NCBI GenBank assembly: GCA_965140415.1
Contig: OZ223209.1
Location: 2,720,001 to 2,784,000 of the forward strand
Direction: 5' to 3'
DNA length: 64,000 nt
Source: Myxococcota bacterium
Lineage (GTDB): Bacteria > Myxococcota_A > SURF-8
Part shown: piece after piece, positions 1 through 64,000 of the stretch
Position numbering within the stretch: the first letter of the stretch is position 1
Layout: each line of letters begins with the position of its first letter
Program-made: the position numbers and the translations under genes
Notes under the pieces: generated by a model
What the model was told of the DNA's origin: nothing
The model's database searches: none
The model's input: the letters and a program-made list of their open reading frames with translations, nothing else

Positions 1-860
1 ACATAGCTTTTGTCTCGATACAGTTTGACTCGTCCCCATAGCTTACCTGTAATTGTTGCTGCTGGATCGGCGAAAGCCAGCACAACCACACTGACCTGAG
101 CAACCGATCGATCGAACAGAGTGCAAATCAACAATAGGGCTGTAACATAGTAACTCGCCGAATTGATGTGGTGTTTTTCAAAAGGTCGTGCAATTTTGCC
201 GAACACTTTTTCAACCAGGAAGGTGTTCCAGCGTTCGGAATAACGTCTGCTGATTTCCAGGGACACAACAACGGTCATCAAAATTCCGAGAATCCAAAGT
301 ACCTGTGTCCTGGTAAACAGGAATTGATAGACCAACACGCTACCTGCTCCCATGCAGACATGAAAAATGTTGCGTGGGTAATTGATCGGTTTCAGGTAGG
401 CGCTACGAGAAAGCTTTTCAACTTTGGAAAGACGCAGGTTCTTTAATGTGACTAGCAGATCTTCGTACCCATCCGCCATCGATTGATAAAGATCCTGTAA
501 TTTTTTTACATTCGGCTTTTCCGCTAATTCCTGGGCGTAAACGGTCAGGGATTCACGCAACTGTTCAACTGTTTGATCGAAGGAATCATGTGCTTCGCGA
601 GAGTAGGCTCTTAATGAATCAGCCAGTTCCCCCAAGGAATCGTTCAGTAATTCACGCTTTTCCGACAGCGTTTCTTCAAATACTTCCTGTATTTGCACCA
701 ATCGTAACGCAAGCTCTTCGCAAACGTCATGGATTGACTCTTTCCATGAGTGGTCAGACAGATCCGGTCGTTGAATGTTAGAAACAAACATACGCAAATC
801 GTCCATGAGCTCGTTCAATTGTTCATTCAATAGTTCTTCACGACTTGCAACATTTTGCAT
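1..860 (-). CDS. Dolichol/phytol kinase (CTP-dependent prenol kinase) family membrane protein with helical N-terminal extension; 3' end outside window
   Basis: Not in the ORF track because no stop lies in the window. Manual translation from ATG at 860: MQNVASREELL...YPRNIFHV...LEISRR...RPFEKHHINSASYY...LAFADPAATITGKLWGRVKLYRDKSY, matching the family's D-P-x-A-x-x-x-G-x-x-x-G...KS motif. Confidence 0.75.
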   Translation of the reverse strand, partial: MQNVASREELLNEQLNELMDDLRMFVSNIQRPDLSDHSWKESIHDVCEELALRLVQIQEVFEETLSEKRELLNDSLGELADSLRAYSREAHDSFDQTVEQLRESLTVYAQELAEKPNVKKLQDLYQSMADGYEDLLVTLKNLRLSKVEKLSRSAYLKPINYPRNIFHVCMGAGSVLVYQFLFTRTQVLWILGILMTVVVSLEISRRYSERWNTFLVEKVFGKIARPFEKHHINSASYYVTALLLICTLFDRSVAQVSVVVLAFADPAATITGKLWGRVKLYRDKSY

Positions 861-1158
861 GGATGAGTTTCCTTCGTAAAAGTGTGAGCGGTACGTGTTC
901 TTTTAGCAAGAGAGCCCATTTACATCGGGGCATTATCTAAAACAAAACATAAATTGTCAAGGTCAACAATTTGTGTTTTGTTAAAAGCAACTTGTTTCGG
1001 GGGTGGAAACACGGCAAAATTCATGTCATTTCCTCCGCGACGTAAATAAAAAAAAGTATAACGTTTTTAATCGACGTTCTTGACCGAAACATGCAAGTCC
1101 TGTATCATTACTCCAACTTTTTATTGAGGAAAGCAGGGATATCACGAAGGAGGCGAGA

Positions 1159-2064
1159 ATGAAGAAGTGCCCGAACTGTGAGGCCGGGAATCCTGATGAT
1201 GCAACTTTTTGCATGAGCTGTGGTTACGACCTTGTTCAGACGAGCGCAGAAATGGCTCCCCCGCCTGTGGACGAGCAGATCTGTTCCAATTGTGGCACCT
1301 CGAATCCTTCCGGTGCCTTGTTCTGCACGCAGTGCGGCAACAAGTTGGGAGATGCAAAAGAGAGTGAAGGCAGTGGAAAAACAATGTTTTTCGGTGCCAT
1401 GCAAGAGAAGGGGCGCGCAAAGCTGGTGCTTATCAAGGGCGGTGGATTTGAAGGCGTTTCCTATAATCTCAACAGCACGGACCATATGACGGGGCGCACC
1501 GAAGGTTTTATCCTTTTCCCTGAAGACGAGTATTGTTCACCTAAGCATGCCAATTTCTTCTACTTCGGCGGGAAATTCTTTGTAAGCGACGAGGCCAGCC
1601 TAAACGGTGTATACGTACGTATTAAATCACCGGTCGAATTGAAAGATGGGATGCGCTTCCGTGTTGGCGAGCAGGTTTTCCTTGCCAATATTGAAAAGGA
1701 GCTTCCGGCTTATAAGGATCGCAAGCTGGGGGATGACGGAACCAAGTTCTTGGGAAGTCCAACCGAATTCGAACCGGGCTTGAAGCTGACACAGTTGATG
1801 GAAGAGGGGCGTATTGGCGCCGTGATGTATCCTCGCAAGGAAATGCTGACGATTGGTCGCGATGGCTGTGACTTGAATTTTCCAAACGATGGATTCATTT
1901 CAGGCAAGCACGCTCGCATCACAAAATCCGGCGGCAAGTACTTTTTGGCCGACAACGGGTCCAAAAACGGTACTTTCTACAGAATTACCCAGGAGCAGGA
2001 ACTGTTCCACGGCGATTATGTTTTCATCGGTCAGCAATTGCTACGAGTGGAAATAACGCAGTAG
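1159..2064 (+). CDS. Double zinc-ribbon plus two FHA-domain protein
   Basis: Two CxxC...FCxxCG ribbons; FHA motifs GR...SPKHA...SLNGVY and IGR...ISGKHA...SKNGTF; RBS AAGGAGG. Confidence 0.9.
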   Translation: MKKCPNCEAGNPDDATFCMSCGYDLVQTSAEMAPPPVDEQICSNCGTSNPSGALFCTQCGNKLGDAKESEGSGKTMFFGAMQEKGRAKLVLIKGGGFEGVSYNLNSTDHMTGRTEGFILFPEDEYCSPKHANFFYFGGKFFVSDEASLNGVYVRIKSPVELKDGMRFRVGEQVFLANIEKELPAYKDRKLGDDGTKFLGSPTEFEPGLKLTQLMEEGRIGAVMYPRKEMLTIGRDGCDLNFPNDGFISGKHARITKSGGKYFLADNGSKNGTFYRITQEQELFHGDYVFIGQQLLRVEITQ

Positions 2065-2273
2065 AAGTTAAGTTCCAGATAAACGGAACTTTACTAGCGA
2101 GGGAACAAGGGAACCGCTTCTGGCTGTTCCCTTGTTTCGTATGAGAAGAAGGAAGCGGGACGTTGCTATTATGGTATTGATTAGTGGGAGTCTTCTTAGT
2201 CGTTTCCTTAAAAGTGACTGAGGTTAAATAAGAATCAAGAATTGAAGCTTCCCTAAAAAAAGAAAAAGAATTG

Positions 2274-2301
2274 TTGACAAGTTCTTTATAATCGGTAAAA
2301 T
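2274..2301 (+). promoter_or_regulatory. Putative sigma-70 promoter of tRNA-Ala
   Basis: TTGACA-16 bp-TAAAAT with an A-rich tract upstream, 55 bp before the tRNA. Confidence 0.6.
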
Positions 2302-2355
2302 CCATCTCGCTTCGTTGCAGAAATTGCAGCGGAAGAGATCTTTAAAAGTTGAATT

Positions 2356-2431
2356 GGGGCTATAGCTCAGCTGGGAGAGCGCTTGAATGGCATTCAAGAG
2401 GCCGGCGGTTCGATCCCGCCTAGCTCCACCA
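2356..2431 (+). tRNA. tRNA-Ala(GGC); probable integration site
   Basis: 76 nt: GGGGCTA...TAGCTCC acceptor stem, anticodon arm CTTGA-ATGGCAT-TCAAG, GGTTCGATCC T-arm, encoded CCA. Confidence 0.97.
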
Positions 2432-2439
2432 AGAAAATC

Positions 2440-2471
2440 AAGGACTTAGCGAATTCGCTAAGTCCTTTTTT
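2440..2471 (+). terminator. Intrinsic terminator between tRNA and convergent integrase
   Basis: AAGGACTTAGCG-AATT-CGCTAAGTCCTT followed by a T run. Confidence 0.8.
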
Positions 2472-2475
2472 CTTG

Positions 2476-3663
2476 TCAAATTGACGAATATTGACAAAGG
2501 TGCACGGAAAGCCGCGCCAACTCCGCAATCTCCTCGTTCTCGTGATTCAGGAATTTCCTTCCCAACTCTTCCAGTCTGGCTCGCTCGTGATCCATGCTGG
2601 CCAGGTTCATCTGGCGACTCAGATAGATCGAAGTCAGATGCGAGTACGTGTCCATCGTCGTGCGGACATTCGTGTGCCCGAGCACTGCCTGTGCTGCCGG
2701 AATGCCTCCTCGCATGACCAGATTGGACCCACAGACATGGCGTAGGCTGTGCATGTCGAGTTCGGGGACTCCTGCCCGCCGACACGCCGCCTGTAACCTC
2801 CGGTGCAGATCGGTCCGCAGCTTGGGATACAGGAACTCGGATACCGGACGCCCTTCCACGGCCGGTTCGAGATGGGGGATAGCCACGTCCGGAATGCTCA
2901 GCACCCGCGGTTGTCCATTCTTGGGGCCCTTGATGTACTCGCCGCCCTCTTTGCCGTAAATCCGGACACGCGCCCGGCGGATGTACAAGAGCTTCTTCTG
3001 AAGATCGATATCCTCGATCCGCAGCCCCATGACTTCCTCGCGGCGCAGACCGCAATAACCTGCCAACACCAGACCCGGCCGGGCGCTATCCGATGCCTGT
3101 GCAAAGACACGCTCCAGGTCCTGGCTGTCGAGGATTTCGACCACCTTCTTCTTCCTGCTGAAGGATTGCTTGAAAGGCGACTTCGATAGCCAGCCTGCCT
3201 GGACCGCCGCATTCAGGACGATGGATAGCAATACACCGACATGCTCGCGCATGGACGGGGCGTCAATCTGCTCCAACTCCGCTTCAATCCGCTCCCTTGT
3301 CATCTTCTGAAGCCGAGTCTCCCGGAGTTCCTGCCCGATACGCTTCCAGCAGTTGGTATACGTGGCGATGGTCGTTTTCTCCAAATTCGGGAAACGTTCC
3401 GTGCTCCAATGATCATACCACTGACCAAGTGTAGCATCCCGCTCCGTCGCCAACGGCAGTTCGGTGGCTTCCTTCCTGAGCAACAGCGCCTTTTCGTAGA
3501 CTTCCTCCAGCGCACTTTCATCCCCAAGCACCTTCCGAATGACCTTGCCCTCCCGCCGGTAATCGAACTGAATCGAGCCAGACTTCAAGACCCTCAACTT
3601 CCCAGGGTACAGTTTCGTGTTCATTTTGCGCAGACGTCCCTCTTGACGTTTGGATAACGCCAT
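2476..3663 (-). CDS. Tyrosine recombinase/integrase
   Basis: GLRREE (R), MHSLRH (HxxR), LGH and DTYSH (Y) catalytic motifs; adjacent to tRNA. Confidence 0.95.
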   Translation of the reverse strand: MALSKRQEGRLRKMNTKLYPGKLRVLKSGSIQFDYRREGKVIRKVLGDESALEEVYEKALLLRKEATELPLATERDATLGQWYDHWSTERFPNLEKTTIATYTNCWKRIGQELRETRLQKMTRERIEAELEQIDAPSMREHVGVLLSIVLNAAVQAGWLSKSPFKQSFSRKKKVVEILDSQDLERVFAQASDSARPGLVLAGYCGLRREEVMGLRIEDIDLQKKLLYIRRARVRIYGKEGGEYIKGPKNGQPRVLSIPDVAIPHLEPAVEGRPVSEFLYPKLRTDLHRRLQAACRRAGVPELDMHSLRHVCGSNLVMRGGIPAAQAVLGHTNVRTTMDTYSHLTSIYLSRQMNLASMDHERARLEELGRKFLNHENEEIAELARLSVHLCQYSSI

Positions 3664-3765
3664 TTTCTCCTCCTATGCTTTCGGTGATTATGGTGATCGC
3701 TGTAGCCCGGAACCCGGATAGGCTCCGGGCTACAGCGTTTAGGTTCTATTTCCCTTATGCCTCAA

Positions 3766-4005
3766 TCACAGCGGCTTTTGCGTCTGCTGCACCAGGTAGC
3801 GCACCAGGTCGTCCTTCCAGAGCAACTTTCGCGAGCCAATGGTGGTGATCTCCAGCCCCTTTGGCGGAGAATATAAGACCGACCGGGACACTGGGATGTT
3901 GGTCTCCCTGCCGATGCGGTCCAGGTCCTTCCGCGCCAAAAGGTCGGGAAAACGCTCCAATAGGGCGTGTACACGCTCTTCCAGATTGTCGTCCACCGAA
4001 CTCAT
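3766..4005 (-). CDS. Small excisionase-like winged-helix protein
   Basis: 79 aa upstream of and co-oriented with int; ...ITTIGSRKLLWKDDLVRYL wing pattern; GGGAG RBS before ATG 4005. Confidence 0.6.
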   Translation of the reverse strand: MSSVDDNLEERVHALLERFPDLLARKDLDRIGRETNIPVSRSVLYSPPKGLEITTIGSRKLLWKDDLVRYLVQQTQKPL

Positions 4006-4152
4006 GACAAACTCCCGGTTCGCAATAATTTGGCTAGGCAATTGCTCCTGATCCTACTTTCTGAGCAGAGACTCGATTTCACTGCTTCCATGTCATGCTC
4101 CTTTCATCTGCGATGTGAATAACCCACGCGACGTCGCTTGGAGCATAACTAC

Positions 4153-4168
4153 AGCAGCATTCGTGCCA
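4153..4168 (-). promoter_or_regulatory. Putative sigma-54 -24/-12 promoter for xis-int
   Basis: Minus strand TGGCAC-GAATG-CTGCT; TTGGAAAG repeats at 4239 and 4260. Confidence 0.65.
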
Positions 4169-4325
4169 TAACCGCAACTAGCCGGAATGACACATGTTGT
4201 GGCATTGTTACTAGGTCTGGGGATTGCAGAATTCACGATTGGAAAGAATTCAATGCCATTTGGAAAGGATAATATCGAGAAAAGGACATCGCCCTTAGCT
4301 GGAGAGTGCTATCTGCTTGTAATAG

Positions 4326-6104
4326 TTACTCAACTGACTGTTTTGAACTCTTCCATGTTGAGTATTTTGCTTCAGTTTCTCCAGCAATCTCTGCAACTCT
4401 TGCTCCGAAGCCAGCATTTGGAGCCCAACCTTCCTGTTCCGCAATCTGTTCGGCGATCATCCATAAATAGCGCTCTATCTCCTCTTTTTCGAGAGAGCTC
4501 AAATATGATTTTAATTTTTCTTCGATTTCCAGATTCTCAACATGTATGGTTTTATTATGAGTCTTATTGACAGCTCCCATAATTGTAGTCTCTAGCTTTC
4601 CTACATTCCCCGTCCAATCATTGAGAAGCAGAGCCAAGCGAGCTTCTTTTTCTATTCTATCTACGCCCGTATTAACCAAAAACGATTTGGCAAGAGGCAT
4701 AATATCCCCCTTGCGTTCTCTTAATGGTGGAATTTCAATCTTGCATTGAATTCGTCGCTTAAGATCGTGCAAAATCTTACCGTTTTGTACAAGTTCCTCA
4801 ATATCCAGGTTACAAGCCATAATTGCCAATACATCCGCTCGGTAAGGATCCAAACCAAGCGGCTCGACTTCCTCCCCATCCATGATCACTTTGAGATGTT
4901 CCTGAATTTCAATCGATGAGTTCTGGAGTTCGTCAATAAACAGCGTCCCTTTATCGGCCTGCTTCAGCTTGCCGATTTCTGCTTGGTCACCTCTGTTGGG
5001 ATAATCCTTTGCCCTTCCAAGTAATTCTCCTCTCAATAAATTTGCATCTCCCTTGTCACCTTTATCAGCAGCACGAAAGATTACAAATTTGTGCGACCTC
5101 CGGCTCGCGATTAGCTGATGGATCAATCTCGCGACGTAGGTTTTTCCCGTTCCTGTTTCTCCAAGCAGGAGCAGGTTTGTTGGAGGAACGCGAGCATCCA
5201 CAACACTAACAAATATCTCCTTGATAAATTCGTAGAACCCTGGACTGTTGCCTACCAACTCCTTTCCCCATTTGCTTTCAGAAATTCTTTTTTGATAGGC
5301 GGAGAGTTTTTTGGACCAATTCACGTCCGACGTGCATATTTGGTTGAAAATCCTTCCTCGAACGAATTCTGGTAGGGGGTCGGAATAATCTCGGATGACT
5401 GGGCCCAAACAGTTATGATAATACGTTAATATCTCTTCATCTTTATAATCGCAAAAAATCGTGTATCTACCCTTTACCCAATCAATCGCAATGTGATCCA
5501 CCCAGATTTTCCCTTGCTCCTGTTCTTGAGAACAGTATTCATGTTCAATGATAAAGTGATCGCCTTGATCATCATGAAAATAAGTGCTCCTGTCATAATA
5601 ACTGGGAAACGAGAACTTGTTGAGCAGCCTTATTAAGCTTCGAATTTGAAAAGGGGCTAGTTTTCTTTGAGTATCGCTTGAGAACTCTTGACTTTCAGCG
5701 TTGACCTCCGAATTCGCTTTCAACAGCTCTTCTGCTCGATCAAACGCTTCGGGACTGAAGGCGCTGGTCATGAGTGCGAGTTCAACAGGTTTCATATTGG
5801 GTATTTCTTGATAAAAGTGGATTCCACCTTTCTCGTTTATCGAGATCAATAAACATCTAAAACCTTCCGCATGGGCCAACGAGTCCACTCTGTCAAAAAG
5901 CAGACTCAGTGGTTCCGATATGGCTACGGGCAATTTTTCAATGGAAGACAGGATTTGATTTGAGCGCAATGGTTTGGGAAAATGCTCAGAAAGGTTCGGT
6001 AATTCAAGAGAGCTGGATGCTCGCCGGAAAAAGTCTTCCCAGTACTCTACATCAATGTCAGCTAGCCGTTCCCAACTGGCTTTTTGTGACTCCGGCATGA
6101 TCAA
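4326..6104 (-). CDS. Sigma-54-interaction (bEBP-type) AAA+ transcriptional regulator with degenerate GAFTGA loop
   Basis: LLLGETGTGKT Walker A, GTLFIDE Walker B, IEIPPLRERKGDI, WTGNVGKL, C-terminal HTH-like segment; AT-rich. Confidence 0.85.
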   Translation of the reverse strand: MIMPESQKASWERLADIDVEYWEDFFRRASSSLELPNLSEHFPKPLRSNQILSSIEKLPVAISEPLSLLFDRVDSLAHAEGFRCLLISINEKGGIHFYQEIPNMKPVELALMTSAFSPEAFDRAEELLKANSEVNAESQEFSSDTQRKLAPFQIRSLIRLLNKFSFPSYYDRSTYFHDDQGDHFIIEHEYCSQEQEQGKIWVDHIAIDWVKGRYTIFCDYKDEEILTYYHNCLGPVIRDYSDPLPEFVRGRIFNQICTSDVNWSKKLSAYQKRISESKWGKELVGNSPGFYEFIKEIFVSVVDARVPPTNLLLLGETGTGKTYVARLIHQLIASRRSHKFVIFRAADKGDKGDANLLRGELLGRAKDYPNRGDQAEIGKLKQADKGTLFIDELQNSSIEIQEHLKVIMDGEEVEPLGLDPYRADVLAIMACNLDIEELVQNGKILHDLKRRIQCKIEIPPLRERKGDIMPLAKSFLVNTGVDRIEKEARLALLLNDWTGNVGKLETTIMGAVNKTHNKTIHVENLEIEEKLKSYLSSLEKEEIERYLWMIAEQIAEQEGWAPNAGFGARVAEIAGETEAKYSTWKSSKQSVE

Positions 6105-6154
6105 CCCCTTTTCTGAATATAAAGATGCTTTATTTTATAAGAATATCCTTATGT

Positions 6155-6204
6155 TTGGAAAGAAAATAGCGTTACTTAGAAAGGATTTCAAGCGATTTGG
6201 AAAG
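6155..6204. promoter_or_regulatory. Three TT(G/A)GAAAG direct repeats at 21-bp spacing upstream of the AAA+ regulator
   Basis: Copies start at 6155, 6176 and 6197. Confidence 0.6.
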
Positions 6205-6310
6205 CATTTGTCCCAATCTAAATTGGGATTCTTTTAGGCCCCCCCCTAGGCTCGGCCGATCCGACAGCGGCTCAAAACCAGTCCGGAAAGATCCGCCGCG
6301 AATCCGTCCC

Positions 6311-7096
6311 TTACATCACGCCCAGCACCCAGCCTTCGATCGACTGCGCAATATGGTGCTCCGCATCCGTCAACTGCGGATGAAAGTACGCCTCTAGGCG
6401 ACCGGTACGGTCCATTTCGGATAGCCAGCGCGACACGGCATAGGCGTCGTGTTCGTGGGAATTGCGATCCTCTCGCGGATAGCGGCGGCTGAACATAGAT
6501 GGATAGATTTCCGCTATGACCGATTTGTTCTCCGGCGGCGTCCAACCATCAAAGGGCCAGAAATGGACCCGGTCGCCGATTTCCTTTCGGATGTGGGCCA
6601 ACCAGGGGATGCCCGCCCAGCTCGACTTTCCCACCGTGCCTGGACCGTCAAAGCGGAAAACGCTCTTGGCACTTGGTGTCCAAGTTTCCGTGATACACAG
6701 TTCGTCTGGAAAACCGCCCGGTGGCGGTGAGTCGTAAATCTCCCACAGCATGTCGACGTAAACGGCTTCATGAGCGGGCCACAGGCGGGGAAAGACTTCC
6801 AGCAACTGGTTCCAATCGCGCACGCCCTGGCGTTTGAACCAGGCAAGAGGCAAAGAGAAACAATGGTCGATACCAACGATGACGCGCTGCAAGTGTAGTT
6901 GTTCTATTAGCCACTCGGCAATGATCCGTCGGGACCATTTCTGAGGACCATGTGGTCGGGCGTCAGGAGTGGGGACGCGTCGGGGTTCCTCGCCTTGGGC
7001 GGATTGATAGACAGCCAGTCCCTTCAGGCGGCTTTCAGCCGTTTCTGCCCCGGAGTAGTCAATACCGATGTATGAGTCGTACATGGTTTCACCCAA
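6311..7096 (-). CDS. DUF429-like predicted RNase H-fold protein
   Basis: YIGIDYSGA, VGIDHCFSLP, AEIYPS, HEHDAY and terminal EGWVLG motifs. Confidence 0.6.
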   Translation of the reverse strand: MGETMYDSYIGIDYSGAETAESRLKGLAVYQSAQGEEPRRVPTPDARPHGPQKWSRRIIAEWLIEQLHLQRVIVGIDHCFSLPLAWFKRQGVRDWNQLLEVFPRLWPAHEAVYVDMLWEIYDSPPPGGFPDELCITETWTPSAKSVFRFDGPGTVGKSSWAGIPWLAHIRKEIGDRVHFWPFDGWTPPENKSVIAEIYPSMFSRRYPREDRNSHEHDAYAVSRWLSEMDRTGRLEAYFHPQLTDAEHHIAQSIEGWVLGVM

Positions 7097-7358
7097 ACTT
7101 TTTACGTTTCGGAGGTCGGACGCAAACGAAAATCATGCAAAGTACCTTACCGTTTGACGAACATGCGAAAAAACTCCTGAAAGGAAGAACAGTCATCCGT
7201 ATCCCGCATCGTCACCCATCCACCGAAGCGATATCGTCGCCAGCATTTGATCCCGTCAATGAACACGGGGTTGTCACCGCCATCGTATGACTGAATGACT
7301 AGTATGCTGGAGTTTTCATTGGCTTTCTTCATCGCTTCCTTCGCTTCCGGATACTGGC

Positions 7359-7861
7359 TGCAAGGCCTGCTGCTCGACGGCAACCATCGACCCTTCGCCG
7401 CTGTGGCGCACGATGGTCTTCCACCAGATCGGCAACGCCCGACCGTCTCTGGGCAGGGCGGCGCACAAGGTCTGATAGCGACCGTATTCGGTCCAATCGA
7501 GCAGGATGACGACCGGTGCATTGGGAGGAGCCAACTCGTTGGCGAGGGTCTGCTGGATGGATTCGATTTCCAGCCGCGCGTTGCGAAAGAAGCGCCAGAC
7601 GCGCTTAATGGCATGTTTGGCTGTAGTGCGGCTCTGCATCGCCCGTCCCAGGGCTAGCACGCCTGCTCCGGTCATGCACATGGCCGCCGCAACCACACTG
7701 GCCAAAGTTTTTTGACGTGATCGACGCATGGGCTTTACATGGCGCTCGATCCAGTAGAAAATGGCATGGGGACTCGTCATGGATCACCTCATTATGGAAA
7801 CTAGACACTTCCGATGTTACTCCATGGCAAGTCCCTTTCAAAATTACTGGGGATAGGTCAG
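7359..7861 (-). pseudogene. Truncated IS4-family (IS10-like) element: left end and transposase N-terminus
   Basis: Minus-strand end CTGACCTATCCCCAGTAATTTT resembles the IS10 IR; LGRAMQSRTTAKHAIKRVWRFFRN...LLDWTE...GRALPIWW, then breaks off. Confidence 0.8.
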
Positions 7862-8166
7862 ATCCGGTAACCACACCCCGATTATTCTATTGACAGCAAA
7901 TACAGACCTTTGTTATATTCCTCGGTAAATAATCAACAACGATCAAAAATCAAAGCAGTACTTTCAGGGGTCACTTTCATATTTGTCTCGGCAAACGGCG
8001 AGCCTGCACGCGATGTATCCCACATTAAGTGTGGAAGCGTGAATAATCCTGGCGGGTATGGTATTGAAATATACGAACGGAAATACTGAAAGTCGTTGCG
8101 AATAATAGGCTGATTGTGCCTTTTTAGGCTTCCGATACCTTTTCTCGAGCGCATGGGAGAAATAGA

Positions 8167-9324
8167 ATGAAGAAAAACACCGATCAATTGAAATTGAAAC
8201 GAATGAAAACAAAGGTTGTGCGCCCTTCAACTTTGTTGCTTGTTTTCGTCTTGAGCTTGTTGTTTCTAGCACCGGTTAACGCAAATGCCGGATTCGGCGA
8301 CATGTTGAGTTCGGGTGACTCAGAGAGCGACAATTCCGAATCCGACTCATCCGCTGATCCTCCGGCTGTAAACGAAAACAAGCCATCTGAAACAAGCCAG
8401 TCGGCTATTGGAAATGGCGAGGATGGCAATGAAAGCGTTTCTGCATTCAGCTTTCGCGGACAATCAGAGAGTGCATCATTGAATTTGGATAAAATGTACT
8501 CCGAGGAAGACTCGTATAAAAATTACACATCCAGTGAATTCGAACGATATCTCGGTGAAGATTTCGTATTGCCGCCAACTGAAAGACGAGCTGTGCGCCC
8601 CTTTACCACACCACATCTGACCAATGCTGAGATTAATCGTTTGGCGGAGGAAATAAGCATTTACAGCCGCAATTCCTTTCGGCGCCAGCATGACCGCGTG
8701 GATGAAATGTATTGCGTCTCCAAAAAGAATGGCTGGCTTACAGTGAAGCAATTAAACAGGCAGGTCAATATTGTAAACATGCTTTTTGGACGGTTTAATG
8801 ATTTCGTCAACCTGCTCGAAAAGCGCCCTTCAGATGATCGTATCAAGGAGCAGGTGATCTCGCTCGGTCTTGTTGTTCTGTACGAAGCCTATATCTATAA
8901 GCACATCATCGTTAAGTTGAGAACCGTGGCAGAATGCGACGTGAAAATGCTTCGGTATCAAATTGGTTTCATCGATGACATTATCCATGAAGTCGGCGAA
9001 TTGAGATTGAGGCGAATGATTGACAGCTTGGCGGATTCGTTGATTGTCATGAGTACACGAAAGGAAATGTTCGCCGTTCAACTTGCCATCCTTCTCGGCG
9101 AATCCAATCCGCCACAGTGCAATCTAAGCAATTCAATGTTTAAACCGGGTCAAATCGACACAAATGTTGTTGAGATGTTGAACTGGTGCGGATTTGACGC
9201 CCGTTTGAATGGCAGACATTCGGAAGCTGAAAACTATTTCAACATGGCAAAGATCAATCTCGGAAACCCGAGGGCTAGTTGGTACGCTTCGGATAACCTT
9301 CGAAAAATGCGCTATTCCAAGTAG
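8167..9324 (+). CDS. Secreted hypothetical protein with acidic Ser-rich linker and possible C-terminal TPR-like helix pair
   Basis: 385-aa ORF, signal peptide ending ANA. Confidence 0.7.
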   Translation: MKKNTDQLKLKRMKTKVVRPSTLLLVFVLSLLFLAPVNANAGFGDMLSSGDSESDNSESDSSADPPAVNENKPSETSQSAIGNGEDGNESVSAFSFRGQSESASLNLDKMYSEEDSYKNYTSSEFERYLGEDFVLPPTERRAVRPFTTPHLTNAEINRLAEEISIYSRNSFRRQHDRVDEMYCVSKKNGWLTVKQLNRQVNIVNMLFGRFNDFVNLLEKRPSDDRIKEQVISLGLVVLYEAYIYKHIIVKLRTVAECDVKMLRYQIGFIDDIIHEVGELRLRRMIDSLADSLIVMSTRKEMFAVQLAILLGESNPPQCNLSNSMFKPGQIDTNVVEMLNWCGFDARLNGRHSEAENYFNMAKINLGNPRASWYASDNLRKMRYSK

Positions 9325-9347
9325 ACAAAGTCGAATGGATATGCGAT

Positions 9348-10439
9348 TTGAAAAGCCTTGCTACTGCTAGAATACGGAGAAAACAAATGAGTACAAAATT
9401 GCTGCTTAACAGTTTGGTCCCACTGGCGATGATCGCCTGTATTTCGCTGATCATGTCTTGCTCGCCAAGCAGAATTTCCTACCCGGATATGCCTCCGCTT
9501 TCCAAAGTCGATACAAAGGGAGAGCGGATTGACCCAAGATCACAGCGTTATAAAATCGCCGTTTTGACTTTTGTCGATCAAACGGGAAAAGCAAGTCTCG
9601 TTACGGATGCTGCAGCGGACATCCTGACGACTGAATTGTTCCATACACAACGCTTCGACATTTTCGATCGAGCGGATTTAACCTTGGATCGTCCCGATTT
9701 TTACGAATTTGAAAACTGGTCGGCCATGCTTGCAGAAGAAGAAGCCATCTATCATAAAGACAAAACATCCAAAAAAAGCCGCTCGAAAAGCAAGAACAAC
9801 AAGAAAAAGAAAGAATCCAAGACCCGTAAATATACACGTGAATCAGGAATGGTTCAAAAAGAGCTCGATGCTTTCATCCCTGAAAGCAAAACACGACAGC
9901 AGTACCGCTCCGTAGTAAACAGAGTGGATGGCATTCTTCTGGCTTACATTACGGCTTATGAAGTTGATCAAAAGGGCAACGGTTATTTCGAATTCGATTA
10001 TCGCATCGTCAATGGGACTGTTGTGGCACCATGGCGCTATGAACTACGCAATCTTGTGGTTTTCAGCAATCACGGCAAAGTGCGTTTTACAACGGATAAA
10101 TCTAAATCCGTGCTTACACTGGATCGGAGAGATGTTAAAGATATTTCCGAAGATATCAAGATTGGCTTCACCGGTCGATTCGGCAAACTCAATCTCAACG
10201 ATAGCATTCGTGTTACCAGCATTGAAGGACGCAAGCTGACGATCAATTCGGGGGAAAGCGACAACATGAAACGCGGCTTTGTTGGTTTTATTGTATTACC
10301 GACTAAATTCCGCACTTACGACTATCTGGCTCGTTTCGTAATCGTCCAGGTTTTCGATCGTGCTTCAGTCGGCTACGTTCTCGATGGCGATGACACGCTA
10401 CTGAATATAGAAGTGGGGTCTATAGCCAGAATAAAGTAG
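9348..10439 (+). CDS. CsgG/TolB-N-like lipoprotein (probable start 9387)
   Basis: Lipobox-like IMSC; KIAVLTFVD...DILTTELFHTQRFDIFDR; C-terminal beta domain INSGESDNMKRG. Confidence 0.65.
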   Translation: MKSLATARIRRKQMSTKLLLNSLVPLAMIACISLIMSCSPSRISYPDMPPLSKVDTKGERIDPRSQRYKIAVLTFVDQTGKASLVTDAAADILTTELFHTQRFDIFDRADLTLDRPDFYEFENWSAMLAEEEAIYHKDKTSKKSRSKSKNNKKKKESKTRKYTRESGMVQKELDAFIPESKTRQQYRSVVNRVDGILLAYITAYEVDQKGNGYFEFDYRIVNGTVVAPWRYELRNLVVFSNHGKVRFTTDKSKSVLTLDRRDVKDISEDIKIGFTGRFGKLNLNDSIRVTSIEGRKLTINSGESDNMKRGFVGFIVLPTKFRTYDYLARFVIVQVFDRASVGYVLDGDDTLLNIEVGSIARIK

Positions 10440-10493
10440 CCGACGTTCTGAAAAGAACGGGGCGTTTGTAAACTTGAACCCCATTTAAAATTA

Positions 10494-10526
10494 AATCCCA
10501 TTCCACTTGATTGGTGGAATGGGATT
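10494..10526. terminator. Hairpin between convergent genes
   Basis: AATCCCATTCCAC-7 nt-GTGGAATGGGATT. Confidence 0.65.
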
Positions 10527-10563
10527 ATTTTATCGAATGATCTGAGGCAAATATTGTGAATTG

Positions 10564-12717
10564 CTATGGTAGTTTCCATAAATACAAATTCGGCATCGTA
10601 CCGCCGCCTAAAAGAATCCGTTTTTCTTGATGGTAGGCCAAGGTGTACATGGTGCCTTTCGGTACTTTCCACCAAGAAACCGGTGAGGCAGTTGATAAAT
10701 CCCAGAGCCTAACTCCCCTTTTTTTGCCGGTTTCTGCAAGCAGATTTCCACTGATGAATGTAATGGCAGATACAGGATTGGGATATCCTTCCAATTTTGT
10801 TTTACTCTGCCCCGTCATGGCTTCGTAAATCATTATCTGTCCCGAATCACTTCCCACGGCCACCCATTTTGAATTCGGTGAAAACGCAATGGCGGTCAGC
10901 GACGATTTGTTTTTTATCGTGTGCAATTTCTCCGCACGCGGTCCTCCCCAGATTATCAATCTGCCATCGGAACCGACGGAAGCCAATAGTTCTCCGTCTG
11001 GAGAGAAAGCAAGTTTATTAACAAATCCGCGATGCCCTTTTAAAACGGACAACAAACTTCCATCGGATAAATTCCACAGGCGAATAGTTTCATCCATACT
11101 TCCACTTGCCAGGATTCGGCCATCGGGAGAATAGGCAAGGGAATTTACGTCTCGTTTGTGGCCTTGGAGTTTGAAAATTGTACGTCCATCTTTGATTCTT
11201 GAAATGAGAATGGTTTTATCATAGCCACCGGACGCTATCTGCTTGTCGTTCGGAGAGAAGGCCACGGAAGAGACTGCTCCAAGATGAAAAGGGATATCGA
11301 CACGGATTTCAAAAGTGTCGATGCTGCGAACGTGCACTCCGCCGCGTAAACACAGAACATCGGAATAGTCTGCACAGCCCCCCTCTATAAACAGGTCTCC
11401 GCCGGAAGAAAAATCAAGAGCTTGGATACCACTGTCAAACGTTTTGATTTCGACGGGCTTGAGGTCGGAGAAAGAATCTCCCTGATTCAGTAACTTAAGA
11501 GAATGTTTCTCGTGATCGATACTTTTTAAAAGTTTTTCGGCTTGCAGGCGATGCCGATTTTCGAGATGGAAATCCTCTAAAAAATTGGCGACGCTTTCCC
11601 GCCGCTTGGATGCCGGTACGGCCTCCATTCGAGCGACTTTGTATACCGTACTCCAGGCATCTTCCAGTTTTTCCAGATATTGTTTGTGCTCTTCAGCATC
11701 TTCCTTTTTCTGAATTTCGATTTTCTCTGCATCCTTTAACAGGGCTCCATAGGCTTTCATGTCGGGAGTCCGGTAACCGTTTCCGGCTGAGTTCTCCGGC
11801 CTGGACGCCAATCGAAAAACAATCTGACCCGATCCGTACATAACCCCGAAATCAGGCGTTTGCAGACGATTTCTGGCACCTACATTCTGCTCGGTATACA
11901 TACCGATTTCCTTGAAAGTGACAAAACCGTCACCGTTATAATCCGCATTGCCTTGAAGTGCCTTCACCAGCACGGCCGTGAACAATCCGTCTATAACAGG
12001 TTGATCCTGCATTCCGGCCGTAATCCCGTATACTCCCCGTTTTCTGAGATAGTCTTCGATAAGGCCATCCGCGATTCCGGCCCTCGTCAACAACGTCCCT
12101 GAAAAGCAGGAATCCAGAATCACTAGGACGTGCTTGGCCTGGCAGTGGTTGAGGATCTCCTCTCGAAGTTGATTGACGGAAATATAATTGGAGATATCAC
12201 CGGATTTTCCTTCAACCGGAACGAGATAACCGGCAGCTGTGGCATCCCATTTCGATTTTTTAGTAAATCCGTGTCCAGAGTAGTAGACAACGAAGCGGCC
12301 ATGCCTGTCGGTCTTGGCTGCCATTTTTCTAAGCGTTTGAATAATGCCCTGGAACGTTGCCTGTTTGTTGAACAGTGTATGCACCGTGAAATCATGCTGT
12401 TCAAGCACGGTTACCATTCGTTTTGCGTCAGCAACAGCCTCCCCAAGTCGGCTCCAGCCATGCGAATAGTCATCGATTCCTATAACAAGGGCATGGCTGG
12501 CGGCATACCAGCCGTTAAGTCGTTTGTTACCGCTTTCTCTTACTCCGATACCGCGCTGTCTGATCCCATCGGATTGAGCCAGGTTTGACATCGGTGCGGC
12601 AAGGATCAGTAATCCAAGGCCGATTGAAGCCAACCAGTGAAAACAAATACTCCATCGAAAGGAAATCGCTGGTCCTTCCCCGTGTAAGAATATTTTGATT
12701 TTTGATTGCCGCCCCAT
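10564..12717 (-). CDS. Caspase-like (peptidase C14) protein with C-terminal WD40 repeats
   Basis: HALVIGIDDY, YSGHG (His), LDSCFSG (Cys); repeated GH...LAFSPDG...IRLW units; N-terminal hydrophobic segment. Confidence 0.92.
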   Translation of the reverse strand: MGRQSKIKIFLHGEGPAISFRWSICFHWLASIGLGLLILAAPMSNLAQSDGIRQRGIGVRESGNKRLNGWYAASHALVIGIDDYSHGWSRLGEAVADAKRMVTVLEQHDFTVHTLFNKQATFQGIIQTLRKMAAKTDRHGRFVVYYSGHGFTKKSKWDATAAGYLVPVEGKSGDISNYISVNQLREEILNHCQAKHVLVILDSCFSGTLLTRAGIADGLIEDYLRKRGVYGITAGMQDQPVIDGLFTAVLVKALQGNADYNGDGFVTFKEIGMYTEQNVGARNRLQTPDFGVMYGSGQIVFRLASRPENSAGNGYRTPDMKAYGALLKDAEKIEIQKKEDAEEHKQYLEKLEDAWSTVYKVARMEAVPASKRRESVANFLEDFHLENRHRLQAEKLLKSIDHEKHSLKLLNQGDSFSDLKPVEIKTFDSGIQALDFSSGGDLFIEGGCADYSDVLCLRGGVHVRSIDTFEIRVDIPFHLGAVSSVAFSPNDKQIASGGYDKTILISRIKDGRTIFKLQGHKRDVNSLAYSPDGRILASGSMDETIRLWNLSDGSLLSVLKGHRGFVNKLAFSPDGELLASVGSDGRLIIWGGPRAEKLHTIKNKSSLTAIAFSPNSKWVAVGSDSGQIMIYEAMTGQSKTKLEGYPNPVSAITFISGNLLAETGKKRGVRLWDLSTASPVSWWKVPKGTMYTLAYHQEKRILLGGGTMPNLYLWKLP

Positions 12718-12725
12718 AACGATTC

Positions 12726-14177
12726 TTACCGATGCTTGATCTGGAATTCAAACGCGGCTTGCCCAAGCCCCTCCAACGTTTGTTTTCCCAAGCTATTACT
12801 CGAGGAGGCCGCATTGACCACCATCGTCAGTTTCCGGCGAATGCCTATCCCGCGCGTCAATACAGCGACGGCCTGTTCCTGAGTGCCGGAGCCTGTTTTG
12901 CCGACTTCGTTCAGCGTCGTCTCAATGGCGATGCTCCTATTCGGCTGAACGAAGAAAAGCAAACGCTCGAGACCGGGTTTGTCATCCAGATAAAATTCCC
13001 GACTCTGACCAGTGGGAATCCGTATCCGTCCCTTGACCGGATTCTCCGTTCCTGTCAATTCTGCCGGATAAATCCTCGAAATCATGTTCGAGGAATCCAC
13101 CAGAACAATATAGAGGAAGGATTTTTGCGGGACATTCACCTCAAGGCGAAACCCTTGTCCGCTATTTAGGGAATTACCGCTATTCAGGCTTCTATCACCG
13201 GAAAAAACTCCGAGTTGAATCTGAATCGGCTGACCGTCGTTTTTCGCCTGGATTCCGGCCAATCCCTCTTGATACATCGGGAGATCTGTGTTGTTGATTG
13301 ATTGGTGCGGCATCTCGTTATTGATGTTTACCAGAGTCGCAAAGCGATCGAAAATCATCGCCCTCTTTTTAATGTAAGATTCGGAATCTATCTTTCCTGT
13401 TTTATGCAACATACACAAAATCATCGACTCGCGGAAATAGGCCTCGACGGTGTCTGAAAAATAACGGGTAGCCGGACTGGATTCATCTTTGATGTTCAGT
13501 AAGGTTCTCGCTTCATCTTCGTTATAACTCTTGCCATCGATTTCCAGTTCTCTCCGACATTCAGCCTTCATGGCGGACTTTATTGCTTCAATACTGGCCG
13601 CCGGGTGATCGGGGGGAAGTTCTTTACCGAAAAGTTTGGCAACGCTTTTAGGTACGAGCCTGAGAACAAGGCCGAGATCCCCTTCGACCTCCGTAAAGGA
13701 TCGACCAATGGTAACACCGCTACGCGCATTGATATGACTTAAACTCAAAACATAAAAAGGTTCGATTCGATCCAGATGGCCAGTGATAATTTCGGGAATG
13801 CCATAAGCCGCGCTTATCTCGGCGAGGAAGCCGGAATCGTCACTTCCACATTGTTGACGCTTCTCCGCTACATTGACCACTTTCGCCAGATCATATTCCG
13901 TGACGATTTTTTTATCGGTAGCAGCATCGATTTCAGCGCTAATGCGACTTGAAATGGCGTTCAATTGCTTTGCGTCGATACCGGAATCACCTTCCAGTTT
14001 CATAATGAGGATTTTATCGTTTGAGTTCGAATTTATTTCGGCATATGCTGTTTCAATCATCAATGCAAAAAGCAGCAAAGCGGTGCAGCCGATGGGCAGC
14101 GCCTGAATCAGGCCCGTAAGAACTCTACAACATATAGGTTTCATGTTATAATCCCTTTTTTGCCAGTCAACGTGCAT
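12726..14177 (-). CDS. Secreted protein with TolB-N-like N-terminal region and DUF4384-like C-terminal domain
   Basis: Signal peptide (AYA); GFRLEV...FLYIVLVDS...IYP...IRIP...FYLDDKPGLERL. Confidence 0.7.
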   Translation of the reverse strand: MHVDWQKRDYNMKPICCRVLTGLIQALPIGCTALLLFALMIETAYAEINSNSNDKILIMKLEGDSGIDAKQLNAISSRISAEIDAATDKKIVTEYDLAKVVNVAEKRQQCGSDDSGFLAEISAAYGIPEIITGHLDRIEPFYVLSLSHINARSGVTIGRSFTEVEGDLGLVLRLVPKSVAKLFGKELPPDHPAASIEAIKSAMKAECRRELEIDGKSYNEDEARTLLNIKDESSPATRYFSDTVEAYFRESMILCMLHKTGKIDSESYIKKRAMIFDRFATLVNINNEMPHQSINNTDLPMYQEGLAGIQAKNDGQPIQIQLGVFSGDRSLNSGNSLNSGQGFRLEVNVPQKSFLYIVLVDSSNMISRIYPAELTGTENPVKGRIRIPTGQSREFYLDDKPGLERLLFFVQPNRSIAIETTLNEVGKTGSGTQEQAVAVLTRGIGIRRKLTMVVNAASSSNSLGKQTLEGLGQAAFEFQIKHR

Positions 14178-14406
14178 TGGGTCTTTTCTTGCTCTGTGAC
14201 GATAATTGAAAAATATCAGAAGTTTGTGCTCTTGTCAAAATAGGGCAGGCTATGCCATTTAAGCATCAACGTAGAGCGATTTCAAAATAGCCTACCTTAA
14301 ATGATGAATATTTAAATCCAATCCGCTCGATTCGGCAGGTCGCTGTGTTGTGTTTGCTCAATTGGATATCGAAACAAAGTTATTTATCACCGTTTTTAAC
14401 CAAAGG

Positions 14407-14743
14407 TGATCTTCCCCTCGAAAGAGGGACACCCACAAGTTGGGTGTCATGCGGCGGCCTCCAGTTTGCCTGACCAGTACGCCCGTTCGTAATCGACGGG
14501 GCTCATCTGGCCGCTTTCGCGGACGGCTTTTCTCCAGAGTGACAGGGTGTTGACCGAGATGCCCAATTCTTCCGCGATCACCCGCATGGGTTTGTCCGAT
14601 TCTTCCATCAACCGGACGGTCTGTAACTTGAATTCCCGGTAGTAGCGCTTCGCTTGCGGTGTCATGCTTTCTTCCTCCCTTATATTGAGTAGACATCCTA
14701 ACTTACCCAACTTGTGGGTGTCCACTCTTTCGGGGGAAGATCA
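14407..14743 (-). mobile_element. Internally deleted IS3-family mini-element (337 bp)
   Basis: ~38-bp terminal inverted repeats TGATCTTCCCC...ACCCACAAGTTGGGT; ORF joins the OrfA HTH (KRYYREFKLQTV...LGISVNTLSLWRK) to an OrfB-like C-terminus (MSPVDYE...AA*). Confidence 0.85.
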
Positions 14744-15390
14744 GAATCGTTGCTGCGAGAGCTTCTCACGGGCGAGTACATCGGGAAACGGGAAAACGTG
14801 TTGCTGATGGGCAACAGCGGCACGGGAAAAACGCATCTGGCGACGGCCTTGGGCTTTGCAGCCTGCGCCCAGGGGAAGAAGGTCCGCTTCTTCACTCTCA
14901 CCAATTTGGTCACCGAGTTACTTGAAAAGCGGGAGGACCGGCAGCTGAAACGCTTTCTGATCCAGCTTGAAAAGCAGCATCTGTTGATTCTGGATGAGCT
15001 GTGTTACGTGCCGTTTTCGAAAGCGGGAGCGGAACTTTTATTTGAAGTCATCAGCCGAGCCTACGAGCGTCAGAGCGTGATGGTGACAACGAATCTCTCC
15101 TTCGAAAACTGGGTGGAGATCCTCGAAATGAACGCTTGACAGGAGCCCTGCTGGATCGGCTGACCCATCGGGTCCACATCCTGGAGGCCAATGGTGAAAG
15201 TTTCAGGCTGAAAGAGGCGAAACGGCGAAAAAAAACGAACCAACGACAGGAAGAAGAAAGGAGACGATAGAAGCTAAAAAACGGAAGCCAAAAACCAAGG
15301 ATTGACTTCCCGCTCATGGCGGGATATTTTTGAACCCGGCTGCCGCACTTTTCGACCGATACCCGCCGCACTTTTTAAAAGAGATTTACA
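14744..15390 (+). pseudogene. istB: IS21-family istB fragment (5' truncated, frameshift near 15125) and IS21 right end
   Basis: GNSGTGKTHLA, LILDEL, TTNL; ALLDRLTHRVHILEANGESFRL continues in another frame; repeated GCCGCACTTTT boxes ending ...TACA at 15390. Confidence 0.85.
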
Positions 15391-15434
15391 ATGATCGGTC
15401 TGGCAGACGCGACGCTTTTTCCGGGGACTCCCGA

Positions 15435-15498
15435 TGTCGATTCACCGTCAACCTGACCTGTTTGAGAGACGGCTCTGTCTCCCGATTTGGGACCCCTA
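15435..15498. repeat. Conserved 64-bp module-end sequence, copy A (copy B at 34899-34962)
   Basis: Ungapped hand alignment gives about 56/64 identity; internal GAGAC-6-GTCTC palindrome. Confidence 0.85.
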
Positions 15499-16058
15499 GA
15501 GGTGCAGGTCCGCACCGTCCGTCACGATCCGCCATGGCTGCTTGTTCGAGGCGGACGGGCCGATGCGCACCATCTCAAGCACCTCGGCGTACTCCCCGGC
15601 TCTCTCACGGCTCAGCGGGTACGGAGCCCATAGCAACGCCAGCGGACGATGGGTGGAGGAGGAAATCTGCTCCGGCGAGCAGATCTGTCAAACACTCAGC
15701 CCCGCTGAAGCGGCCTGTCAATAACCCGGAAAACACCCCAAAAATTTCTGAAACGGCCGGATGCGGGAGCGCGTTCAATCCCGCCCGGTCTCGTTTCTTT
15801 TACCTGCCGACCGACAAGCATACTGTCGGATTTTCCCGATTTTCCGGAAATCGACCCAATTGGTAGTAGAGGGAGGCCCCGTTTCCAGGCCGAAATCGAA
15901 AATTCCATAGGCCTCGGGCTATACGAGTATCGGTGCCAGCATAAAAGATTGGGAAGTGCATCGGACACGGCGGGTAAAGAAGAAGGTTGGAACCTTCTTC
16001 CGCCGCGGGATGGATGCGGCTGGTGGGTATGAATGGTAGGATAGTCGGTGGGATATGC

Positions 16059-16169
16059 TCACTTCACTTTCTTCTTCAATCGCTTCGCCGCCTTGTCGAA
16101 CAGCTTGCCGGTCAAGATGGCCATGGCCTGCACGACAGCGGCCTTCAGAATGCGCGTGGTCTCCTTCAT
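16059..16169 (-). CDS. 36-aa cationic amphipathic peptide
   Basis: MKETTRILKAAVVQAMAILTGKLFDKAAKRLKKKVK; ATGA overlap with the upstream ORF stop; below the ORF-track cutoff. Confidence 0.55.
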   Translation of the reverse strand: MKETTRILKAAVVQAMAILTGKLFDKAAKRLKKKVK

Positions 16170-16456
16170 GCGTCGCGCTCGCTGTCCGCATCCCAGGTTT
16201 CAGGATCGGCGTTGTCCGTGAAGTCATCGTTCAGGTTGTCGATATCCTCGTTGGTCATGGTCAGGCGATCGAGCGCGTAGCCGACCAGGCCGCCGATGGC
16301 TCCGCCTGCTGCCGATCCGGCGGGTCCGGCTACAGCAGCGCCGACCGAGGCCAAGACCCCAGCGCCTATGGCGGCATGGCGATTCTCTCGGATGATGGCG
16401 AAAAGTCCCTTACGCGTTTCGTCCAGGTCCGTGTTCAGGTTGTCCAGGTTGTTCAT
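16166..16456 (-). CDS. Small glycine-zipper protein
   Basis: GAAVAGPAGSAAGGAIGGLVG; RBS GAAAGGA; 20 bp after the E1 stop. Confidence 0.7.
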   Translation of the reverse strand: MNNLDNLNTDLDETRKGLFAIIRENRHAAIGAGVLASVGAAVAGPAGSAAGGAIGGLVGYALDRLTMTNEDIDNLNDDFTDNADPETWDADSERDA

Positions 16457-16476
16457 TCGGGTTCCTTTCCGTCAGG

Positions 16477-17184
16477 TTATTCGACCGCCAGCCCGAAGGC
16501 CGAGCAGTCCACCATGATCTTGCGCAGGAGCGGCTGCCCCAGCGCGTGCTTCTTCACCAGGATGGCCACCAGCGCGCCGGTGAGCATCGAGTTATAGATC
16601 ACCGCCCGCGCCGTGCAGGGCAGCTGCATCGACTCCTCCGCCGGGTGCAGCATCTCCTCGTAAGCCTGCGCCCCCATCAGGTCGCCGTGCGATTTGGCGG
16701 TGTAAATCACGATGTACTCGCCGCCCTGTCGTGGGTCGATGATGGTGACAGGCCGGGCGCGGCTGCCCTGGGCCTTGGCCTGATGCCAGATCATCCGACG
16801 CGTGTCCATGCTGTCAACGCAGGAGATGACCAGGCGCTTGGGTTCATCGCGGCCAAGCATCTGATCGGTGTATCGCTGGCGGAACTGACCGGGCAGAAGC
16901 CCGGTGACACGGTAGATCTCGACACCCAGCGCCACTGCCTTGGATTGGCCCAAGTACTCAGCGCCGAAGACCTGATTCGGCTGGTTGTGAGGTTCGACCG
17001 TATCATCGTCGTAGATGTTGAGATCCGTACAGCCCATCTTGGCCAAGGCCAGCGCGGTGTAAGAACCGGAGGCTCCCGCGCCGATGATGGTGATGGGAAA
17101 ATCCAGCTTGTCGGGATGGATGATGTCCAGCTGACGGTGAAATTGGGTGTCGATGGTCGTGCGATCCATGTTGTTTCGGTCCAT
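16477..17184 (-). CDS. ThiF/E1-like adenylyltransferase, copy A
   Basis: IIGAGASGS, YDDDTVEPHNQPNQ, SCVDSMDTRR, candidate catalytic Cys in LPCTA; RBS GAAAGGAG. Confidence 0.92.
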   Translation of the reverse strand: MDRNNMDRTTIDTQFHRQLDIIHPDKLDFPITIIGAGASGSYTALALAKMGCTDLNIYDDDTVEPHNQPNQVFGAEYLGQSKAVALGVEIYRVTGLLPGQFRQRYTDQMLGRDEPKRLVISCVDSMDTRRMIWHQAKAQGSRARPVTIIDPRQGGEYIVIYTAKSHGDLMGAQAYEEMLHPAEESMQLPCTARAVIYNSMLTGALVAILVKKHALGQPLLRKIMVDCSAFGLAVE

Positions 17185-17277
17185 GGGGGCTCCTTTCTCC
17201 AATGGGTTGGTATTGTTCGGAATTCTTGTCACGGTTCCCATGCCATGCTAGGTTGAAGATCTTGCTTGGAGGGATAT

Positions 17278-18558
17278 ATGCGGACAATCACGAATCTTGT
17301 CTTTCTGCTGATGGGAGTGCTTATCGTATCGGGTTGTTCTGGTGGCTCGGACTCCTCCCCTGGCATAGATGGCGACTTCGATCATGAAAATGCGGAAGCG
17401 GCAGACGATGATACGGAATCAGAACCCGACGAGGAAGTTGTAATTGCCCCGGATCGCGCGGATCCACCAGAAACCGTGACCGTATTTGAGGCCGGTACGG
17501 ATGGGTATGCTTCTTTCCGTATCCCCGTGATTGTGGAAGCTCCTGATGGCTCCTTGCTGGCCTTTTGCGAAGGCCGGGTGAATTCGGAAGTGGACTGGGG
17601 CGATATCGACCTGGTCATGCGACGCAGTATGGATGGTGGAAGAACCTGGGGCGATCTGGTCGTACTTGGAGACGATGGCGAAAACATGGTCAACAACCCA
17701 TCGGCTGTTGTAGACCGGAGCAGCGGTACCGTTTTTCTGCTTCACACCCACGGGCTTGGGGGGGACGCAGAATTTATGATCCGCGAAGGCTGGTCCACCG
17801 GCACACGCACCGTCTGGCTCATAAAAAGTGAAGATAACGGCCTGACCTGGTCGGAGTCGATCGAAATTACCGAGAGCGTGAAGCCCGATACTTGGCGCTG
17901 GTATGCCGTGGGTCCGGTGCACGGCATTCAACTGATACGTGGACCGCATGCCGGTCGTTTATTGATCCCTTGCAATCACTCCACCGATGGTGGCGGGGGC
18001 AATGAATTCCTGGGCGCACATGCCATCTACAGCGACGATCATGGCCTGACATGGCAGTTGGGGGCTGTAGACAGCCAGGGTGAAGGGGAGATGAATCCCA
18101 GTGAGTCCACGGTCGTCGAACTGAACGATGGACGACTGTATTTCAACAGTCGGAACCAGGGCGGTGAAGGTGGTGCCAGCCGGGCAGTAACTTATAGCAG
18201 CGACGGGGGCGAAAGCTTTAATGGTCTATATGCCGGGGATGCGCAATTCATCTCGCCTGTTGTTCAGGGCTCGGTGCAGCGTTATGGCGCGATCGATCGG
18301 GGATACGAGCGCAATCACCTGCTCTTCTCCAGTCCCGGCCATCCAAGTGAACGGCGGGATCTGACCATACTCAGCAGCTTTGATGAGGGAGAAACCTGGG
18401 AATCACCTGCCGTCATTCACGAAGGACCGTCCGCGTATTCGGATCTTGTCGTCACGCAGGATCGTTGGATCGGTGTGCTGTACGAATCCGGCGAAGAAAA
18501 GACTTACGAACGTATCGTGTTCACCCGATTCGGAGTTGACTGGCTCCTCGACCAGTAG
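17278..18558 (+). CDS. Sialidase (GH33-like) lipoprotein
   Basis: FRIP motif; five Asp boxes (SMDGGRTW, SEDNGLTW, SDDHGLTW, SSDGGESF, SFDEGETW); SAYSDL; lipobox VSGC. Confidence 0.92.
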   Translation: MRTITNLVFLLMGVLIVSGCSGGSDSSPGIDGDFDHENAEAADDDTESEPDEEVVIAPDRADPPETVTVFEAGTDGYASFRIPVIVEAPDGSLLAFCEGRVNSEVDWGDIDLVMRRSMDGGRTWGDLVVLGDDGENMVNNPSAVVDRSSGTVFLLHTHGLGGDAEFMIREGWSTGTRTVWLIKSEDNGLTWSESIEITESVKPDTWRWYAVGPVHGIQLIRGPHAGRLLIPCNHSTDGGGGNEFLGAHAIYSDDHGLTWQLGAVDSQGEGEMNPSESTVVELNDGRLYFNSRNQGGEGGASRAVTYSSDGGESFNGLYAGDAQFISPVVQGSVQRYGAIDRGYERNHLLFSSPGHPSERRDLTILSSFDEGETWESPAVIHEGPSAYSDLVVTQDRWIGVLYESGEEKTYERIVFTRFGVDWLLDQ

Positions 18559-18591
18559 AAGGCATCGCTTTCATCCAACCTCACAAATCCT

Positions 18592-18945
18592 TCACTGTTG
18601 ACTGCGCGTGATCTCCGGGATCTGGGAGAGCGGTGTGGGGGTGAAGTGGATATCGCGTTCGATGGCCTGCAAACCGGGAATGCGCTGGCCGTTGATACGT
18701 GCTTCCAGGGATTCGAGTTCCTTCAGGCTGAAGTAACCGAGTTCGCCGCAGCCGGAGTGGATCTCGGCCCAACCAAAACAGGTGTCGCCGCCGTCATGGT
18801 CGAACTCGGTCAGGTACCAGACGCCGTTGGATGAATAGGCGCTGAAGAATCGCAAATGCGCGATGGCGTCCATGCCTTTGCCGTCCTGAGCGTACAAGGG
18901 CGGGATAGTCTTGCGGATGGACTGGGGGAGCAGTTTCTGTTTCAT
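18592..18945 (-). CDS. DUF2958 family protein, copy A
   Basis: IPPLYAQDG...RFF...WYLTE...FG...ELGYFSLKELES...IERDIHF. Confidence 0.85.
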   Translation of the reverse strand: MKQKLLPQSIRKTIPPLYAQDGKGMDAIAHLRFFSAYSSNGVWYLTEFDHDGGDTCFGWAEIHSGCGELGYFSLKELESLEARINGQRIPGLQAIERDIHFTPTPLSQIPEITRSQQ

Positions 18946-19043
18946 GGATTGACCTCCTTGTTTGGTGGAAAAAGGACGCACCGGTCCGGGCCATCCGGGG
19001 TGGATGGCTGGTAAGTGGCTGGGATGTAAGGGAAATTCAGGCT

Positions 19044-19139
19044 AGAATGCGCTGTCTTCTTCTATACTTATAGCATATCTGAGAGTGGTTTTTCAGATTT
19101 GGAAAAATGGAGTTTGTTACATCGCCAGAAGTGGTCACC
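19044..19139 (-). promoter_or_regulatory. Conserved 96-bp intergenic block upstream of DUF2958, copy A
   Basis: 94/96 identical to 38547-38642 by hand alignment; minus-strand TGCTATAAG extended -10-like box. Confidence 0.8.
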
Positions 19140-22100
19140 CGTCCAGAACCGCCCGCACCTTCTTCGCCAACGCCTGCGGCGTGTAGGGTTTGCCGATGAA
19201 GTCGACGCCTTCGTCCAAAACCCCATGATGGGCGATCACGTTTTCCGTATAGCCGGAGGTGTAGAGGACTTTCATGTTTCCGAATCTCTCTTGAAGCTTC
19301 TCGACCAGTTGTCTGCCGTTCATGTTCGGCATGACGATATCCGTCAACAGGAGGTCGATATGCAGGTTTTCGTCTTCCACTTTGGCCAGCGCGTCTCCGC
19401 CGGAATCCGCGTGGTGGACGGTGTAGCCTTGCCGCTTGAGAATCCTGATGGCGATTTTGCGCACCATGGATTCGTCTTCCACCACCAGGACCGTCTCCGT
19501 CCCCTTCGGCAGATCGTCCATTTCGGTCTTCCTGATGAACGCTTCCGCCCGCTCGACCACCGTCGGGAAATAGACTTTGAAGGTAGTGCCTTCACCCCGT
19601 TCGGAATACACCTCGATATGTCCACCGTGCTGCTTGACGATGCCGTAGACGGTCGCAAGACCCAGGCCCGTTCCTTCGCCTTCCTTCTTTGTCGTAAAGA
19701 ACGGGTCGAACACCTTCTTTCGGGTTTCCTCATCCATACCCTCGCCGTTGTCGGAAACGGCCAGCATGACGTAGTCACCGGGCTCCACGTGCGGATGGGC
19801 GCGGCAATACGCTTCATCCAGCTTCACATCGGCGGTTTCTACGGTAAGTTTTCCTCCGTCCGGCATGGCGTCACGGGCGTTGACGGCCAGATTGACCAGG
19901 ATCTGCTCCACCTGGCCGACATCGGCCTTGACGTGTCCCAATCCTCGCGTCGGGATCGTCTGGAGATCCACATCCTCTCCGATCAGGCGTACGAGCATTT
20001 TGTGCATGTTGTCAATCAGCTCGTTTAGATCGAGCACCTTCGGCTTGATGATCTGTTTGCGGCTGAAGGCCAGAAGCTGGCGAGTCAGATTCGCCGCGCT
20101 GTCTGCAGCTTGATTGATCTCCGACAAAGCATCCAACAGCGGATCACCCGGCGTCAGGTCCATCATGGCCAGCGACACGTTGCCGGTGATGCCGGTGAGC
20201 AGGTTATTGAAGTCGTGGGCCACACCTCCGGCCAGCCGGCCGACCGACTCCATCTTCTGGGCTTGATTCAGTTGCTGTTGCAGCTTCTCTTTTTCTTCGG
20301 CGTCCTGATTGGCTTTTGTAACGTCGTAAATGGCGCCCTGGATGTTTACGGGATTTCCACTGGCATCGGGGATGCAGCGAGCCACGTCGCGCACCCAGCG
20401 CAGGCCTCCGTCCTTACGTTGAATCCGATACTCGCTGTCCGCTACAAACGAGGGGTCGTTCATCAGCCTTTCGCCCAGTTTCCTCACCCGGGGCAAGTCC
20501 TCCTGCAAAATAAGATCGCTCCATACGGTCCGTCCGGAAAGGAAATCCTGCCCATCGTAGCCGGAGATTTCCTTCACCATGCCGTGAAAATAGTAGGGCT
20601 TGAAGGTCAAATGCGACGCCTGATACGCGATGCCGTTGAAGTTTTCGATGAACAGGCGATGCTTCTCCTCGCTGGCCCGCAGCTCCGCTTCCGCCTGTTT
20701 CCGCTCTGAGATGTCTCGTGTGATCCCCTGAACGGCCGTGGGCGCACCCTCCTTGTCATAAACCCATGTGGCGCTTGCCTCGATGTCAAGAATCGATCCG
20801 GCTTTGGTGTGCTGCTGGAATTCTTGCACGATGGAGGGCAAGCGTTCTTCTTTTGGGAGTGCAAGCTGTTCGGCCATGAGATTCATGATCGCTTCGGCCG
20901 ATTCCTCCGTTACATAGTCGGCCACCGTCATCTGCATGACCTCTTCCTGCGTAAAGCCGGTCATCCGCATTACGGATGGACTGACGTAGGAAAAGCGGCC
21001 ATCAAGCTCCATTCTCCAGACGACGTCCGAGGAATTCTCGGCGATGAGACGGTATTTCTCCTCGCTATGTCGAAGCTCCTCTTCGGCGTGCTTACGCTCG
21101 GAGATGTCGCGGATCACCACCAGCGTCCCCTGCCGATCTCCCGATTCAAACAGGGCTCCGTTCAACTCACCCACGAAACGTGATCCATCCCGGCGTTTCA
21201 TCAGCAATTCAAGGTTTCTGGATTTGCCGCCTTCGTTCACCGATTCTTGAAACCCCTGCATGGCCTTCGGAATGGAGGATTCATCCAGAAAATCCATGAA
21301 ATGCCGCCCCAGCATGTCTTCCGCCGCCAAACCGAACACCGACGAGGCCGCTGGAGAGGCATAGGTGATAATCCCCTCCGTATCAGTTAGGGATATGAAA
21401 TCAGTCGACTGTTCTGTCATGGATCGGAAACGCTCTTCACTGGCGTGCAGATCCGATTCCGATTGTTTCACATCCGTGATATCCCGCACCCACTCCACCA
21501 GGTATTCCGCATCGCCATGCTCGTTGTGTATCGGAAAGGCGCGAATTTCCGCCCAGATGCCCTCGACAACCTTTTTTCGCACCAGCACGGTTTCGCCGTT
21601 TTCCAGCACCCGTTTCGCTTCACAATCGGGACACAAATCGTCGAAGCCGCGATAGGTCGTATAGCACTTGCTTCCCAGGACGCGCTTTTCCTGCTCGACA
21701 GCGCCGAAGCCATTCCAGTTGGAGTAGACGATATTCATGTCCCGGTCGTGGACGGAGAGCATGTCGGGAATGGAAGTGAACAGCTTGTCCAATAGCAGTC
21801 TATTCTTTCTGATTTCATCTTCGGACTGCTTGCGTTCGGTGATGTCGGTCATGATGGCGACCATGCCGGTGATGTTGCCGGATGAATTCCTCATCGGTGC
21901 TGCATTGACGGAAAGCAGAATTCGTCGACCATCCGGCGTTTCCACACCGTGCTGAACGTCGAACACGGCGTGACCGGATTGCATGACCCGATTGAAAGCC
22001 AACTGATCGTCGGGAAATGGACCGCCATCGATATCACAGATTTTCCAATGCGGATCGTTGTACGTCCGCTTAAGGAGTTTATCTTTCTGCAACCCGAACA

Positions 22101-23055
22101 ACGCTTCCGCAGCCGGATTGGCATAGCTCAGTCGCCCATCTGGATCCACCACGGTAATGCCGATCGGGCTGGTGTCGGTGATGTTTCTCGTCAACTCGCT
22201 TTGGGAGTATAGCTCTGCTTCGGCGCGTTTTCTGTCCGTTATGTCTCTGACATTGACCTGAATGCCCTCCACCCGTCCTTTTTTCCGTATCAGAGCGGCA
22301 TGAAACTCAACGTAGATCGTATGCCCGTCCTTGTGTCTACACTCCATTTCGACCTGATGCAGTGGATCGTCCTGGGAGAGCACCCGCTTGAACAACTCCA
22401 TGATCCTGGCTACGCTGACCCTGGCGTATTTGGCGAAATACGTGACACGTTTGCCGAGCACCTCTTCCGGCTCAAGGCCGAAAATGTCACGGACGCGGTC
22501 GTTGACATCCACCACCTTTCCCCAGCGGTCGATATACAGGATTTCATCGGGCGAATTATGGAAAATGAGCCGATAGGTGTCCTCCGCCTCGTTGCGCTCC
22601 CTTTCTGCTCTCGCAAGTTCGCTGATGTCCGTTGCGATGTGGACGATGCTCTGCAGGTTTCCAGCGTCATCGAATATCGGTGTACAGGCCACATGATAGG
22701 TTCCATGCATGCCCTGCATGATCATGGTTTCAGCTTGCGGTTTTTTTGAAGCGACTGCTTTTTGAAGGGGACAGCCTTTCGCAGGTCCGGATTCCAGATG
22801 GAACACCTGGTGGCACTTGCGGCCCTTGAGTTCTTCCAAAGAAAGACCGGACACATCCTGGGCGGCTTTGTTGGCATGAAGAATGGTATGATCCGGCGCT
22901 ACGATCAACGCATTATGCGGGATTGCGTCAAGCAATTGAGGCGGCCGAACCATGGAGGCGAGATCATTATCAGTTTCTTTCAGTCTCGCGATCTCCTCCT
23001 TGGCTGCCTGAAGCTCCTCGATCAGCTGCGCCTTGGTTTTTGGGTCATCGGACAC
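19135..23055 (-). CDS. Multi-PAS hybrid sensor histidine kinase/receiver
   Basis: About seven PAS/PAC repeats, [38 protein letters not shown] start after GGAGG. Confidence 0.95.
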
Positions 23056-23376
23056 TGCAGCCTCCTTTGCGGCCTGGTGCATACTGCCCTGATAATACAG
23101 CGAATATACTTGCCAATACTGCAAGTCAGTAGCTTACAATGATACCAGATAAAAGGCTAAAGAAAAGTAGGAAAGCACTCTCAATGTAGCAATATACGGT
23201 TTGATCCTGCCGACATGCATCTGAACTGAGATGTTGGCTGAATTCAATCTGTTCTGGTCGCGCCGTTTCCGCGAACTCACCTTCAAGTGACCCACTGCTC
23301 TTCCTGTTCGTGCCAGTTAAGAGAATAGCTCTGCATTTTTCCACCGCCAAACCCTCTGGCTCCTTGCCGCTCAGTA

Positions 23377-23860
23377 TTGCCCGGACAAGTTTGGGTGACC
23401 GTCTCCGGTTTGACGATGATCAGATGTTCTTTCCAGTCTGACCAGCCAGATATTAGTGCATCGCCGTCCACAGGCTCTGCTCACCGAAAAAGACAAATTT
23501 CAAGATGCACTCGGATTTTACAGAAAGCACAAACCGTTCCGAATAGGCGTTCAGGTCGGGGCTTCTGATCGGGAGGCGAATCGGTTTCACACCAGCGTCA
23601 TTGAGAATACGCCGAAATGATGCGCAGAATTTCGTATCTCGATCCATGATCAGATAGCGTTGGCCGTCCAGACACCCCAAATCCGCCATCGCCGCGTTGA
23701 TCGCGCCCCGTTTCATCCAGTCCTCGTTCGGGTTGGGCGTGATGCCTGCAAGATGAACCTTCCGGCTGCCGACCTGGATGAAGAACAGCACGTAGTACGT
23801 AATCAGCCCGAAAGGCGTGAAAACCTCCGTCGTAAAGAAATAGCAGCCGGAAACCTATGT
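23377..23860 (-). pseudogene. Fragmented integrase-core (rve) transposase
   Basis: [10 protein letters not shown]...[23 protein letters not shown] plus a separate WKEHLIIVKPETV piece. Confidence 0.75.
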
Positions 23861-23924
23861 CATGTTTTTTATTCGGTGACGAAGTTTCGTCGGTAAAACT
23901 TCAAAATGCCTTGGCGCGTAGCAC

Positions 23925-24016
23925 CGCGAACATTCGCGCACAATCGACGCACATACGTGACAACTGGGGGAAATATACTATGACCATACGCTGGAGTTGG
24001 GTCTTCCTGTTCCAGC
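23925..24016 (+). repeat. 92-bp leader, copy 1 (copy 2 at 26952-27043)
   Basis: Identical 28-bp core ACTATGACCATACGCTGGAGTTGGGTCT with similar flanks. Confidence 0.85.
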
Positions 24017-24070
24017 GTATTGTTGCCGAATTTCAGCGAGTACACGTGACATGGAAAGGAGAAGAAAGAA

Positions 24071-24520
24071 ATGAGAGTATATGTTGCCCTGTTGGGAATC
24101 CTGATGATGACCTGTATCGCCTGTGGAGACGATTACAACGACCTGGATGTCGAGTTTACGTCCATTGAGGCCGAATACGACGGCATGTATGTCTACGCTT
24201 GGCTGACCCGTGCTGACAATTGTGAAACGCAGTCGGATCGAGTGCAGGAACGGCGCGCGTTGATTGACGGGGCGGAAGCATCTGTGAACTTCATGGATAT
24301 TTCTGCACGCGAGTACCTTCTTTGCGCTTTCGTCGATGTCAACGGCAATGCCGTATATTGGCACGAAGACAGACCAGACGAGGCCGTATATTGGCACGAA
24401 GACAGACCAGACGAGCATCTGCTGGAGTTTGATGCCGGAGATCTTCATGGGTCTACGTATGTGACGCTGGGCGAGGTGGAGTACACGTTTCTCGACACGA
24501 GCACTTGGGAGACTCAGTAG
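24071..24520 (+). CDS. Hypothetical lipoprotein with an internal 33-bp tandem duplication
   Basis: Lipobox CIAC; AVYWHEDRPDE twice (24350-24415). Confidence 0.75.
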   Translation: MRVYVALLGILMMTCIACGDDYNDLDVEFTSIEAEYDGMYVYAWLTRADNCETQSDRVQERRALIDGAEASVNFMDISAREYLLCAFVDVNGNAVYWHEDRPDEAVYWHEDRPDEHLLEFDAGDLHGSTYVTLGEVEYTFLDTSTWETQ

Positions 24521-24670
24521 TTCGGATCCGGTCGTCGCATCAATGCTCCGGGCCTGCATCCAATGTCGTGTCCGAGTGCTCGAACTCGAGACTGGCGGAA
24601 TACTTGTGTTCTGTGGTATTTTAGACAGCGAAAACGTTTCGCCATGAGACAAAAAATGGAGTGACAGTAA

Positions 24671-25384
24671 GTGGATTCTCGCAATTCCATCAATGTAGTC
24701 TTGGTCGAAGACGATAACCGACTTGCCAAGCTTATCGCACAGTACTTCGAAAGACTCGAGGTCCGTGTAGACGTCGCGGTCGACGGGCCCACGGGTGTAC
24801 GTTTGGCGCTCCAGCCGCACGTCGAGTGCGTCTTGCTCGACATCATGCTCCCCGGTTTCAACGGCCTCGAGGTCTGCCGCAGGATCCGCGCGCGCTCCGA
24901 TGTGCCGATCATCATGCTGACAGCGCTCGAGAGCGAAGGAGAGCGCGTGATGGGACTTGAGAAAGGGGCCGATGACTATGTCGTCAAACCCTTCTCGACC
25001 CCGGAACTGCTGGCCCGCGTTCAAGCCATTGTTCGGCGCTACCGTGGCGAGCTCAAACCGGTCGGTGACGTGGTCGAGGCCGGCGATATTCTCGTAAATC
25101 GTCAAACGCGTGAAGCCTGGCTCCGGGGTGAACGATTGGAGCTCACCACCCACGAGTTTGAACTACTTCAGGTCATGGCCGAGCGCGCCGGGCGGGTTCT
25201 CTCTCGCGATCAACTGCTCGAGCTCACTCACGCCGATCCGGCGGCGGCTTTCGACCGCAGCATCGACGGCCATGTCTCGCGTCTTCGCGCCAAGCTCGGG
25301 GATTCGCCACAAAGTCCCTGTTATCTGCGCACGATCCGAGGTGTCGGGTATCAGCTCAATCCGTCTCGCGGGGACGAACCGTGA
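24671..25384 (+). CDS. OmpR-family response regulator
   Basis: VLVEDD, LLDIMLP, GADDYVVKPF, wHTH RSIDGHVSRLRAKL...TIRGVGY. Confidence 0.95.
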   Translation: MDSRNSINVVLVEDDNRLAKLIAQYFERLEVRVDVAVDGPTGVRLALQPHVECVLLDIMLPGFNGLEVCRRIRARSDVPIIMLTALESEGERVMGLEKGADDYVVKPFSTPELLARVQAIVRRYRGELKPVGDVVEAGDILVNRQTREAWLRGERLELTTHEFELLQVMAERAGRVLSRDQLLELTHADPAAAFDRSIDGHVSRLRAKLGDSPQSPCYLRTIRGVGYQLNPSRGDEP

Positions 25385-26781
25385 AGCGACGGATACCTCT
25401 GGCGCTCACGACCTATTTGATAGTGTTCGTGGCCTTCATGGTGTTGTGGTTCGGTCTCGTGTTTCTCCGGGGGCGTGCCGACGTGTCTTGGCGAAGGGCC
25501 GGCAATACGGGGCTCGAGACCGAGCAGCAGGCGACGGCGACCCTGCTGGCGAGAGCTCAGGACGAACCTTGCACGTTAGAGGAGATCGTCGAGTGGAGCC
25601 GCTACAACTACCCGAACCTCAAGTTCGCACTCTTTAACGTCGATGGTGACTTGGTCGTCGGGCACGGTGTCGAGCATCTCGCCGACGTGGACTTCGGAAG
25701 CATCGTCTGGGGAAACCACGACGTCGTCGTGCTCGACGACGGGGCCGAGGTCTCACGCCATCGGAGCCGATCGGGTCGGACGCGTTACGCCATCACCCGT
25801 TACGTTGTTTCGTCGGAACAGTGGCATGTCACCTACGTCAGCTACGGGATCGGCATCGCCGTGGTATTGCTCACGTGGTTCGTGGTGGCGACGATTTTCG
25901 CCCGCATCTTCGCCGTGCCCATTCGCAAGATGGCCGGGACAGCGATCGAGCTGGCCGACGGCAACCTGGCAGCCCGCACGGACCTCGTTCGCCCCGACGA
26001 GATCGGGATGCTCGCGTGTGTGCTCGACCAGATGGCCGAGCGCCTCGATGGTATGCTCCGGTCGCAGCAGGTGCTGATGGCCCAGGTCTCACACGAGCTG
26101 CGCACACCGCTGGCCCGGCTCCGCGTCGCGGTGGATCTGGTGGAAGTTACGAACGGGGAGGAGGCCCGGGAGCAGATCCTGGCGATGAGTGACGACTTGC
26201 TGGAGCTCGAGACTCTGGTGTCGGATGTGCTTGCGCTGTCTCGATTGGACGTAGCGATGGCCCGCGGGGAGGATGGAGGCGCTCTGCGCCGCGACTCCAT
26301 CCAACCATCCGACTGGATACCTTCGGTGCTCGATCGCTTCTCGCGCGCCCACCCCGAGCGTGCGCTGGAGAAACACCTGGCGGCCGACTTGCCGGCGATC
26401 GAGGCGGATCGAGTCTTGATCGGCCGAGTCCTAATGAACCTACTCGACAACGCAGACAAGTATTCGTCCAGAGACTGCCCGATCCGGGTCGAGGCGTCGG
26501 CCGACGGCGATTATCTCGAAGTCCGCGTCGGCGATGATGGTCCCGGCATCCCGGATGAGGATCTAGAGCGGGTATTCGAGCCTTTTTACCGCGGGCGTGC
26601 TGCGACGGAAACGACAACCGGCGGCTACGGTTTGGGGCTCAGTTTCTGCCGCAGGGCGGCACGCCTCTACGACGGCGAAGTGACTCTGGAGAACCACAAG
26701 ACTGGTGGGGTCGACGCCGTGCTGCGATTTCCCACAAAAGCTTCGGACTCCGGATTTCCTCGGGACCATAGCACCAACTGA
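25381..26781 (+). CDS. HAMP sensor histidine kinase
   Basis: Two TM segments, HAMP, SHELRTPL, NLLDNA, DDGPGI, GLGL; GTGA overlap with the regulator. Confidence 0.95.
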   Translation: MKRRIPLALTTYLIVFVAFMVLWFGLVFLRGRADVSWRRAGNTGLETEQQATATLLARAQDEPCTLEEIVEWSRYNYPNLKFALFNVDGDLVVGHGVEHLADVDFGSIVWGNHDVVVLDDGAEVSRHRSRSGRTRYAITRYVVSSEQWHVTYVSYGIGIAVVLLTWFVVATIFARIFAVPIRKMAGTAIELADGNLAARTDLVRPDEIGMLACVLDQMAERLDGMLRSQQVLMAQVSHELRTPLARLRVAVDLVEVTNGEEAREQILAMSDDLLELETLVSDVLALSRLDVAMARGEDGGALRRDSIQPSDWIPSVLDRFSRAHPERALEKHLAADLPAIEADRVLIGRVLMNLLDNADKYSSRDCPIRVEASADGDYLEVRVGDDGPGIPDEDLERVFEPFYRGRAATETTTGGYGLGLSFCRRAARLYDGEVTLENHKTGGVDAVLRFPTKASDSGFPRDHSTN

Positions 26782-26951
26782 CACTCACACCCGAAGCCTT
26801 CGCGTTTTCGGGCTCACACGCAAGAACCGCAGACCCCTTCCAGCCGCTCGGGCCAGTCCCCTGCGGCGCAGAACCGCACCCAGCCAAGGGTAGTCGAGGG
26901 CCGGGCAGGCTAGGCTGCAAAAGGCATATTGGTCGCCAGCAAAGGCCATTA

Positions 26952-27043
26952 CGCGAACATTCGCACACCATCGACGCAAACACGTGCCAATTGGGGGAAA
27001 TACACTATGACCATACGCTGGAGTTGGGTCTATCTATTCCAGC
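26952..27043 (+). repeat. 92-bp leader, copy 2
   Basis: See copy 1 at 23925-24016. Confidence 0.85.
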
Positions 27044-27112
27044 ACTGAATTGCCGGTCACCGTGCATCTCAGAAGGCACGTGCGACATGGAAAATAAACA
27101 AGGAGGAGAATC

Positions 27113-27803
27113 ATGCGCAGAAGTATTTTTTTACCAGGTCGTTTACTTGTTGTCGTATCGTTTCTGGCCATCGGCATTGGAATTCGATGATCCCCAAGAG
27201 TTTGTAGAAGTCGCCCACCACTCTGACTTCGATTTCACCAGTTCTGGCGCTACCTGGGAGGTGTGGATTAAGAAGCCAACCACGACGTCAGGAAGACTGA
27301 TAATTGGGAAATGGGTAGCCTCGTTTGAGGAAAAGTGGCTATACACGAGCAATAAACGTTACTACTTCAGATTATGGAGTGGAAATGATATTGTTTGGCT
27401 TGTGTCAACAAGAGGTTGCGAAACCTTACAAGAATGGAACCACGTTGCTGCAGTTTATGATGCTGACAACGATGAAGTAAGAATTTATCTGAACGGCGAT
27501 TTGCATGATAGTGAAACAGAATCAGGTCGTTCAGCAGGCAATAAGAACGGAAAAATACGCATCGGACAGCATGATCGATTTGATAGTACCTGGGATGCTT
27601 TTAAAGGTCAAATTGACGAAATCCGCATCAGCAACACAGCTCGCTATGGCCAGGAGAGCTTTGAGCCGCCTTTGACTTTCACCAACGACGAGTATATTAC
27701 AGCTCTTTGGAAGATGGACGATGAGAATCCGAGTCAACTGACTGATTATTCTGGCAATGGCCACCATGGCACCATTAACGGCCCGGCGTATGTGCCGAGG
27801 TGA
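27113..27803 (+). CDS. LamG/concanavalin-like domain protein; 5' end possibly frameshifted
   Basis: ALEFD...TWEVWIK...WNHVAAVYD...FKGQIDEIRIS...DYSGNGHHG; the ATG after the strong RBS is in a different frame. Confidence 0.75.
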
Positions 27804-27808
27804 GTTAA

Positions 27809-29085
27809 GGCAACCTCTATTAATGCGTTTTGAGACCGGCGACTTTCACATTTCCTCGATTTCAGTTTGAGTTCCTATTTGCTTTGCAGATTTTGAGACC
27901 CATCCACCATAGACTTTCGATCCATTTCGCATAGAGCTGAAGAGATCAGCTGCCATGTACCCCGATTCATCCCGCCGCCTGCGCCAAACCGGCGTAGCGA
28001 TCCAGGTTGTAGGCCAGATTGCGCAGGCCGATCTTGACGCTCGCCCGCACCAGACCCTCCACGTGGACGATCCCATCACCCACCCGCTTCGCCTGAATCC
28101 CGAACACATGTTCCACCCGGCTGCGTATCCTGGCGCGCGTGCGGTTGCCTCTTTGCTCCCAATCCGTCAAGGGACGATTGCGATAACCCTTGCGTTGCAG
28201 ATGCTCGCGGAATCCATCGGCCTTCAGGTTCTGCATGTTCTCTTCCGAACGATAGGCCGAATCCGCCCATACGTCACGGCTGGTGTTGGACTCATCCAGC
28301 AACTCCTCAAACACCCGGCTGTCGTGAACCGCCGCGTCGGTCACGGCGTAGCTGCGGACGAACTTGTGTTTCACGTCCACGGAAATATGATTCTTGTAAC
28401 CATAGTAGGTGACGCCGCGCTTCTTCGTCCAGCGCGCATCCACATCCTTCTGCCGCCGCTTCGCTTCACTCCAGTCGCCCGGAGCATCGCCTTGCTTGAT
28501 CGTCTCGTTCTCGTCCCGACGGTTGCGCTGTTTGGGCACGGACACGATACTCGCGTCCACGATTTGACCCTTCTGGGCCGCAAAGCCATGCTCTGTAAGA
28601 AACGCATTGAACTGTACGAAAATAGTCTCGACCAGACCCGCCTCCTTCAACCGTTCCCGAAACAGCCAGATGGTTTTGGCGTCCGGCACGGCGTCGCCAA
28701 GCTCCAGCCCCAAAAAACGCATGAAAGAAAGGCGGTCGAGCACCTGCTGCTCGGTCTGGTCGTCGGAGAGATTATAGAGCGACTGCAACACCAGCATCTT
28801 GAACATCAGGATCACATCGAAAGGTTTGCGCCCGGCCGTGCTTTTACGCGGCTTGTCGTGAATCGTTTCAAGCCCCTCGCGAAAAGATTCCCAGGGAACC
28901 AGGGCGTTCAACTTGCTCAACGGGTCGCCGTTGCGGTCGATCTTTTTCAGGCGGAACTGTAAATCGAAGAGACCGGGGGACGACATGGCAAAAGGCCTTT
29001 CAATAGTGGGGAAGAGCGATAATACTGAGTATATCAGACAATCATTTTCACTTCATGGAAATTCAGTTCATTTTTAGAGGTAGCC
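27809..29085 (-). mobile_element. Complete IS5-family insertion sequence
   Basis: IRs GGCAACCTCTA / TAGAGGTAGCC with TTAA on both sides (27805-27808, 29086-29089). Confidence 0.92.
27967..28986 (-). CDS. IS5-family transposase
   Basis: IVDASIV, DVDARWTKK, GYKNH, WADSAY, RSRVEHVFG. Confidence 0.95.
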   Translation of the reverse strand: MSSPGLFDLQFRLKKIDRNGDPLSKLNALVPWESFREGLETIHDKPRKSTAGRKPFDVILMFKMLVLQSLYNLSDDQTEQQVLDRLSFMRFLGLELGDAVPDAKTIWLFRERLKEAGLVETIFVQFNAFLTEHGFAAQKGQIVDASIVSVPKQRNRRDENETIKQGDAPGDWSEAKRRQKDVDARWTKKRGVTYYGYKNHISVDVKHKFVRSYAVTDAAVHDSRVFEELLDESNTSRDVWADSAYRSEENMQNLKADGFREHLQRKGYRNRPLTDWEQRGNRTRARIRSRVEHVFGIQAKRVGDGIVHVEGLVRASVKIGLRNLAYNLDRYAGLAQAAG

Positions 29086-29429
29086 TTAACTTGACCCTCG
29101 CATAAAGGCGAGGGCTTTTGACCTGCTTTTTCCGACTTGTCGCGCAACTCGTCTCATCATGACCGGGGGGGTATTGGATTCTTGCGGGAGCCGTCTTATC
29201 TTATCTGCTTTTACGTTTGGCTGCTCAATACCAGGGTGGCAAGCTGAAACAGTGGTTTCGTTTTCATCGTCTGACTCCTTTCTGAAATCGCATTCTCAGA
29301 TTGCTAACTGTCTTTACATAAAAGATGCTGAAATCGGTTTGACGTTACAATATTTTTTCGCACCGAAGTGTTTTTCTAGAATGATCATTGCTAGCTTGTT
29401 GACACTAAAAGAAGAGGCCGAAACCTGCG

Positions 29430-29688
29430 AGCTTTACGCAATAACATTATGGAAGAAATAGAGCGAGTTGAGCAAGAAGGCAGTGATTTCTCGGCTCTGT
29501 TCCCGCTCATTTCGGGCGAGCGTGCCCGTCAAGTCTGGAAAAACGGTGATGCTCAAAATGCGATGCTCACGGTAGGGCAATCTGTTGGTCGGATCGATGA
29601 TATCCCCACCGTTGCCGAACTCGTCTCTCGCATGGTGACAGAGTGTCAGCAATCGTTGAATTTAGCGCAACAACAGGTAGGAAGTTAG
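29430..29688 (+). pseudogene. C-terminal remnant of nitronate monooxygenase/FabK-like gene
   Basis: RALRN...GQSVGRIDDIPTVAELVSRM; no N-terminal part upstream. Confidence 0.65.
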
Positions 29689-29743
29689 GTCATATTGGAT
29701 CTGTTCTGCCGCTGTGTGTAGATTAAAGGATCTGGGCAGCTTA

Positions 29744-30160
29744 TTAAGATAAGCGATGCCACACTGCTCGTTCTAATGTCTCCGTTAAATTCGACAGGAC
29801 ACGTTGTTGGATAAATATCGTCTCCATAATGGCTTTTAGGCTGTTGTTTTCGACACTTGCTTCCTTACTTAAATCAACCTTCCGCATAGACCAGTCTGGG
29901 AAGATCCTTTTGGCAACATTGTCTTCTTGATTTAATACCAGAACATCCTGATGACGACTATCGCTTCGAATTCGTCCCATTAGCGGGTCAATTGTTTCCT
30001 CTGGTCCTTCGATTATCTGGAAAAACAGGTCACCTGAGACCATAAAGACCCCAGTGATGTCATCCCGCTTGTTGTTAGCGGCAGCCTTGTCAGCCAACTC
30101 TTGAATATCCTCAGATGAAAGAGCCTGCGCAAAACGGCTGATATACTTGATTCTCTTCAT
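29744..30160 (-). CDS. BLUF-domain blue-light sensor
   Basis: KYISR, NNKRDDITG, FFQIIEG, IRSDSRH, RIFPDWSM (conserved Tyr, Gln, Met). Confidence 0.93.
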   Translation of the reverse strand: MKRIKYISRFAQALSSEDIQELADKAAANNKRDDITGVFMVSGDLFFQIIEGPEETIDPLMGRIRSDSRHQDVLVLNQEDNVAKRIFPDWSMRKVDLSKEASVENNSLKAIMETIFIQQRVLSNLTETLERAVWHRLS

Positions 30161-30184
30161 CGCTATCTCCTTATCATTTGCTAA

Positions 30185-30634
30185 CTATGACTTGTCTGCG
30201 TATTCTTTTATTCGAGTCGCCAGCCATCTTGCATGGTCAGCTTCCTGTTCGGCAATTTTCAAGAGTGTTTCACGATCGTTTCCTTCAAACTGGTCTGCTA
30301 GGGCGGAGTAAAATAGCTCAGCATTGTTTTCGGCGTCTTTGGCCAAGACGAGAGCATCCTCATAAGAGATTTCATCAGCGTTTTTCCATATGGAAACCGT
30401 TTCGACAAAATCAACCTCTCTGTCTGCTTGATCCGGCAGGGCGGCAGCATCCATTGTCCGCCATATTTCTTCTATCTGCCGTTTGTGTTCTTGTTCCTTT
30501 TCCGCCATTTCATCGAAAAAGGATTGAGCACTTTCGTTATCCGTGTATTCTTTGAGTGACCTGTAAAAGTCGCTCGATGCCTGCTCCGATTCGATGGCAT
30601 TCCGTAGGGCTTGGCGTATGCTAAATTTCTCCAT
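30185..30634 (-). CDS. Rubrerythrin/ferritin-like protein
   Basis: AIESE...FY...EQEH and AE...FY...EADH di-iron motifs. Confidence 0.88.
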   Translation of the reverse strand: MEKFSIRQALRNAIESEQASSDFYRSLKEYTDNESAQSFFDEMAEKEQEHKRQIEEIWRTMDAAALPDQADREVDFVETVSIWKNADEISYEDALVLAKDAENNAELFYSALADQFEGNDRETLLKIAEQEADHARWLATRIKEYADKS

Positions 30635-30789
30635 GTTGCACCTCTCGATTTCCCATTTATTAAACGGAATTGTACCGCACACCTTTAAAACTTCCAACGA
30701 TTAAACAAATAGATTTTCATTTCACTTAAATCGAGGGTACTATGCTATGATCGAATCGTGAGGAAACATAAACAACGAGGAAATGAACA

Positions 30790-31512
30790 ATGAAAACAAG
30801 GAATATGGGTGGTGACCTTGTATGGATACTTTGTATATCGTTAACACTAGCTTTTGCTTGCAACGACAAGGATGATGATAACCAAACAGATGGCGATCAG
30901 TATACTATTGTGGATGGAGACACGACTGACTCCGAAGAAGATACAATGGTCGATGGTGACCAAGACTCCATGGAAAATGAATCTGAAGATGACAACGAGG
31001 AGTTGATTTCTCAAACCGTCTTTTCTCCTTATGTAGAAGAAGAGAAAACAGTGGCCTATGTAGATCTCCCCCGATATTTGGGAAAATGGTATGAAATCGC
31101 AACCTACACCATACCCTTCCAAGAAGGTTGTACTGGCTCAACCGCAACGTATTCCCTAAACGAAGATGAAAGCATTTCCGTCGCCAACGAATGTTTCCTG
31201 GAATCGCTCAACGGAGAGTACAAGATTGATACGGCACGGGCTGAGGTTGTGAATACGGACTCCAATGCAGAGTTGGTCGTGTATTTCACCGAAGATTTCG
31301 GGGCCGACTACTGGATCATCGAGCTTGATGGTCAGGATACGGAAGAACCTTACGAATGGGCCGTAGTCGGAAGCAGCCTATCTATTTTTCTTTGGGTTTT
31401 GAACCGAACCCCACAGATGGACAATGGCCGACTTGATCTTATTTTAGAAAGGCTGGAAACCAGAGGATATGATCTTGATAACCTCGATTTCACCATACAG
31501 CCAGAAGAATAA
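30790..31512 (+). CDS. Blc-like lipocalin lipoprotein with acidic DGD linker
   Basis: Lipobox AFAC; VDLPRYLGKWYEIA, DYWII, LWVLNRTP. Confidence 0.9.
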   Translation: MKTRNMGGDLVWILCISLTLAFACNDKDDDNQTDGDQYTIVDGDTTDSEEDTMVDGDQDSMENESEDDNEELISQTVFSPYVEEEKTVAYVDLPRYLGKWYEIATYTIPFQEGCTGSTATYSLNEDESISVANECFLESLNGEYKIDTARAEVVNTDSNAELVVYFTEDFGADYWIIELDGQDTEEPYEWAVVGSSLSIFLWVLNRTPQMDNGRLDLILERLETRGYDLDNLDFTIQPEE

Positions 31513-31523
31513 AAAGCTGTTTC

Positions 31524-31991
31524 ATGGGACTCCACCGTATTAATCAGAAGTTGGAGCTTCCCATTTCCGTAGAGGAAGCATGGCACTTTTTCTCCGATCC
31601 GCGGAATCTTTAATGCATCACCCCGGAGGAAATGGGGTTCACGATCACCAATGATATCACTTATCCGGTCTATCCGGGAATGATCATCACATATCGTGTT
31701 TCACCATTATTGGGGATTCCCATGACTTGGGTTTCGGAAATAAGCCATGTAATTGAAGGCAAGCTTTTTGTTGATGAGCAACGCTTTGGACCCTATCGTT
31801 TCTGGCATCACAAGCACCTATTCCATCCAATGACTAGCGGGGTGATTATCGAAGATATTGTAGACTATGCATTGCCTTTCGGCCCATTGGGAGACTTGGT
31901 CCACGCGGTTCTGGTTAGGCGTCAATTAAAGGGCATTTTTGACTATAGGTCAAAGGTTCTGCTGAAACTCTTTAGCTCAGATTCAGAGTGA
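31524..31991 (+). pseudogene. SRPBCC-family protein with in-frame TAA at 31611-31613
   Basis: MGLHRINQKLELPISVEEAWHFFSDPRNL*CITPEEMGF...FVDEQRFGPYRFWHHKH. Confidence 0.8.
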
Positions 31992-32978
31992 TTCCTTATC
32001 AACTTCATTGCGAAGTTGAGCCTGCCGAACAAGCAATTCCCAAAGTTGCTCGCGCATAGTTTCCGTCTCCCGAGTTCCAGGAAGCAGATGTGTTTTACGC
32101 TGCTTCCGATCAAACCAGAACCGACCACTGCTATCCTGAGGTGATTCTGCCGCTGCCAGCCACTTAATAGTATCCGCTCCTTGTTCAGGTGTTCTTAAAA
32201 TAGCTTTGGTGACTCTGTAGAAGGTGGGAATGGACGTCTTCACCGCAGGTGTATCCGCCCAGCCAGGATGCATGGCGTGAAAACGAATTGGTGTATCGGT
32301 ATACTTTTCGGCCATAAGTTCGTTTACAATAACCATTGCGCGTTTGCTGTTCGCATACGCTCTGACTCCATCAAATACCCTCGTGTCCCAGTTTAGATCT
32401 TCAAGATCAAGTTTCTGTGGGTACATTCCTCCAGAGCTGACATAGATGACTCTAGCTCTTTTGGCGTTTTTCAATTGGGGAAGCATCAGGTGGGTCATGA
32501 GAAATGGTCCCAATATGTTTGTGGCCCATGTCAGTTCCAACCCGTCATTTGTCAAAATACGTTCCGAAGGCAAAACACCGGCATTGTGAATCATGATATC
32601 GAGATGCGATTCGCTGTATCTATTCACAAATTCATGTATGGAACTGAGGGATGATACATCTACAACATGCAAGGTAAGATTGGCATCGTCAATTTCCGAA
32701 CGGATTGTTTCGATAGCATCTAAACCTCGTCTTCTATTCCTGCACAACATGTGAACCCGAACTCCTCGACTGGCAAGAAAACGGGTGGTTGCAAACCCCA
32801 TACCGCTATTGGCGCCTGTAACAACAGCCACCTGTCCTGAAAGATCTACGTTTAGATCCGATTCGCTGAAAGATAGTTTATGAAGAAGGAAGCCGGTTTT
32901 ATCGAAACTGAATACGATCGTTTTATCAGTGAAAAAGGTGACCATTCGACCTGAATAATGCAACCATTTCGAAGACAT
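31983..32978 (-). CDS. Short-chain dehydrogenase/reductase (DHRS12/retinol-dehydrogenase-like)
   Basis: TGANSGMG, HNAG, VSSGGMY, YANSK, MHPGWADTP. Confidence 0.92.
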   Translation of the reverse strand: MSSKWLHYSGRMVTFFTDKTIVFSFDKTGFLLHKLSFSESDLNVDLSGQVAVVTGANSGMGFATTRFLASRGVRVHMLCRNRRRGLDAIETIRSEIDDANLTLHVVDVSSLSSIHEFVNRYSESHLDIMIHNAGVLPSERILTNDGLELTWATNILGPFLMTHLMLPQLKNAKRARVIYVSSGGMYPQKLDLEDLNWDTRVFDGVRAYANSKRAMVIVNELMAEKYTDTPIRFHAMHPGWADTPAVKTSIPTFYRVTKAILRTPEQGADTIKWLAAAESPQDSSGRFWFDRKQRKTHLLPGTRETETMREQLWELLVRQAQLRNEVDKESL

Positions 32979-32994
32979 GGTTTTATTCCCTTCT

Positions 32995-33627
32995 CTAAAA
33001 GCCGAGGACAATAAGTAACCAGAAAATGAGGCTGCCGAGAAGTGGTACAGCAAAATTATCCCATTCACCACCAAACAACTCAACCATCGTAACCAGTAAC
33101 CCACCAGAAACCAATAGTTCCAGCGACAGCTCGGCTCTGAGCAAACTTCCAACTAGGTAAGCTGACCCAACTCCCGCAGAATAGAAAACGGTTGATCCCA
33201 AGAGTGTCTTGTCTGCATTAAACAAACGGATCTTCCCAAAGCTTATACCGGCGATCCTTGCTAGCGGATCTCCGATGGCGGCAAACATGGTAGCAGCCAG
33301 GGCCGCTGCTTTTGGAAAGCCTGCAAACAAATAGAGGAAATTGATGATAGTGGCGGCCATAATGAAATGGGTGATAGCACTAATTCGCGTTATCTCCTTT
33401 TTCCTGACCATGTTGAGCATGAATGAGGGGAGATTCTCTCTGACAATCTTCGATCGCGTCCGAAAATAATCTGCAACCGAGATGGTGATGCCCAGAATGA
33501 GTAGAACAATGGCTCCTGTGAAATCAGATAGATAGAAGTATATGATAGCCGATGTTGCGGCTATCATATGGAAACCAGCACGAGTAAGCTCCAGTCGGCG
33601 ATATTCAGGCATTATCAGGGACGCCAT
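32995..33627 (-). CDS. Dolichol/phytol kinase family membrane protein
   Basis: RAGFHM, IGDPLARIAGISFG...KTLLGS, VE...DNFAVPL; multiple TM segments. Confidence 0.8.
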   Translation of the reverse strand: MASLIMPEYRRLELTRAGFHMIAATSAIIYFYLSDFTGAIVLLILGITISVADYFRTRSKIVRENLPSFMLNMVRKKEITRISAITHFIMAATIINFLYLFAGFPKAAALAATMFAAIGDPLARIAGISFGKIRLFNADKTLLGSTVFYSAGVGSAYLVGSLLRAELSLELLVSGGLLVTMVELFGGEWDNFAVPLLGSLIFWLLIVLGF

Positions 33628-34748
33628 CTGCTTTGTAAATGTGATTGACCGACACCAAATTCGTTTTTAGCCGTCATTTCAACCAGCCTAGTATCAACAT
33701 CCTGCTGCATACAATCACCGATGAGATAGTCATACAGTTCAGTCTGGCCATTCAAAACAGCCAGGAAGAAAGCTGTCATGTATTTCTGCGTCAGCATGCG
33801 CGTGACGAAAGGATCGTCAGTGCCTTTAGGGCAGATGGCGCAAGCAAGACCACAATCGGGATCATCCACAAACGACATGTGGTTAGCTCCAAGCACGTCG
33901 ATTTGAATGGCCGGGCTTTCCGCATAGGTATAGTACTGTTGGAAGTTCTCGGCAGACGGGGCGCAGGAAAGAGAACCCTCTCCGCCATTGACTGTTTCAC
34001 CGAGAGCGACAAAGGGTATGGATATATCGGGCATCTTTTCGGGCGTTACCGAAGGGTAATCTTCGGGTTCATGATCAATCGGTGGTGCGCTATCTACCGG
34101 ATCAACCCCGAATATTGCTTTGGGACGCGGATCCTGGCTTGCGAGCAGAAATGAGAGCTTGCCACCCATGGAATGTCCGGCCAGACCAATAAGACTCTCA
34201 TCCACTTTGCCAGACAACTTCACGTTTTCCGAATCGGTAGCCCAGTCCAACAAAGCGGCCAGATAATCTGCTTGATCCTGATGCGTTTCCGGGTTTGAAA
34301 AACCTCCCGGCATCTGTGGCATGATAACGACAAATCCCCAAGAAGCAAGTCTCTCACCATAAGACAAGTACATATCGGGACTGGCCGAAAAGCCATGTGT
34401 GAAGACTACCAAAGGCATACGTTCACTGATTTCTGGTATCATCAACACAAGATCCAAAACCACGATTTGGTCAGTTTTCTCAATGGCGAGTTGATCGGTA
34501 TCCTGATTGAAAACATAGATCCCATTGACCGTGACATCTGGAATCGGGTTTTCATGATCATCAGCAAATTCGCGATCCCCATTTTCCTGAAAATCATTGT
34601 CGCCATCGACAGCAGCTTCTTCCTGGTCGAACTCTAAATTATCGATGTCTCCGTCGATCGGCGCTTCATTATTTTCATTATCGGTGCATGAACAAATCAA
34701 TAATGTAGCGACCACGGATATCGATAAGTTGACGATTAAGCGTTTCAC
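33615..34748 (-). CDS. Chlorophyllase-like alpha/beta hydrolase lipoprotein
   Basis: PLVVFTHGF, GHSMGGK nucleophile elbow, GVDPVD, CAP...N, NHMSFVD; lipobox ICSC. Confidence 0.75.
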   Translation of the reverse strand: MKRLIVNLSISVVATLLICSCTDNENNEAPIDGDIDNLEFDQEEAAVDGDNDFQENGDREFADDHENPIPDVTVNGIYVFNQDTDQLAIEKTDQIVVLDLVLMIPEISERMPLVVFTHGFSASPDMYLSYGERLASWGFVVIMPQMPGGFSNPETHQDQADYLAALLDWATDSENVKLSGKVDESLIGLAGHSMGGKLSFLLASQDPRPKAIFGVDPVDSAPPIDHEPEDYPSVTPEKMPDISIPFVALGETVNGGEGSLSCAPSAENFQQYYTYAESPAIQIDVLGANHMSFVDDPDCGLACAICPKGTDDPFVTRMLTQKYMTAFFLAVLNGQTELYDYLIGDCMQQDVDTRLVEMTAKNEFGVGQSHLQSRWRP

Positions 34749-34898
34749 TAGGTCCTCCTGGGAGCCGATAAGGGCGGACGATCAAAGGATCAATGCTCTA
34801 TAGCCAATATAAACTCAGTATTATCGGGTAGATCTATTAAGATATCAAACAATTCCGACCGAATAAAAACTCCAGTAATAGTAGATATCAATCCCTGT

Positions 34899-34962
34899 TG
34901 TCGATTTGCCGTCAGCCTGACCCGTTTGAGAGACCGCTCTGTCTCCCGGTTAGGGTCCCCTA
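34899..34962. repeat. Conserved 64-bp module-end sequence, copy B
   Basis: Homologous to 15435-15498. Confidence 0.85.
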
Positions 34963-35373
34963 TGGTCTGATTTAAGCTCTACCGGTATCCGAGCTGGAAC
35001 GACTCCCCGCGCTCCACTGCTCCACCGATTTCGATGGTATAGCGTGTAAACAACCGCGGGAAGAGAACATTATCTTCATTACCTCCACAAAAGACATACC
35101 CTTATTTTGTGGAGTAGTGGAGCGTATAAGGTCTTTCCCGCGTAAGATTAGTTACTTAACTCGTTCCACCACGCGCTCCACCGCTCCACCGGATGGGCTT
35201 CCCGCGTAACAGTCCAGACGATCGGAATGGATCGGCACCGGATGAGGAAAACGTGTTCCGCCTAAACCACCTAAAAGAAGAAGCGCAAGGGCTCCTTCTC
35301 CGCCGCTTTGCGCGGCTTGGGGATGGATGGTGGGATCGGGTGGAAGGAAATACCGCTATTACGCTTACGAGAA

Positions 35374-35574
35374 CTAGCGCTTGGTGAACTTCCGGATCAG
35401 CAACTCCGCTCCGAGCTTGACACCTTCGGTCGCGGCCAGGGCCAGGAGAGTGACCAGAATGTCAACCTGACCCTTGCTGGCCTTAGTCGTAACGGGGTTT
35501 GTGGCGCGATCGACGCCTTCTGGGGCGGGGATGGCCTTCGGTTTCGTGTCGTTCATGTCCATCGGCTCCTCCAT
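35374..35574 (-). CDS. Small protein with hydrophobic/cationic C-terminus
   Basis: TGATG coupling to the E1 stop (alternative start after GGAGGAG); ends ILVTLLALAATEGVKLGAELLIRKFTKR. Confidence 0.6.
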   Translation of the reverse strand: MEEPMDMNDTKPKAIPAPEGVDRATNPVTTKASKGQVDILVTLLALAATEGVKLGAELLIRKFTKR

Positions 35575-36284
35575 CAGCTTTCGCTTACGAGAACTACGGC
35601 CGAGCAGTCCACGACGATCTTGCGCGGGAGCGGCTGCCCCAGCGCGTGTTTCTTCACCAGGATGGCCACCAGCGCGCCGGTGAGCATACTGTTGTTGATC
35701 ACCGCTCGCGCCGTGCAGGGCAGCTGCATGGACTCCTCCGCCGGGTGCAGCGTATCCTCGTAAGCTTGCGCGCCCATTAGGTCGCCGTGGGACTTGGCGG
35801 TGTAGATCACGATGTACTCGCCGCCCTGACGCGGATCAATGACGGTGATCGGTTTCGAGCGTGTGCCTTGCGCCTTTGCCTGTTCCCAGATCGTCCGGCG
35901 AGCCGCCATGTTGTCCACGCAAGAGATGACCAGGCGCTTGCGCTCGTCACGACCGAGGGGCTGGTTGGTATATCGCTGGCGGAACTGGCCAGGCAAAAGA
36001 CCGGTGACGCGGTAGACCTCGACGCCCAGCGCCACAGCCTTGGGATGGCCCAGGTATTCCGCGCCGAAGAGTTGATTGGGTTGGTTGTGCGGCTCGACCG
36101 TGTCGTCGTCGTAGATATTCAAATCAGTGCAACCCATCTTGGCCAGCGCCAGGGCGGTGTAGGAGCCGGAAGCACCGGCGCCGATGATGGTGATGGGGAC
36201 GTCGAGCTTGTCCGGGTGGATGATATCGAGCTGGCTGTGAAACTGGGTGTCGAGGGTCGTGCGGTCCATGTTGTTTCGGTCCAT
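35574..36284 (-). CDS. ThiF/E1-like adenylyltransferase, copy B
   Basis: Close paralogue of 16477-17184 with the same GAGASG, DDDTVE, CVD and LPCTA motifs. Confidence 0.92.
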   Translation of the reverse strand: MDRNNMDRTTLDTQFHSQLDIIHPDKLDVPITIIGAGASGSYTALALAKMGCTDLNIYDDDTVEPHNQPNQLFGAEYLGHPKAVALGVEVYRVTGLLPGQFRQRYTNQPLGRDERKRLVISCVDNMAARRTIWEQAKAQGTRSKPITVIDPRQGGEYIVIYTAKSHGDLMGAQAYEDTLHPAEESMQLPCTARAVINNSMLTGALVAILVKKHALGQPLPRKIVVDCSAVVLVSES

Positions 36285-36429
36285 ACTCGCTCCTTTCATG
36301 CTCCTTTCATGTAAGCTGTTGATTTGGTAAGGTTATTTCGCTATACTAAGCGATGTTGCTTTTCGACGTTTGATATGTTCCTTAGTGTGAAGAGGTTGAT
36401 TCCAGAGAAACGATAGGAGCGGAACGAAC

Positions 36430-38103
36430 ATGCGTATTTTAGCTTCAATTATTGTCCTGCTCAGTCTGACGATAAGTATGCAGGCGGTAGCAGATGAAGA
36501 TGTTGGTAATATCGCCATTGTCGAGGATTGGGATAACTCGATCCTGGTTTTTCCGACTTCAAATATGCCCAACGTCTTTTTAGCCAAAGTCGCCTGTCTA
36601 TTTTATCAGACGCACCAGGATCAATACGATGCTTTATTCGTATTCAACACTGCAATCTCTAATACACAACAAGGCTGGACCGTACGCAGTTTCACAGAAG
36701 GGATCGGCAAGCAGATATTCGATGGCACGACCACCTTCTGCGCCAATAACGGCCGCTTGCGGATCACCGTGAACATGGGTAACATCAGCACGTTGCCCTT
36801 TTCACCGGATGAAAGGGCCAATATCATACTCGGCTACCCCCTGACGGGAATTGAACTGCAGTGCCATGAGTTCGGGCATCACTGGTTGGCTTCCGTCAAT
36901 TATGACAAAGGCAGCGGCAGAGAATGCATGCTGCGAGGCTACGAACCCATTTTGGACCCCTTGCCTGGGGATCCCATGTGCAGCGGCGTTTATCTGAAAG
37001 ACTTCAACCAGCACTGGTCGAACAATTTCAATTCTTGTTCACTCATGTATGGCAGTTGCATCGAGGATCTTGGGGGAGGAAATTTCCGCTATACCTATGA
37101 CAATGTGAAATACAGTCAGTTGGATCAATACCTTATGGGTTTGCGCACCAAGGATGAAGTGGATCCCATGTTTTTAGTGGATACTGGTGAACTTTCTGGG
37201 ACGGGGGCATTGCCCATGCAGCATGGTTCCAGTCAGAACCATACCGGCGTACGCGTCGATCTTACCATTGATGACATCATCCGTGAAGAAGGTGAACGTA
37301 ACCCTCCATCCGATATGTGCCACTGGAAGGCGGCTTTTATTCTGGTGCACCCGGCTGGCCAACCGCCGACTCCGAATCAGATTCAGGCGGTGGACAATTA
37401 CCGTTTACGTATAGAAAGCTACTACCCATACGCAACCGATACTCGCGGCAGTTTCGACACCCGGCTTGACGGATGCGGTAGTGGAACGGATGCATGCCCG
37501 GGCGATCCCTCTCCACAATGTGGTGCGCTACCGGACGGAGACGCTGATGCCCCCGCTGATGGCGATGTGGATTGTACCTTCAACACTTTCCGCTGTTCCG
37601 ATACTGGGGCGGTCGAAATTTGTAACCCACAGGGTGAATGGCAACACCTGATGGATTGTGATCCTGGAATGCAATGCCTGGATGGCGAATGTATCCTGAA
37701 AGAGGATGGGGACATCTCCGATCAAGACGGTGATGAATCCTCCGATGGAGATACTGTGGATGATGTGGTTGATGGTGATGAATCCGCTTCGTACTGCACC
37801 TACAGCGAGACCCGCTGCATTGAGGGTACATTTGAGGAATGCAGTCGCCGCGGTGAGTGGCGCCTTGCAGAAGACTGCGAAGCAAAAGGTATGATTTGTC
37901 GGTCCGGTGAAGGTTGTGTAGACCAAGGTGGTCTTCCAATCGATGGCGATGGAAATGATTCTTCTTCAGTCGGTCAGGAAAATGGGTCTGAAGTGGGTTG
38001 TACAACTACGGAAGCACCTTCCATGCTCCTGTTAGCTTGTCTGATGATGTTGTGGGCAAGGAGAAGAACGTCCGTGTACGGCAGGGTTCCGTTCATCGGT
38101 TGA
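36430..38103 (+). CDS. Secreted zincin-like (HEFGH) protein with Cys-rich repeats and MYXO-CTERM-like sorting signal
   Basis: Signal peptide (AVA), HEFGHHW, DGD linkers, GCTT...LLLACLMMLWARRR tail. Confidence 0.8.
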   Translation: MRILASIIVLLSLTISMQAVADEDVGNIAIVEDWDNSILVFPTSNMPNVFLAKVACLFYQTHQDQYDALFVFNTAISNTQQGWTVRSFTEGIGKQIFDGTTTFCANNGRLRITVNMGNISTLPFSPDERANIILGYPLTGIELQCHEFGHHWLASVNYDKGSGRECMLRGYEPILDPLPGDPMCSGVYLKDFNQHWSNNFNSCSLMYGSCIEDLGGGNFRYTYDNVKYSQLDQYLMGLRTKDEVDPMFLVDTGELSGTGALPMQHGSSQNHTGVRVDLTIDDIIREEGERNPPSDMCHWKAAFILVHPAGQPPTPNQIQAVDNYRLRIESYYPYATDTRGSFDTRLDGCGSGTDACPGDPSPQCGALPDGDADAPADGDVDCTFNTFRCSDTGAVEICNPQGEWQHLMDCDPGMQCLDGECILKEDGDISDQDGDESSDGDTVDDVVDGDESASYCTYSETRCIEGTFEECSRRGEWRLAEDCEAKGMICRSGEGCVDQGGLPIDGDGNDSSSVGQENGSEVGCTTTEAPSMLLLACLMMLWARRRTSVYGRVPFIG

Positions 38104-38446
38104 TCTGTCGGATCTCCGGGATCTGGGAGAGCGGCGTGGGTGTGAAGTGGATGTCCCGTTCGATGGCCTGTAGGCCGGGAATGTGCTGGCCGTTGATGCG
38201 GGCTTCCAGGGATTCGAGTTCGGAGAGGCTGAAGTAGCCGAGTTCGCCGCAGCCGGGAAGGATCTCGGCCCAACCGAAACAGGTATCGCCGCCGCCGTGG
38301 TCGAACTCGGTCAGGTACCAGACGCCGTTGGAGGAATAGGCGCTGAAGAAGCGCAGATGCGCGATGGCGTCCATGCCTTTGCCGTCCTGGGCGTACAGGG
38401 GCGGTATCGCCTTGCGAATGGACTGGGGGAGTAGCTTCTGTTTCAT
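38093..38446 (-). CDS. DUF2958 family protein, copy B
   Basis: Near-identical to 18592-18945. Confidence 0.85.
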   Translation of the reverse strand: MKQKLLPQSIRKAIPPLYAQDGKGMDAIAHLRFFSAYSSNGVWYLTEFDHGGGDTCFGWAEILPGCGELGYFSLSELESLEARINGQHIPGLQAIERDIHFTPTPLSQIPEIRQINR

Positions 38447-38546
38447 GGGTTAGCCTCCTTGTTGGTAGGGAAATGGGCGCTCCTGTCCGGGGCATCCGGA
38501 GTGGATAGCTGGACAGGTGGCTGGGATGAGAAGGGAAAGTCAGGCA

Positions 38547-38642
38547 AGAATGCGCTGTCTTCTTCTATACTTATAGCATATCTGAGAGTGGTTTTTCAGA
38601 TTTGGAAAAATGGAGTTTGTGACATCGCTAGAAGTGGTCACC
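38547..38642 (-). promoter_or_regulatory. Conserved 96-bp intergenic block, copy B
   Basis: 94/96 identical to 19044-19139. Confidence 0.8.
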
Positions 38643-41600
38643 TATCCAGCACTTCTCGCACCTTCTTGGCAAGAGCTTGAGGCGTGTACGGCTTACCGAT
38701 GAAGTTCAGACCTTCGTCCAACACACCGTGATGGGCGATCACGTTTTCCGTGTAACCGGAAGTAAACAATACCGTAAGGCTCGGATGCTCGGCCTTGAGC
38801 TTATCTGCCAATTCCTTCCCGTTCATCTTCGGCATGATGATATCTGTCATTAACAAATCGACAGTCAGATTTTCCTTTTTGAACAGCGTGAGTGCATCGA
38901 TGCCGGATTCAGCACAATGGACCTTATAACCTTGTCGGTCCAAGACTTTGGCGGCGATGTTTCTTACCAGACGTTCGTCCTCGACGACCAGCACCGTTTC
39001 CGTGCCTCTGGGTAAATCGTCAAACGTTACGATTCTGTTAATGCTTTCCGCTTTGGCTTCGATTCTTGGGAAGTACACTTTAAAAGTAGTTCCTTCACCC
39101 GGCTCGGAATAGACTTCTATGTGACCGTTGTTTTGTTTGACAGCACCATAAACCGTCGCTAATCCAAGTCCGGTGCCTTTATCTTTTGGTTTTGTCGTGA
39201 AGAAGGGTTCGAACAATCTGGAACGAACATCTTCCGCCATGCCGATGCCATCGTCGGACACGGCCAACATCACATACTCGCCGGGTGTTACATTTGCTCG
39301 TGTGCTGCAGTAAGTTTCGTCCAGGATCACGGAATCTGTTTCCAATGTTAAATTGCCACCGTCTATCATGGCGTCACGAGCATTGACAGCCAGATTGATA
39401 AGAATCTGCTCCAGCTGTCCCTGGTCGACTTTTACCTGCCCTAGCATCTTTTCTGGTCGGAACTTCAGGTTGATATCCTCACCGATTATCCGCCTCAGCA
39501 TTTTGAAGGAGTGATCGATGACACGGTTAAGATCAAGCACCTTTGGACTGATCAACTGTTTTCTTGAGAATGCCAGAAGCTGTTGGGTGAGGTGGGCGGC
39601 GCTGTCCGCAGCCTGATTGATTTGTTCCAAAGTATCCCTCAATGGATCATCGTTGGGAAGGTCCATCAAAGTCAAAGCTACATTACCAGTGATACCTGTC
39701 AACAGATTGTTGAAATCGTGCGCCACTCCGCCTGCCAGACGTCCGATAGATTCCATTTTCTGCGATTGCAGCAACTGATCTTGAAGCCGGGTTCTTTCCG
39801 CCTCATGTCGTTTGCGATCGCTGATATCGCGCGCCACTCCCCAAAGATAGACAGGACTGCCATCATCCCCGGTTACCGCATAGGATTGAAGTTCGACAGG
39901 GAAGATTTCGCCGTTCTTTCGTTGGTATTCTTTCTCGTAGGTTTCGGAATAGCCCTTCTGAAGCAGACGTTTTTTCCATATTTCGTCGTTTTCCCACTCG
40001 CGCCATCGTTCAGGCGTAATTTCATAGAAATCCTTCAAAGCTCGAAGTTCTTCGAGAGTATATCCCAACATTTTGCAGAATGCCTGGTTGGCATCGATAA
40101 ACGCCCCCTTTTTGTCAACCATGACGAAACCATCGCGGCTGCCTTCGAAGATCTCTCGATAACGCTCCTCCGTTTGACGAATAAGCGCCAGGTTCCTGCT
40201 ATTGTTCAGGGCCATAGCCGCTAGTTGCCCCAAGGCAGCGGCGATACGCTTGTTCTCCTCGGAAAAATCTCCGTCTTTATTTGCCAATCCCATAATGCCA
40301 ACGACCACACCTTTTATCGTCAAGGGGGCAAACATTACGTTTCGTAAATCGACATGCCCCGATGGCATGAAATTCACCCACTCGCTATTCATGAAATCAT
40401 TGTCGCAGACGCACTCACCGCTTCGATAGGCCTCGGCCCGTAACCCACGGATCGGCATGGGTAGACTTTCATCCACCGTGCAGGGCATTCCTCCCGCCTC
40501 GAGAAAGAGTACTTCGTTCTCCGCACCGTCTTCGCTCAACAGGGCCACGTAGCCTGATTGCGCACCAGTAAGATTACGAGCGATGTCGAATATTTTCCTT
40601 GCCGTGATTTCGAATGCGTTGTTTTCGAGGACATGTTTTGCCGCTTCTAACAATAACTCCAGTTCGTTGGATCGAGCTTGTTCCACGTTCAGAGCTCGTT
40701 CGCGCTCTTCTTCCGCTCTTTTCTTATCCGTGATATCTTGACCGACACCCTGAATATATGTGATGGTTTGGTTTTCGTCGAAAAAAGCCCGGTTGATCCA
40801 TGATTGCCAGCGAACTTCCCCTTCCTGATCGACTAGTTGCTGTTCGTGAGTCATCATAGGCTGTTCTGGTGAAACTCCCTTCAATCCATCGTGAAGCTGT
40901 TTGGTCATTTCTTCTGGTAGAAAGGAAAACAGGTTTTTCCCTGCAAGATCTTCTGCGTTCATTCCAGTGAATTCAGCCAGGTGAGAATTGACATAGGTAA
41001 GGGTGCCATCCGGCTTGAAAACGGAAATGTACACCGGCATATCCTCCGACAACCGCCGGTAGCGTTGCTCGCTTTCTTTTCGAAGTTCCTCCTCCGTGAT
41101 CTGTTCAGTGATATCGCTGACGGTGATCAGAAGCTTTCGATTCTTCGGATGATCCGTTTCTTCGTCCAACTGATTCGATGACAGGGTTTCCAGACGTGTT
41201 ATAAGCGGATCTCTCCGCCCCGCCTTGAAACGCACCACCAGGCTTTTCCCATCAGGATTTTTTATCAAACTGCTATAACGCGCCCGGAAAATCGACTGAT
41301 CCTCCGAAACCAGATAGTCGGCAAAAGCCTTATCGAGCAGGTCGGTTTTGTCTTTGTTGAGCATCCCGGCAAATGCACTGCTGACTTCTTTGATCAATCC
41401 GCCCGATTCCAAAACCACGTATCCGATGGGAGCGTAGTGAAAGAGGTTTGTATACTTTTGCCGGGTTCGTTCCAGTTCTTCCTGGGTCCGTCGCAATTCC
41501 TCATTCTGTAGTTCAAGCTCGATTTCATGGATCTGCAGTTCTTGAAGAACATTCCGAAGTTCTTTGGGATCCATATTCTCGAAGCGATTCGAACGAGGTT

Positions 41601-41658
41601 CAGCCAGCCGCTCTGCTCGCTTTCTCAAATCTTCATTTTTCTTTTCTTCATATGTCAT
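38638..41658 (-). CDS. PAS/GAF hybrid histidine kinase/receiver
   Basis: ELQIHEIELELQNEEL coiled coil, [23 protein letters not shown]. Confidence 0.95.
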   Translation of the reverse strand: MTYEEKKNEDLRKRAERLAEPRSNRFENMDPKELRNVLQELQIHEIELELQNEELRRTQEELERTRQKYTNLFHYAPIGYVVLESGGLIKEVSSAFAGMLNKDKTDLLDKAFADYLVSEDQSIFRARYSSLIKNPDGKSLVVRFKAGRRDPLITRLETLSSNQLDEETDHPKNRKLLITVSDITEQITEEELRKESEQRYRRLSEDMPVYISVFKPDGTLTYVNSHLAEFTGMNAEDLAGKNLFSFLPEEMTKQLHDGLKGVSPEQPMMTHEQQLVDQEGEVRWQSWINRAFFDENQTITYIQGVGQDITDKKRAEEERERALNVEQARSNELELLLEAAKHVLENNAFEITARKIFDIARNLTGAQSGYVALLSEDGAENEVLFLEAGGMPCTVDESLPMPIRGLRAEAYRSGECVCDNDFMNSEWVNFMPSGHVDLRNVMFAPLTIKGVVVGIMGLANKDGDFSEENKRIAAALGQLAAMALNNSRNLALIRQTEERYREIFEGSRDGFVMVDKKGAFIDANQAFCKMLGYTLEELRALKDFYEITPERWREWENDEIWKKRLLQKGYSETYEKEYQRKNGEIFPVELQSYAVTGDDGSPVYLWGVARDISDRKRHEAERTRLQDQLLQSQKMESIGRLAGGVAHDFNNLLTGITGNVALTLMDLPNDDPLRDTLEQINQAADSAAHLTQQLLAFSRKQLISPKVLDLNRVIDHSFKMLRRIIGEDINLKFRPEKMLGQVKVDQGQLEQILINLAVNARDAMIDGGNLTLETDSVILDETYCSTRANVTPGEYVMLAVSDDGIGMAEDVRSRLFEPFFTTKPKDKGTGLGLATVYGAVKQNNGHIEVYSEPGEGTTFKVYFPRIEAKAESINRIVTFDDLPRGTETVLVVEDERLVRNIAAKVLDRQGYKVHCAESGIDALTLFKKENLTVDLLMTDIIMPKMNGKELADKLKAEHPSLTVLFTSGYTENVIAHHGVLDEGLNFIGKPYTPQALAKKVREVLDR

Positions 41659-41691
41659 GACAAACCATTTCCCTCAGATAATGAAGAAGCA

Positions 41692-44600
41692 TTACTTCTC
41701 TTCTTTCAACTGCTTGACCGTCCCCATCAGACGGGCCGGAGCCCCATCCGCCGTTCGTTCGATAATCCGGCCTTCATCGCTCAGTGTCACATAGTCGCCC
41801 TTCTTCGCTTTCAGTCTGTAGACAGCAACGTAGGACGTCTTGCGCCCCTCCAGATGATCCCGCATGGAATCCATGGTCTTGTCGAAATCATCCGGATGAA
41901 TGCGCGAGGTCCAGAATTCGACATCCTCTCCAACCTCCTCGGGGTCGTAGCCGATCACTTCGGCCTTGCGATGGCTTGCCACGACCTTTCCATTCACGAC
42001 GTCCCAGTCCCACCAGGCCAGGCCAGCAGCCTGGAAAGCGAAGTCCAGGCGATCATTACTCGCTTTGATCTTTCGCTCACTAAGTATCCGCTCGGTGATA
42101 TCTTCAAAGGTTGTGTAGACTTGATATGGCGCATCATCACCCTCCTTGAATTCTGGGATGGCGTTGACCATGATCCATCGCATCTGGTCAAGATTGGGGT
42201 TGAAAACACCCATGATGAAACCCGAAACCGGTTGACCCGTCGTCAGGGCCACCATCGAGGGATGCTGATCCCCGGGCAGGTCACTTCCGTCTTCCTTAAC
42301 CGCTTTCCAGCGCAGATCCATCGATGTCCGACCTGCCATCTGATCGATGGTCAAGCCAAGAATTCTCTCGGCGGAAGGGTTGGCGGAGATGATCTTGCCG
42401 TCCGCCGCCTGGTACACGACACCTTGAGCCATCGTCTCGAAGAGGTTCCTGTATTTTGCTTCATTGGCCTTCAAGTTCAGTTCCATGCGTTTGCGATCGG
42501 ACGTGTCCTCGAAGCTGACCGCCAGCCGGTCATTGGGCAGACAGAAGGCATGAATACGGAAGCATCCGGTGAGGCGATCGTCTTCGTAATAAACATCTTC
42601 ACCGTAATAACTCTCTCCGGTTTCCAGCACCTTCAAGAAGCTCTGCGCGATCCCGCTCTTTCGCGCCTCCGGCCAGATAAGGTCGAAGCTTTTTCCCTTC
42701 CATTCATCAGACTTGATGCCGGTCAATTTCTCGGCTTCCGGATTGCCCGATTCGAAAATCAGGTCGTCGTTCTCATCTTTGCGATAGATGAAAAGACCGG
42801 CTGGCATATGCTGAATGATGTCTTCCGATTGCCGTCGGCTCTCACGCAGGTGTTCCTGTGTCCTGGTCAATTCTGAGATATCAACAAAAGTCAGTACGAC
42901 GCCGGAGAACGTCTTGGGACCGATGTGATAAGGCAGAATGCGCATCAGGTAGGTGCTTCCATCCTCCGCCAGCACATCCTTCTCGAAAGTCTTATTGCTT
43001 TCTCGAACCTTTCGGATCTCTTTGGCCGGATCGAAATCAACCAGGCGATGAGCAAGGTGCGTGATAGGGCGTCCGATATCCTTTTCCATGATGCGGAACA
43101 CCCGTCCGACCTCCGGGGAATACTTCCGAATTTCCAGATCCTCATCGAGCAGCAGCGTACCGATACGCGAATGGGTCAACAGGTTGTCCACATCATTATT
43201 CAATTCAGTCAGTTCATTGATCTTGTTCTGATACTCGGAGTTGACGGTATAGAGTTCTTCATTAGTGCTCTGCAGCTCTTCGTTGGTGCTCTGCAATTCT
43301 TCATTGCTCGCGAGCAGTTCTTCGTTGGTCGCCTGCAGTTCCTCGTTGGCTGTTTCCAGTTCTTCGATCGTGGCCTGCAGATTCTCGCGTGTGAATTGAA
43401 GATCCTGTTCCAAATCCCGGATGCGTTGTTGTGCCTCTTCGCTCAGGTCATAACTCGCAGCAATGTCTTCCTTGTCTTTTTCTTTTTCTCGTTTGATTTC
43501 TTCGAGAAAGACCGCTACCAGCGTTTCGTGCCCCTTTTTCTCCGGAAGGGGAATGATCTGCATGTGGACGCTTCGGGTTTCGTTCATATCGCGCAAGAGG
43601 ATGTTGGTGTAAGTAATCTTCTGTTTGCTACGGAAAACCTTTTGAATTCCGGTGGCCAGAGGAATCGCCAGATCCTTGGTTACCATTTTCGAGATATCAT
43701 AGACAGCGCGACCGGAGGGCAGTTTGAAATACCCCCCCGAATCGCCGATGGTATGCAGGATCTCCATGTTCTCGTTGACGACGATTGCCAACGGCACGAA
43801 GTTCTCCGAGAGAAGGTCCAACAGACGATTGATCACCCAGTATTCTTCACTGTTGGCAAAACGCCGCTGATACATGCCGGTCTGACCCGGAATGCGATAG
43901 TGGCGCTGCTCCCTGGGTTCGGCAGAGATGACCTGTCCGGAAGCCTGGGCCTTGCCCTTGGATTTGTATATTTTGTGTTTCTGATGCAGGGTTTCAAAGT
44001 ACTGTTGCATCTCTCCTACGGTTTCACTGGTCCCCAGAAAAAGCACTCCCTCGGCACTGAGAGAGAAATTGAACATTTCGAGGGCTTTCTGCTGCAAAAC
44101 CGGCTGAAGGTAGATCAAAAGGTTGCGACAGCTGACCAGATCGATGTTAGTGAAGGGGGGATCTTTGACCAGATTGTGTTGCGCAAAGACCACCATTTCC
44201 CTCACATGCCGGGCAATCTGAAAATTATCTTCCTTGCGGTAGAAGTACTTGCCGAGAAGTTTCGGCGTCAAATCCGCAGCGATGCTTTCAGGATACAGAC
44301 CCGCTCCGGCTGTGAGGATGGCGTTTTTGTCGATGTCCGTCGCAAAGATTTTTATATCGCGACTGATCCCCAGCTTTTCCATTGCCTCCCTGGCAAGGAT
44401 AGCAAGCGTATAGGCTTCTTCTCCCGTTGAACAGCCGGCCACCCAGAAACGGATTTCCCGGTTTGTAGAGCGTCCAAGGACACTCGGTAGCTGCTTCTCT
44501 TCCAGATATCTCATTGCTTCGGGATCACGGAAAAAGCTGGTGACACCGATGAGCAGCTCACGATAGAGGGTGATGACCTCCCCCGGATAATTCATGATGT

Positions 44601-45404
44601 AGCTGACGTAATCTTCGATATCCTTGATCTGGTTGATGGTCATTCGACGTTCCAAGCGCCGGATGATGGTACTGGGTTTGTAGAAGGTGAAGTCAACTTT
44701 CGTCTTTTCGCGCAACTCGGCGAAAATCCGTGTCATGCTGTCTTCATCCTTCAGCAGCTTTTCGGAGCGCTTTTGACGCGATTCATAGGGATGCTTGACA
44801 AAGGCCAGTAGTTGTTCGGGCATTTCCTCCGGAGGGAGGATAAAATCCGCCACGCCGGTCGAAATGGCCGCACGGGGCATGCCGTCGAACTTGGCGCTCT
44901 CTTCATCCTGCACCATGACCATTCCGCCGAATTCCTTGACCGCGCGCACACCCCGCGTCCCATCGCTACCCGTACCTGAAAGAACGATAGCAACCGCTCG
45001 TTCTGCTTGATCCTCCGCCAGTGAACGCAAGAAGATATCGATTGGAAGGTTAATTCCCGCAGTGGGTTCCTGTTCCTTCAGAAGAAGTTTGCCATGAAAA
45101 ATGGTCAGGTTCGTTTTCGGTGGTATGAGGTAGACGTGATCCCCTTGAACTACCATTCCTTCTTCGGCCCTCAAGACTCTCATTTGAGTCTTCTTGGAAA
45201 GGAGCTCGACCATCAGGCTCTTGTAGTCCGGGGATAAATGTTGAATGACGATAAAGGCCAAGCCGCTCTCCGGCGGCATGCTTTTGAAAAAAGCCTCTAT
45301 TGCTTCAAGGCCACCTGCGCTAGCGCCGACGCCGACATAGTGGGAAGGTCGATCATCCGGTTGATTCTGCTTGTCTTGGCTTGATCCGTTTTCTTTTCAC
45401 TCAT
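41692..45404 (-). CDS. CheB/CheR fusion with PAS domains; apparent 1-nt frameshift near 45395
   Basis: VGVGASAGG (upstream of the tracked ORF start), [38 protein letters not shown] repeats. Confidence 0.9.
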
Positions 45405-45982
45405 TCCTGATCCTTCCTGTCGGAGTCGATAATTTCCATGATACTGATTCGGAAATACGGATTCGATTCGAATTGAAACCCTTCATGCGAACTCAAGCCA
45501 TAATTGGCGGCCTGCAGCCTTACCCAGGGACCAGGCAGTTTGTCCACGAGAAGTTGAATACTTATGCTTTCCGATAAACCGGTTTTCACCAGACGCTTGA
45601 GCCAACTCACGTACTTGGATTGGCTGTCTTCTGAAACCAGGGGGAAGAAATGCTTACCCAGGATTTCGACCAGATCCTTGTGAACCAGACGGGTGAATTC
45701 GAGATTGGCCCGTTGAATGGCTCCATCCGAGTCGACCACCAGATAACCGATGGGGGCGAAATGAAAGAGATCAAAGTATTCGGCCCGTGATTTCTGCAAT
45801 TCTTCATGGGCGCAGCGCAGCTCCTCATTTTGCAATTCCAACTCGATCTGATGGACGCGAAGTTCATGTATTACCCGAATCAGCTCTTCGCTCTCCATCT
45901 TTTCGATATCGATGTTTTCCTCGGTGAGCAGAGCTTCCGCCTGCCCTCGGAGCGCTTCCAGACCACAGTTTTCATTGCTCAT
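45401..45982 (-). CDS. PAS-domain protein
   Basis: HELRVHQIELELQNEEL followed by YFDLFHFAPIGY PAS; start uncertain (tracked ORF extends to 46087). Confidence 0.75.
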   Translation of the reverse strand: MSNENCGLEALRGQAEALLTEENIDIEKMESEELIRVIHELRVHQIELELQNEELRCAHEELQKSRAEYFDLFHFAPIGYLVVDSDGAIQRANLEFTRLVHKDLVEILGKHFFPLVSEDSQSKYVSWLKRLVKTGLSESISIQLLVDKLPGPWVRLQAANYGLSSHEGFQFESNPYFRISIMEIIDSDRKDQE

Positions 45983-46163
45983 TTGATAAATCCTCCGATG
46001 GTCGGATTCGGTTCTGAAATCCGATTCACGCCAGCCATCGCGGCGCAACTTAGCCGGTATGCCTGTCACTTTTTCATACTTCTTCACCTATAAAGTATAC
46101 GGCAAACGAGCAGAAAACATTATACAATTAATTTACACAGACTGGCTATGTAATACCTGTGTA

Positions 46164-47468
46164 TTAGAGAGACTTCAGGTAGGTCACGAGATTCGTCGAC
46201 TGGCCGACAAGGCCCAGCTTTTTCCGGATATTCATCCGGTGGCTGTCGACGCCACGACTGCCGATGTTCAACAAGTGACTGATTTCTTTAGAAGAAAGTC
46301 CCTGTTTGATCATCTCGCAAATCTGAATTTCTCTTGGGGTGAGGCCCAGTTCGGGTCTGGTGAACTTTGAGGAATTTTCTGAAAGCAGATCCCGCAAACT
46401 GCGCTCCAGCAGGCGTTCGTATTCCGCTCGGTGTTTACCTTCCGCCAGCGACAAGGCGGAAACCAGAGGAAGAACGATCTCTTCTATATTGTTGGAGATT
46501 CTACGTTGTAGCGATTTTGATTCCCTCTTTGAGTGGGCGACAAGCTCTGACAGAGCAACGTTCTTCCGCTCCAGAAGGAAGTTCTGTTCCTCGATTTCTC
46601 TTCGTTTCAGAATAAGCTCTCGTTCCAGTTGCTTCTGCTCGGTGATATCCTGGTGGACTCCGATCATTCGAACGGCTTCGCCTTCCCCCGTGCGCTCGAC
46701 AACCCTGGCGCTGGCTCGCATCCAGCGATATTCCCTGTTTTTCGTTCGCAATCGGAATTCATTCTCGTAGGTATCGGGCTTTGTTTTCAGGTATTCCATG
46801 GCGACCGAAAGGGCGCGGTCCAGATCTTTCGGGTGAATCAGCGCTTTCCAATTCTCGAAATCAGCGGGGAACTCGTCCGGCTCATACCCAAGCATACTGT
46901 AGTATCGGGGGCTGAATTGAAGCTCATCGGTGACAAAATTCCATTTCCAAATGCCATTGGTTGTGGCTTCGAGAGTCAGTTCCAATTCGTGCTGATGAAA
47001 GCTTGCTTCCTGCTGAATCTTAACCAGTCTGGTGATTTCCGTGTGCGATCCAAGCATGCGCACAGGATCGCCTTTCTCATCTGCGAATACGGATCCCTGA
47101 GCCAGAATATTCCGGTACGAACCGTCCTTATGGCGGAAACGGAAGCGCGCTTCAAAGTCCGAAGCCACATTGCGGATGTTCTCCTCTACCATCGCAACGA
47201 CCGCTTCCTGATCATCCGGATGAACTCGGCTTTGCCATTCTGCTAGATCGTTGCCGATTTCTTCCGGTTCGTAGCCGATTTGCCGCTTCCATTCGTCGGA
47301 GTATGACACCTTGTTTGATTTCAGATCCCAGTCCCACAAGCCGACTCCGCTGGCTTTGACCGCCTCCATCTCGCGTAAATAAGCTTCACGCTCGATCTCC
47401 TCGATACGCTTTCGAGCAAACTCCAACTCATCGATCAATTGAGCCTTGGTCTTTTCATGGTCCGCCAT
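46164..47468 (-). CDS. PAS-PAS-LuxR transcriptional regulator
   Basis: Two GxWxW PAS_3 domains; LTPREIQICEMIKQGLSSKEI...HRMNIRKKL. Confidence 0.9.
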   Translation of the reverse strand: MADHEKTKAQLIDELEFARKRIEEIEREAYLREMEAVKASGVGLWDWDLKSNKVSYSDEWKRQIGYEPEEIGNDLAEWQSRVHPDDQEAVVAMVEENIRNVASDFEARFRFRHKDGSYRNILAQGSVFADEKGDPVRMLGSHTEITRLVKIQQEASFHQHELELTLEATTNGIWKWNFVTDELQFSPRYYSMLGYEPDEFPADFENWKALIHPKDLDRALSVAMEYLKTKPDTYENEFRLRTKNREYRWMRASARVVERTGEGEAVRMIGVHQDITEQKQLERELILKRREIEEQNFLLERKNVALSELVAHSKRESKSLQRRISNNIEEIVLPLVSALSLAEGKHRAEYERLLERSLRDLLSENSSKFTRPELGLTPREIQICEMIKQGLSSKEISHLLNIGSRGVDSHRMNIRKKLGLVGQSTNLVTYLKSL

Positions 47469-47652
47469 GGTAGCCCCAATGCCATACTGCTCTGAAAATA
47501 CAGCACATATACCTTCTCTCACAATAATTGCGCAGTGTACAATGATGTCAGATAAAAGGCGAGGAAAAGAAGAAAAGTAGATTTGAGATTCAGAGAGTAT
47601 TCGGTCAGCTAAAAGGAAGAGGCTAGCACCTCTTCCCGGGAACAGCGTTCCC

Positions 47653-48519
47653 TTAAACAATCCTTTCGGCGACACCTTCCACATAACCCCATTCTCCCAG
47701 CACCTGCAGAACCGACCAGGGATCGAACGCCCGGCCATCACCGCCGAGGACACCATCAAGGATGACCCAGAACTCGTCCAGGTCACCCTGCCAGTCCTCG
47801 ATGGCTTCGAGCAACTCCGCCGCCTGGTCGGGATTCAGGCCGACGAGTTGCAGTTCGGCGAGGATGTCGTCATCGGACGGCGAGTTGCCGGTGTGTTCGC
47901 TGAATCGACGATCAAGACCGAAGCCGAGATCGAATCCTTCATCCGGCCAGACCAGTCCCCAAGGCGCGGCGGGTGCGTTGACCTTGTCACGCAGTTCCCT
48001 TTCCAACGCCTCGTCCTGTTCCACGTTGGCCAGAAAACCGACCTTGATCTGGTCGACGGTGATGCGCCACGGTGAGTACAGGTCCAACCGAACGCGGAAG
48101 TGTCCGGCCTTGTTCGTCACAATGCTGACGAGCCAGTCGCCGTTGTCCATCTGTTCGATGGTGTCTGCATCCTCCGACGACCAGAAGCAGTTCATGTCGG
48201 CGTGGCTGTGCGCCCAGCAGCGAAGGTCGGACACGTCGTGCCCCGCTTTGACCAACTCGGTCATCAGCGCACCCATCGACTCGCGGTCGGGTGAGGTGTG
48301 GCTGTCGGTGCATGTCTGCTCCGGCAGGAAGAAGGCTTTCACGATGATAGCGCTGCTGTCGGGATCGAGTTCAGTCACCCCGAAGCAGGAAAATTCACCA
48401 CGTGCCGCCTGCGTCCAGACGCGCAACTGCTTCTCTGCTTCAGCCGACAGCAAAACCTTCGGCACACGGTTCGCCAGTTTCCGCTTCGTCTCCGTCGGTT
48501 CCATCTTCCTGCTCGTCAT
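47653..48519 (-). CDS. JAB/JAMM metallopeptidase
   Basis: GEFSCFG, LPEQ, CWAHSHADMNCFWSSED (E...HxH...SxxD); start at 48519 or 48504. Confidence 0.88.
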   Translation of the reverse strand: MTSRKMEPTETKRKLANRVPKVLLSAEAEKQLRVWTQAARGEFSCFGVTELDPDSSAIIVKAFFLPEQTCTDSHTSPDRESMGALMTELVKAGHDVSDLRCWAHSHADMNCFWSSEDADTIEQMDNGDWLVSIVTNKAGHFRVRLDLYSPWRITVDQIKVGFLANVEQDEALERELRDKVNAPAAPWGLVWPDEGFDLGFGLDRRFSEHTGNSPSDDDILAELQLVGLNPDQAAELLEAIEDWQGDLDEFWVILDGVLGGDGRAFDPWSVLQVLGEWGYVEGVAERIV

Positions 48520-49987
48520 CGTCTTTTTCATCTTCATCAACCCAGGCGCAGCATTCGGATCGGTGCTCGCAGTCCGGGCATTCGGGTTCATTTCGTTCAC
48601 GGCAATCCTCCTCGTTTTCGGGGTGTAAGGCGCACCATTCGCGGTGGCATTGCAGACATTCATACGGCCCGCCGTCGTTGCGGCAATCGTCGCGCACATC
48701 ATCAAGATACGGACAGCGCGAATCCCCGCAGTCCAGGCACTCGCTGGGGGAGCTGTTTTCGTTGCAGCGCTCCCACCGGCTGTCCCAGTGCGGGCAATCG
48801 CGGTCGTTGCATTCGATGCAGCTGGCCTCTCCCGCATCCAGACAGTCGTCGTATTCATCACGATCTTCGTCGAACCATTGAACGTACGGGTCCAGCGGGT
48901 TGTAGCTGGTGATGTATTCGTCGAGCAAGAGTAGCAGCGTTCCCCATTCGCGCTGGGCCATGAGTTTGTTTACGTCATCGCCGATGTTGCCCAAACACGG
49001 GCTGCCCTGCGTGGAAATGTGCGGATGGAAGTAATCTCCGCGCCATTCGTTGTTGCCGACGGCTTCAAACTTAATCAGTTCTTTGCCGGTCAGCTCGATG
49101 CGGCAACGGATGTCACCAAGCTCCGATGTCTCGCCTGAATCCGGATCTTCGATCTGCACATCGGTATGCACGGCCACGAGTTCCGTGTCGCTGATGCTGA
49201 TGGACTGGAATCGTTCACCGACGAGGGACTGCAGCTGCTGGCTGATGCGCTTGACTGCTGCTTCCGTCCGCCCGCATTTCTCGTTGACGGCCAGGCGGAG
49301 CAATCTTTCCTGCTCCCTTTGCTGTGTCAGCGTGGCAATCAGGCGATTGTACTGCCGGGATAACTCCTGCATATTGCTTTCGTTGTCGCGGATGTCCTGC
49401 TGAGTGCGTTCCAAACTCTGGCGGGAGAGCGCGCTGTAGAAGCTGCCAAAGCGGCGTACCGTCTCGACCGGGTTGGGTGTCTGCATGGCATTCCGGCAAG
49501 CCCAGTCGAAGCCGTCCTTGAAGATGTGTGTCAGCAGGGAGCGCTTGGCTCCGAAGGTGACCTCCAGACCATTCTGAAACCTGATGCTGTTTTCATCGAT
49601 GCGACCGATGTACAACGTCGAGCCGTCCAGCGTCCACGCGCCATGTACGTACGGCACCTGGAGTTCGGGGCCGTGCTCCATCGGAAGCCAGCGCTTGCGG
49701 TCTTCGTTTAGCAGCTTGCGCCGCTCACCGGTCACCGCCGCGTTTACCGGCGCCAGGTAGAAGCGGAAATCATCGTCGATGTCGTTCAGCGTGACCAGCG
49801 CGGTCACCTCGCATTCCCGGCTGGTGATGATCGTCGCCACGGGGCCGAGCGTGTACGCCGCATCCGAGCGATCATCTTCCTTCACCTGGACGATGGGACG
49901 CTGATCGGCAGGGTAGTCGAGCAGCCACTCCTGCATGAGTGCCCGAAGGATCTCCGGGATGCGGGTGGTATCGTTAAGCGTGTCCAT
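48440..49987 (-). CDS. Large E2 (UBC-fold)-like protein with coiled coil and Cys-rich acidic tail
   Basis: YFHPHISTQGSPCLGN matches the E2 HPN...G.xCL signature; lies between Ubl and JAB; RBS AGGAGG. Confidence 0.7.
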   Translation of the reverse strand: MDTLNDTTRIPEILRALMQEWLLDYPADQRPIVQVKEDDRSDAAYTLGPVATIITSRECEVTALVTLNDIDDDFRFYLAPVNAAVTGERRKLLNEDRKRWLPMEHGPELQVPYVHGAWTLDGSTLYIGRIDENSIRFQNGLEVTFGAKRSLLTHIFKDGFDWACRNAMQTPNPVETVRRFGSFYSALSRQSLERTQQDIRDNESNMQELSRQYNRLIATLTQQREQERLLRLAVNEKCGRTEAAVKRISQQLQSLVGERFQSISISDTELVAVHTDVQIEDPDSGETSELGDIRCRIELTGKELIKFEAVGNNEWRGDYFHPHISTQGSPCLGNIGDDVNKLMAQREWGTLLLLLDEYITSYNPLDPYVQWFDEDRDEYDDCLDAGEASCIECNDRDCPHWDSRWERCNENSSPSECLDCGDSRCPYLDDVRDDCRNDGGPYECLQCHREWCALHPENEEDCRERNEPECPDCEHRSECCAWVDEDEKDDDEQEDGTDGDEAETGEPCAEGFAVG

Positions 49988-50057
49988 AATACCTCCTGAT
50001 AAAAAGCGAACGGCGGAAGGTTTCCCCTCCGCCGCTCTGGTCCTGACCTCCTTTCGG

Positions 50058-50324
50058 CTACTGGTTGACCACCACGCCACCGTCGACCTTCGGCGTGAGC
50101 GCGATGATGTCGCCGTCGTCGGGACGTTCGTGCAATTGGGTGTGGACGCCGTTCAGCGTCGCCATGTAGCCTTCGCTCTGAAAGCCCGCCGAGAGGAGAG
50201 CATCGGCGCAGGTAGAGCCCGCCGGGACGGTGACCTGGTGCTGCCTGCCGATCGAGACGACGGTGACGCGGATGCCGTGATTGCGGTTCTGGGACTGCTG
50301 GTCGTTGCTCTGATTCTGATCCAT
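50058..50324 (-). CDS. Ubiquitin-like (ThiS/MoaD beta-grasp) protein with GG plus a 5-residue extension
   Basis: 88 aa after AGGAGG: IRVTVV...VTVPAGSTCADAL...TLNG...DGDIIALTPKVDGG-VVVNQ*. Confidence 0.85.
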   Translation of the reverse strand: MDQNQSNDQQSQNRNHGIRVTVVSIGRQHQVTVPAGSTCADALLSAGFQSEGYMATLNGVHTQLHERPDDGDIIALTPKVDGGVVVNQ

Positions 50325-50427
50325 GGTTTCCTCCTGGGATTGGAATGGTGGGCGATAGTGCCCGGACAGAAAAACGCCGCCTCGTGGGCGGCTGTGGTCG
50401 ATTACTGTTGCTGTCGTGGGGGGGTCG

Positions 50428-51186
50428 TTACTCGGCTCTGTCGCCGTTCTCCTCGTCCCCATTGGGCTGGATAACGCCACGCAGGTTCTCGAAGATCGTC
50501 TTGAACTGCCTGATTTCCTGCTCGTTGCAGTCTTCTTCCTTCGCCAACTCCAACACGGCATACGTACCGATGGGCATGGTGAGCGAGAGGCGGGTTTTAC
50601 ACGTGAACAGCGGCAGGTCGGCGCGCTGACCGTCCGGAAGCTGGAGCTTTCCGAGGAAGTGGCGCGCCAGATAGCGCTGGACGGGTTTGCGCGACGTGGC
50701 TTTGGCACGGACGATGAACGGATTTTCATCATCCAGATCGATACCAAGCAAGCTGTACACGACATCGCAGTCGGGAGCGGTGGGCTGGCTGTTACCGCGA
50801 CCCCACAAGCGATGTCGGCAGGTGGCGCAGTCCACGACCTCGCCGTCGGTGCGGACACCTTCCACGCCGTCATCCGAACGGCAGTGTTCGGTCATGCCGG
50901 AAGTCTCGCTGTACGTGGCCCACCTTCGGGACTTCTTGATGTGCAACAGGACGCAGGTGATCTCGTCTTTGGCTTCACCAGTCAGGCTGTTGACGAAAAT
51001 GTCTTTCGGAGCCCAGGTTCCGTTATGGAGCTGACGGCGGGTGTTGTAAGCATAGGAAGGGAGCGGCCGATCTTCATTGTCCAGATGGGACAGGGCCTGA
51101 AGACCGGCCAGCTCTTCGATGAGGGATTGGGGGATGGGAAGAATTGGCGCGCCCGTCGCCGGAGGGGAATGGGTGTTCTCGGTCAT
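50428..51186 (-). CDS. Phage-like hypothetical protein (possible SSB-like fold with Cys4 insert)
   Basis: CRSDDG...CATC...W...PDC pattern, acidic tail, GAGGAG RBS. Confidence 0.55.
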   Translation of the reverse strand: MTENTHSPPATGAPILPIPQSLIEELAGLQALSHLDNEDRPLPSYAYNTRRQLHNGTWAPKDIFVNSLTGEAKDEITCVLLHIKKSRRWATYSETSGMTEHCRSDDGVEGVRTDGEVVDCATCRHRLWGRGNSQPTAPDCDVVYSLLGIDLDDENPFIVRAKATSRKPVQRYLARHFLGKLQLPDGQRADLPLFTCKTRLSLTMPIGTYAVLELAKEEDCNEQEIRQFKTIFENLRGVIQPNGDEENGDRAE

Positions 51187-51261
51187 GGCGTTTCTCCTCT
51201 GTGAAATTGGGATAGGAAGTAGGAATGGTATTGCGCGACGCCTTCGGGAGCGTGATCGTCA

Positions 51262-51963
51262 TCAGACCGAAAGAGAAAGCTTCGCCGTCTGAGCCAGTTC
51301 GCGGCCAAGCGCCTTCAGGCGATGATGGGCTCGGCTGACGCTCATCCCGACCGCCTTTCCGCACTCCTGGAAACTGCCTCCGGCCAGGCGCGCCGCCAGC
51401 AAGCGGCGATCTTGCTCGGTCTGCTCGTCAAGCCAGGCTTCCAGGTCGAAGGCGCTGACGAGCTGGTCCTCCACGTCGCGGGTCGCCGCGTAGGAGACGG
51501 CGTCAACGAAGCTCATGGGATTGTCGCGGGTCAGATCGTTGTCGGCATAGGGACCGGGCTCCACGTCGGGCAAACCGTCGAAGCGCAGAACTTGGATGCC
51601 GTCCCACAGACAGGCCATTGCGCCCATGACATCCCGGCGACGGCGACGACCGGGGACGAAGCAGTGGGACGGATCGAAAGCCTTGAGTCGCAGGCCATGA
51701 ACGAGCGCCCCGCGGTCGGTGGAATGACCTTTCATCGCCGCGGAATAATAATCGCGCCAGATCAGGCACAGGGCTTCCTGGAATCGGTCTTCCGCATCGT
51801 GCGCGTCGTCCAAGTGGCGCATGACCGGATTGAAGATGTCATCGGCGATCATGTCGCTGAAATTCGCGTTGATCGCTTCGTGGGAAAGGGGAAGAGGTGA
51901 ATTCAATTGAAGGGGATGATGGGGGTGATCGGGTTGGGAATCGGTTTGCATACAGTTTTCCAT
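51262..51963 (-). CDS. Sigma-70/ECF-like factor or region-4 HTH regulator
   Basis: AEDRFQEALCLIW (region 2-like); DLEAWLD...DRRLL...GGSFQECGKAVGMSVSRAHHRL (region 4-like). Confidence 0.65.
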   Translation of the reverse strand: MENCMQTDSQPDHPHHPLQLNSPLPLSHEAINANFSDMIADDIFNPVMRHLDDAHDAEDRFQEALCLIWRDYYSAAMKGHSTDRGALVHGLRLKAFDPSHCFVPGRRRRRDVMGAMACLWDGIQVLRFDGLPDVEPGPYADNDLTRDNPMSFVDAVSYAATRDVEDQLVSAFDLEAWLDEQTEQDRRLLAARLAGGSFQECGKAVGMSVSRAHHRLKALGRELAQTAKLSLSV

Positions 51964-52598
51964 GATTCGGACCTCCTGGTCGTGTTCAACGCGCACGAAG
52001 GCCGTTACCACCGGCCCACGCGCAGCGTCGCCGCCTTGCGGGCGGTGGGGTTGATTGGGGCGGGAAACATATCCCGCCGATCCTTGATTTATGGGTACGC
52101 GCCGTGAAAATCAGCGCGGGTTTGAGCTATAAGACTTGTGTCAAAACTTGGTGCTGGCCGTTCGGGCGGACGCGAATCGTCCGGACGTCGTGGATCCGCG
52201 CTCGCGAGGCTGGTTGGGAAATATGAGACGAGCCGGATATCAGATTCGTCACTGTTTTCTTATAGTAAAATCCAGACGGAACTTGCATTTCCAGGTCTGC
52301 TGAGCCCGTTTCATCGGAAAAATCGTCCCCAAAAATATTTGAAAGGCCGTTTTTTTCAATGGATTTGATTTTTCTCTGGAGTGAAAATAGAAAAATATGG
52401 CCGTCGTTCTAACGAAAGGGCTGATCGAAGGAATATGGAGCGTTGTTTGGCTTATGAATACCGACAAGGCGGGTGTCGCAATTGTCGGTGCTTGGGTCCG
52501 AACGGACCTGATTGTGAGCAGGGGGTGGGTCCCCTATGGGGCTGGAATTGAAATCTCCGTAGGGCTAGGGGAATACGAGTCGGTATCCTCTACCGGGT

Positions 52599-52858
52599 GG
52601 AGTGTGCAAGCATCTCGCCGACGGTTCACCCGCAGGAATCCCGATTTCTCCGGCGTTGTATGCCAGAGTGTACGAATCAAACCGAACCGGTGGAGCCTTC
52701 ACGTCGTGCAGAGTGTACAAGCCGAACCGAAACAGGCTGGAGCCTACAAGGCTTGCAGAGTATGCAACGTCAGTCTGAATGTGTAGAGCGCTCATTGCGC
52801 AGAGTGTACAAAATATTGGCTCCGCTAGAGTGTACGAATCAAACCGAACCGGTGGAGC
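52599..52858. repeat. Degenerate ~45-bp tandem repeats with AGAGTGTAC core; exact 32-bp repeat at 52665 and 52827
   Basis: Cores at 52665, 52710, 52757, 52801 and 52827. Confidence 0.85.
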
Positions 52859-52966
52859 ATACGCGCTTGGTCAGTTACTGTCGAATCCCCGTATTGCAGA
52901 AAGGAGGATAATGTCCCCCAGGTGGTGCTGGACGTTTCTGCGGAAAACGTTTTCCGCCCGCGTCTC

Positions 52967-53188
52967 TCAATCGCCTTCCAGATCGACACCATGGGCGAGC
53001 AAAAGTGCTTCAAGCCGGTTTACCCGGAGCTTCAAGTCGTTCAGGAGTTCGGCGCGTTGCTGCTGGGCTTCAATGTAGGCAGGCAATGCTTCTCTCGCCG
53101 CTTCCAGGTGGGGGTTCACCGGCGTGACAGTGTCTTCGCCGTTACCGGGTTTAACGTTGTTTGCGGGCGTCGGGTTTATATCGCTCAT
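52967..53188 (-). CDS. Small coiled-coil hypothetical protein
   Basis: 73 aa, GGAGG RBS, last gene of the HTH cluster. Confidence 0.6.
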   Translation of the reverse strand: MSDINPTPANNVKPGNGEDTVTPVNPHLEAAREALPAYIEAQQQRAELLNDLKLRVNRLEALLLAHGVDLEGD

Positions 53189-53208
53189 GGCTTCCTCCGT
53201 GTAACTGG

Positions 53209-53643
53209 TTATTCGAACAGGTTCCGCAGGCTACCCTTAGATGGCCGGTCCCAGTTGGCGAACCAGAGCGGTTTGAGCGGCTCGCCGTTCTCATCCCTGG
53301 AGGTATTCATGGCCAGCGGGACCATCTTCATGTACGACCCTTCGCGCACTAGATCATATCCATTTCTGCGGCACTCTTCGCGTGCGACCCGAGTGACCCA
53401 TGATCCCCGTTTGTCGTCCAGCAGGGCGTAGTAGCCGCCAGCGTTCCATTTCCGAACCCATTCGCGGACCGACGCGGTCGAGCAGTTCGATTCCTTCGCG
53501 GAAGATTGTTGGGATTTGCCCTCCATCAACATGTGGATAGCGCGCAAGCGAAGTTGGAGCCGGTCATCTGATTCCCGGTCTATCATAGACTGGAGCTGTG
53601 CAGGACTGAACAGTGTCTGATCCGGTCGTTTCAGCGTCGGCAT
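53209..53643 (-). CDS. Transposase-type (IS630-like) HTH protein without catalytic domain
   Basis: RLRAIHMLMEGKS...VREWVRKWNAGGYYALLDDKRG. Confidence 0.7.
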   Translation of the reverse strand: MPTLKRPDQTLFSPAQLQSMIDRESDDRLQLRLRAIHMLMEGKSQQSSAKESNCSTASVREWVRKWNAGGYYALLDDKRGSWVTRVAREECRRNGYDLVREGSYMKMVPLAMNTSRDENGEPLKPLWFANWDRPSKGSLRNLFE

Positions 53644-54170
53644 GGGGTAACCCCTATCGCACGGTTCAGTTTCGCAATCGAGTCCTCCAGCTCCTGCCAC
53701 TGTTCATTTTTCGCCGTCCGGCAAACTGCAGGTGAAATAGCGAGGGGGACTGCGCGAGGTTTGCAGTCTCCCAGTAGAACATCCATGCCGTGATCGCGAA
53801 GGTATTTCCGCTGTGGAGGGAAGATCGGATCTTTGCCGGTCGGAGTGCGGAGCAGGAATAACCCCTCGTAGCTGCCCACGTTCCAGAATCGTGTCCATAG
53901 GACCAGTTCTTCACCGCTGATATCCTGTCGCTCAAGAATCCAGCGCCAGGACCGGCCAAGCATCAACGCTCGTATAGTGCGCAATCTGCGGACAGGTTCC
54001 TCTTCTTTGCCTTCCCGGATGAAGTACTCGATCTGCTCAACATCTTCCTGCAAGGCCCCTTTCGGCAGAAAGGTCGGATTTCTCTCCATCGGAATTCTCA
54101 TCAGTTCCAGGATGTACGACCTTACCCGATCAGCATAGACCCCATTATTTCTATTCGTCATCTTCTGCAC
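53631..54170 (-). CDS. Transposase-type HTH protein
   Basis: RRLRTIRALMLGRS...WTRFWNVGSYEGL...TGKDPIF. Confidence 0.6.
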   Translation of the reverse strand: MQKMTNRNNGVYADRVRSYILELMRIPMERNPTFLPKGALQEDVEQIEYFIREGKEEEPVRRLRTIRALMLGRSWRWILERQDISGEELVLWTRFWNVGSYEGLFLLRTPTGKDPIFPPQRKYLRDHGMDVLLGDCKPRAVPLAISPAVCRTAKNEQWQELEDSIAKLNRAIGVTPCRR

Positions 54171-54423
54171 CTCGTTTCTGGCGCAATCCCGCAGCTTCCA
54201 TCACACTGGATGGGCCGAACCTTTTGTCGATCAGTCCGCTTTCGTTTCCCGCAAGGAACTGCTGCCGCCACCGGTATGCACTGCTGCGGCTGATGTTTAG
54301 TATCCGCGCCGCCGTTGCTACCGGTTCTCTGCGGCCAACGACGGCATGCAGAAACAGAGTCCGCAGCCAAAGCTGACGCTCGGGCTGAAAGACGAAAGGA
54401 TCAATGGGCATTGTGTCGAACAT
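54151..54423 (-). CDS. Transposase-type HTH protein
   Basis: VATAARILNISRSSAYRWRQQFLAGNESGLIDKRFGP. Confidence 0.7.
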   Translation of the reverse strand: MFDTMPIDPFVFQPERQLWLRTLFLHAVVGRREPVATAARILNISRSSAYRWRQQFLAGNESGLIDKRFGPSSVMEAAGLRQKRGAEDDE

Positions 54424-54632
54424 CGCCAGTCTTCCTTGGACGGTTAGGATTCAGGAATCGCGGATTCACCATAGAATTCAGGTGGTCCGGTGAATCCGTG
54501 AGTCCCAACCATTGTTTTTAGGATACACCAAGCAAGAGTTATAAGTCAAGACTACTAAATGATTAGATACTATTCACTGGACGGAACAAGCTCCTGTACG
54601 TACAATGCTGCGATATGCTTTCGGGAGGTGAC

Positions 54633-55625
54633 ATGCCCAGACCAAAGCTCGACCCCAAACAACGACTGCGCCTGCGCGCACTCAAGCGCGCGGAAAAGGT
54701 CGGCATGACCGCTGCGGCAAAGGAGTCCGGGATATCGCGCGTCATGCTGCACCGGTGGCGCGATCGGTTCGAGGCCGATGGAGTCGAGGGATTGCGCGAC
54801 CGTTCTCATCGTCCGCACCGTACACGGGCCACATCACCGGAGGTGGCTGAGCAGGTGATTCGGACTGCGCTTCAGCATCCCACCCATGGTTGCCGCAAAA
54901 TCGTCGGCGCGCTAGCCGAGCGGGGCATTTCTCTGAGCGAGCCGACCGTTCAGGGCATTCTGGTCGATCGGGAACTCGGCCTGGCTGAACAGCGTGTGGG
55001 AATGGTCGAGCGGCGTATCCTCAACGGCGTGTGCAAGCCATCCTCCGAGCTTCTCGCCGAGGTGGAGGCGGCGGATCCTTCGTTTCGTGAACGGGTTCGT
55101 CCAATACCTCGACCGGGCAGCCTTCTCATATCCGACATCCTTCGCGCAGGCATCACTGAGGACGGGAGACGGCTGCAGGTCGTAGTGGTAGTGGACGCCG
55201 GGAGTGCTTGCGCCTGGGCAATGCCGTTCACGGACATCGGGCACCTGCCGCACATCGAGATCTTGCGCAGTCAGGTTATGCCGGATCTTGAGGAATGGGG
55301 GGCTAAGCCCTTTAGCATACTCACCCCGAATCGCGCGCCATGGACCAAGGATAGTCCGGAAGGACGGGCATTCAGGATGTGGTGCCGCGAGGGATTCCAC
55401 CTACGGCAGAAGTTTCAGCCGGAGGGAGTACAGAACGGGTACATTGAGTCGTTCAAGCGCGAATTTCAATCCTGGTTCCGCGGGGAGGGACTGCACGGCG
55501 CGCCGATAATGAAGATCGAGCAGGCTCTGGGAAAATGGCTGAGTGTGCAGAACCGGCAGGCGAGGGGGACATACCCCTGCTTCGGCCGAACGCCTCTTGA
55601 GACGATCCGGCCGAAGCAAGGGTGA
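54633..55625 (+). CDS. IS481-like transposase homologue with degenerate catalytic core
   Basis: HTH GISRVMLHRWRDRFEADGVEGLRDRSHRP; PRPGSLLISD, ILTPNR (TDNG position), QNGYIESF, GRTP. Confidence 0.75.
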   Translation: MPRPKLDPKQRLRLRALKRAEKVGMTAAAKESGISRVMLHRWRDRFEADGVEGLRDRSHRPHRTRATSPEVAEQVIRTALQHPTHGCRKIVGALAERGISLSEPTVQGILVDRELGLAEQRVGMVERRILNGVCKPSSELLAEVEAADPSFRERVRPIPRPGSLLISDILRAGITEDGRRLQVVVVVDAGSACAWAMPFTDIGHLPHIEILRSQVMPDLEEWGAKPFSILTPNRAPWTKDSPEGRAFRMWCREGFHLRQKFQPEGVQNGYIESFKREFQSWFRGEGLHGAPIMKIEQALGKWLSVQNRQARGTYPCFGRTPLETIRPKQG

Positions 55626-55643
55626 CTAGGAACACCATAGTAA

Positions 55644-56153
55644 CTACTTGAACTCCGATCGGATAGCATGAGGGGTGTCGCTGAGCTCATTGTCAATCCA
55701 ATCCTTCAGGTAGTTCTTTTGGCCCGCCACAAGATCGCTGATAGCTTTCACTCCGGTCCTGTGGGTCTCCGCCATCTTATCAAACCAGATCGAGTCATAG
55801 AGACCGTAATCCGTTTGGAGAGTCTCCTCCACCATCTTTTTAAGAACGGATGGAAAAGCCTTCAATATCTGCCAATTCGTGACACCCCACCGAATCAAGA
55901 TGAAGTCATCTTCTGCGTATACCTTTACCAGTGCCTCAATGTCGTCTGCCAGGTTGTAAAGCCTATTCCAATGCAGTTGAACAGCCTCCCCAATTACATC
56001 ATTAGCGAGTGATTGCTCAAGATCGCGCGCATGATCGACTACCCAGCGGAATTCACCGATTTGCCGTTCTACTTTAACAAATCTCGCCTCCAAGTCTTCT
56101 ACTTTATCGAGCAGAAGAAATAAAAACGTACCATACTCGTGACGATCCATCAT
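55644..56153 (-). CDS. Hypothetical protein
   Basis: 169 aa, AAGGAG RBS, last gene of the polymerase operon. Confidence 0.65.
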   Translation of the reverse strand: MMDRHEYGTFLFLLLDKVEDLEARFVKVERQIGEFRWVVDHARDLEQSLANDVIGEAVQLHWNRLYNLADDIEALVKVYAEDDFILIRWGVTNWQILKAFPSVLKKMVEETLQTDYGLYDSIWFDKMAETHRTGVKAISDLVAGQKNYLKDWIDNELSDTPHAIRSEFK

Positions 56154-56170
56154 GTTCTCCTTGCCTCCTT

Positions 56171-56611
56171 TTAATCCTCATTGTTATTGGGTTTAGGACA
56201 ATCCAGGATCATCACCACAGGAGCCTCGTTTGTCCCCTCATTCAGTCGCTCAATCAGCCCGGCTTTCTTCAGAGCCTTGAGCGCGCGAGATTTGCTACTG
56301 CTGGAGAGATTCATCTCCTCCAACACACGGTGGTTCGAGAGTTTGACGACTGCGGTGCCATCTCGCAGCCCTCCCAAGTGCCAGAGCATTATGCCGACGG
56401 CTAGAGCCTTTCCGGGACAATGTGCCGCACGTGATATCCAATCCCATGGTATTGGCCCCAAAAGGAAATATTCACGGCTGCTCCGATCATGTCGTGGTAG
56501 AGGATGGTCAATCGCATTCTGGGACTTCGGTTTTCCCGACTTTGTCCGTGGAGTCTTTTTCGCGTTGACGAGTTGGTTAAAGATCTTCTGCTTTTTATCA
56601 CTGGGACACAT
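56171..56611 (-). CDS. Winged-helix DNA-binding protein
   Basis: FLLGPIPWDWISRA...KALAVG...LSSSSKSRALKALKKAGLI. Confidence 0.65.
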   Translation of the reverse strand: MCPSDKKQKIFNQLVNAKKTPRTKSGKPKSQNAIDHPLPRHDRSSREYFLLGPIPWDWISRAAHCPGKALAVGIMLWHLGGLRDGTAVVKLSNHRVLEEMNLSSSSKSRALKALKKAGLIERLNEGTNEAPVVMILDCPKPNNNED

Positions 56612-56882
56612 TTTTCCCTCCCCCCTCGCGCTCCCCCCTCTGGCAGGAGGAGACCCCGAGGCAACCTCCGGTTGGACCGAGGCGCAAAACGGGCACCTCC
56701 CTCCGGTCGATTTGCGCAAAATCCTGCAAGCCATTGGGGTGCCTCATAGGCCCTGTCGATACATGGCCTATACGACTACCCCAACTAGACAGTGATAAGA
56801 TGGACCTGGGGTTCGGTACTGCAACGCCAGGGTTGCAGGGTCGGGACACAGCGTCCCGCATTTGCACAGGTTGATGTTTCAT
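56598..56882 (-). CDS. Possible small hypothetical protein
   Basis: ATGA overlap with the polymerase stop; AAGGAG RBS. Confidence 0.35.
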   Translation of the reverse strand: MKHQPVQMRDAVSRPCNPGVAVPNPRSILSLSSWGSRIGHVSTGPMRHPNGLQDFAQIDRREVPVLRLGPTGGCLGVSSCQRGEREGGGKNVSQ

Positions 56883-58555
56883 GGTTGAACGACTCCTTTC
56901 TCGATTGTTGATGTGAAATTTGACCAGAGCTCTCCACCGACGTCGGAGGCATAGTGGTTGGGGCCATCCACCTGCCACTCGATCTCGGCATCAAGCGCAA
57001 AACCCTCCAGGACCATCCCGGAGGCATCTCTCATAGCCTGTTGGGTGGTTTTTACAATCTCGTTGATCTCATTCGTCGGACCCTGGATCAGCAGGGCGTC
57101 GTGGACCGGCAGCAGTACCTGGACCCCGCGCTCCATCGCCAGCATATGGGCGAGGCGGATCATCTCAGCGCCAGTGGACTGCTGCATCCAGTTCCGGATG
57201 GATTCGATGCTGGTGGTCGGAGTGACGGCAACCTTCCAGCCGAAGCGGGTCTTCATCTGTCGATCTAACAGGGCCTGGTTGACAATGTCATTCGACCAGC
57301 GGTGATAGATGTGGAACGTCTCCTCAAACTGGCGGCGGATCTCGCGAGCATAAGCGGGTGGTGTGTTCGTGTAGGCTGCGAGTTTTATGTTGCCCATCCC
57401 ATAACCAAGTGCGAGCGAGGCCAGCTTGTAACGGTTGCGCTCAGACCTGTGGGTCTTTTTCGTCGCATTGTCCGGCACGGCCCCACAGCGCCGGGCGAAG
57501 CCAATATAGAAATCCCCGTCCTGATAGGCTGCGATCATTTCCGTATCACCGGATAGCACCGCACCGATCCCGATTTCCTGGGTGCGGTAGTCAATGTAGA
57601 CCAGCGACCAACCCGTAGGAGGCTGTATCAGATGCCGGAACACCTTCGGGTACCCCATGACACAAGCCGCCGTACTGAACTGCGTCCGGCCTGTGACCGA
57701 GCGGAACGGCAACAGTCTGGAGCGATTCCGGCCGTCTTCGCCGATTGTGAGGCCTGTGGAACGCATCTGGTTCAGGGACCAGATAATTTGGTAGACGGGT
57801 TTCATGGCGGGATAAGCCCGGGCCAAGTCCTTCTGCGTGTCCTGTTTTATGATCGGCTTGTGGTTGGAATCGACGGGCCAGCGGACGCCATGTTTGACGG
57901 CATAGCGTAGCAGGGTGTCCACGTTCAGTTCATCATCCACGAAAAGATGCGCAATGGCCGGCTCCTGGCGCATGATGGCGCGTCGAATGCGTTTCCAGTT
58001 GGATTTGATCGCGCGCCATGTGAGCCGGTTCACGGGGATGCCGAGGATCTCGGACTGCGCGGCGGCGAGGACGTATTGGGACCGCAGGAGCGCCTGCCTT
58101 ATCAATAACTGATCGGTCGGCTGGAGGCACCCCAAGAGCTCGATCAAGGCGAGCAGATTCTGGTTTTCCGGACGCGCGCTTTCTGGTGGCCGGATGTTCC
58201 ACACGGTCAGCGCATCGAGGAAGGTTTCGAGGTCATTCCTGTCCACGATACCGTTGGTAAACCGCCGGATTTCTATTTTCAGGTCGAGCAGCTGATCAGG
58301 AATTGGCCAGCCCAGAATGCGGAAGGTCAAAATGACGGGGATAGTATCGTAGGCCACAACCAACGTATCTCTCCCGACGGGAAACGGCGGTTCTGATGCG
58401 CGCCGGAGATCGTTACAGTCGAGATGGATCAACTGACCAGATATCAGATCGTAGGTTTTCAGAGACTGGGGTTTCGGCAACTCCCCAGGGGACTCCACAG
58501 TCTGCACACCAACAGCGACGATATTTCGGTATTTGTTCGCAAGTACGGAGACCAT
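56879..58555 (-). CDS. Family A DNA polymerase (MGE type, no 5'-3' exonuclease domain)
   Basis: SVTGR, motif A YIDYRTQE, motif B RNRYKLASLALGYG, NWMQQSTGAE, motif C PVHDALL. Confidence 0.9.
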   Translation of the reverse strand: MVSVLANKYRNIVAVGVQTVESPGELPKPQSLKTYDLISGQLIHLDCNDLRRASEPPFPVGRDTLVVAYDTIPVILTFRILGWPIPDQLLDLKIEIRRFTNGIVDRNDLETFLDALTVWNIRPPESARPENQNLLALIELLGCLQPTDQLLIRQALLRSQYVLAAAQSEILGIPVNRLTWRAIKSNWKRIRRAIMRQEPAIAHLFVDDELNVDTLLRYAVKHGVRWPVDSNHKPIIKQDTQKDLARAYPAMKPVYQIIWSLNQMRSTGLTIGEDGRNRSRLLPFRSVTGRTQFSTAACVMGYPKVFRHLIQPPTGWSLVYIDYRTQEIGIGAVLSGDTEMIAAYQDGDFYIGFARRCGAVPDNATKKTHRSERNRYKLASLALGYGMGNIKLAAYTNTPPAYAREIRRQFEETFHIYHRWSNDIVNQALLDRQMKTRFGWKVAVTPTTSIESIRNWMQQSTGAEMIRLAHMLAMERGVQVLLPVHDALLIQGPTNEINEIVKTTQQAMRDASGMVLEGFALDAEIEWQVDGPNHYASDVGGELWSNFTSTIEKGVVQP

Positions 58556-58556
58556 T

Positions 58557-59222
58557 TTAGAGCCTCCGTCCGGTCAGCGCAGTCAGAACGTGGTGGTTGG
58601 GCTCGTCGATGTAGTAATCCTGGAAGGCCAGGTTAACGAGTTCCTCGTCGGTTTCCTCAGGCCATTGTGGCTCCTTGTAGTATCCGGCTATCACGATGCC
58701 GCTTTTGACAGAAGAATAATTCAGGATTCGTATCCAGGTCGATTTTGCTTTTTCAATCGCCTGGTCCTGTAGGCGCCAGAACGGCGACCGTTTGCGATCC
58801 TCGGTATTGTAAAGCACTGGCCATAGAAACGCAGCGCCCCATTGGTTGACCGTTACGTGCAGGATGTAGGGCTCAAGTTCAGCCGCCAATTGGTCAAGGT
58901 AGTCATCTGCGACATTGTATATCTCGTTATCTCGCCGCCAGTTCAATAGGGGGAGACCTTTTTTACGTTCCGGATGAACACGAACAAATTCCTGCGGCAA
59001 GGGACGCCGGCAGGCAACTGGTAGGTGAAGCGATTGGGTTGAGTGAAATTGCTGGTGCGTTTCTGCGATTGAACCGGTCTGCGCACGCCTGGCCATCGCG
59101 GCGATATCGGATGGTCTACTGAGTGAAATTCGGTGGGCAGGTCTCTCGACGCGGACACCAGAGGATGTAGGAGTGCGAGAATGTCGATTACGTTCACCTA
59201 TTTTACGAGAATTATTAATCAT
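58557..59222 (-). CDS. Hypothetical protein, possibly ssDNA-binding accessory of the polymerase
   Basis: RRPLPQEFVRVHP...FLWPV...AIEKAKSTWIRI...EPQWP...HHVL; 1 bp from the polymerase start. Confidence 0.6.
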   Translation of the reverse strand: MINNSRKIGERNRHSRTPTSSGVRVERPAHRISLSRPSDIAAMARRAQTGSIAETHQQFHSTQSLHLPVACRRPLPQEFVRVHPERKKGLPLLNWRRDNEIYNVADDYLDQLAAELEPYILHVTVNQWGAAFLWPVLYNTEDRKRSPFWRLQDQAIEKAKSTWIRILNYSSVKSGIVIAGYYKEPQWPEETDEELVNLAFQDYYIDEPNHHVLTALTGRRL

Positions 59223-59252
59223 CTCAATCTCCTTTCATGACCCGGCTGATAA

Positions 59253-59268
59253 AGCATCATGCGTGCCA
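59253..59268 (-). promoter_or_regulatory. Putative sigma-54 promoter for the SSB-like/PolA operon
   Basis: TGGCAC-GCATG-ATGCT; TTGGCAAG and TTGGAAAG at 59340 and 59361. Confidence 0.65.
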
Positions 59269-59414
59269 GGATCGCATCTGTCTGATTTCACGTGGTTTGT
59301 TCTGTTTACGGTCAATCCGGAAATTGCCGTTTTCCGCGTTTGGCAAGAATTGTGGGGGATTTGGAAAGTATCCCACGCCCCATGCACTGGACACGAGGCG
59401 TGGGTGATACCTCG

Positions 59415-61472
59415 TCAGGTAACGAGAAGCTGAAGCGCCGTTTCCGGCTGGACTTCCTCCTCCCGCATGCCGATTGCCTCCAGCGCGCTGCGCTGAATGC
59501 AGATCAGGCGGGCGGGAACGCCCTGCACGCGTACGTTTTTCTCCAGGCGGCGGCGGTCGCCATCGACCGCCAGCCAGTCCCGGTCTCGCCAGCTGCGAAG
59601 GACGGCTTCGGCTTCGTAACCGAGGTGAGAGAGCTCGCGTTTCAGTACATGCGGATAGATGCCCAGATGCGGCCAGGCCTGCTTTTGCCCGTTGAGGCGA
59701 TCCGTATCCCAGCGACCGAGGCAGCCCTTGTTTCCGAACAGCGGCTTGCCCGTGCGATCCGTGCGATGTCGCCCCCAGAACGCCGTTTCATGCCCCTGCG
59801 CCCAGTGGGCGATGTCGCGCAGAGCGTCGGCTGGATCGTTTTTCTCCTCCAAGCTGCCGACGATCTCCGGCCACAAAGTGGCGATGTCCTCTTCGTAGCT
59901 CCAGTCGAGGTCAATCACCTCACGCAACTGGAGCGCCACAAAGTGATGCAACGCGAAAAAAGCCGCGATGCGCTGGGCCAGCGGGTTGTCCTCTGCCTGC
60001 TCGACGTAATCATCGAGAATCGCCTCGTACTGCTCGCGCCAGATTCCCCATGAATCACGGTTCGTCATCACGTAAGAAACAACATTTGGCCCTAGAAAAC
60101 CGTAGTTGCGCTCGACGAGCCGATTGATCTTGCGAACGATCTTGCCAGTTTCATCATTAGCCTCGCCGAACGGGCTGCCCCACATCTGCAGCACCCGACC
60201 GCATGCACCTCCGTCCTTGTTGGAAAACGACGTGATCGGCGCTTCACCGCTGGACAGCAGAACCGTTCGCGATGTCCGAACGGCTTTGGCGCCATGCCAC
60301 GCGCCGCGGGCGCGCCCTCGTCCCGAGTGCACGCGATAGATCATCTTCGAGACTGCAGTTTTCGATCCGGCTTTCTTGGTGTCGTCCAGAATCAACGGCA
60401 CATCCTGTACCGCTCCGATGGCCGCGCCGAAATAGACACTCGTTCCATCCCAGCTGGACACGACCGAATCCGAATCTCGTTCTGTCGGATTGCCCCACAC
60501 GCTGCCGCCGAACTTCAGAGTCGTCGTTTTCCCCGCACTCGTCTCACCGGCGAAATCCACCGTATGGTTTGGCACATCCAAAATGCCGAGGAACGGCGTG
60601 GATGCGGCAACGACCAGCCCCAGCATCACCTTGGGATATGCCGTGGCCAGGCTCACCGCCTCCGTCCACCGCTCATATGATCCACGAGGTTTGAACGCGC
60701 CGGCGATTTGCGCGGTGCCGGGATCGTTGCAGCGGAAAATTGCTTCCCTACGCTCCCAGAACTGAAGGCCTCGCCCCTCCTGGCGGCTGACATCGAGCAC
60801 TTCACCGTCCACCGCAATGGTCGTGCCACCCAGCACAAAACCATGTTCGCCATGCTCTCCATGCATCCCGAGGCGGCTGCTAACATTTACAATGGGTAAC
60901 AGATCCTCGTTGGTGATTTCGAACCGGTGCAGGTATTCGTTCACCTCCGGCAACTTCTGGCGACTGAGCGGCAAGCCGTTATTTGCCTCCTTCATCAGCG
61001 ACGAACTGAAGGCCTCCTTGCGTGGCAGCACCGTTGATTTCCACTCACCGCGCCATTTCCAGACGACCAGCAGGCTGTATTCGCCCAACTCCATGTCGAA
61101 AACGAAGCCGATGACCAGAACTGGATTGGCGGTGATATGCCGAACCACGTAAATACCGCCTTTTTCCTCCAGCCTGTTTATCCCTTTGGGGAAATACGGG
61201 CTCGTCTCAGCCTGGATGAAATACCCGCGCGGCATGGATAGATCCGCCGTCACCGGTGCATCGGGTAGCGGATCCAGGATGCTGTGGCCTGGGCCACTCA
61301 CAATTGCCTGGATCCGGGCGATCACTGCCTCTTCCTGAACCATCACCATCTGACCATGCAGGTCGAGTTCCATCGGCGGATCCGCCTCCATGTTATGGTT
61401 TTCGGGGCTCTCGGACACTTCGGCGGCCTCAACGACCGCCATCTCCGTGCCCACACTCTCTTCGTATTCCAT
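59415..61472 (-). CDS. DUF927-domain replicative helicase-like ATPase (Cch-like)
   Basis: GETSAGKTT Walker A, SVWGNP, PLILDD, GRGRARG, LSSGE, NYG; C-terminal winged-helix-like region. Confidence 0.85.
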   Translation of the reverse strand: MEYEESVGTEMAVVEAAEVSESPENHNMEADPPMELDLHGQMVMVQEEAVIARIQAIVSGPGHSILDPLPDAPVTADLSMPRGYFIQAETSPYFPKGINRLEEKGGIYVVRHITANPVLVIGFVFDMELGEYSLLVVWKWRGEWKSTVLPRKEAFSSSLMKEANNGLPLSRQKLPEVNEYLHRFEITNEDLLPIVNVSSRLGMHGEHGEHGFVLGGTTIAVDGEVLDVSRQEGRGLQFWERREAIFRCNDPGTAQIAGAFKPRGSYERWTEAVSLATAYPKVMLGLVVAASTPFLGILDVPNHTVDFAGETSAGKTTTLKFGGSVWGNPTERDSDSVVSSWDGTSVYFGAAIGAVQDVPLILDDTKKAGSKTAVSKMIYRVHSGRGRARGAWHGAKAVRTSRTVLLSSGEAPITSFSNKDGGACGRVLQMWGSPFGEANDETGKIVRKINRLVERNYGFLGPNVVSYVMTNRDSWGIWREQYEAILDDYVEQAEDNPLAQRIAAFFALHHFVALQLREVIDLDWSYEEDIATLWPEIVGSLEEKNDPADALRDIAHWAQGHETAFWGRHRTDRTGKPLFGNKGCLGRWDTDRLNGQKQAWPHLGIYPHVLKRELSHLGYEAEAVLRSWRDRDWLAVDGDRRRLEKNVRVQGVPARLICIQRSALEAIGMREEEVQPETALQLLVT

Positions 61473-61560
61473 TTTGCTTTTCCTCCTTAGATTATTGGTA
61501 TAATTTGTTCTTCACGACTCCACCGAATATTCAATTGTCAACGAACTGCCATTTCTAGGG

Positions 61561-61576
61561 AGCAAAGACCGCGCCA
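61561..61576 (-). promoter_or_regulatory. Putative sigma-54 promoter for the DUF927 gene
   Basis: TGGCGC-GGTCT-TTGCT; TTGGCAAC and TTGGAAAG at 61654 and 61675. Confidence 0.7.
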
Positions 61577-61996
61577 AAACATCGACGCCGTAACTAGCTG
61601 GAATTACGTGACTATATTGGAATAGAATTACGGATATGGCTTAGGTATGGCGTTTGGCAACGATCCAGACGGATTTGGAAAGAATCCTTGGCTTTGGGGA
61701 AACCATGGGTTATCTGCGTATTGAAGGGGTCGGAAGGTAAAAAAGCTGAAGGCTACTGACTTACCCGCAATGGACAGACAAGAAGTGATGATCGAGCTGG
61801 TCAACTTGTCGCTGTCGCCTAGCGGGCACGTTCTTGGTGATCTGCCAGTCCAGGAGCGTGGGCTACGACGTTTTTAATAACCACGCTGAAACATAGTGGC
61901 AACAGAAGGATCCGTCAAAATGGGTGTAAAAACAGCACGATAGAAGATTCATCTCGTTGCCACTTTGGAAGAGTTGAATATTGGAAGGCGGCGCTC

Positions 61997-63028
61997 TCAT
62001 CCTCGAAGCTTGTAATGCGTGTTCTTTCCCTTGCCGTGGCGCTCTATGAAACCGAGTTCGATCAGCTTCTTGAAATCCAGGGCGCGAGTAGCCTTGGCGC
62101 GCTCGGTCAGGGTGGCGTAGTCCCGATCCGTGATGAAGCCGTGTTCGTCGATGTGGCGTAGGATCGCTTCATGGTGAGGTTGTAGGCGGGTTTCGGGCGT
62201 GGCGGAAAGACTGGCCAACTCTCCTCGAACACGCAGCAGTTCGTCCAGGATGCCGTCCGCGAAGTATTCGAGCCAACTCGTGAAATCGACAGCATTCTTT
62301 AGCTCGTTGTAGTCCCCAATCAGCCCCACCCGTTCGAAGTAGCGGCTGATGTTGCGGTTGTAGTAGTTCTCGAAGCTGAAAAGCGGGAAGGTGTCGATGC
62401 CCATAGCGGCCAGCAGCACTTTGGTCGCCAGACGCGCCGTGCGCCCGTTGCCATCGGTAAAGGGATGAATGATGACGAACTGTTTGTGAAAAAGGCCGGC
62501 AAGGATGAGCGGGTCCAGTTCCTTGCGGCTGGCCTGTACGAATGACACCAGGTTGTCCATGAGCGTCGCAACGTCCTTGTGGTCGGGCGTCAGGTAGATC
62601 ACATCGCCGGTGGTCGGATTGTGCACCACGACCGGCTCGGCGCGCAGGCGACCACAATGGTAGGATTCCTGTAAACCGTCCATCACCCGCTTGTGGATAT
62701 CGAGAATGAGTTGGGTCGAGAACTTGGTGTGGCTTTTTCGCAGCTTTCCATCCAGATGTTTGAGGGCGGCGTTGTAGTTGACGACCTCCCGCTCGCTCTC
62801 GCGCAGATTCTTCGGCGTGGATTTCAGGATCCGCTTCACTTCGGTCAATGGCAAGGGATTGCCCTCGATTCGCGTGGAAGCATGGGCGGAAAGCGCCTGG
62901 GCCCGTTGCTCAAGCTCCATCAGGACGACATCGGAGACAGAATGCCGATTCAACTCGGCGATCAGGACGGCAACGCGCTTGATGGTTGAAAGCAGATTGG
63001 GCGTGATGGTGTAGATGGGCTCGAACAT
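61997..63028 (-). CDS. Fic-family protein with C-terminal winged helix
   Basis: HPFTDGNGRTAR; STRIEGN inhibitory helix. Confidence 0.93.
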   Translation of the reverse strand: MFEPIYTITPNLLSTIKRVAVLIAELNRHSVSDVVLMELEQRAQALSAHASTRIEGNPLPLTEVKRILKSTPKNLRESEREVVNYNAALKHLDGKLRKSHTKFSTQLILDIHKRVMDGLQESYHCGRLRAEPVVVHNPTTGDVIYLTPDHKDVATLMDNLVSFVQASRKELDPLILAGLFHKQFVIIHPFTDGNGRTARLATKVLLAAMGIDTFPLFSFENYYNRNISRYFERVGLIGDYNELKNAVDFTSWLEYFADGILDELLRVRGELASLSATPETRLQPHHEAILRHIDEHGFITDRDYATLTERAKATRALDFKKLIELGFIERHGKGKNTHYKLRG

Positions 63029-63225
63029 TGCGGCGGCTCCAATGTAATCTCTATAGACGAATAATAGACGAATATTGGACGAATGGCAAGGTGATTCTGC
63101 TCCCCTGATGAACGAAGCAGTTATGTCAGATTAGAATAAAGACATCTATCTGCACTTGCCTTATGAGTATTATTGCAGTACACTGCATTTAAAGATCATG
63201 TTTAATTGCAGTGGAGTCCACAATT

Positions 63226-64000
63226 ATGCCGGTTATTGACGAAAGCGAACTTCTTCAGGTTATGCAGGGAATGAATCCCTGGTGGCGCAACCCGGCCTTC
63301 AAGTCATTCCCCAAAAAGCGTGCCGCGTACGGTCAGGTCGAGCGCATCTTTTTCAAAACCGACCTGAAACGCGCCTGCGTGCTCTCCGGTCCCCGCCGGG
63401 TCGGAAAGACGGTCATTCTGCATCAGCTTGCTGAAGAGCTGCTCAAGCAGGGCCGTGACCCAAAGGAAATCCTGTATTTATCCCTTGACCATACGATCCT
63501 CAAACAGGAGCGCTTCGACCGGCTGCTGGAGATATACCGCCAGAACATCCACCCGGGCGGCGGTCCAGCGGCCTTACTCTTGGATGAGATCCAATTCCTC
63601 GACGACTGGCCGACCTGGCTTAAGATGACGGTGGATTTCTCTCCCGAATACCGGATCGTAGCAACGGGTTCGGCGGCCATCGAGATCGCCAGTGGCTACG
63701 AGGAATCCGCCGCCGGTCGCCTTCGCCTTCTGCGAGCACCCACGCTTTCATTTTACGAATACCTGTTGCTGGGCGACAAACCAACTCCGGAACTGGCTTC
63801 CTTCACCGGCATGGAAGAGATAGCACGCTTGGACAAGCCGGAACGCAATCGGCTCATGCTCGATACGCTCTCCGTCCAGGAGCATTTCCATGATTATTTG
63901 CTCATGGGTGGCTTCCCTCAATCGGGTGGTGAAAGCGACCTGGCTGAGGTGCAGCTTTCCATCCGCGACGATGTGGTCAATCGCGTACTCAAGCACGACA
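63226..64000 (+). CDS. AAA_14/DUF4143-type ATPase, partial
   Basis: Manual translation MPVIDESELL...NPWW...SGPRRVGKT...LLDEIQ...TGS...ESAAGR...MGGFP; runs off the window. Confidence 0.88.
   Translation, partial: MPVIDESELLQVMQGMNPWWRNPAFKSFPKKRAAYGQVERIFFKTDLKRACVLSGPRRVGKTVILHQLAEELLKQGRDPKEILYLSLDHTILKQERFDRLLEIYRQNIHPGGGPAALLLDEIQFLDDWPTWLKMTVDFSPEYRIVATGSAAIEIASGYEESAAGRLRLLRAPTLSFYEYLLLGDKPTPELASFTGMEEIARLDKPERNRLMLDTLSVQEHFHDYLLMGGFPQSGGESDLAEVQLSIRDDVVNRVLKHD

Follow-up and report, generated by a model that had tools for sequence, protein, structure and literature searches.

A tRNA-Ala-integrated element of a Myxococcota bacterium with a candidate sigma-54 regulon ahead of its recombination and replication genes

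Promoters of the sigma-54 type require an AAA+ activator and are silent without it. In these activators (bEBPs), the GAFTGA motif is the defining sigma-54 contact and is treated as indispensable by the field, and the sites that they bind are usually inverted and not direct repeats. In the classical systems (NtrC-glnAp2, PspF-pspA and the plasmid-borne XylR-Pu), these sites are found about 100–130 bp before a TGGCAC-N5-TTGC promoter, and the AAA+ protein, with a PF00158 domain, is encoded beside a target; at pspF, activator sites are also located over the gene's own sigma-70-type promoter. Some bEBP relatives act independently of sigma-54, and TyrR is one of them. NtrX, the NtrC proteins of Rhodobacter capsulatus and Caulobacter, and VspR have been described as further cases, with L1 deletions in NtrX and in the two NtrCs, and, in the sections of this source that deal with the group, relatives lacking GAFTGA regulate sigma-70 promoters (10.1101/2023.06.06.543975).

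In the literature searched, no element was found in which one enhancer and -24/-12 promoters are common to the element's own genes of recombination and replication. With regard to regulation, the CTnDOT element, whose RteB is NtrC-like, is of interest here. RteA and RteB act through RteC on the xis2c-xis2d-exc operon in this element, and the part of the source that presents this cascade mentions neither -24/-12 promoters nor enhancer repeats in common (PMC3809561). With regard to gene content, modules of the SCC and SaPI type have been reported to combine a helicase of the Cch/DUF927 kind and a primase made up of an A-family polymerase and an SSB (PMC10061031; see also PMC7581432).

An element inserted in a tRNA-Ala gene

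The window analyzed was a stretch of 64,000 nucleotides from a Myxococcota bacterium. A tRNA-Ala(GGC) gene was located by ARAGORN at 2356–2432 on the plus strand, and its 3' half, a 48-bp sequence at 2385–2432 (attL), was found again as an identical direct repeat at 64896–64943 (attR), beginning 896 bases beyond the window end. The gene of a tyrosine integrase, int, adjoined the tRNA gene (2476–3663, minus strand; PF00589, 61.9 bits; phrog_1 integrase, E = 2.7e-50), and it was the only one of the 14 PF00589 matches of the genome to lie within the element. A tyrosine integrase next to tRNA-Ala, together with an exact 48-bp repeat at the far border, defines a tRNA-integrated island of about 62.5 kb, almost all of it inside the window. 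The initial annotation had assigned both ends of the region to one element; the att repeats, the single integrase and the lack of a third att copy confirmed this assignment.

Two further DNA contigs (X1 and X2) were identical to the window across 55363–64000, with no strain variation there. On the left flank, an FHA gene was conserved in related genomes; in two of them (G001 and G004) neither the tRNA nor any synteny was present after the FHA gene. The host has one rpoN gene, complete and coding for 511 aa with the AID, CBD and DBD (PF00309, PF04963, and PF04552), and all of its 28 canonical bEBPs carry a GAFTGA-type loop. A private sigma-54-like factor in the element was also considered and rejected: the genome has one RpoN DNA-binding domain, and the sigma-like ORF of the element (51262–52011) looks ECF-type.

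Directly upstream of int, a xis-like ORF of 79 aa was found (P0123; 3766–4005, minus strand). Pfam, PHROG and NCBIfam gave no match for it, and we infer an excisionase from its position and size only. A perfect 18-bp stem-loop without a U tract was located between the two genes (3699–3736, minus strand); it had a predicted RNA fold of -47.7 kcal/mol (z = -6.9), was not a dispersed repeat and is a possible attenuator or processing site.

At the other end of the element, a DUF927/Cch-type replicative helicase was encoded at 59415–61472 on the minus strand (PF06048, 98 bits; phrog_8841 primase/helicase, E = 3e-62), with a C-terminal Cch HTH (PF18662) and a match to the NCBIfam SCCmec Cch1 model of 68.6 bits, below the cut-off. 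It is followed on the same strand by the gene of a 221-aa protein (P0124; 58557–59222) and, one base further, by that of a family-A DNA polymerase-like protein of 558 aa (56879–58555), which has the polymerase domain only (PF00476, 80.9 bits; phrog_17; Taq Pol I match with E = 1e-9). The 221-aa protein had been annotated as SSB-like, a label that found no support in Pfam, PHROGs or NCBIfam; it is without a detectable family, and its role as an OB-fold partner is putative. A DUF927/Cch-type helicase, a truncated family-A polymerase beside a small protein and an integrative element are thus shared with the SCC/SaPI modules. Nevertheless, the genes stand in the order helicase, 221-aa protein, polymerase here, compared with polymerase, SSB, helicase there, and the recombinase is of the tyrosine type instead of the large serine type given in the portion of the source on those systems (PMC10061031). 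The host, unlike those of the SCC/SaPI systems, does not belong to the Bacillota.

Three -24/-12 promoter matches and their upstream repeats

Three minus-strand sequences had been proposed as -24/-12 promoters, and the analysis of the window recovered exactly these: P1 (TGGCACGAATGCTGCT; 4153–4168), P2 (TGGCACGCATGATGCT; 59253–59268) and P3 (TGGCGCGGTCTTTGCT; 61561–61576). P1 precedes the xis-like gene and int, with a predicted +1 near 4142; P2 precedes the 221-aa gene, whose ATG is at 59222, with a predicted +1 near 59242; and P3 precedes the helicase gene, with a predicted +1 near 61550. They were the only matches to TGGCRCN6TGCT in the window, all on the minus strand, while 100 shuffled sequences gave a mean of 0.28 matches and reached three only once. 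Each has a single mismatch to the sigma-54 promoter consensus TGGCACG-N4-TTGCW, with the GG and GC doublets 10 nt apart within the match. Matches of this quality (at most one mismatch) numbered 53 in the genome (12 Mb, both strands). In a simple scan, the regions upstream of xis, the helicase gene and the 221-aa gene were devoid of sigma-70-like promoters.

Upstream of each promoter, a pair of 15-bp direct repeats with a consensus of about ATNCTTTCCAAAYNC was observed on the minus strand, spaced by 21 bp and on the same helix face. The pairs cover 4235–4270 at P1 (15-mers 4235–4249 and 4256–4270, centred near -100 and -121), 59336–59371 at P2 (59336–59350 and 59357–59371, 44 bp after the stop codon of the helicase gene) and 61650–61685 at P3 (61650–61664 and 61671–61685); the repeats lie about 100 and 121–128 bp upstream of the predicted starts. 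The proximal repeat is separated from the upstream end of the promoter by 71, 72 and 78 bp, in agreement with the 71–78 bp first noted. The core pattern TTKCCAA-N14-TTKCCAA was present in the window only at 4239, 59340 and 61654 (minus strand), where 0.02 occurrences were expected, and none of 100 shuffled sequences reached three. A triple repeat with the same spacing was found in the promoter region of the gene of the AAA+ protein P0001 (6151–6207, minus strand; 6151–6165, 6172–6186, and 6193–6207). Its three core copies at 6155, 6176 and 6197 were present as proposed, the middle one (CTTTCTAA) with one mismatch. This region has no -24/-12 match; the triple repeat overlaps weak sigma-70-like hexamers and is adjoined by an AT-rich stretch. 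All four clusters are oriented as their downstream genes. A role of the repeats as integrase arm-type sites was rejected, as they lie 1.8–5.6 kb from the att sites.

The frequency of the motifs was compared with the shuffled and the host background. Genome-wide, the pair pattern occurred six times, three of them in this element, and among the 53 promoter matches only P1–P3 had at least two repeat cores 40–250 nt upstream. With a repeat PWM trained on the nine sites themselves, 186 genome matches of at least 14 bits were obtained, and just six of these, all in this element, were followed within 30–160 nt by a -24/-12 match with at most two mismatches. The composite of repeats and promoter was found three times in the 6-Mb genome, always in this element, and not once in 400 further genomes from the phylum; the control with the reversed pattern gave zero. 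For promoter matches with at most one mismatch to fall by chance within 20-nt windows behind all three pairs, the joint probability was about 7e-13. These motifs and the way in which they are spaced and confined to the element are real and far beyond chance. Of 300 other genomes in the phylum, 10 had relatives of the helicase, with 30–39% identity; two of 14 such loci had any -24/-12 match (at most two mismatches), and none had the composite.

When the three regions were compared, three-way identity was 12/15 and 10/15 in the repeats and 10/16 in the promoter, and 14/123 in the spacers between these blocks; the regions resemble copies of one cassette. A further conserved block is a 20-mer (GTCATTCCGGCTAGTTGCGG) at 4172–4191 (minus strand), with a second copy at 61588–61607 (minus strand) that is identical in 17 of 20 positions to the one at P1 (10/20 three-way). 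It contains the 13-mer ATTCCRGCTAGTT (minus strand), which had been placed between promoter and repeats at two sites and was indeed present at 4176 and 61592, plus one copy elsewhere in the genome. Its description as IHF-like did not hold: the 13-mer does not match the IHF consensus WATCAANNNNTTR, which had no match with up to two mismatches in the two spacers that contain the 13-mer, those of P1 and P3. In the P2 spacer the consensus was matched twice, each time with two mismatches, and the host has seven genes of the HU/IHF family. Hence, of the classical enhancer-IHF-promoter layout that had been suggested, the enhancer at about -100/-120 and the -24/-12 element stand, and the IHF part does not.

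The AAA+ protein P0001

P0001, the sole PF00158 protein within the element, is encoded at 4326–6104 on the minus strand (590 aa from the ATG at 6098) and consists of an orphan N-terminal region of 290 aa, the ATPase core and a conserved C-terminal helical tail. The PF00158 match scored 89.4 bits against a cut-off of 20.2, and the ATPase motifs are intact (Walker A GETGTGK, Walker B FIDE, and sensor-II PPLRERKGDI). The nearest relative in sequence was NtrC1 (E = 3.6e-26), and the top Foldseek matches of the AF2 fold were NtrC1, ZraR, PspF and FleQ, all of them bEBPs, with NtrX structures also among the matches. The L1 and pre-sensor-I insertions are kept, and DYPNRG stands where GAFTGA is expected; as the L1 region aligns to that of NtrC1 without a gap, the loop has been rewritten and not deleted. 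In this respect, P0001 shares a bEBP-type AAA+ core without GAFTGA with the sigma-54-independent relatives. By contrast with NtrX and the two NtrCs, as far as the available account of these goes, its loop is of canonical length and the linked promoters are of the -24/-12 type.

A Fis-type HTH (PF02954) was not matched by Pfam in P0001 at E values up to 10, and hhalign of its C-terminus against canonical C-termini gave a probability of 0.8%. DNA binding by P0001 is therefore putative. Three C-terminal helices were predicted in the full-length AF2 model (pLDDT 76–91 in 10-residue blocks), with which a single-sequence fold of the C-terminal domain alone disagrees. An uncontrolled complex prediction of three copies of the AAA+ domain with RpoN residues 1–70 gave no answer (score 0.00). 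Unlike the classical bEBPs, P0001 carries a DYPNRG loop at the GAFTGA position, an orphan N-terminal region and no recognisable PF02954 HTH. The earlier designation as a bEBP-type AAA+ protein held for the PF00158 fold and the ATPase motifs; GAFTGA is lacking, and a Fis-type HTH was not detected.

An exhaustive search with the N-terminal 295 aa among 1.84 billion representative proteins yielded one relative, P0122, encoded on a 739-kb contig, whose loop (KSGIQNAPKEG) differs from that of P0001 and is also without GAFTGA. No further relatives of P0122 were found, nor was its locus in viral or metagenome contigs. A word-indexed search of 5.8 billion proteins gave matches of P0001 to the AAA+ core only, at no more than 40% identity, and the scan of genome contigs gave one unrelated Pseudomonas AAA+ match. 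The N-terminal domain, which has a conserved stretch (RCLLISINEKGGIHFY) within residues 1–140, was absent from 60 related genomes except for one marginal match of 47 aa (E = 0.008). A second comparable element, by which conservation could be judged, was not found in the protein, related-genome, viral and metagenome contig searches. The gene has a GC content of 43%, against 57–60% for int, xis, the helicase gene and the PolA-like gene, an outlying value among the core genes that suggests a separate origin.

Candidate regulators of the three promoters

On the basis of the sequence, the element may carry a private sigma-54 regulon ahead of its recombination and replication genes, with P0001 as the repeat-binding activator of P1–P3 that switches the excision and replication functions together; we assign to each of these two proposals a probability of about 0.5. 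According to this model, host RpoN-type promoters would drive three units, the xis-like gene and int from P1, the 221-aa/PolA-like operon from P2 and the helicase gene from P3. P0001, whose orphan N-terminal domain may sense a signal, would bind the 15-bp repeats at P1–P3, form a ring and use ATP to open the three closed complexes, with DYPNRG and not GAFTGA as the loop that engages sigma-54; the functions of excision and replication would come on together. The presence of the same repeats at P1–P3 and, in triplicate, at the promoter region of P0001 itself speaks for this model. It also suggests autoregulation of the AAA+ gene, in which P0001 on its triple repeat, over a sigma-70-like promoter, would cap its own level, an arrangement comparable to that of pspF. 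Sites at this distance from a -24/-12 promoter and a PF00158 protein encoded beside a target are likewise shared with the classical systems, from which the element differs in its direct, not inverted, repeats and in its targets, the recombination and replication genes of a mobile element. The direct repeats, the undetected Fis-type HTH, the outlying GC content and the absence of GAFTGA from P0001 and its only relative count against the model, as do the GAFTGA-type loops kept throughout the 28 canonical bEBPs of the host and the sigma-70 promoters described for relatives that lack the motif. It is in a more tentative manner, with the odds somewhat on the other side, that P0001 is proposed to be a true sigma-54 activator, in which a full-length, rewritten L1 contacts RpoN and a non-Fis domain binds the direct repeats.

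The main rival explanation, which we consider unlikely though deserving of attention, is that P0001 occupies the repeats without any dependence on sigma-54 and silences P1–P3 and its own sigma-70 promoter, be it by repression, by gating or as an architectural factor, while a canonical host bEBP opens the promoters from solution or from unrecognised sites. P0001 would then be likened to NtrX, TyrR, VpsR and the GAFTGA-less NtrCs. The absence of GAFTGA in both P0001 and P0122 fits this explanation, as do the overlap of the repeats with sigma-70-like hexamers at the P0001 gene, the 28 canonical bEBPs of the host and the sigma-70 promoters reported for the named GAFTGA-less relatives in the sections cited (10.1101/2023.06.06.543975). 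Nevertheless, no sigma-54 promoter candidate of the host has the repeats, so that no host bEBP regulon is visibly linked to them. Moreover, the repeats of P1–P3 lie at enhancer distance (-100, and -121 to -128) and off the -24/-12 element, a poor position for repression, and the full-length L1 insertion and the ATPase motifs have been kept.

It is still less probable that another protein of the element binds the repeats, either the helicase through its Cch-type winged helix or a 187-aa protein with a weak wHTH and weak MarR-like matches (56171–56734), and that the repeats are iterons or origin sites. Iterons typically consist of direct repeats at 21–22 bp, and one of the pairs is found immediately 3' of the helicase gene, the place of SaPI origins; the 21-bp spacing and the AT-rich stretch by the triple repeat could mark an origin. 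Against this, the repeats form four clusters apart from one another, of which three keep a constant distance to sigma-54 promoters, and all are oriented as the genes downstream, which fits transcription control and not a single origin; furthermore, a sigma-54 promoter would still depend on an AAA+ activator, of which the element encodes P0001 alone. Finally, it is highly improbable that the motifs are chance matches or non-functional remnants of a regulatory cassette that was duplicated in an island now in decay, with the genes expressed from other promoters: the IS fragments and the much host-like cargo of the island, the cassette-like resemblance of the three regions and a -24/-12-like match without repeats inside the helicase gene (60813), as chance predicts, are outweighed by conservation confined to functional blocks with diverged spacers, by the open reading frames of int, the xis-like gene, the P0001 gene, the helicase gene and the PolA-like gene, by the perfect identity of the att repeats and by the joint probability given above.

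If P0001 acts as proposed, the element would share with CTnDOT a regulator of its own that turns on the excision operon and thereby the rest of the life cycle, as the relevant part of that study puts it; whereas the cascade runs through RteC there, one enhancer motif would here serve recombination and replication promoters directly (PMC3809561). P0001 lacks GAFTGA and yet stands in the clearest possible sigma-54 context, which leaves two outcomes, a second way to engage sigma-54 or a disabled bEBP that gates sigma-54 promoters driven by the host. If P0001 were an activator working through DYPNRG, it would be the first case of a natural bEBP that remodels the sigma-54 holoenzyme without GAFTGA. 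Since sigma-54 promoters are silent without an activator, the arrangement would provide a tight switch, and excision and replication of the element would come under one common decision that is gated by ATP, depends on the enhancer and has next to no basal leak.

Putative sigma-54 promoters and shared upstream repeats

Three matches to the sigma-54 -24/-12 consensus were found on the minus strand: P1 (TGGCACGAATGCTGCT, 4168-4153) before the xis-like and int genes, P2 (TGGCACGCATGATGCT, 59268-59253) before the operon of the 221-aa and PolA-like proteins, and P3 (TGGCGCGGTCTTTGCT, 61576-61561) before the DUF927 helicase gene. These sites, already proposed in the initial annotation, were the only occurrences of TGGCRCN6TGCT in the window, versus 0.28 expected, and 1 of 100 shuffles got to three. 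With the C of the GC doublet taken as -12, the predicted starts would lie near 4142, 59242 and 61550, respectively. In a simple scan, none of xis, the helicase gene and the 221-aa gene had a sigma-70-like promoter upstream. The genome (5.98 Mb, single contig) contained 53 promoter matches at one mismatch at most, four of them inside the element; the fourth (TGGCACGACCATTGCG, 60813-60828, minus strand) lay within the DUF927 helicase gene, lacked upstream repeats and belonged to a kind expected by chance about 0.5 times per 62 kb.

Furthermore, two (C/G)TT(T/G)CCAA copies, exactly 21 bp apart, lay upstream of each of P1, P2 and P3. This pair pattern, also reported initially, occurred in the window only at 4239, 59340 and 61654, versus 0.02 expected, and no shuffle out of 100 got to three. 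The additional copies described before the AAA+ gene were recovered as well, at 6155, 6176 and 6197, between its ATG (6098) and the gene upstream, the middle one (6176) with one mismatch. The conserved repeat unit comprised about 15 nt (ATNCTTTCCAAAYNC). A position weight matrix (PWM) built from the nine copies, circular for these training sites and still informative on the absence of others, detected nothing further at 12 bits or above inside the element. Relative to the predicted starts, the repeat centres were placed at about -100/-121 (P1), -101/-122 (P2) and -107/-128 (P3), a predicted geometry that is the classical enhancer distance.

The three regions could be aligned across some 125 nt, with identical columns in 12/15 positions of the distal repeat, 10/15 of the proximal repeat, 10/20 of a 20-mer, 10/16 of the promoter and 14/123 of the five spacers combined. 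The 20-mer (GTMATTCCRGCTAGTTRCGG) was located on the minus strand at 4172-4191 (P1) and 61588-61607 (P3), these copies being identical at 17/20 positions, and a degenerate copy was seen near 59280-59300 (P2). Its distance from the proximal repeat, downstream of which it lies, was constant (54-55 nt), whereas its distance from the promoter varied (3 versus 11 nt). It includes a 13-mer previously called loosely IHF-like, a label that was abandoned: the IHF consensus had no match in the P1 and P3 spacers at up to two mismatches. A second factor may bind at the 20-mer. At the AAA+ gene no -24/-12 match was present, and weak sigma-70-like hexamers (TTTCCA-18 nt-TAAAAT and TTGAAA-17 nt-TATTTT) overlapped the repeats. 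Since the scan of this region gave 6 sites versus 3.4 expected, a sigma-70-like promoter there is only suggestive.

Distribution of the layout in the genome

The pair pattern occurred six times genome-wide, three of them at P1-P3; the other three appear fortuitous, and the ~170 nt downstream of them contained no promoter match. When the 53 promoter matches were inspected 40-250 nt upstream, 46 had no repeat core, four had one and three had two, and only P1, P2 and P3 had at least two. Likewise, 186 genomic PWM matches reached at least 14 bits, and a -24/-12 site (up to two mismatches) followed within 30-160 nt in only six cases, all at P1-P3. PWM pairs 20-22 bp apart, each of at least 9 bits, numbered seven, five being at the four element sites. 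The composite, a pair followed after 60-90 nt by TGGCRCN6TGC, was found three times in this genome and in none of 400 others from the phylum; reversing the pattern as a control gave no match. The objection that motif pairs might be equally frequent in host DNA was contradicted by this result, the composite occurring genome-wide only at P1-P3. The genome-wide repeat and promoter counts point to a predicted regulon that is the element's own, outside any host bEBP regulon. We estimate at roughly 85-90% the probability that the P1-P3 promoters and their shared repeats are real regulatory elements, in a layout known from one element instance.

The integrative island and its contents

A tRNA-Ala(GGC) gene (2356-2431) marked the left end of the island, and its 3' half was repeated directly and exactly over 48 bp at 2385-2432 and 64896-64943, 896 bases beyond the window end. 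No third att copy was detected within 110 kb by short-word BLAST, and the interval between the two copies held a single PF00589 match out of 14 in the genome. Therefore, as had been supposed, the left end (int, xis-like, AAA+) and the right end (helicase, PolA-like, Fic, AAA_14) belong to one 62.5-kb island.

Behind P1 were found a 79-aa xis-like ORF without a family match, a perfect 18-bp hairpin and the integrase gene. The stem-loop (3699-3736, minus strand; -47.7 kcal/mol, z -6.9) lacked a U tract, was not a repeated family elsewhere and could dampen transcription running from P1 into int. P3 preceded the DUF927 helicase with a Cch-type HTH, and P2, directly behind the helicase gene, was followed by the 221-aa protein (no family match), a 558-aa family-A polymerase domain protein and two small ORFs. 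The original wording, a coupling of excision and replication, describes these genes fairly. As far as the consulted part of the source goes, the helicase, A-family polymerase and small partner protein resemble SCC-type primase-helicase modules (PMC10061031), whereas gene order and recombinase type differ and the OB fold of the partner is only putative. The GC content was 43% in the AAA+ gene (4326-6104), 57-60% in int, xis, helicase and polymerase genes and 52% in the genome; the regulator may not share its origin with the other core genes.

The central part of the island held cargo and IS debris. The cargo included PAS histidine kinases, a CheB-CheR fusion, a BLUF protein, a metacaspase (Peptidase_C14)-WD40 fusion adjoining a DUF4384 protein (10564-14177, minus strand; low GC, 45-49%) and two short ThiF/E1-like proteins (16477-17241 and 35574-36299, minus strand) with PADLOC E1-E2 matches, each adjoining unknown ORFs. 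The two ThiF/E1-like proteins may, with a weak ThiS-like match at 50058-50873, form part of a ubiquitin-like conjugation system. At 14714-15139, 27967-28986 and 53209-55625 lay the IS remnants: an IstB fragment, one IS-type DDE transposase that is intact, and pieces of HTH/IS481-like transposases; diverged copies of the 55000-55540 stretch appeared elsewhere in the same runs. Additionally, a 249-aa ORF (51262-52011, minus strand) gave a weak PHROG sigma-factor match (E 8e-4); in our reading its C-terminus resembles sigma-70-family region 4 and its N-terminal part region 2, and it may encode an ECF-type sigma factor, with four unknown genes following it (47653-51186). At the right end, a Fic protein (61997-63028, minus strand; PADLOC SoFic, 163 bits) and an AAA_14 ATPase (63211-64677, plus strand; PDC-S01, 97 bits) were candidate anti-phage genes.

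The AAA+ protein and control of the proposed switch

A sigma-54 promoter requires an AAA+ activator. The host genome encoded one rpoN (511 aa, with AID, CBD and DBD domains) and 28 canonical PF00158 proteins (134-248 bits). All 28 retained a loop of the GAFTGA type, 25 of them matching G[AS][FY][TS]G[AG] and the others carrying GAFTDA, GAFTDA and GAFSEA. P0001, the element's AAA+ protein, scored 89-93 bits on PF00158 and was the sole such protein inside the element. Its closest solved relatives were NtrC1, PspF, ZraR, FleQ and NifA, and Foldseek with its predicted AF2 structure (mean pLDDT 71, high in the AAA+ core) retrieved bEBPs only, including NtrX. Walker A, Walker B, the pre-sensor-I insertion and PPLRERKGDI were present, and DYPNRG aligned gap-free to the GAFTGA of NtrC1. 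No Fis-type HTH was detectable. Its only relative among 1.84 billion representative proteins, P0122 (622 aa, 27% identity end to end, E 8e-49), had an unrelated, slightly longer loop. The N-terminal segment (RCLLISINEKGGIHFY / RRLLTALMQSGEVVFF) and the last ~45 residues were best conserved between the two; that either binds DNA is conjecture.

Because an AAA+ activator is needed, P0001 is the only bEBP-type AAA+ protein in the element and the same repeats cover its own promoter region, it is the most economical candidate and probably binds the repeats. The master switch of the initial annotation was the weak point of that reading, as GAFTGA was missing and no Fis-type HTH was detected; the absence of GAFTGA leaves activation of sigma-54 by P0001 at even odds. 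The main rival is that P0001 acts as a sigma-54-independent gate while a host bEBP opens the promoters; however, no host regulon with the same repeats was found. According to the part of the source consulted, the GAFTGA-less relatives NtrX, Rhodobacter NtrC, Caulobacter NtrC and VspR regulate sigma-70 promoters, and the first three carry L1 deletions (10.1101/2023.06.06.543975), whereas P0001 retains a loop of canonical length. Repeats serving as iterons or an origin would account for one site, but not for four at a fixed distance from promoters.

A literature search found no described mobile element with recombination and replication genes under a common enhancer and -24/-12 promoters. RteB of CTnDOT is NtrC-like. 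The nearest case known, as outlined in the portion of the source consulted, is the CTnDOT cascade leading from RteB through RteC to excision (PMC3809561).

Follow-up and report, generated by a model that had tools for sequence, protein, structure and literature searches.

Phage morons are lone genes, each with an upstream region of its own, that lie between two conserved genes in a mobile element and differ from their flanks in composition. In the SXT/R391 ICEs, the variable DNA is found at hotspots whose boundaries coincide while their contents vary, one such boundary falling immediately behind a stop codon, and incongruent core-gene trees are ascribed to recombination between co-resident elements in the account of Wozniak et al. 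(2009, PMC2791158). Operons encoding ubiquitin-like (Ubl), JAB and E1 proteins, in some cases together with an E2, are listed for bacteria, some of them on mobile elements (Iyer, Burroughs and Aravind 2006, PMC1779556, Table 1 rows 6a-6e). At the Myxococcota locus described here, a DUF2958 gene and a small E1 gene enclose a slot whose contents differ between copies, which probably reflects fixed-boundary hotspots in an accessory operon of a tRNA-integrating element family, with cargo swapped between the conserved anchor genes.

The window, i.e. the whole 64,000-nt stretch of contig OZ223209.1 that was analysed, contains two copies (A and B) of the module on a 62.5-kb island with perfect 48-nt direct repeats at both edges. 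The left repeat is the 3' part of tRNA-Ala (Table 1) and the right one is located about 900 nt past the window end (genome 2784896-2784943, 48/48 identical by blastn-short). The adjoining integrase and the flanking repeats identify the island as an integrative element, and copy C resides in a comparable island at tRNA-Pro. Pfam scanning of 57 window ORFs in two sets (31 + 26), many of them without any match, found no relaxase, T4SS/conjugation or capsid families, and Rfam matched nothing over 14000-40000. The 48-nt repeat is present only at the two island ends, with no internal copy, and copy A has no Ubl, 546-aa protein, JAB or replication genes of its own. For these reasons copy A looks like an internal, mosaic partial duplication, and the tandem accretion of sister elements put forward in an earlier note on this DNA is not supported, although sister elements sharing a backbone (B, C and E) do exist. 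The window is best explained by a single tRNA-Ala island in which B is a full element tail and A a mosaic, partial duplicate. The tRNA-integrating element family of uncultured Myxococcota is apparently undescribed, a provisional statement based on a full-text literature search by DUF2958, which returned nothing relevant.

Table 1. Features of the island and of module copies A and B (window coordinates).
Feature	Position	Strand	Remarks
tRNA-Ala	2356..2431	+	aragorn; 3' 48 nt form the left att repeat
Tyrosine integrase	2476..3663	-	adjoins tRNA-Ala; Pfam Phage_integrase E 8.4e-17
End block, copy A	15390..15498		109 nt, all common to copies C and F; 64 nt common to B
Third module gene, copy A	16166..16456	-	96-aa glycine-zipper small membrane protein
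E1_A	16477..17196 (16477-17241 in Pfam scan)	-	small ThiF/E1-like adenylating enzyme; Pfam ThiF
HS2, copy A	17197..18584	+	filled: 81-nt leader and X_A
X_A	17278-18558	+	BNR_2 sialidase lipoprotein; Pfam E 8.5e-36
DUF2958_A	18592..18945 (18592-18981 in Pfam scan)	-	PF11171
Promoter and 5'UTR block, DUF2958_A	18946..19134	-	
HK_A	19135..23082	-	PAS hybrid histidine kinase, cargo; 3' end paralogous to HK_B
End block, copy B	34899..34962		64 nt; self-BLAST
Third module gene, copy B	35374..35574	-	66 aa, C-terminal hydrophobic helix
E1_B	35574..36284 (35574-36299 in Pfam scan)	-	Pfam ThiF
HS2, copy B	36285..38092	+	filled: 145-nt leader and X_B
Tandem duplication, copy B	36289..36310		perfect; 11-nt unit with stop-codon-plus-RBS motif
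X_B	36430-38103	+	zincin-like secreted protein; HEFGH motif by eye
DUF2958_B	38093..38446	-	94.6% aa identity to DUF2958_A over 112 aa
Promoter and 5'UTR block, copy B	38447..38637	-	
HS1, element B	38638..47485	-	hybrid kinase, CheB-CheR-PAS, PAS and PAS-LuxR genes; GC3 0.54-0.63, host-like
JAB/JAMM peptidase	47653..48540	-	HSHx7SxxD motif; start approximate
546-aa backbone protein	48440..50080	-	79-91% aa identical in elements C and E
ThiS-like ubiquitin-like protein	50058..50321	-	ends KVDGG and a 5-residue tail; 85-87% aa identity, own sequence

The module, comprising DUF2958, a variable gene X and E1, indeed occurs twice, as had been claimed, which is evident from Pfam matches to ThiF and DUF2958 and from three self-BLAST blocks (E <= 2e-15). 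These pair 15435-15498 with 34899-34962 (87.5%, 64 nt), 16498-17197 with 35598-36297 (84%, 700 nt) and 18610-20265 with 38111-39768 (74% over 1666 nt), the last extending into both kinases. Copies A and B differ at only about 3 positions in the shared block of about 96 nt just past the stop codon of the kinase, and about 125 nt of the DUF2958 promoter block are common to most copies. Promoter and terminator scans of both copies gave no excess of sites over shuffled sequence. The 64/109-nt end block was considered as an att site and ruled out, as it is not derived from a tRNA and the island repeats lie elsewhere.

Both anchors are close paralogues between the copies, the two E1 proteins being 87% identical. 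The small E1 is a member of the ThiF/E1 superfamily (PF00899; 51-57 bits versus a curated cut-off of 28.1) with a GAGAxGS nucleotide-binding motif that is invariant in 14 of 14 sequences, and E1_A has profile matches to UBA5 (5.7e-13) and ThiF (4e-11). DUF2958 matches PF11171 (cut-off 21) with 54.4 bits in copy A and 59.9 bits in copy C, copy B being placed by its identity to A. Directly after E1, all ten of ten pairs have an ORF of 64-99 aa with a hydrophobic segment, whose start codon in copy B overlaps the E1 stop codon. Both anchors are under purifying selection, with a median dN/dS of 0.12 for each, filled copies included (E1_A about 0.1). Relatives of the small E1 occur at 43 loci in viral contigs; a metagenome scan with E1 produced a single distant match only, the PHROGs matches were confined to families of unknown function, and in PADLOC the E1 weakly matches the E1 part of E1-E2 models, with no match for DUF2958 or the small protein. 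The AlphaFold2 model of DUF2958 (12 sequences) has a mean pLDDT of 44.8, too low for use in a structural search. A predicted E1-DUF2958 complex scored 0.00, which gives no verdict and is evidence neither way.

Similarity between A and B reaches no further than the stop codon of DUF2958 on one side and the ribosome-binding site (RBS) of E1 on the other, and the 11-bp tandem duplication attributed to copy B was located at this junction (Table 1). Between these boundaries lie two unrelated genes on the strand opposite to the anchors. X_A, in which a FRIP motif, Asp-boxes and a lipobox are recognisable by eye, is convergent with DUF2958, the two stop codons being 33 nt apart; the identity of its nearest homologue is 41% within the class and, across 401 genomes of the phylum, does not exceed 45%. 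X_B overlaps the 3' end of DUF2958_B with its final 11 nt, has no Pfam match and no NCBIfam family at E <= 0.01, and belongs to a lineage-specific multi-copy family (best match 61%). Its C-terminus (Cys/hydrophobic/RRR) resembles a MYXO-CTERM sequence by eye only and the NCBIfam model did not match, so that of the earlier description the sialidase and the zincin-like protein stand and the MYXO-CTERM label is unconfirmed. With a GC3 of 0.585, X_A is set apart from its anchors (0.76-0.82), and the cargo of slot B is at 0.525. More broadly, the backbone has a GC3 of 0.71-0.86 and the cargo of 0.53-0.63, compared with a genome median of 0.609 (5-95% range 0.47-0.72); the cargo is thus host-like in composition and unlike the backbone.

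The anchors are the tail of an operon and not a free-standing element. Elements B, C and E are sister elements with a syntenic backbone, in which the genes for a 249-aa protein, Ubl, the 546-aa protein and JAB (79-100% aa identity) are located upstream of DUF2958, E1 and the small protein. JAB lies 9, 22 and 27 kb upstream of DUF2958 in B, C and E, respectively, on the same strand, and is followed in all three by a hairpin and T-run (seen by eye) with a similar stem. In the relative G009 the order is Ubl, a 502-aa protein, JAB, DUF2958, E1 and the small protein, without inserts. In sequence, the operon combines a JAMM motif and an E1 with a putative Ubl that carries a C-terminal GG. The 271-aa frame containing the window's own Ubl has no Pfam match, and the C and E orthologues match ThiS with E 2e-4 and 9e-4 (22.1 and 20.2 bits, below the cut-off of 22.5). 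The 546-aa protein has no Pfam match and its best match, to an E2 chain, is weak (E 0.76). A conserved association of the module with CheB-CheR and kinase genes was rejected, as it is seen in this genome only (copies A-D) and not at the loci of relatives.

The slot was surveyed in 12 close DUF2958 copies and in 10 genomes of the class, a small sample in which related copies are not independent. E1 is directly downstream in 6 of the 12 (five with an 11-nt spacer, one with an ATGA overlap), and a further copy is followed by a 66-aa ORF, same-stranded and translationally coupled. Three have an antisense gene and then E1, the gene encoding a sialidase, a zincin-like protein or a GH2 lipoprotein; in one, an antisense MFS gene precedes an IS630-like transposase with no E1, and in the last a resolvase follows. 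This genome has five full DUF2958-E1 pairs, three of which have an empty slot with the genes 11 nt apart. Two relatives have other cargo at this position, namely a GH2 glycosidase and an MFS transporter, which bears out the idea of a fixed slot holding different host-like genes. Both HS2 and the second such site, HS1, have variable DNA at identical intergenic boundaries with differing contents. All four cargo genes in HS2 have the same orientation, which insertion-site selection alone does not explain.

It is proposed that an accessory operon in a tRNA-integrating element family has DUF2958 and E1 as its last conserved genes. The compact form would consist of genes for a 249-aa protein, a ubiquitin-like protein, a protein of about 500 aa, the JAB peptidase, DUF2958, E1 and a small membrane protein, and in this genome it would have been split at two fixed intergenic points. 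HS1, between JAB and DUF2958, would accommodate contents of 9-27 kb, and HS2, the 11-nt spacer from the DUF2958 stop to the E1 start, one convergent gene for a host-like secreted or membrane protein. Presumably an insertion persists only if it leaves both genes intact, after which homologous recombination among the conserved anchors of these many copies may exchange the cargo, much as at ICE hotspots. What is observed directly is the anatomy with its boundaries, the slots in empty and in filled form, the contrast in composition and the purifying selection on the anchors. We infer the exchange of cargo, which the earlier note had also assumed, from mosaic histories, since neither window slot yielded a donor or an alternative allele: the DUF2958 genes of A and B are sisters (support 90/94, dS 0.44) and E1_A and E1_B are not (dS 0.72). 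None of the 15 joints listed, out of 22 in contigs of public runs, skips the cargo.

The same observations have been weighed against one old split in an ancestor of A, B and the copies of G001 and G004, followed by ordinary local gene turnover at a site that is not special. All three filled pairs, in contrast to the empty copies, have the same improved RBS (AAAGGAGC) before E1, about 33 nt of leader are common to A and G001, and by path length the DUF2958 genes of filled copies lie nearest to one another; their grouping in one clade is not rejected (p-AU 0.20). The anchor trees are star-like and neither show nor reject a single origin of the filled copies (p-AU 0.20, 0.49), and the E1 tree does not group them. 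Such a history is unlikely, however, as no two of the four descendants have the same cargo and in every one a lone gene of constant orientation lies tightly against the DUF2958 stop codon, which would still imply unusually fast and patterned turnover. Alternatively, the stop-codon/RBS spacer before E1 could be a dedicated site for site-specific or transposase-like capture of single host genes with their leaders, in one orientation and with a duplication of about 8-11 nt (11 nt in copy B), its reuse leaving footprints or stacked units. Copies of the motif flank each cargo, the duplication in copy B is perfect, and a 4145-nt contig of another study (X3/X4) has the sialidase by the DUF2958 end (93% identity), then 2172 unmatched letters and then an E1 start, an arrangement that, to judge from its matches, suggests two units in series. 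Nevertheless, an inverted-repeat search of three cargo segments detected no terminal inverted repeats or hairpin sites, and no recombinase or transposase is present in or beside the slot. Much of the apparent repeat may reflect selection because E1 requires an RBS anyway, and replication slippage could produce the 11-nt duplication. A capture site is quite improbable; if true, it would be an integron-like gene-capture platform without an integron integrase or attC in an element family that carries Ubl, JAB and E1.

The genome is a single metagenome-assembled contig with repeats at 74-90% identity, and the arrangement might in principle result from an assembly that joined two strains, which the earlier note had named as a concern. 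This is hardly credible because short-read contigs from public runs, assembled separately by Logan, bridge both slots. A contig of run X1 covers 16700-18664, including both junctions of slot A, with 0 differences, and a second one spans slot B with exactly the expected 2128 nt; X1 is not a fully independent check as it may be the MAG's own source sample. A contig from a second sample, X2, bridges position 17197, and a relative from another study has a sialidase beside DUF2958 at 93% identity. None of the sequencing runs listed as containing the locus was an RNA run.

Our preferred reading of swapped cargo at fixed boundaries would mean that so small a site as an 11-nt spacer in an operon can likewise support the hotspot architecture of ICEs, and that host-type secreted glycosidases and a protease-like protein are loaded onto a mobile backbone. 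It also provides a natural series from compact to interrupted forms of a small Ubl-JAB-E1 cassette, which may help to work out the cassette's role. Different host-like surface-protein genes at one point between conserved genes are a pattern already known from other mobile elements. The hallmarks of an integron, an IntI integrase next to attI and cassettes with terminal attC hairpins, were not found, with no recombinase beside the slot and no terminal repeats in the three cargo segments searched, nor were the transposase and terminal inverted repeats of an IS or composite transposon, only the spacer-motif repeat flanking the cargo. Unlike phage morons, the cargo sits in an integrative element without detected phage structural genes, and the same point is reused with different genes. 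The small E1 is reminiscent of the ThiF-family protein (about 245 aa) of the PRTRC cassette of ICEs and plasmids (NCBIfam TIGR03736), in which membership is rejected at 38.9-43.4 bits versus a cut-off of 144.75. As in row 6d of the table of Iyer et al. (2006), genes for a JAMM peptidase and an E1-like enzyme accompany that of a Ubl with a di-glycine and C-terminal tail, and Bil-type systems offer another comparison for this set. Relative to both, as far as these accounts extend, the E1 is very small (about 235 aa), an E2 candidate is present only as the E 0.76 match, DUF2958 stands between JAB and E1 in this lineage only, and the operon is interrupted by cargo. The closest known pattern, within the account cited above, is that of hotspots HS1-HS5 of the SXT/R391 ICEs, where sister elements share a syntenic backbone and variable DNA is found only at intergenic sites. 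The Myxococcota elements differ in that no conjugation genes were found (many window ORFs lacking a Pfam match), the backbone genes are unrelated, several old copies are present in one genome (dS 0.4-1.4), the slot is an 11-nt spacer within an operon and the cargo is one antisense host-like gene instead of a multi-gene cluster.

The backbone module that the earlier note had described as duplicated does occur twice in the window, where self-comparison returns three collinear matches between the regions of copies A and B (see table). Both copies have the order kinase 3′ end, non-coding block, DUF2958, cargo gene X, ThiF/E1 and small ORF, with the module genes on the minus strand and the cargo genes X_A and X_B on the plus strand. 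X_A encodes a BNR sialidase that carries a lipoprotein signal peptide. X_B gave no family match in family-model searches, but its product contains HExxH and ends in a Cys/hydrophobic/Arg-rich tail. The 96-bp block of the earlier note is also borne out, as about 96 nt 3′ of each kinase stop codon are nearly the same in A and B, and the 11-nt tandem duplication that the note reported for copy B was located. A third gene of 64-99 aa with one hydrophobic or glycine-zipper segment lies 3′ of E1 in ten of ten pairs. Copy C has approximately 1 kb extra between this small gene and the end block (L001:9090-10077, genome 3344090-3345077), which contains a pseudouridine-synthase-like ORF and makes a further variable point 3′ of E1. 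Another 96-nt stretch ends at the start codons of the hybrid kinase HK_A and of the PAS-LuxR gene after JAB and is probably a common promoter or leader of sensor genes.

Coordinates of features in the window
Feature	Copy A, first or sole occurrence	Copy B or second occurrence	Strand	Remark
PAS hybrid kinase, 3′ end in module	19135-23124	38638-41658	-	
DUF2958	18592-18945	38093-38446	-	
ThiF/E1 gene	16477-17196	35574-36284	-	
Self-match	18610-20265	38111-39768		74% over 1666 nt
Self-match	16498-17197	35598-36297		84% over 700 nt
Self-match	15435-15498	34899-34962		87.5% over 64 nt
11-nt tandem duplication		36289-36310		
96-nt stretch before sensor genes	23080-23175	47483-47577		73% identical
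Ubl, 546-aa protein, JAB cassette		47653-52011		upstream of copy B
tRNA-Ala	2356-2431			
tRNA-Ala and tyrosine integrase	2356-3663			
Caspase-WD40 and DUF4384 proteins	10564-12717			within island
IS21 IstB fragment	14714-15139			
LamG-leader repeat	23925-24016	26952-27043		92 nt, 89%
LamG-domain gene	26991-27803			
IS5-type transposase gene	27967-28986			
Replication-type genes	54615-63028			

The slot between DUF2958 and E1 (HS2) is real and precise. The genome, a single contig of 5.98 Mb, holds five full DUF2958-E1 pairs (A to E) and a single E1 fragment that adjoins an IS. Only 11 nt separate the DUF2958 stop codon from the E1 start in C, D and E, and this spacer includes the E1 ribosome-binding site. 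Among ten genomes of the class a close E1 occurs in five and a close DUF2958 in six. Slot states were tabulated over 12 close DUF2958 copies, six of which have E1 directly downstream, either with the 11-nt spacer (C, D, E and the relatives' loci G006 and G009) or through an ATGA overlap (G002a). Three have an antisense gene and then E1, the former being the sialidase in A, the zincin-like gene in B and a GH2 glycosidase with a lipobox in G001. At the remaining loci DUF2958 is followed by a same-strand 66-aa ORF with an ATGA overlap coupling it at either end (G002b), by an antisense MFS transporter and an IS630-like transposase without E1 (G004), or by a small serine recombinase (G002c). The break point in all filled cases falls between stop codon and E1 start, and each of the three filled pairs has a whole E1 N-terminus. 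The 3′ ends of the cargo genes lie close to the DUF2958 stop, with gaps of 33 nt (A), 5 nt (G004) and about 100 nt (G001), while copy B has an 11-nt overlap of X_B with DUF2958. A leader of its own comes with the cargo, 81-145 nt long in A and B and, estimated by eye, about 115 nt in G001.

A chimeric assembly, one of the two conditions under which the earlier note would have withdrawn its proposal, does not account for the slot joins, which are bridged by short-read contigs of public runs compared with positions 16700-36699 and are not an artefact. One contig of the run X1 matches 16700-18664 without a difference and hence bridges both slot A junctions. A second X1 contig (2128 nt) extends from 36087 across X_B and into DUF2958 of copy B, at exactly the assembled length; X1 may be the genome's own source sample and is thus not a fully independent check. 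A contig from run X2 bridges position 17197. Runs X3 and X4, from another study, yield a 4145-nt contig where the sialidase adjoins the DUF2958 end at 93% identity and is followed by 2172 letters without a match in this comparison and then an E1 start. Judged by its matching parts, this contig places the sialidase in the slot of a relative and suggests that additional DNA lies there.

The anchors are foreign and the cargo host-like in composition. Across 1309 long frames of the genome the median GC3 is 0.609 (5-95% range 0.472-0.717), and the values are 0.81-0.82 for E1, 0.76-0.81 for DUF2958, 0.86 for the ubiquitin-like protein (Ubl), 0.75 for the JAB peptidase, 0.72 for the 546-aa protein and 0.71 for PolA and DUF927, against 0.585 for X_A, 0.525 for X_B and 0.595 for the G001 cargo; the hybrid kinase HK_B has 0.537 and CheB-CheR 0.633. 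Purifying selection acts on DUF2958 and E1 in every pair (median dN/dS 0.12), and the synonymous divergence of 0.44-1.4 between copies implies that they are old and maintained.

The anatomy of module and slot is shown directly, whereas the route of cargo entry is an inference. On the DUF2958 side, the stop codon and part of the ribosome-binding motif are retained in every filled copy, and the motif is present again before E1, so that the motif flanks the cargo on both sides, and in copy B it occurs twice in perfect tandem; cargo could accordingly enter by a duplicating insertion at the slot. However, E1 needs a ribosome-binding site regardless, the same improved version of it is found in all three filled pairs, A and G001 have about 33 nt of leader in common, and no terminal inverted repeat or recombinase was found with the cargo. 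Trees did not decide between a single and several origins of the filled copies. The preferred reading is a hotspot process of the SXT/R391 ICE type, where selection would let variable DNA remain only at sites that leave the backbone genes intact, the slot boundaries staying constant as contents vary, and co-resident sister elements would recombine via the backbone, for which the anchors of the five copies in this genome supply ample homology. Copy A matches B in kinase end, promoter and DUF2958 and is closer to C and E in E1, small gene and end block, which makes it a mosaic partial duplicate that appears to change history at or near the slot.

The sister elements B, C and E also have a larger variable region, HS1, whose boundaries they share. 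A hairpin with a T-run, recognised by eye and alike in its stem in all three, follows JAB, DUF2958 is preceded by a common promoter/leader block of about 125 nt, and 9-27 kb of different genes lie between. The last 48 nt of the tRNA-Ala gene, which adjoins a tyrosine integrase, are repeated perfectly just beyond the window end (genome 2784896-2784943) with no third copy between the two island ends, placing A and B in one 62.5-kb island that takes in almost all of the window. For copy C the island measures 62.4 kb and lies at a tRNA-Pro; its repeat is 88 nt long (97.7% identity) and adjoins another integrase. Copies A and D are without their own Ubl/546/JAB block, and D has 4.6 kb in common with C at 88.7%. 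Element E continues into a giant primase-helicase-exonuclease-PolA protein, a D5-like protein and a P4-type integrase. The replication-type genes of the window's element comprise a family-A DNA polymerase (558 aa), a DUF927 protein, Fic and an IS481-like HTH protein, in place of which C and E have a 1530-aa primase-helicase-exonuclease-PolA fusion. The island also carries a caspase-WD40 and a DUF4384 protein, a pairing typical of conflict or signalling systems. An IS21 IstB fragment adjoins the end block of copy A, and next to the truncated E1 fragment (genome 4155720-4156112) lies a second copy of the IS5-type transposase gene, at 91% identity. The leader and first codons of the LamG-domain gene (26952-27043) are repeated at 23925-24016, where the copy is seemingly a remnant.

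With profile matches to UBA5 (5.7e-13), ThiF and Cap2, E1 is a genuine adenylating-domain protein, yet it scores below the cut-off of every NCBIfam model, PRTRC included. Relatives of this small E1 (26-42% identity) were found at 43 loci on viral contigs and, frequently as multiple copies, in many Myxococcales MAGs. Neighbourhoods were counted for 97 E1 matches across 99 loci; upstream of 71 of the matches lies a frame on the same strand that contains a JAMM motif, and an HMM derived from these frames gives a hit within 400 nt of 63 matches, a partly circular count. DUF2958 adjoins E1 at only five of the 99 loci, all within the window's class. The same HMM places JAB directly upstream of DUF2958 in G009 and 9.2, 22 and 27 kb upstream, on the same strand, of copies B, C and E respectively. 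The compact G009 operon encodes a 249-aa protein, Ubl, a 502-aa protein, JAB, DUF2958, E1 and a small protein without interruption (L019:8660-12840), lacks the promoter block found before DUF2958 in other copies, and is the copy best suited as a reference for the ancestral arrangement. The Ubl C-terminus reads KVDGG plus 4-5 residues and the JAB motif is HSHx7SxxD. The 249aa-Ubl-546aa-JAB block is common to elements B, C and E at 79-100% aa identity, and the small E1 of copy B, 11 kb from its Ubl (KVDGG and tail), 546-aa protein and JAB peptidase with cargo genes between, presumably works with this cassette.

Fixed-boundary hotspots of integrative elements are already known as a kind of feature. 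The SXT/R391 ICE study (PMC2791158) describes variable DNA that persists at points sparing backbone genes, with fixed boundaries and differing contents, and co-resident sister elements that recombine through the backbone; a fixed-boundary hotspot is likewise found here. Iyer et al. 2006 (PMC1779556) describe Ubl/JAB/E1/E2 operons, some of them carried by mobile elements; the components recognised here are Ubl, JAB and E1. The element family itself is provisionally new, and new too are the position of a hotspot within an 11-nt operon spacer, the cargo of a single antisense secreted-protein gene and the stepwise splitting apart of a Ubl-JAB-E1 operon.
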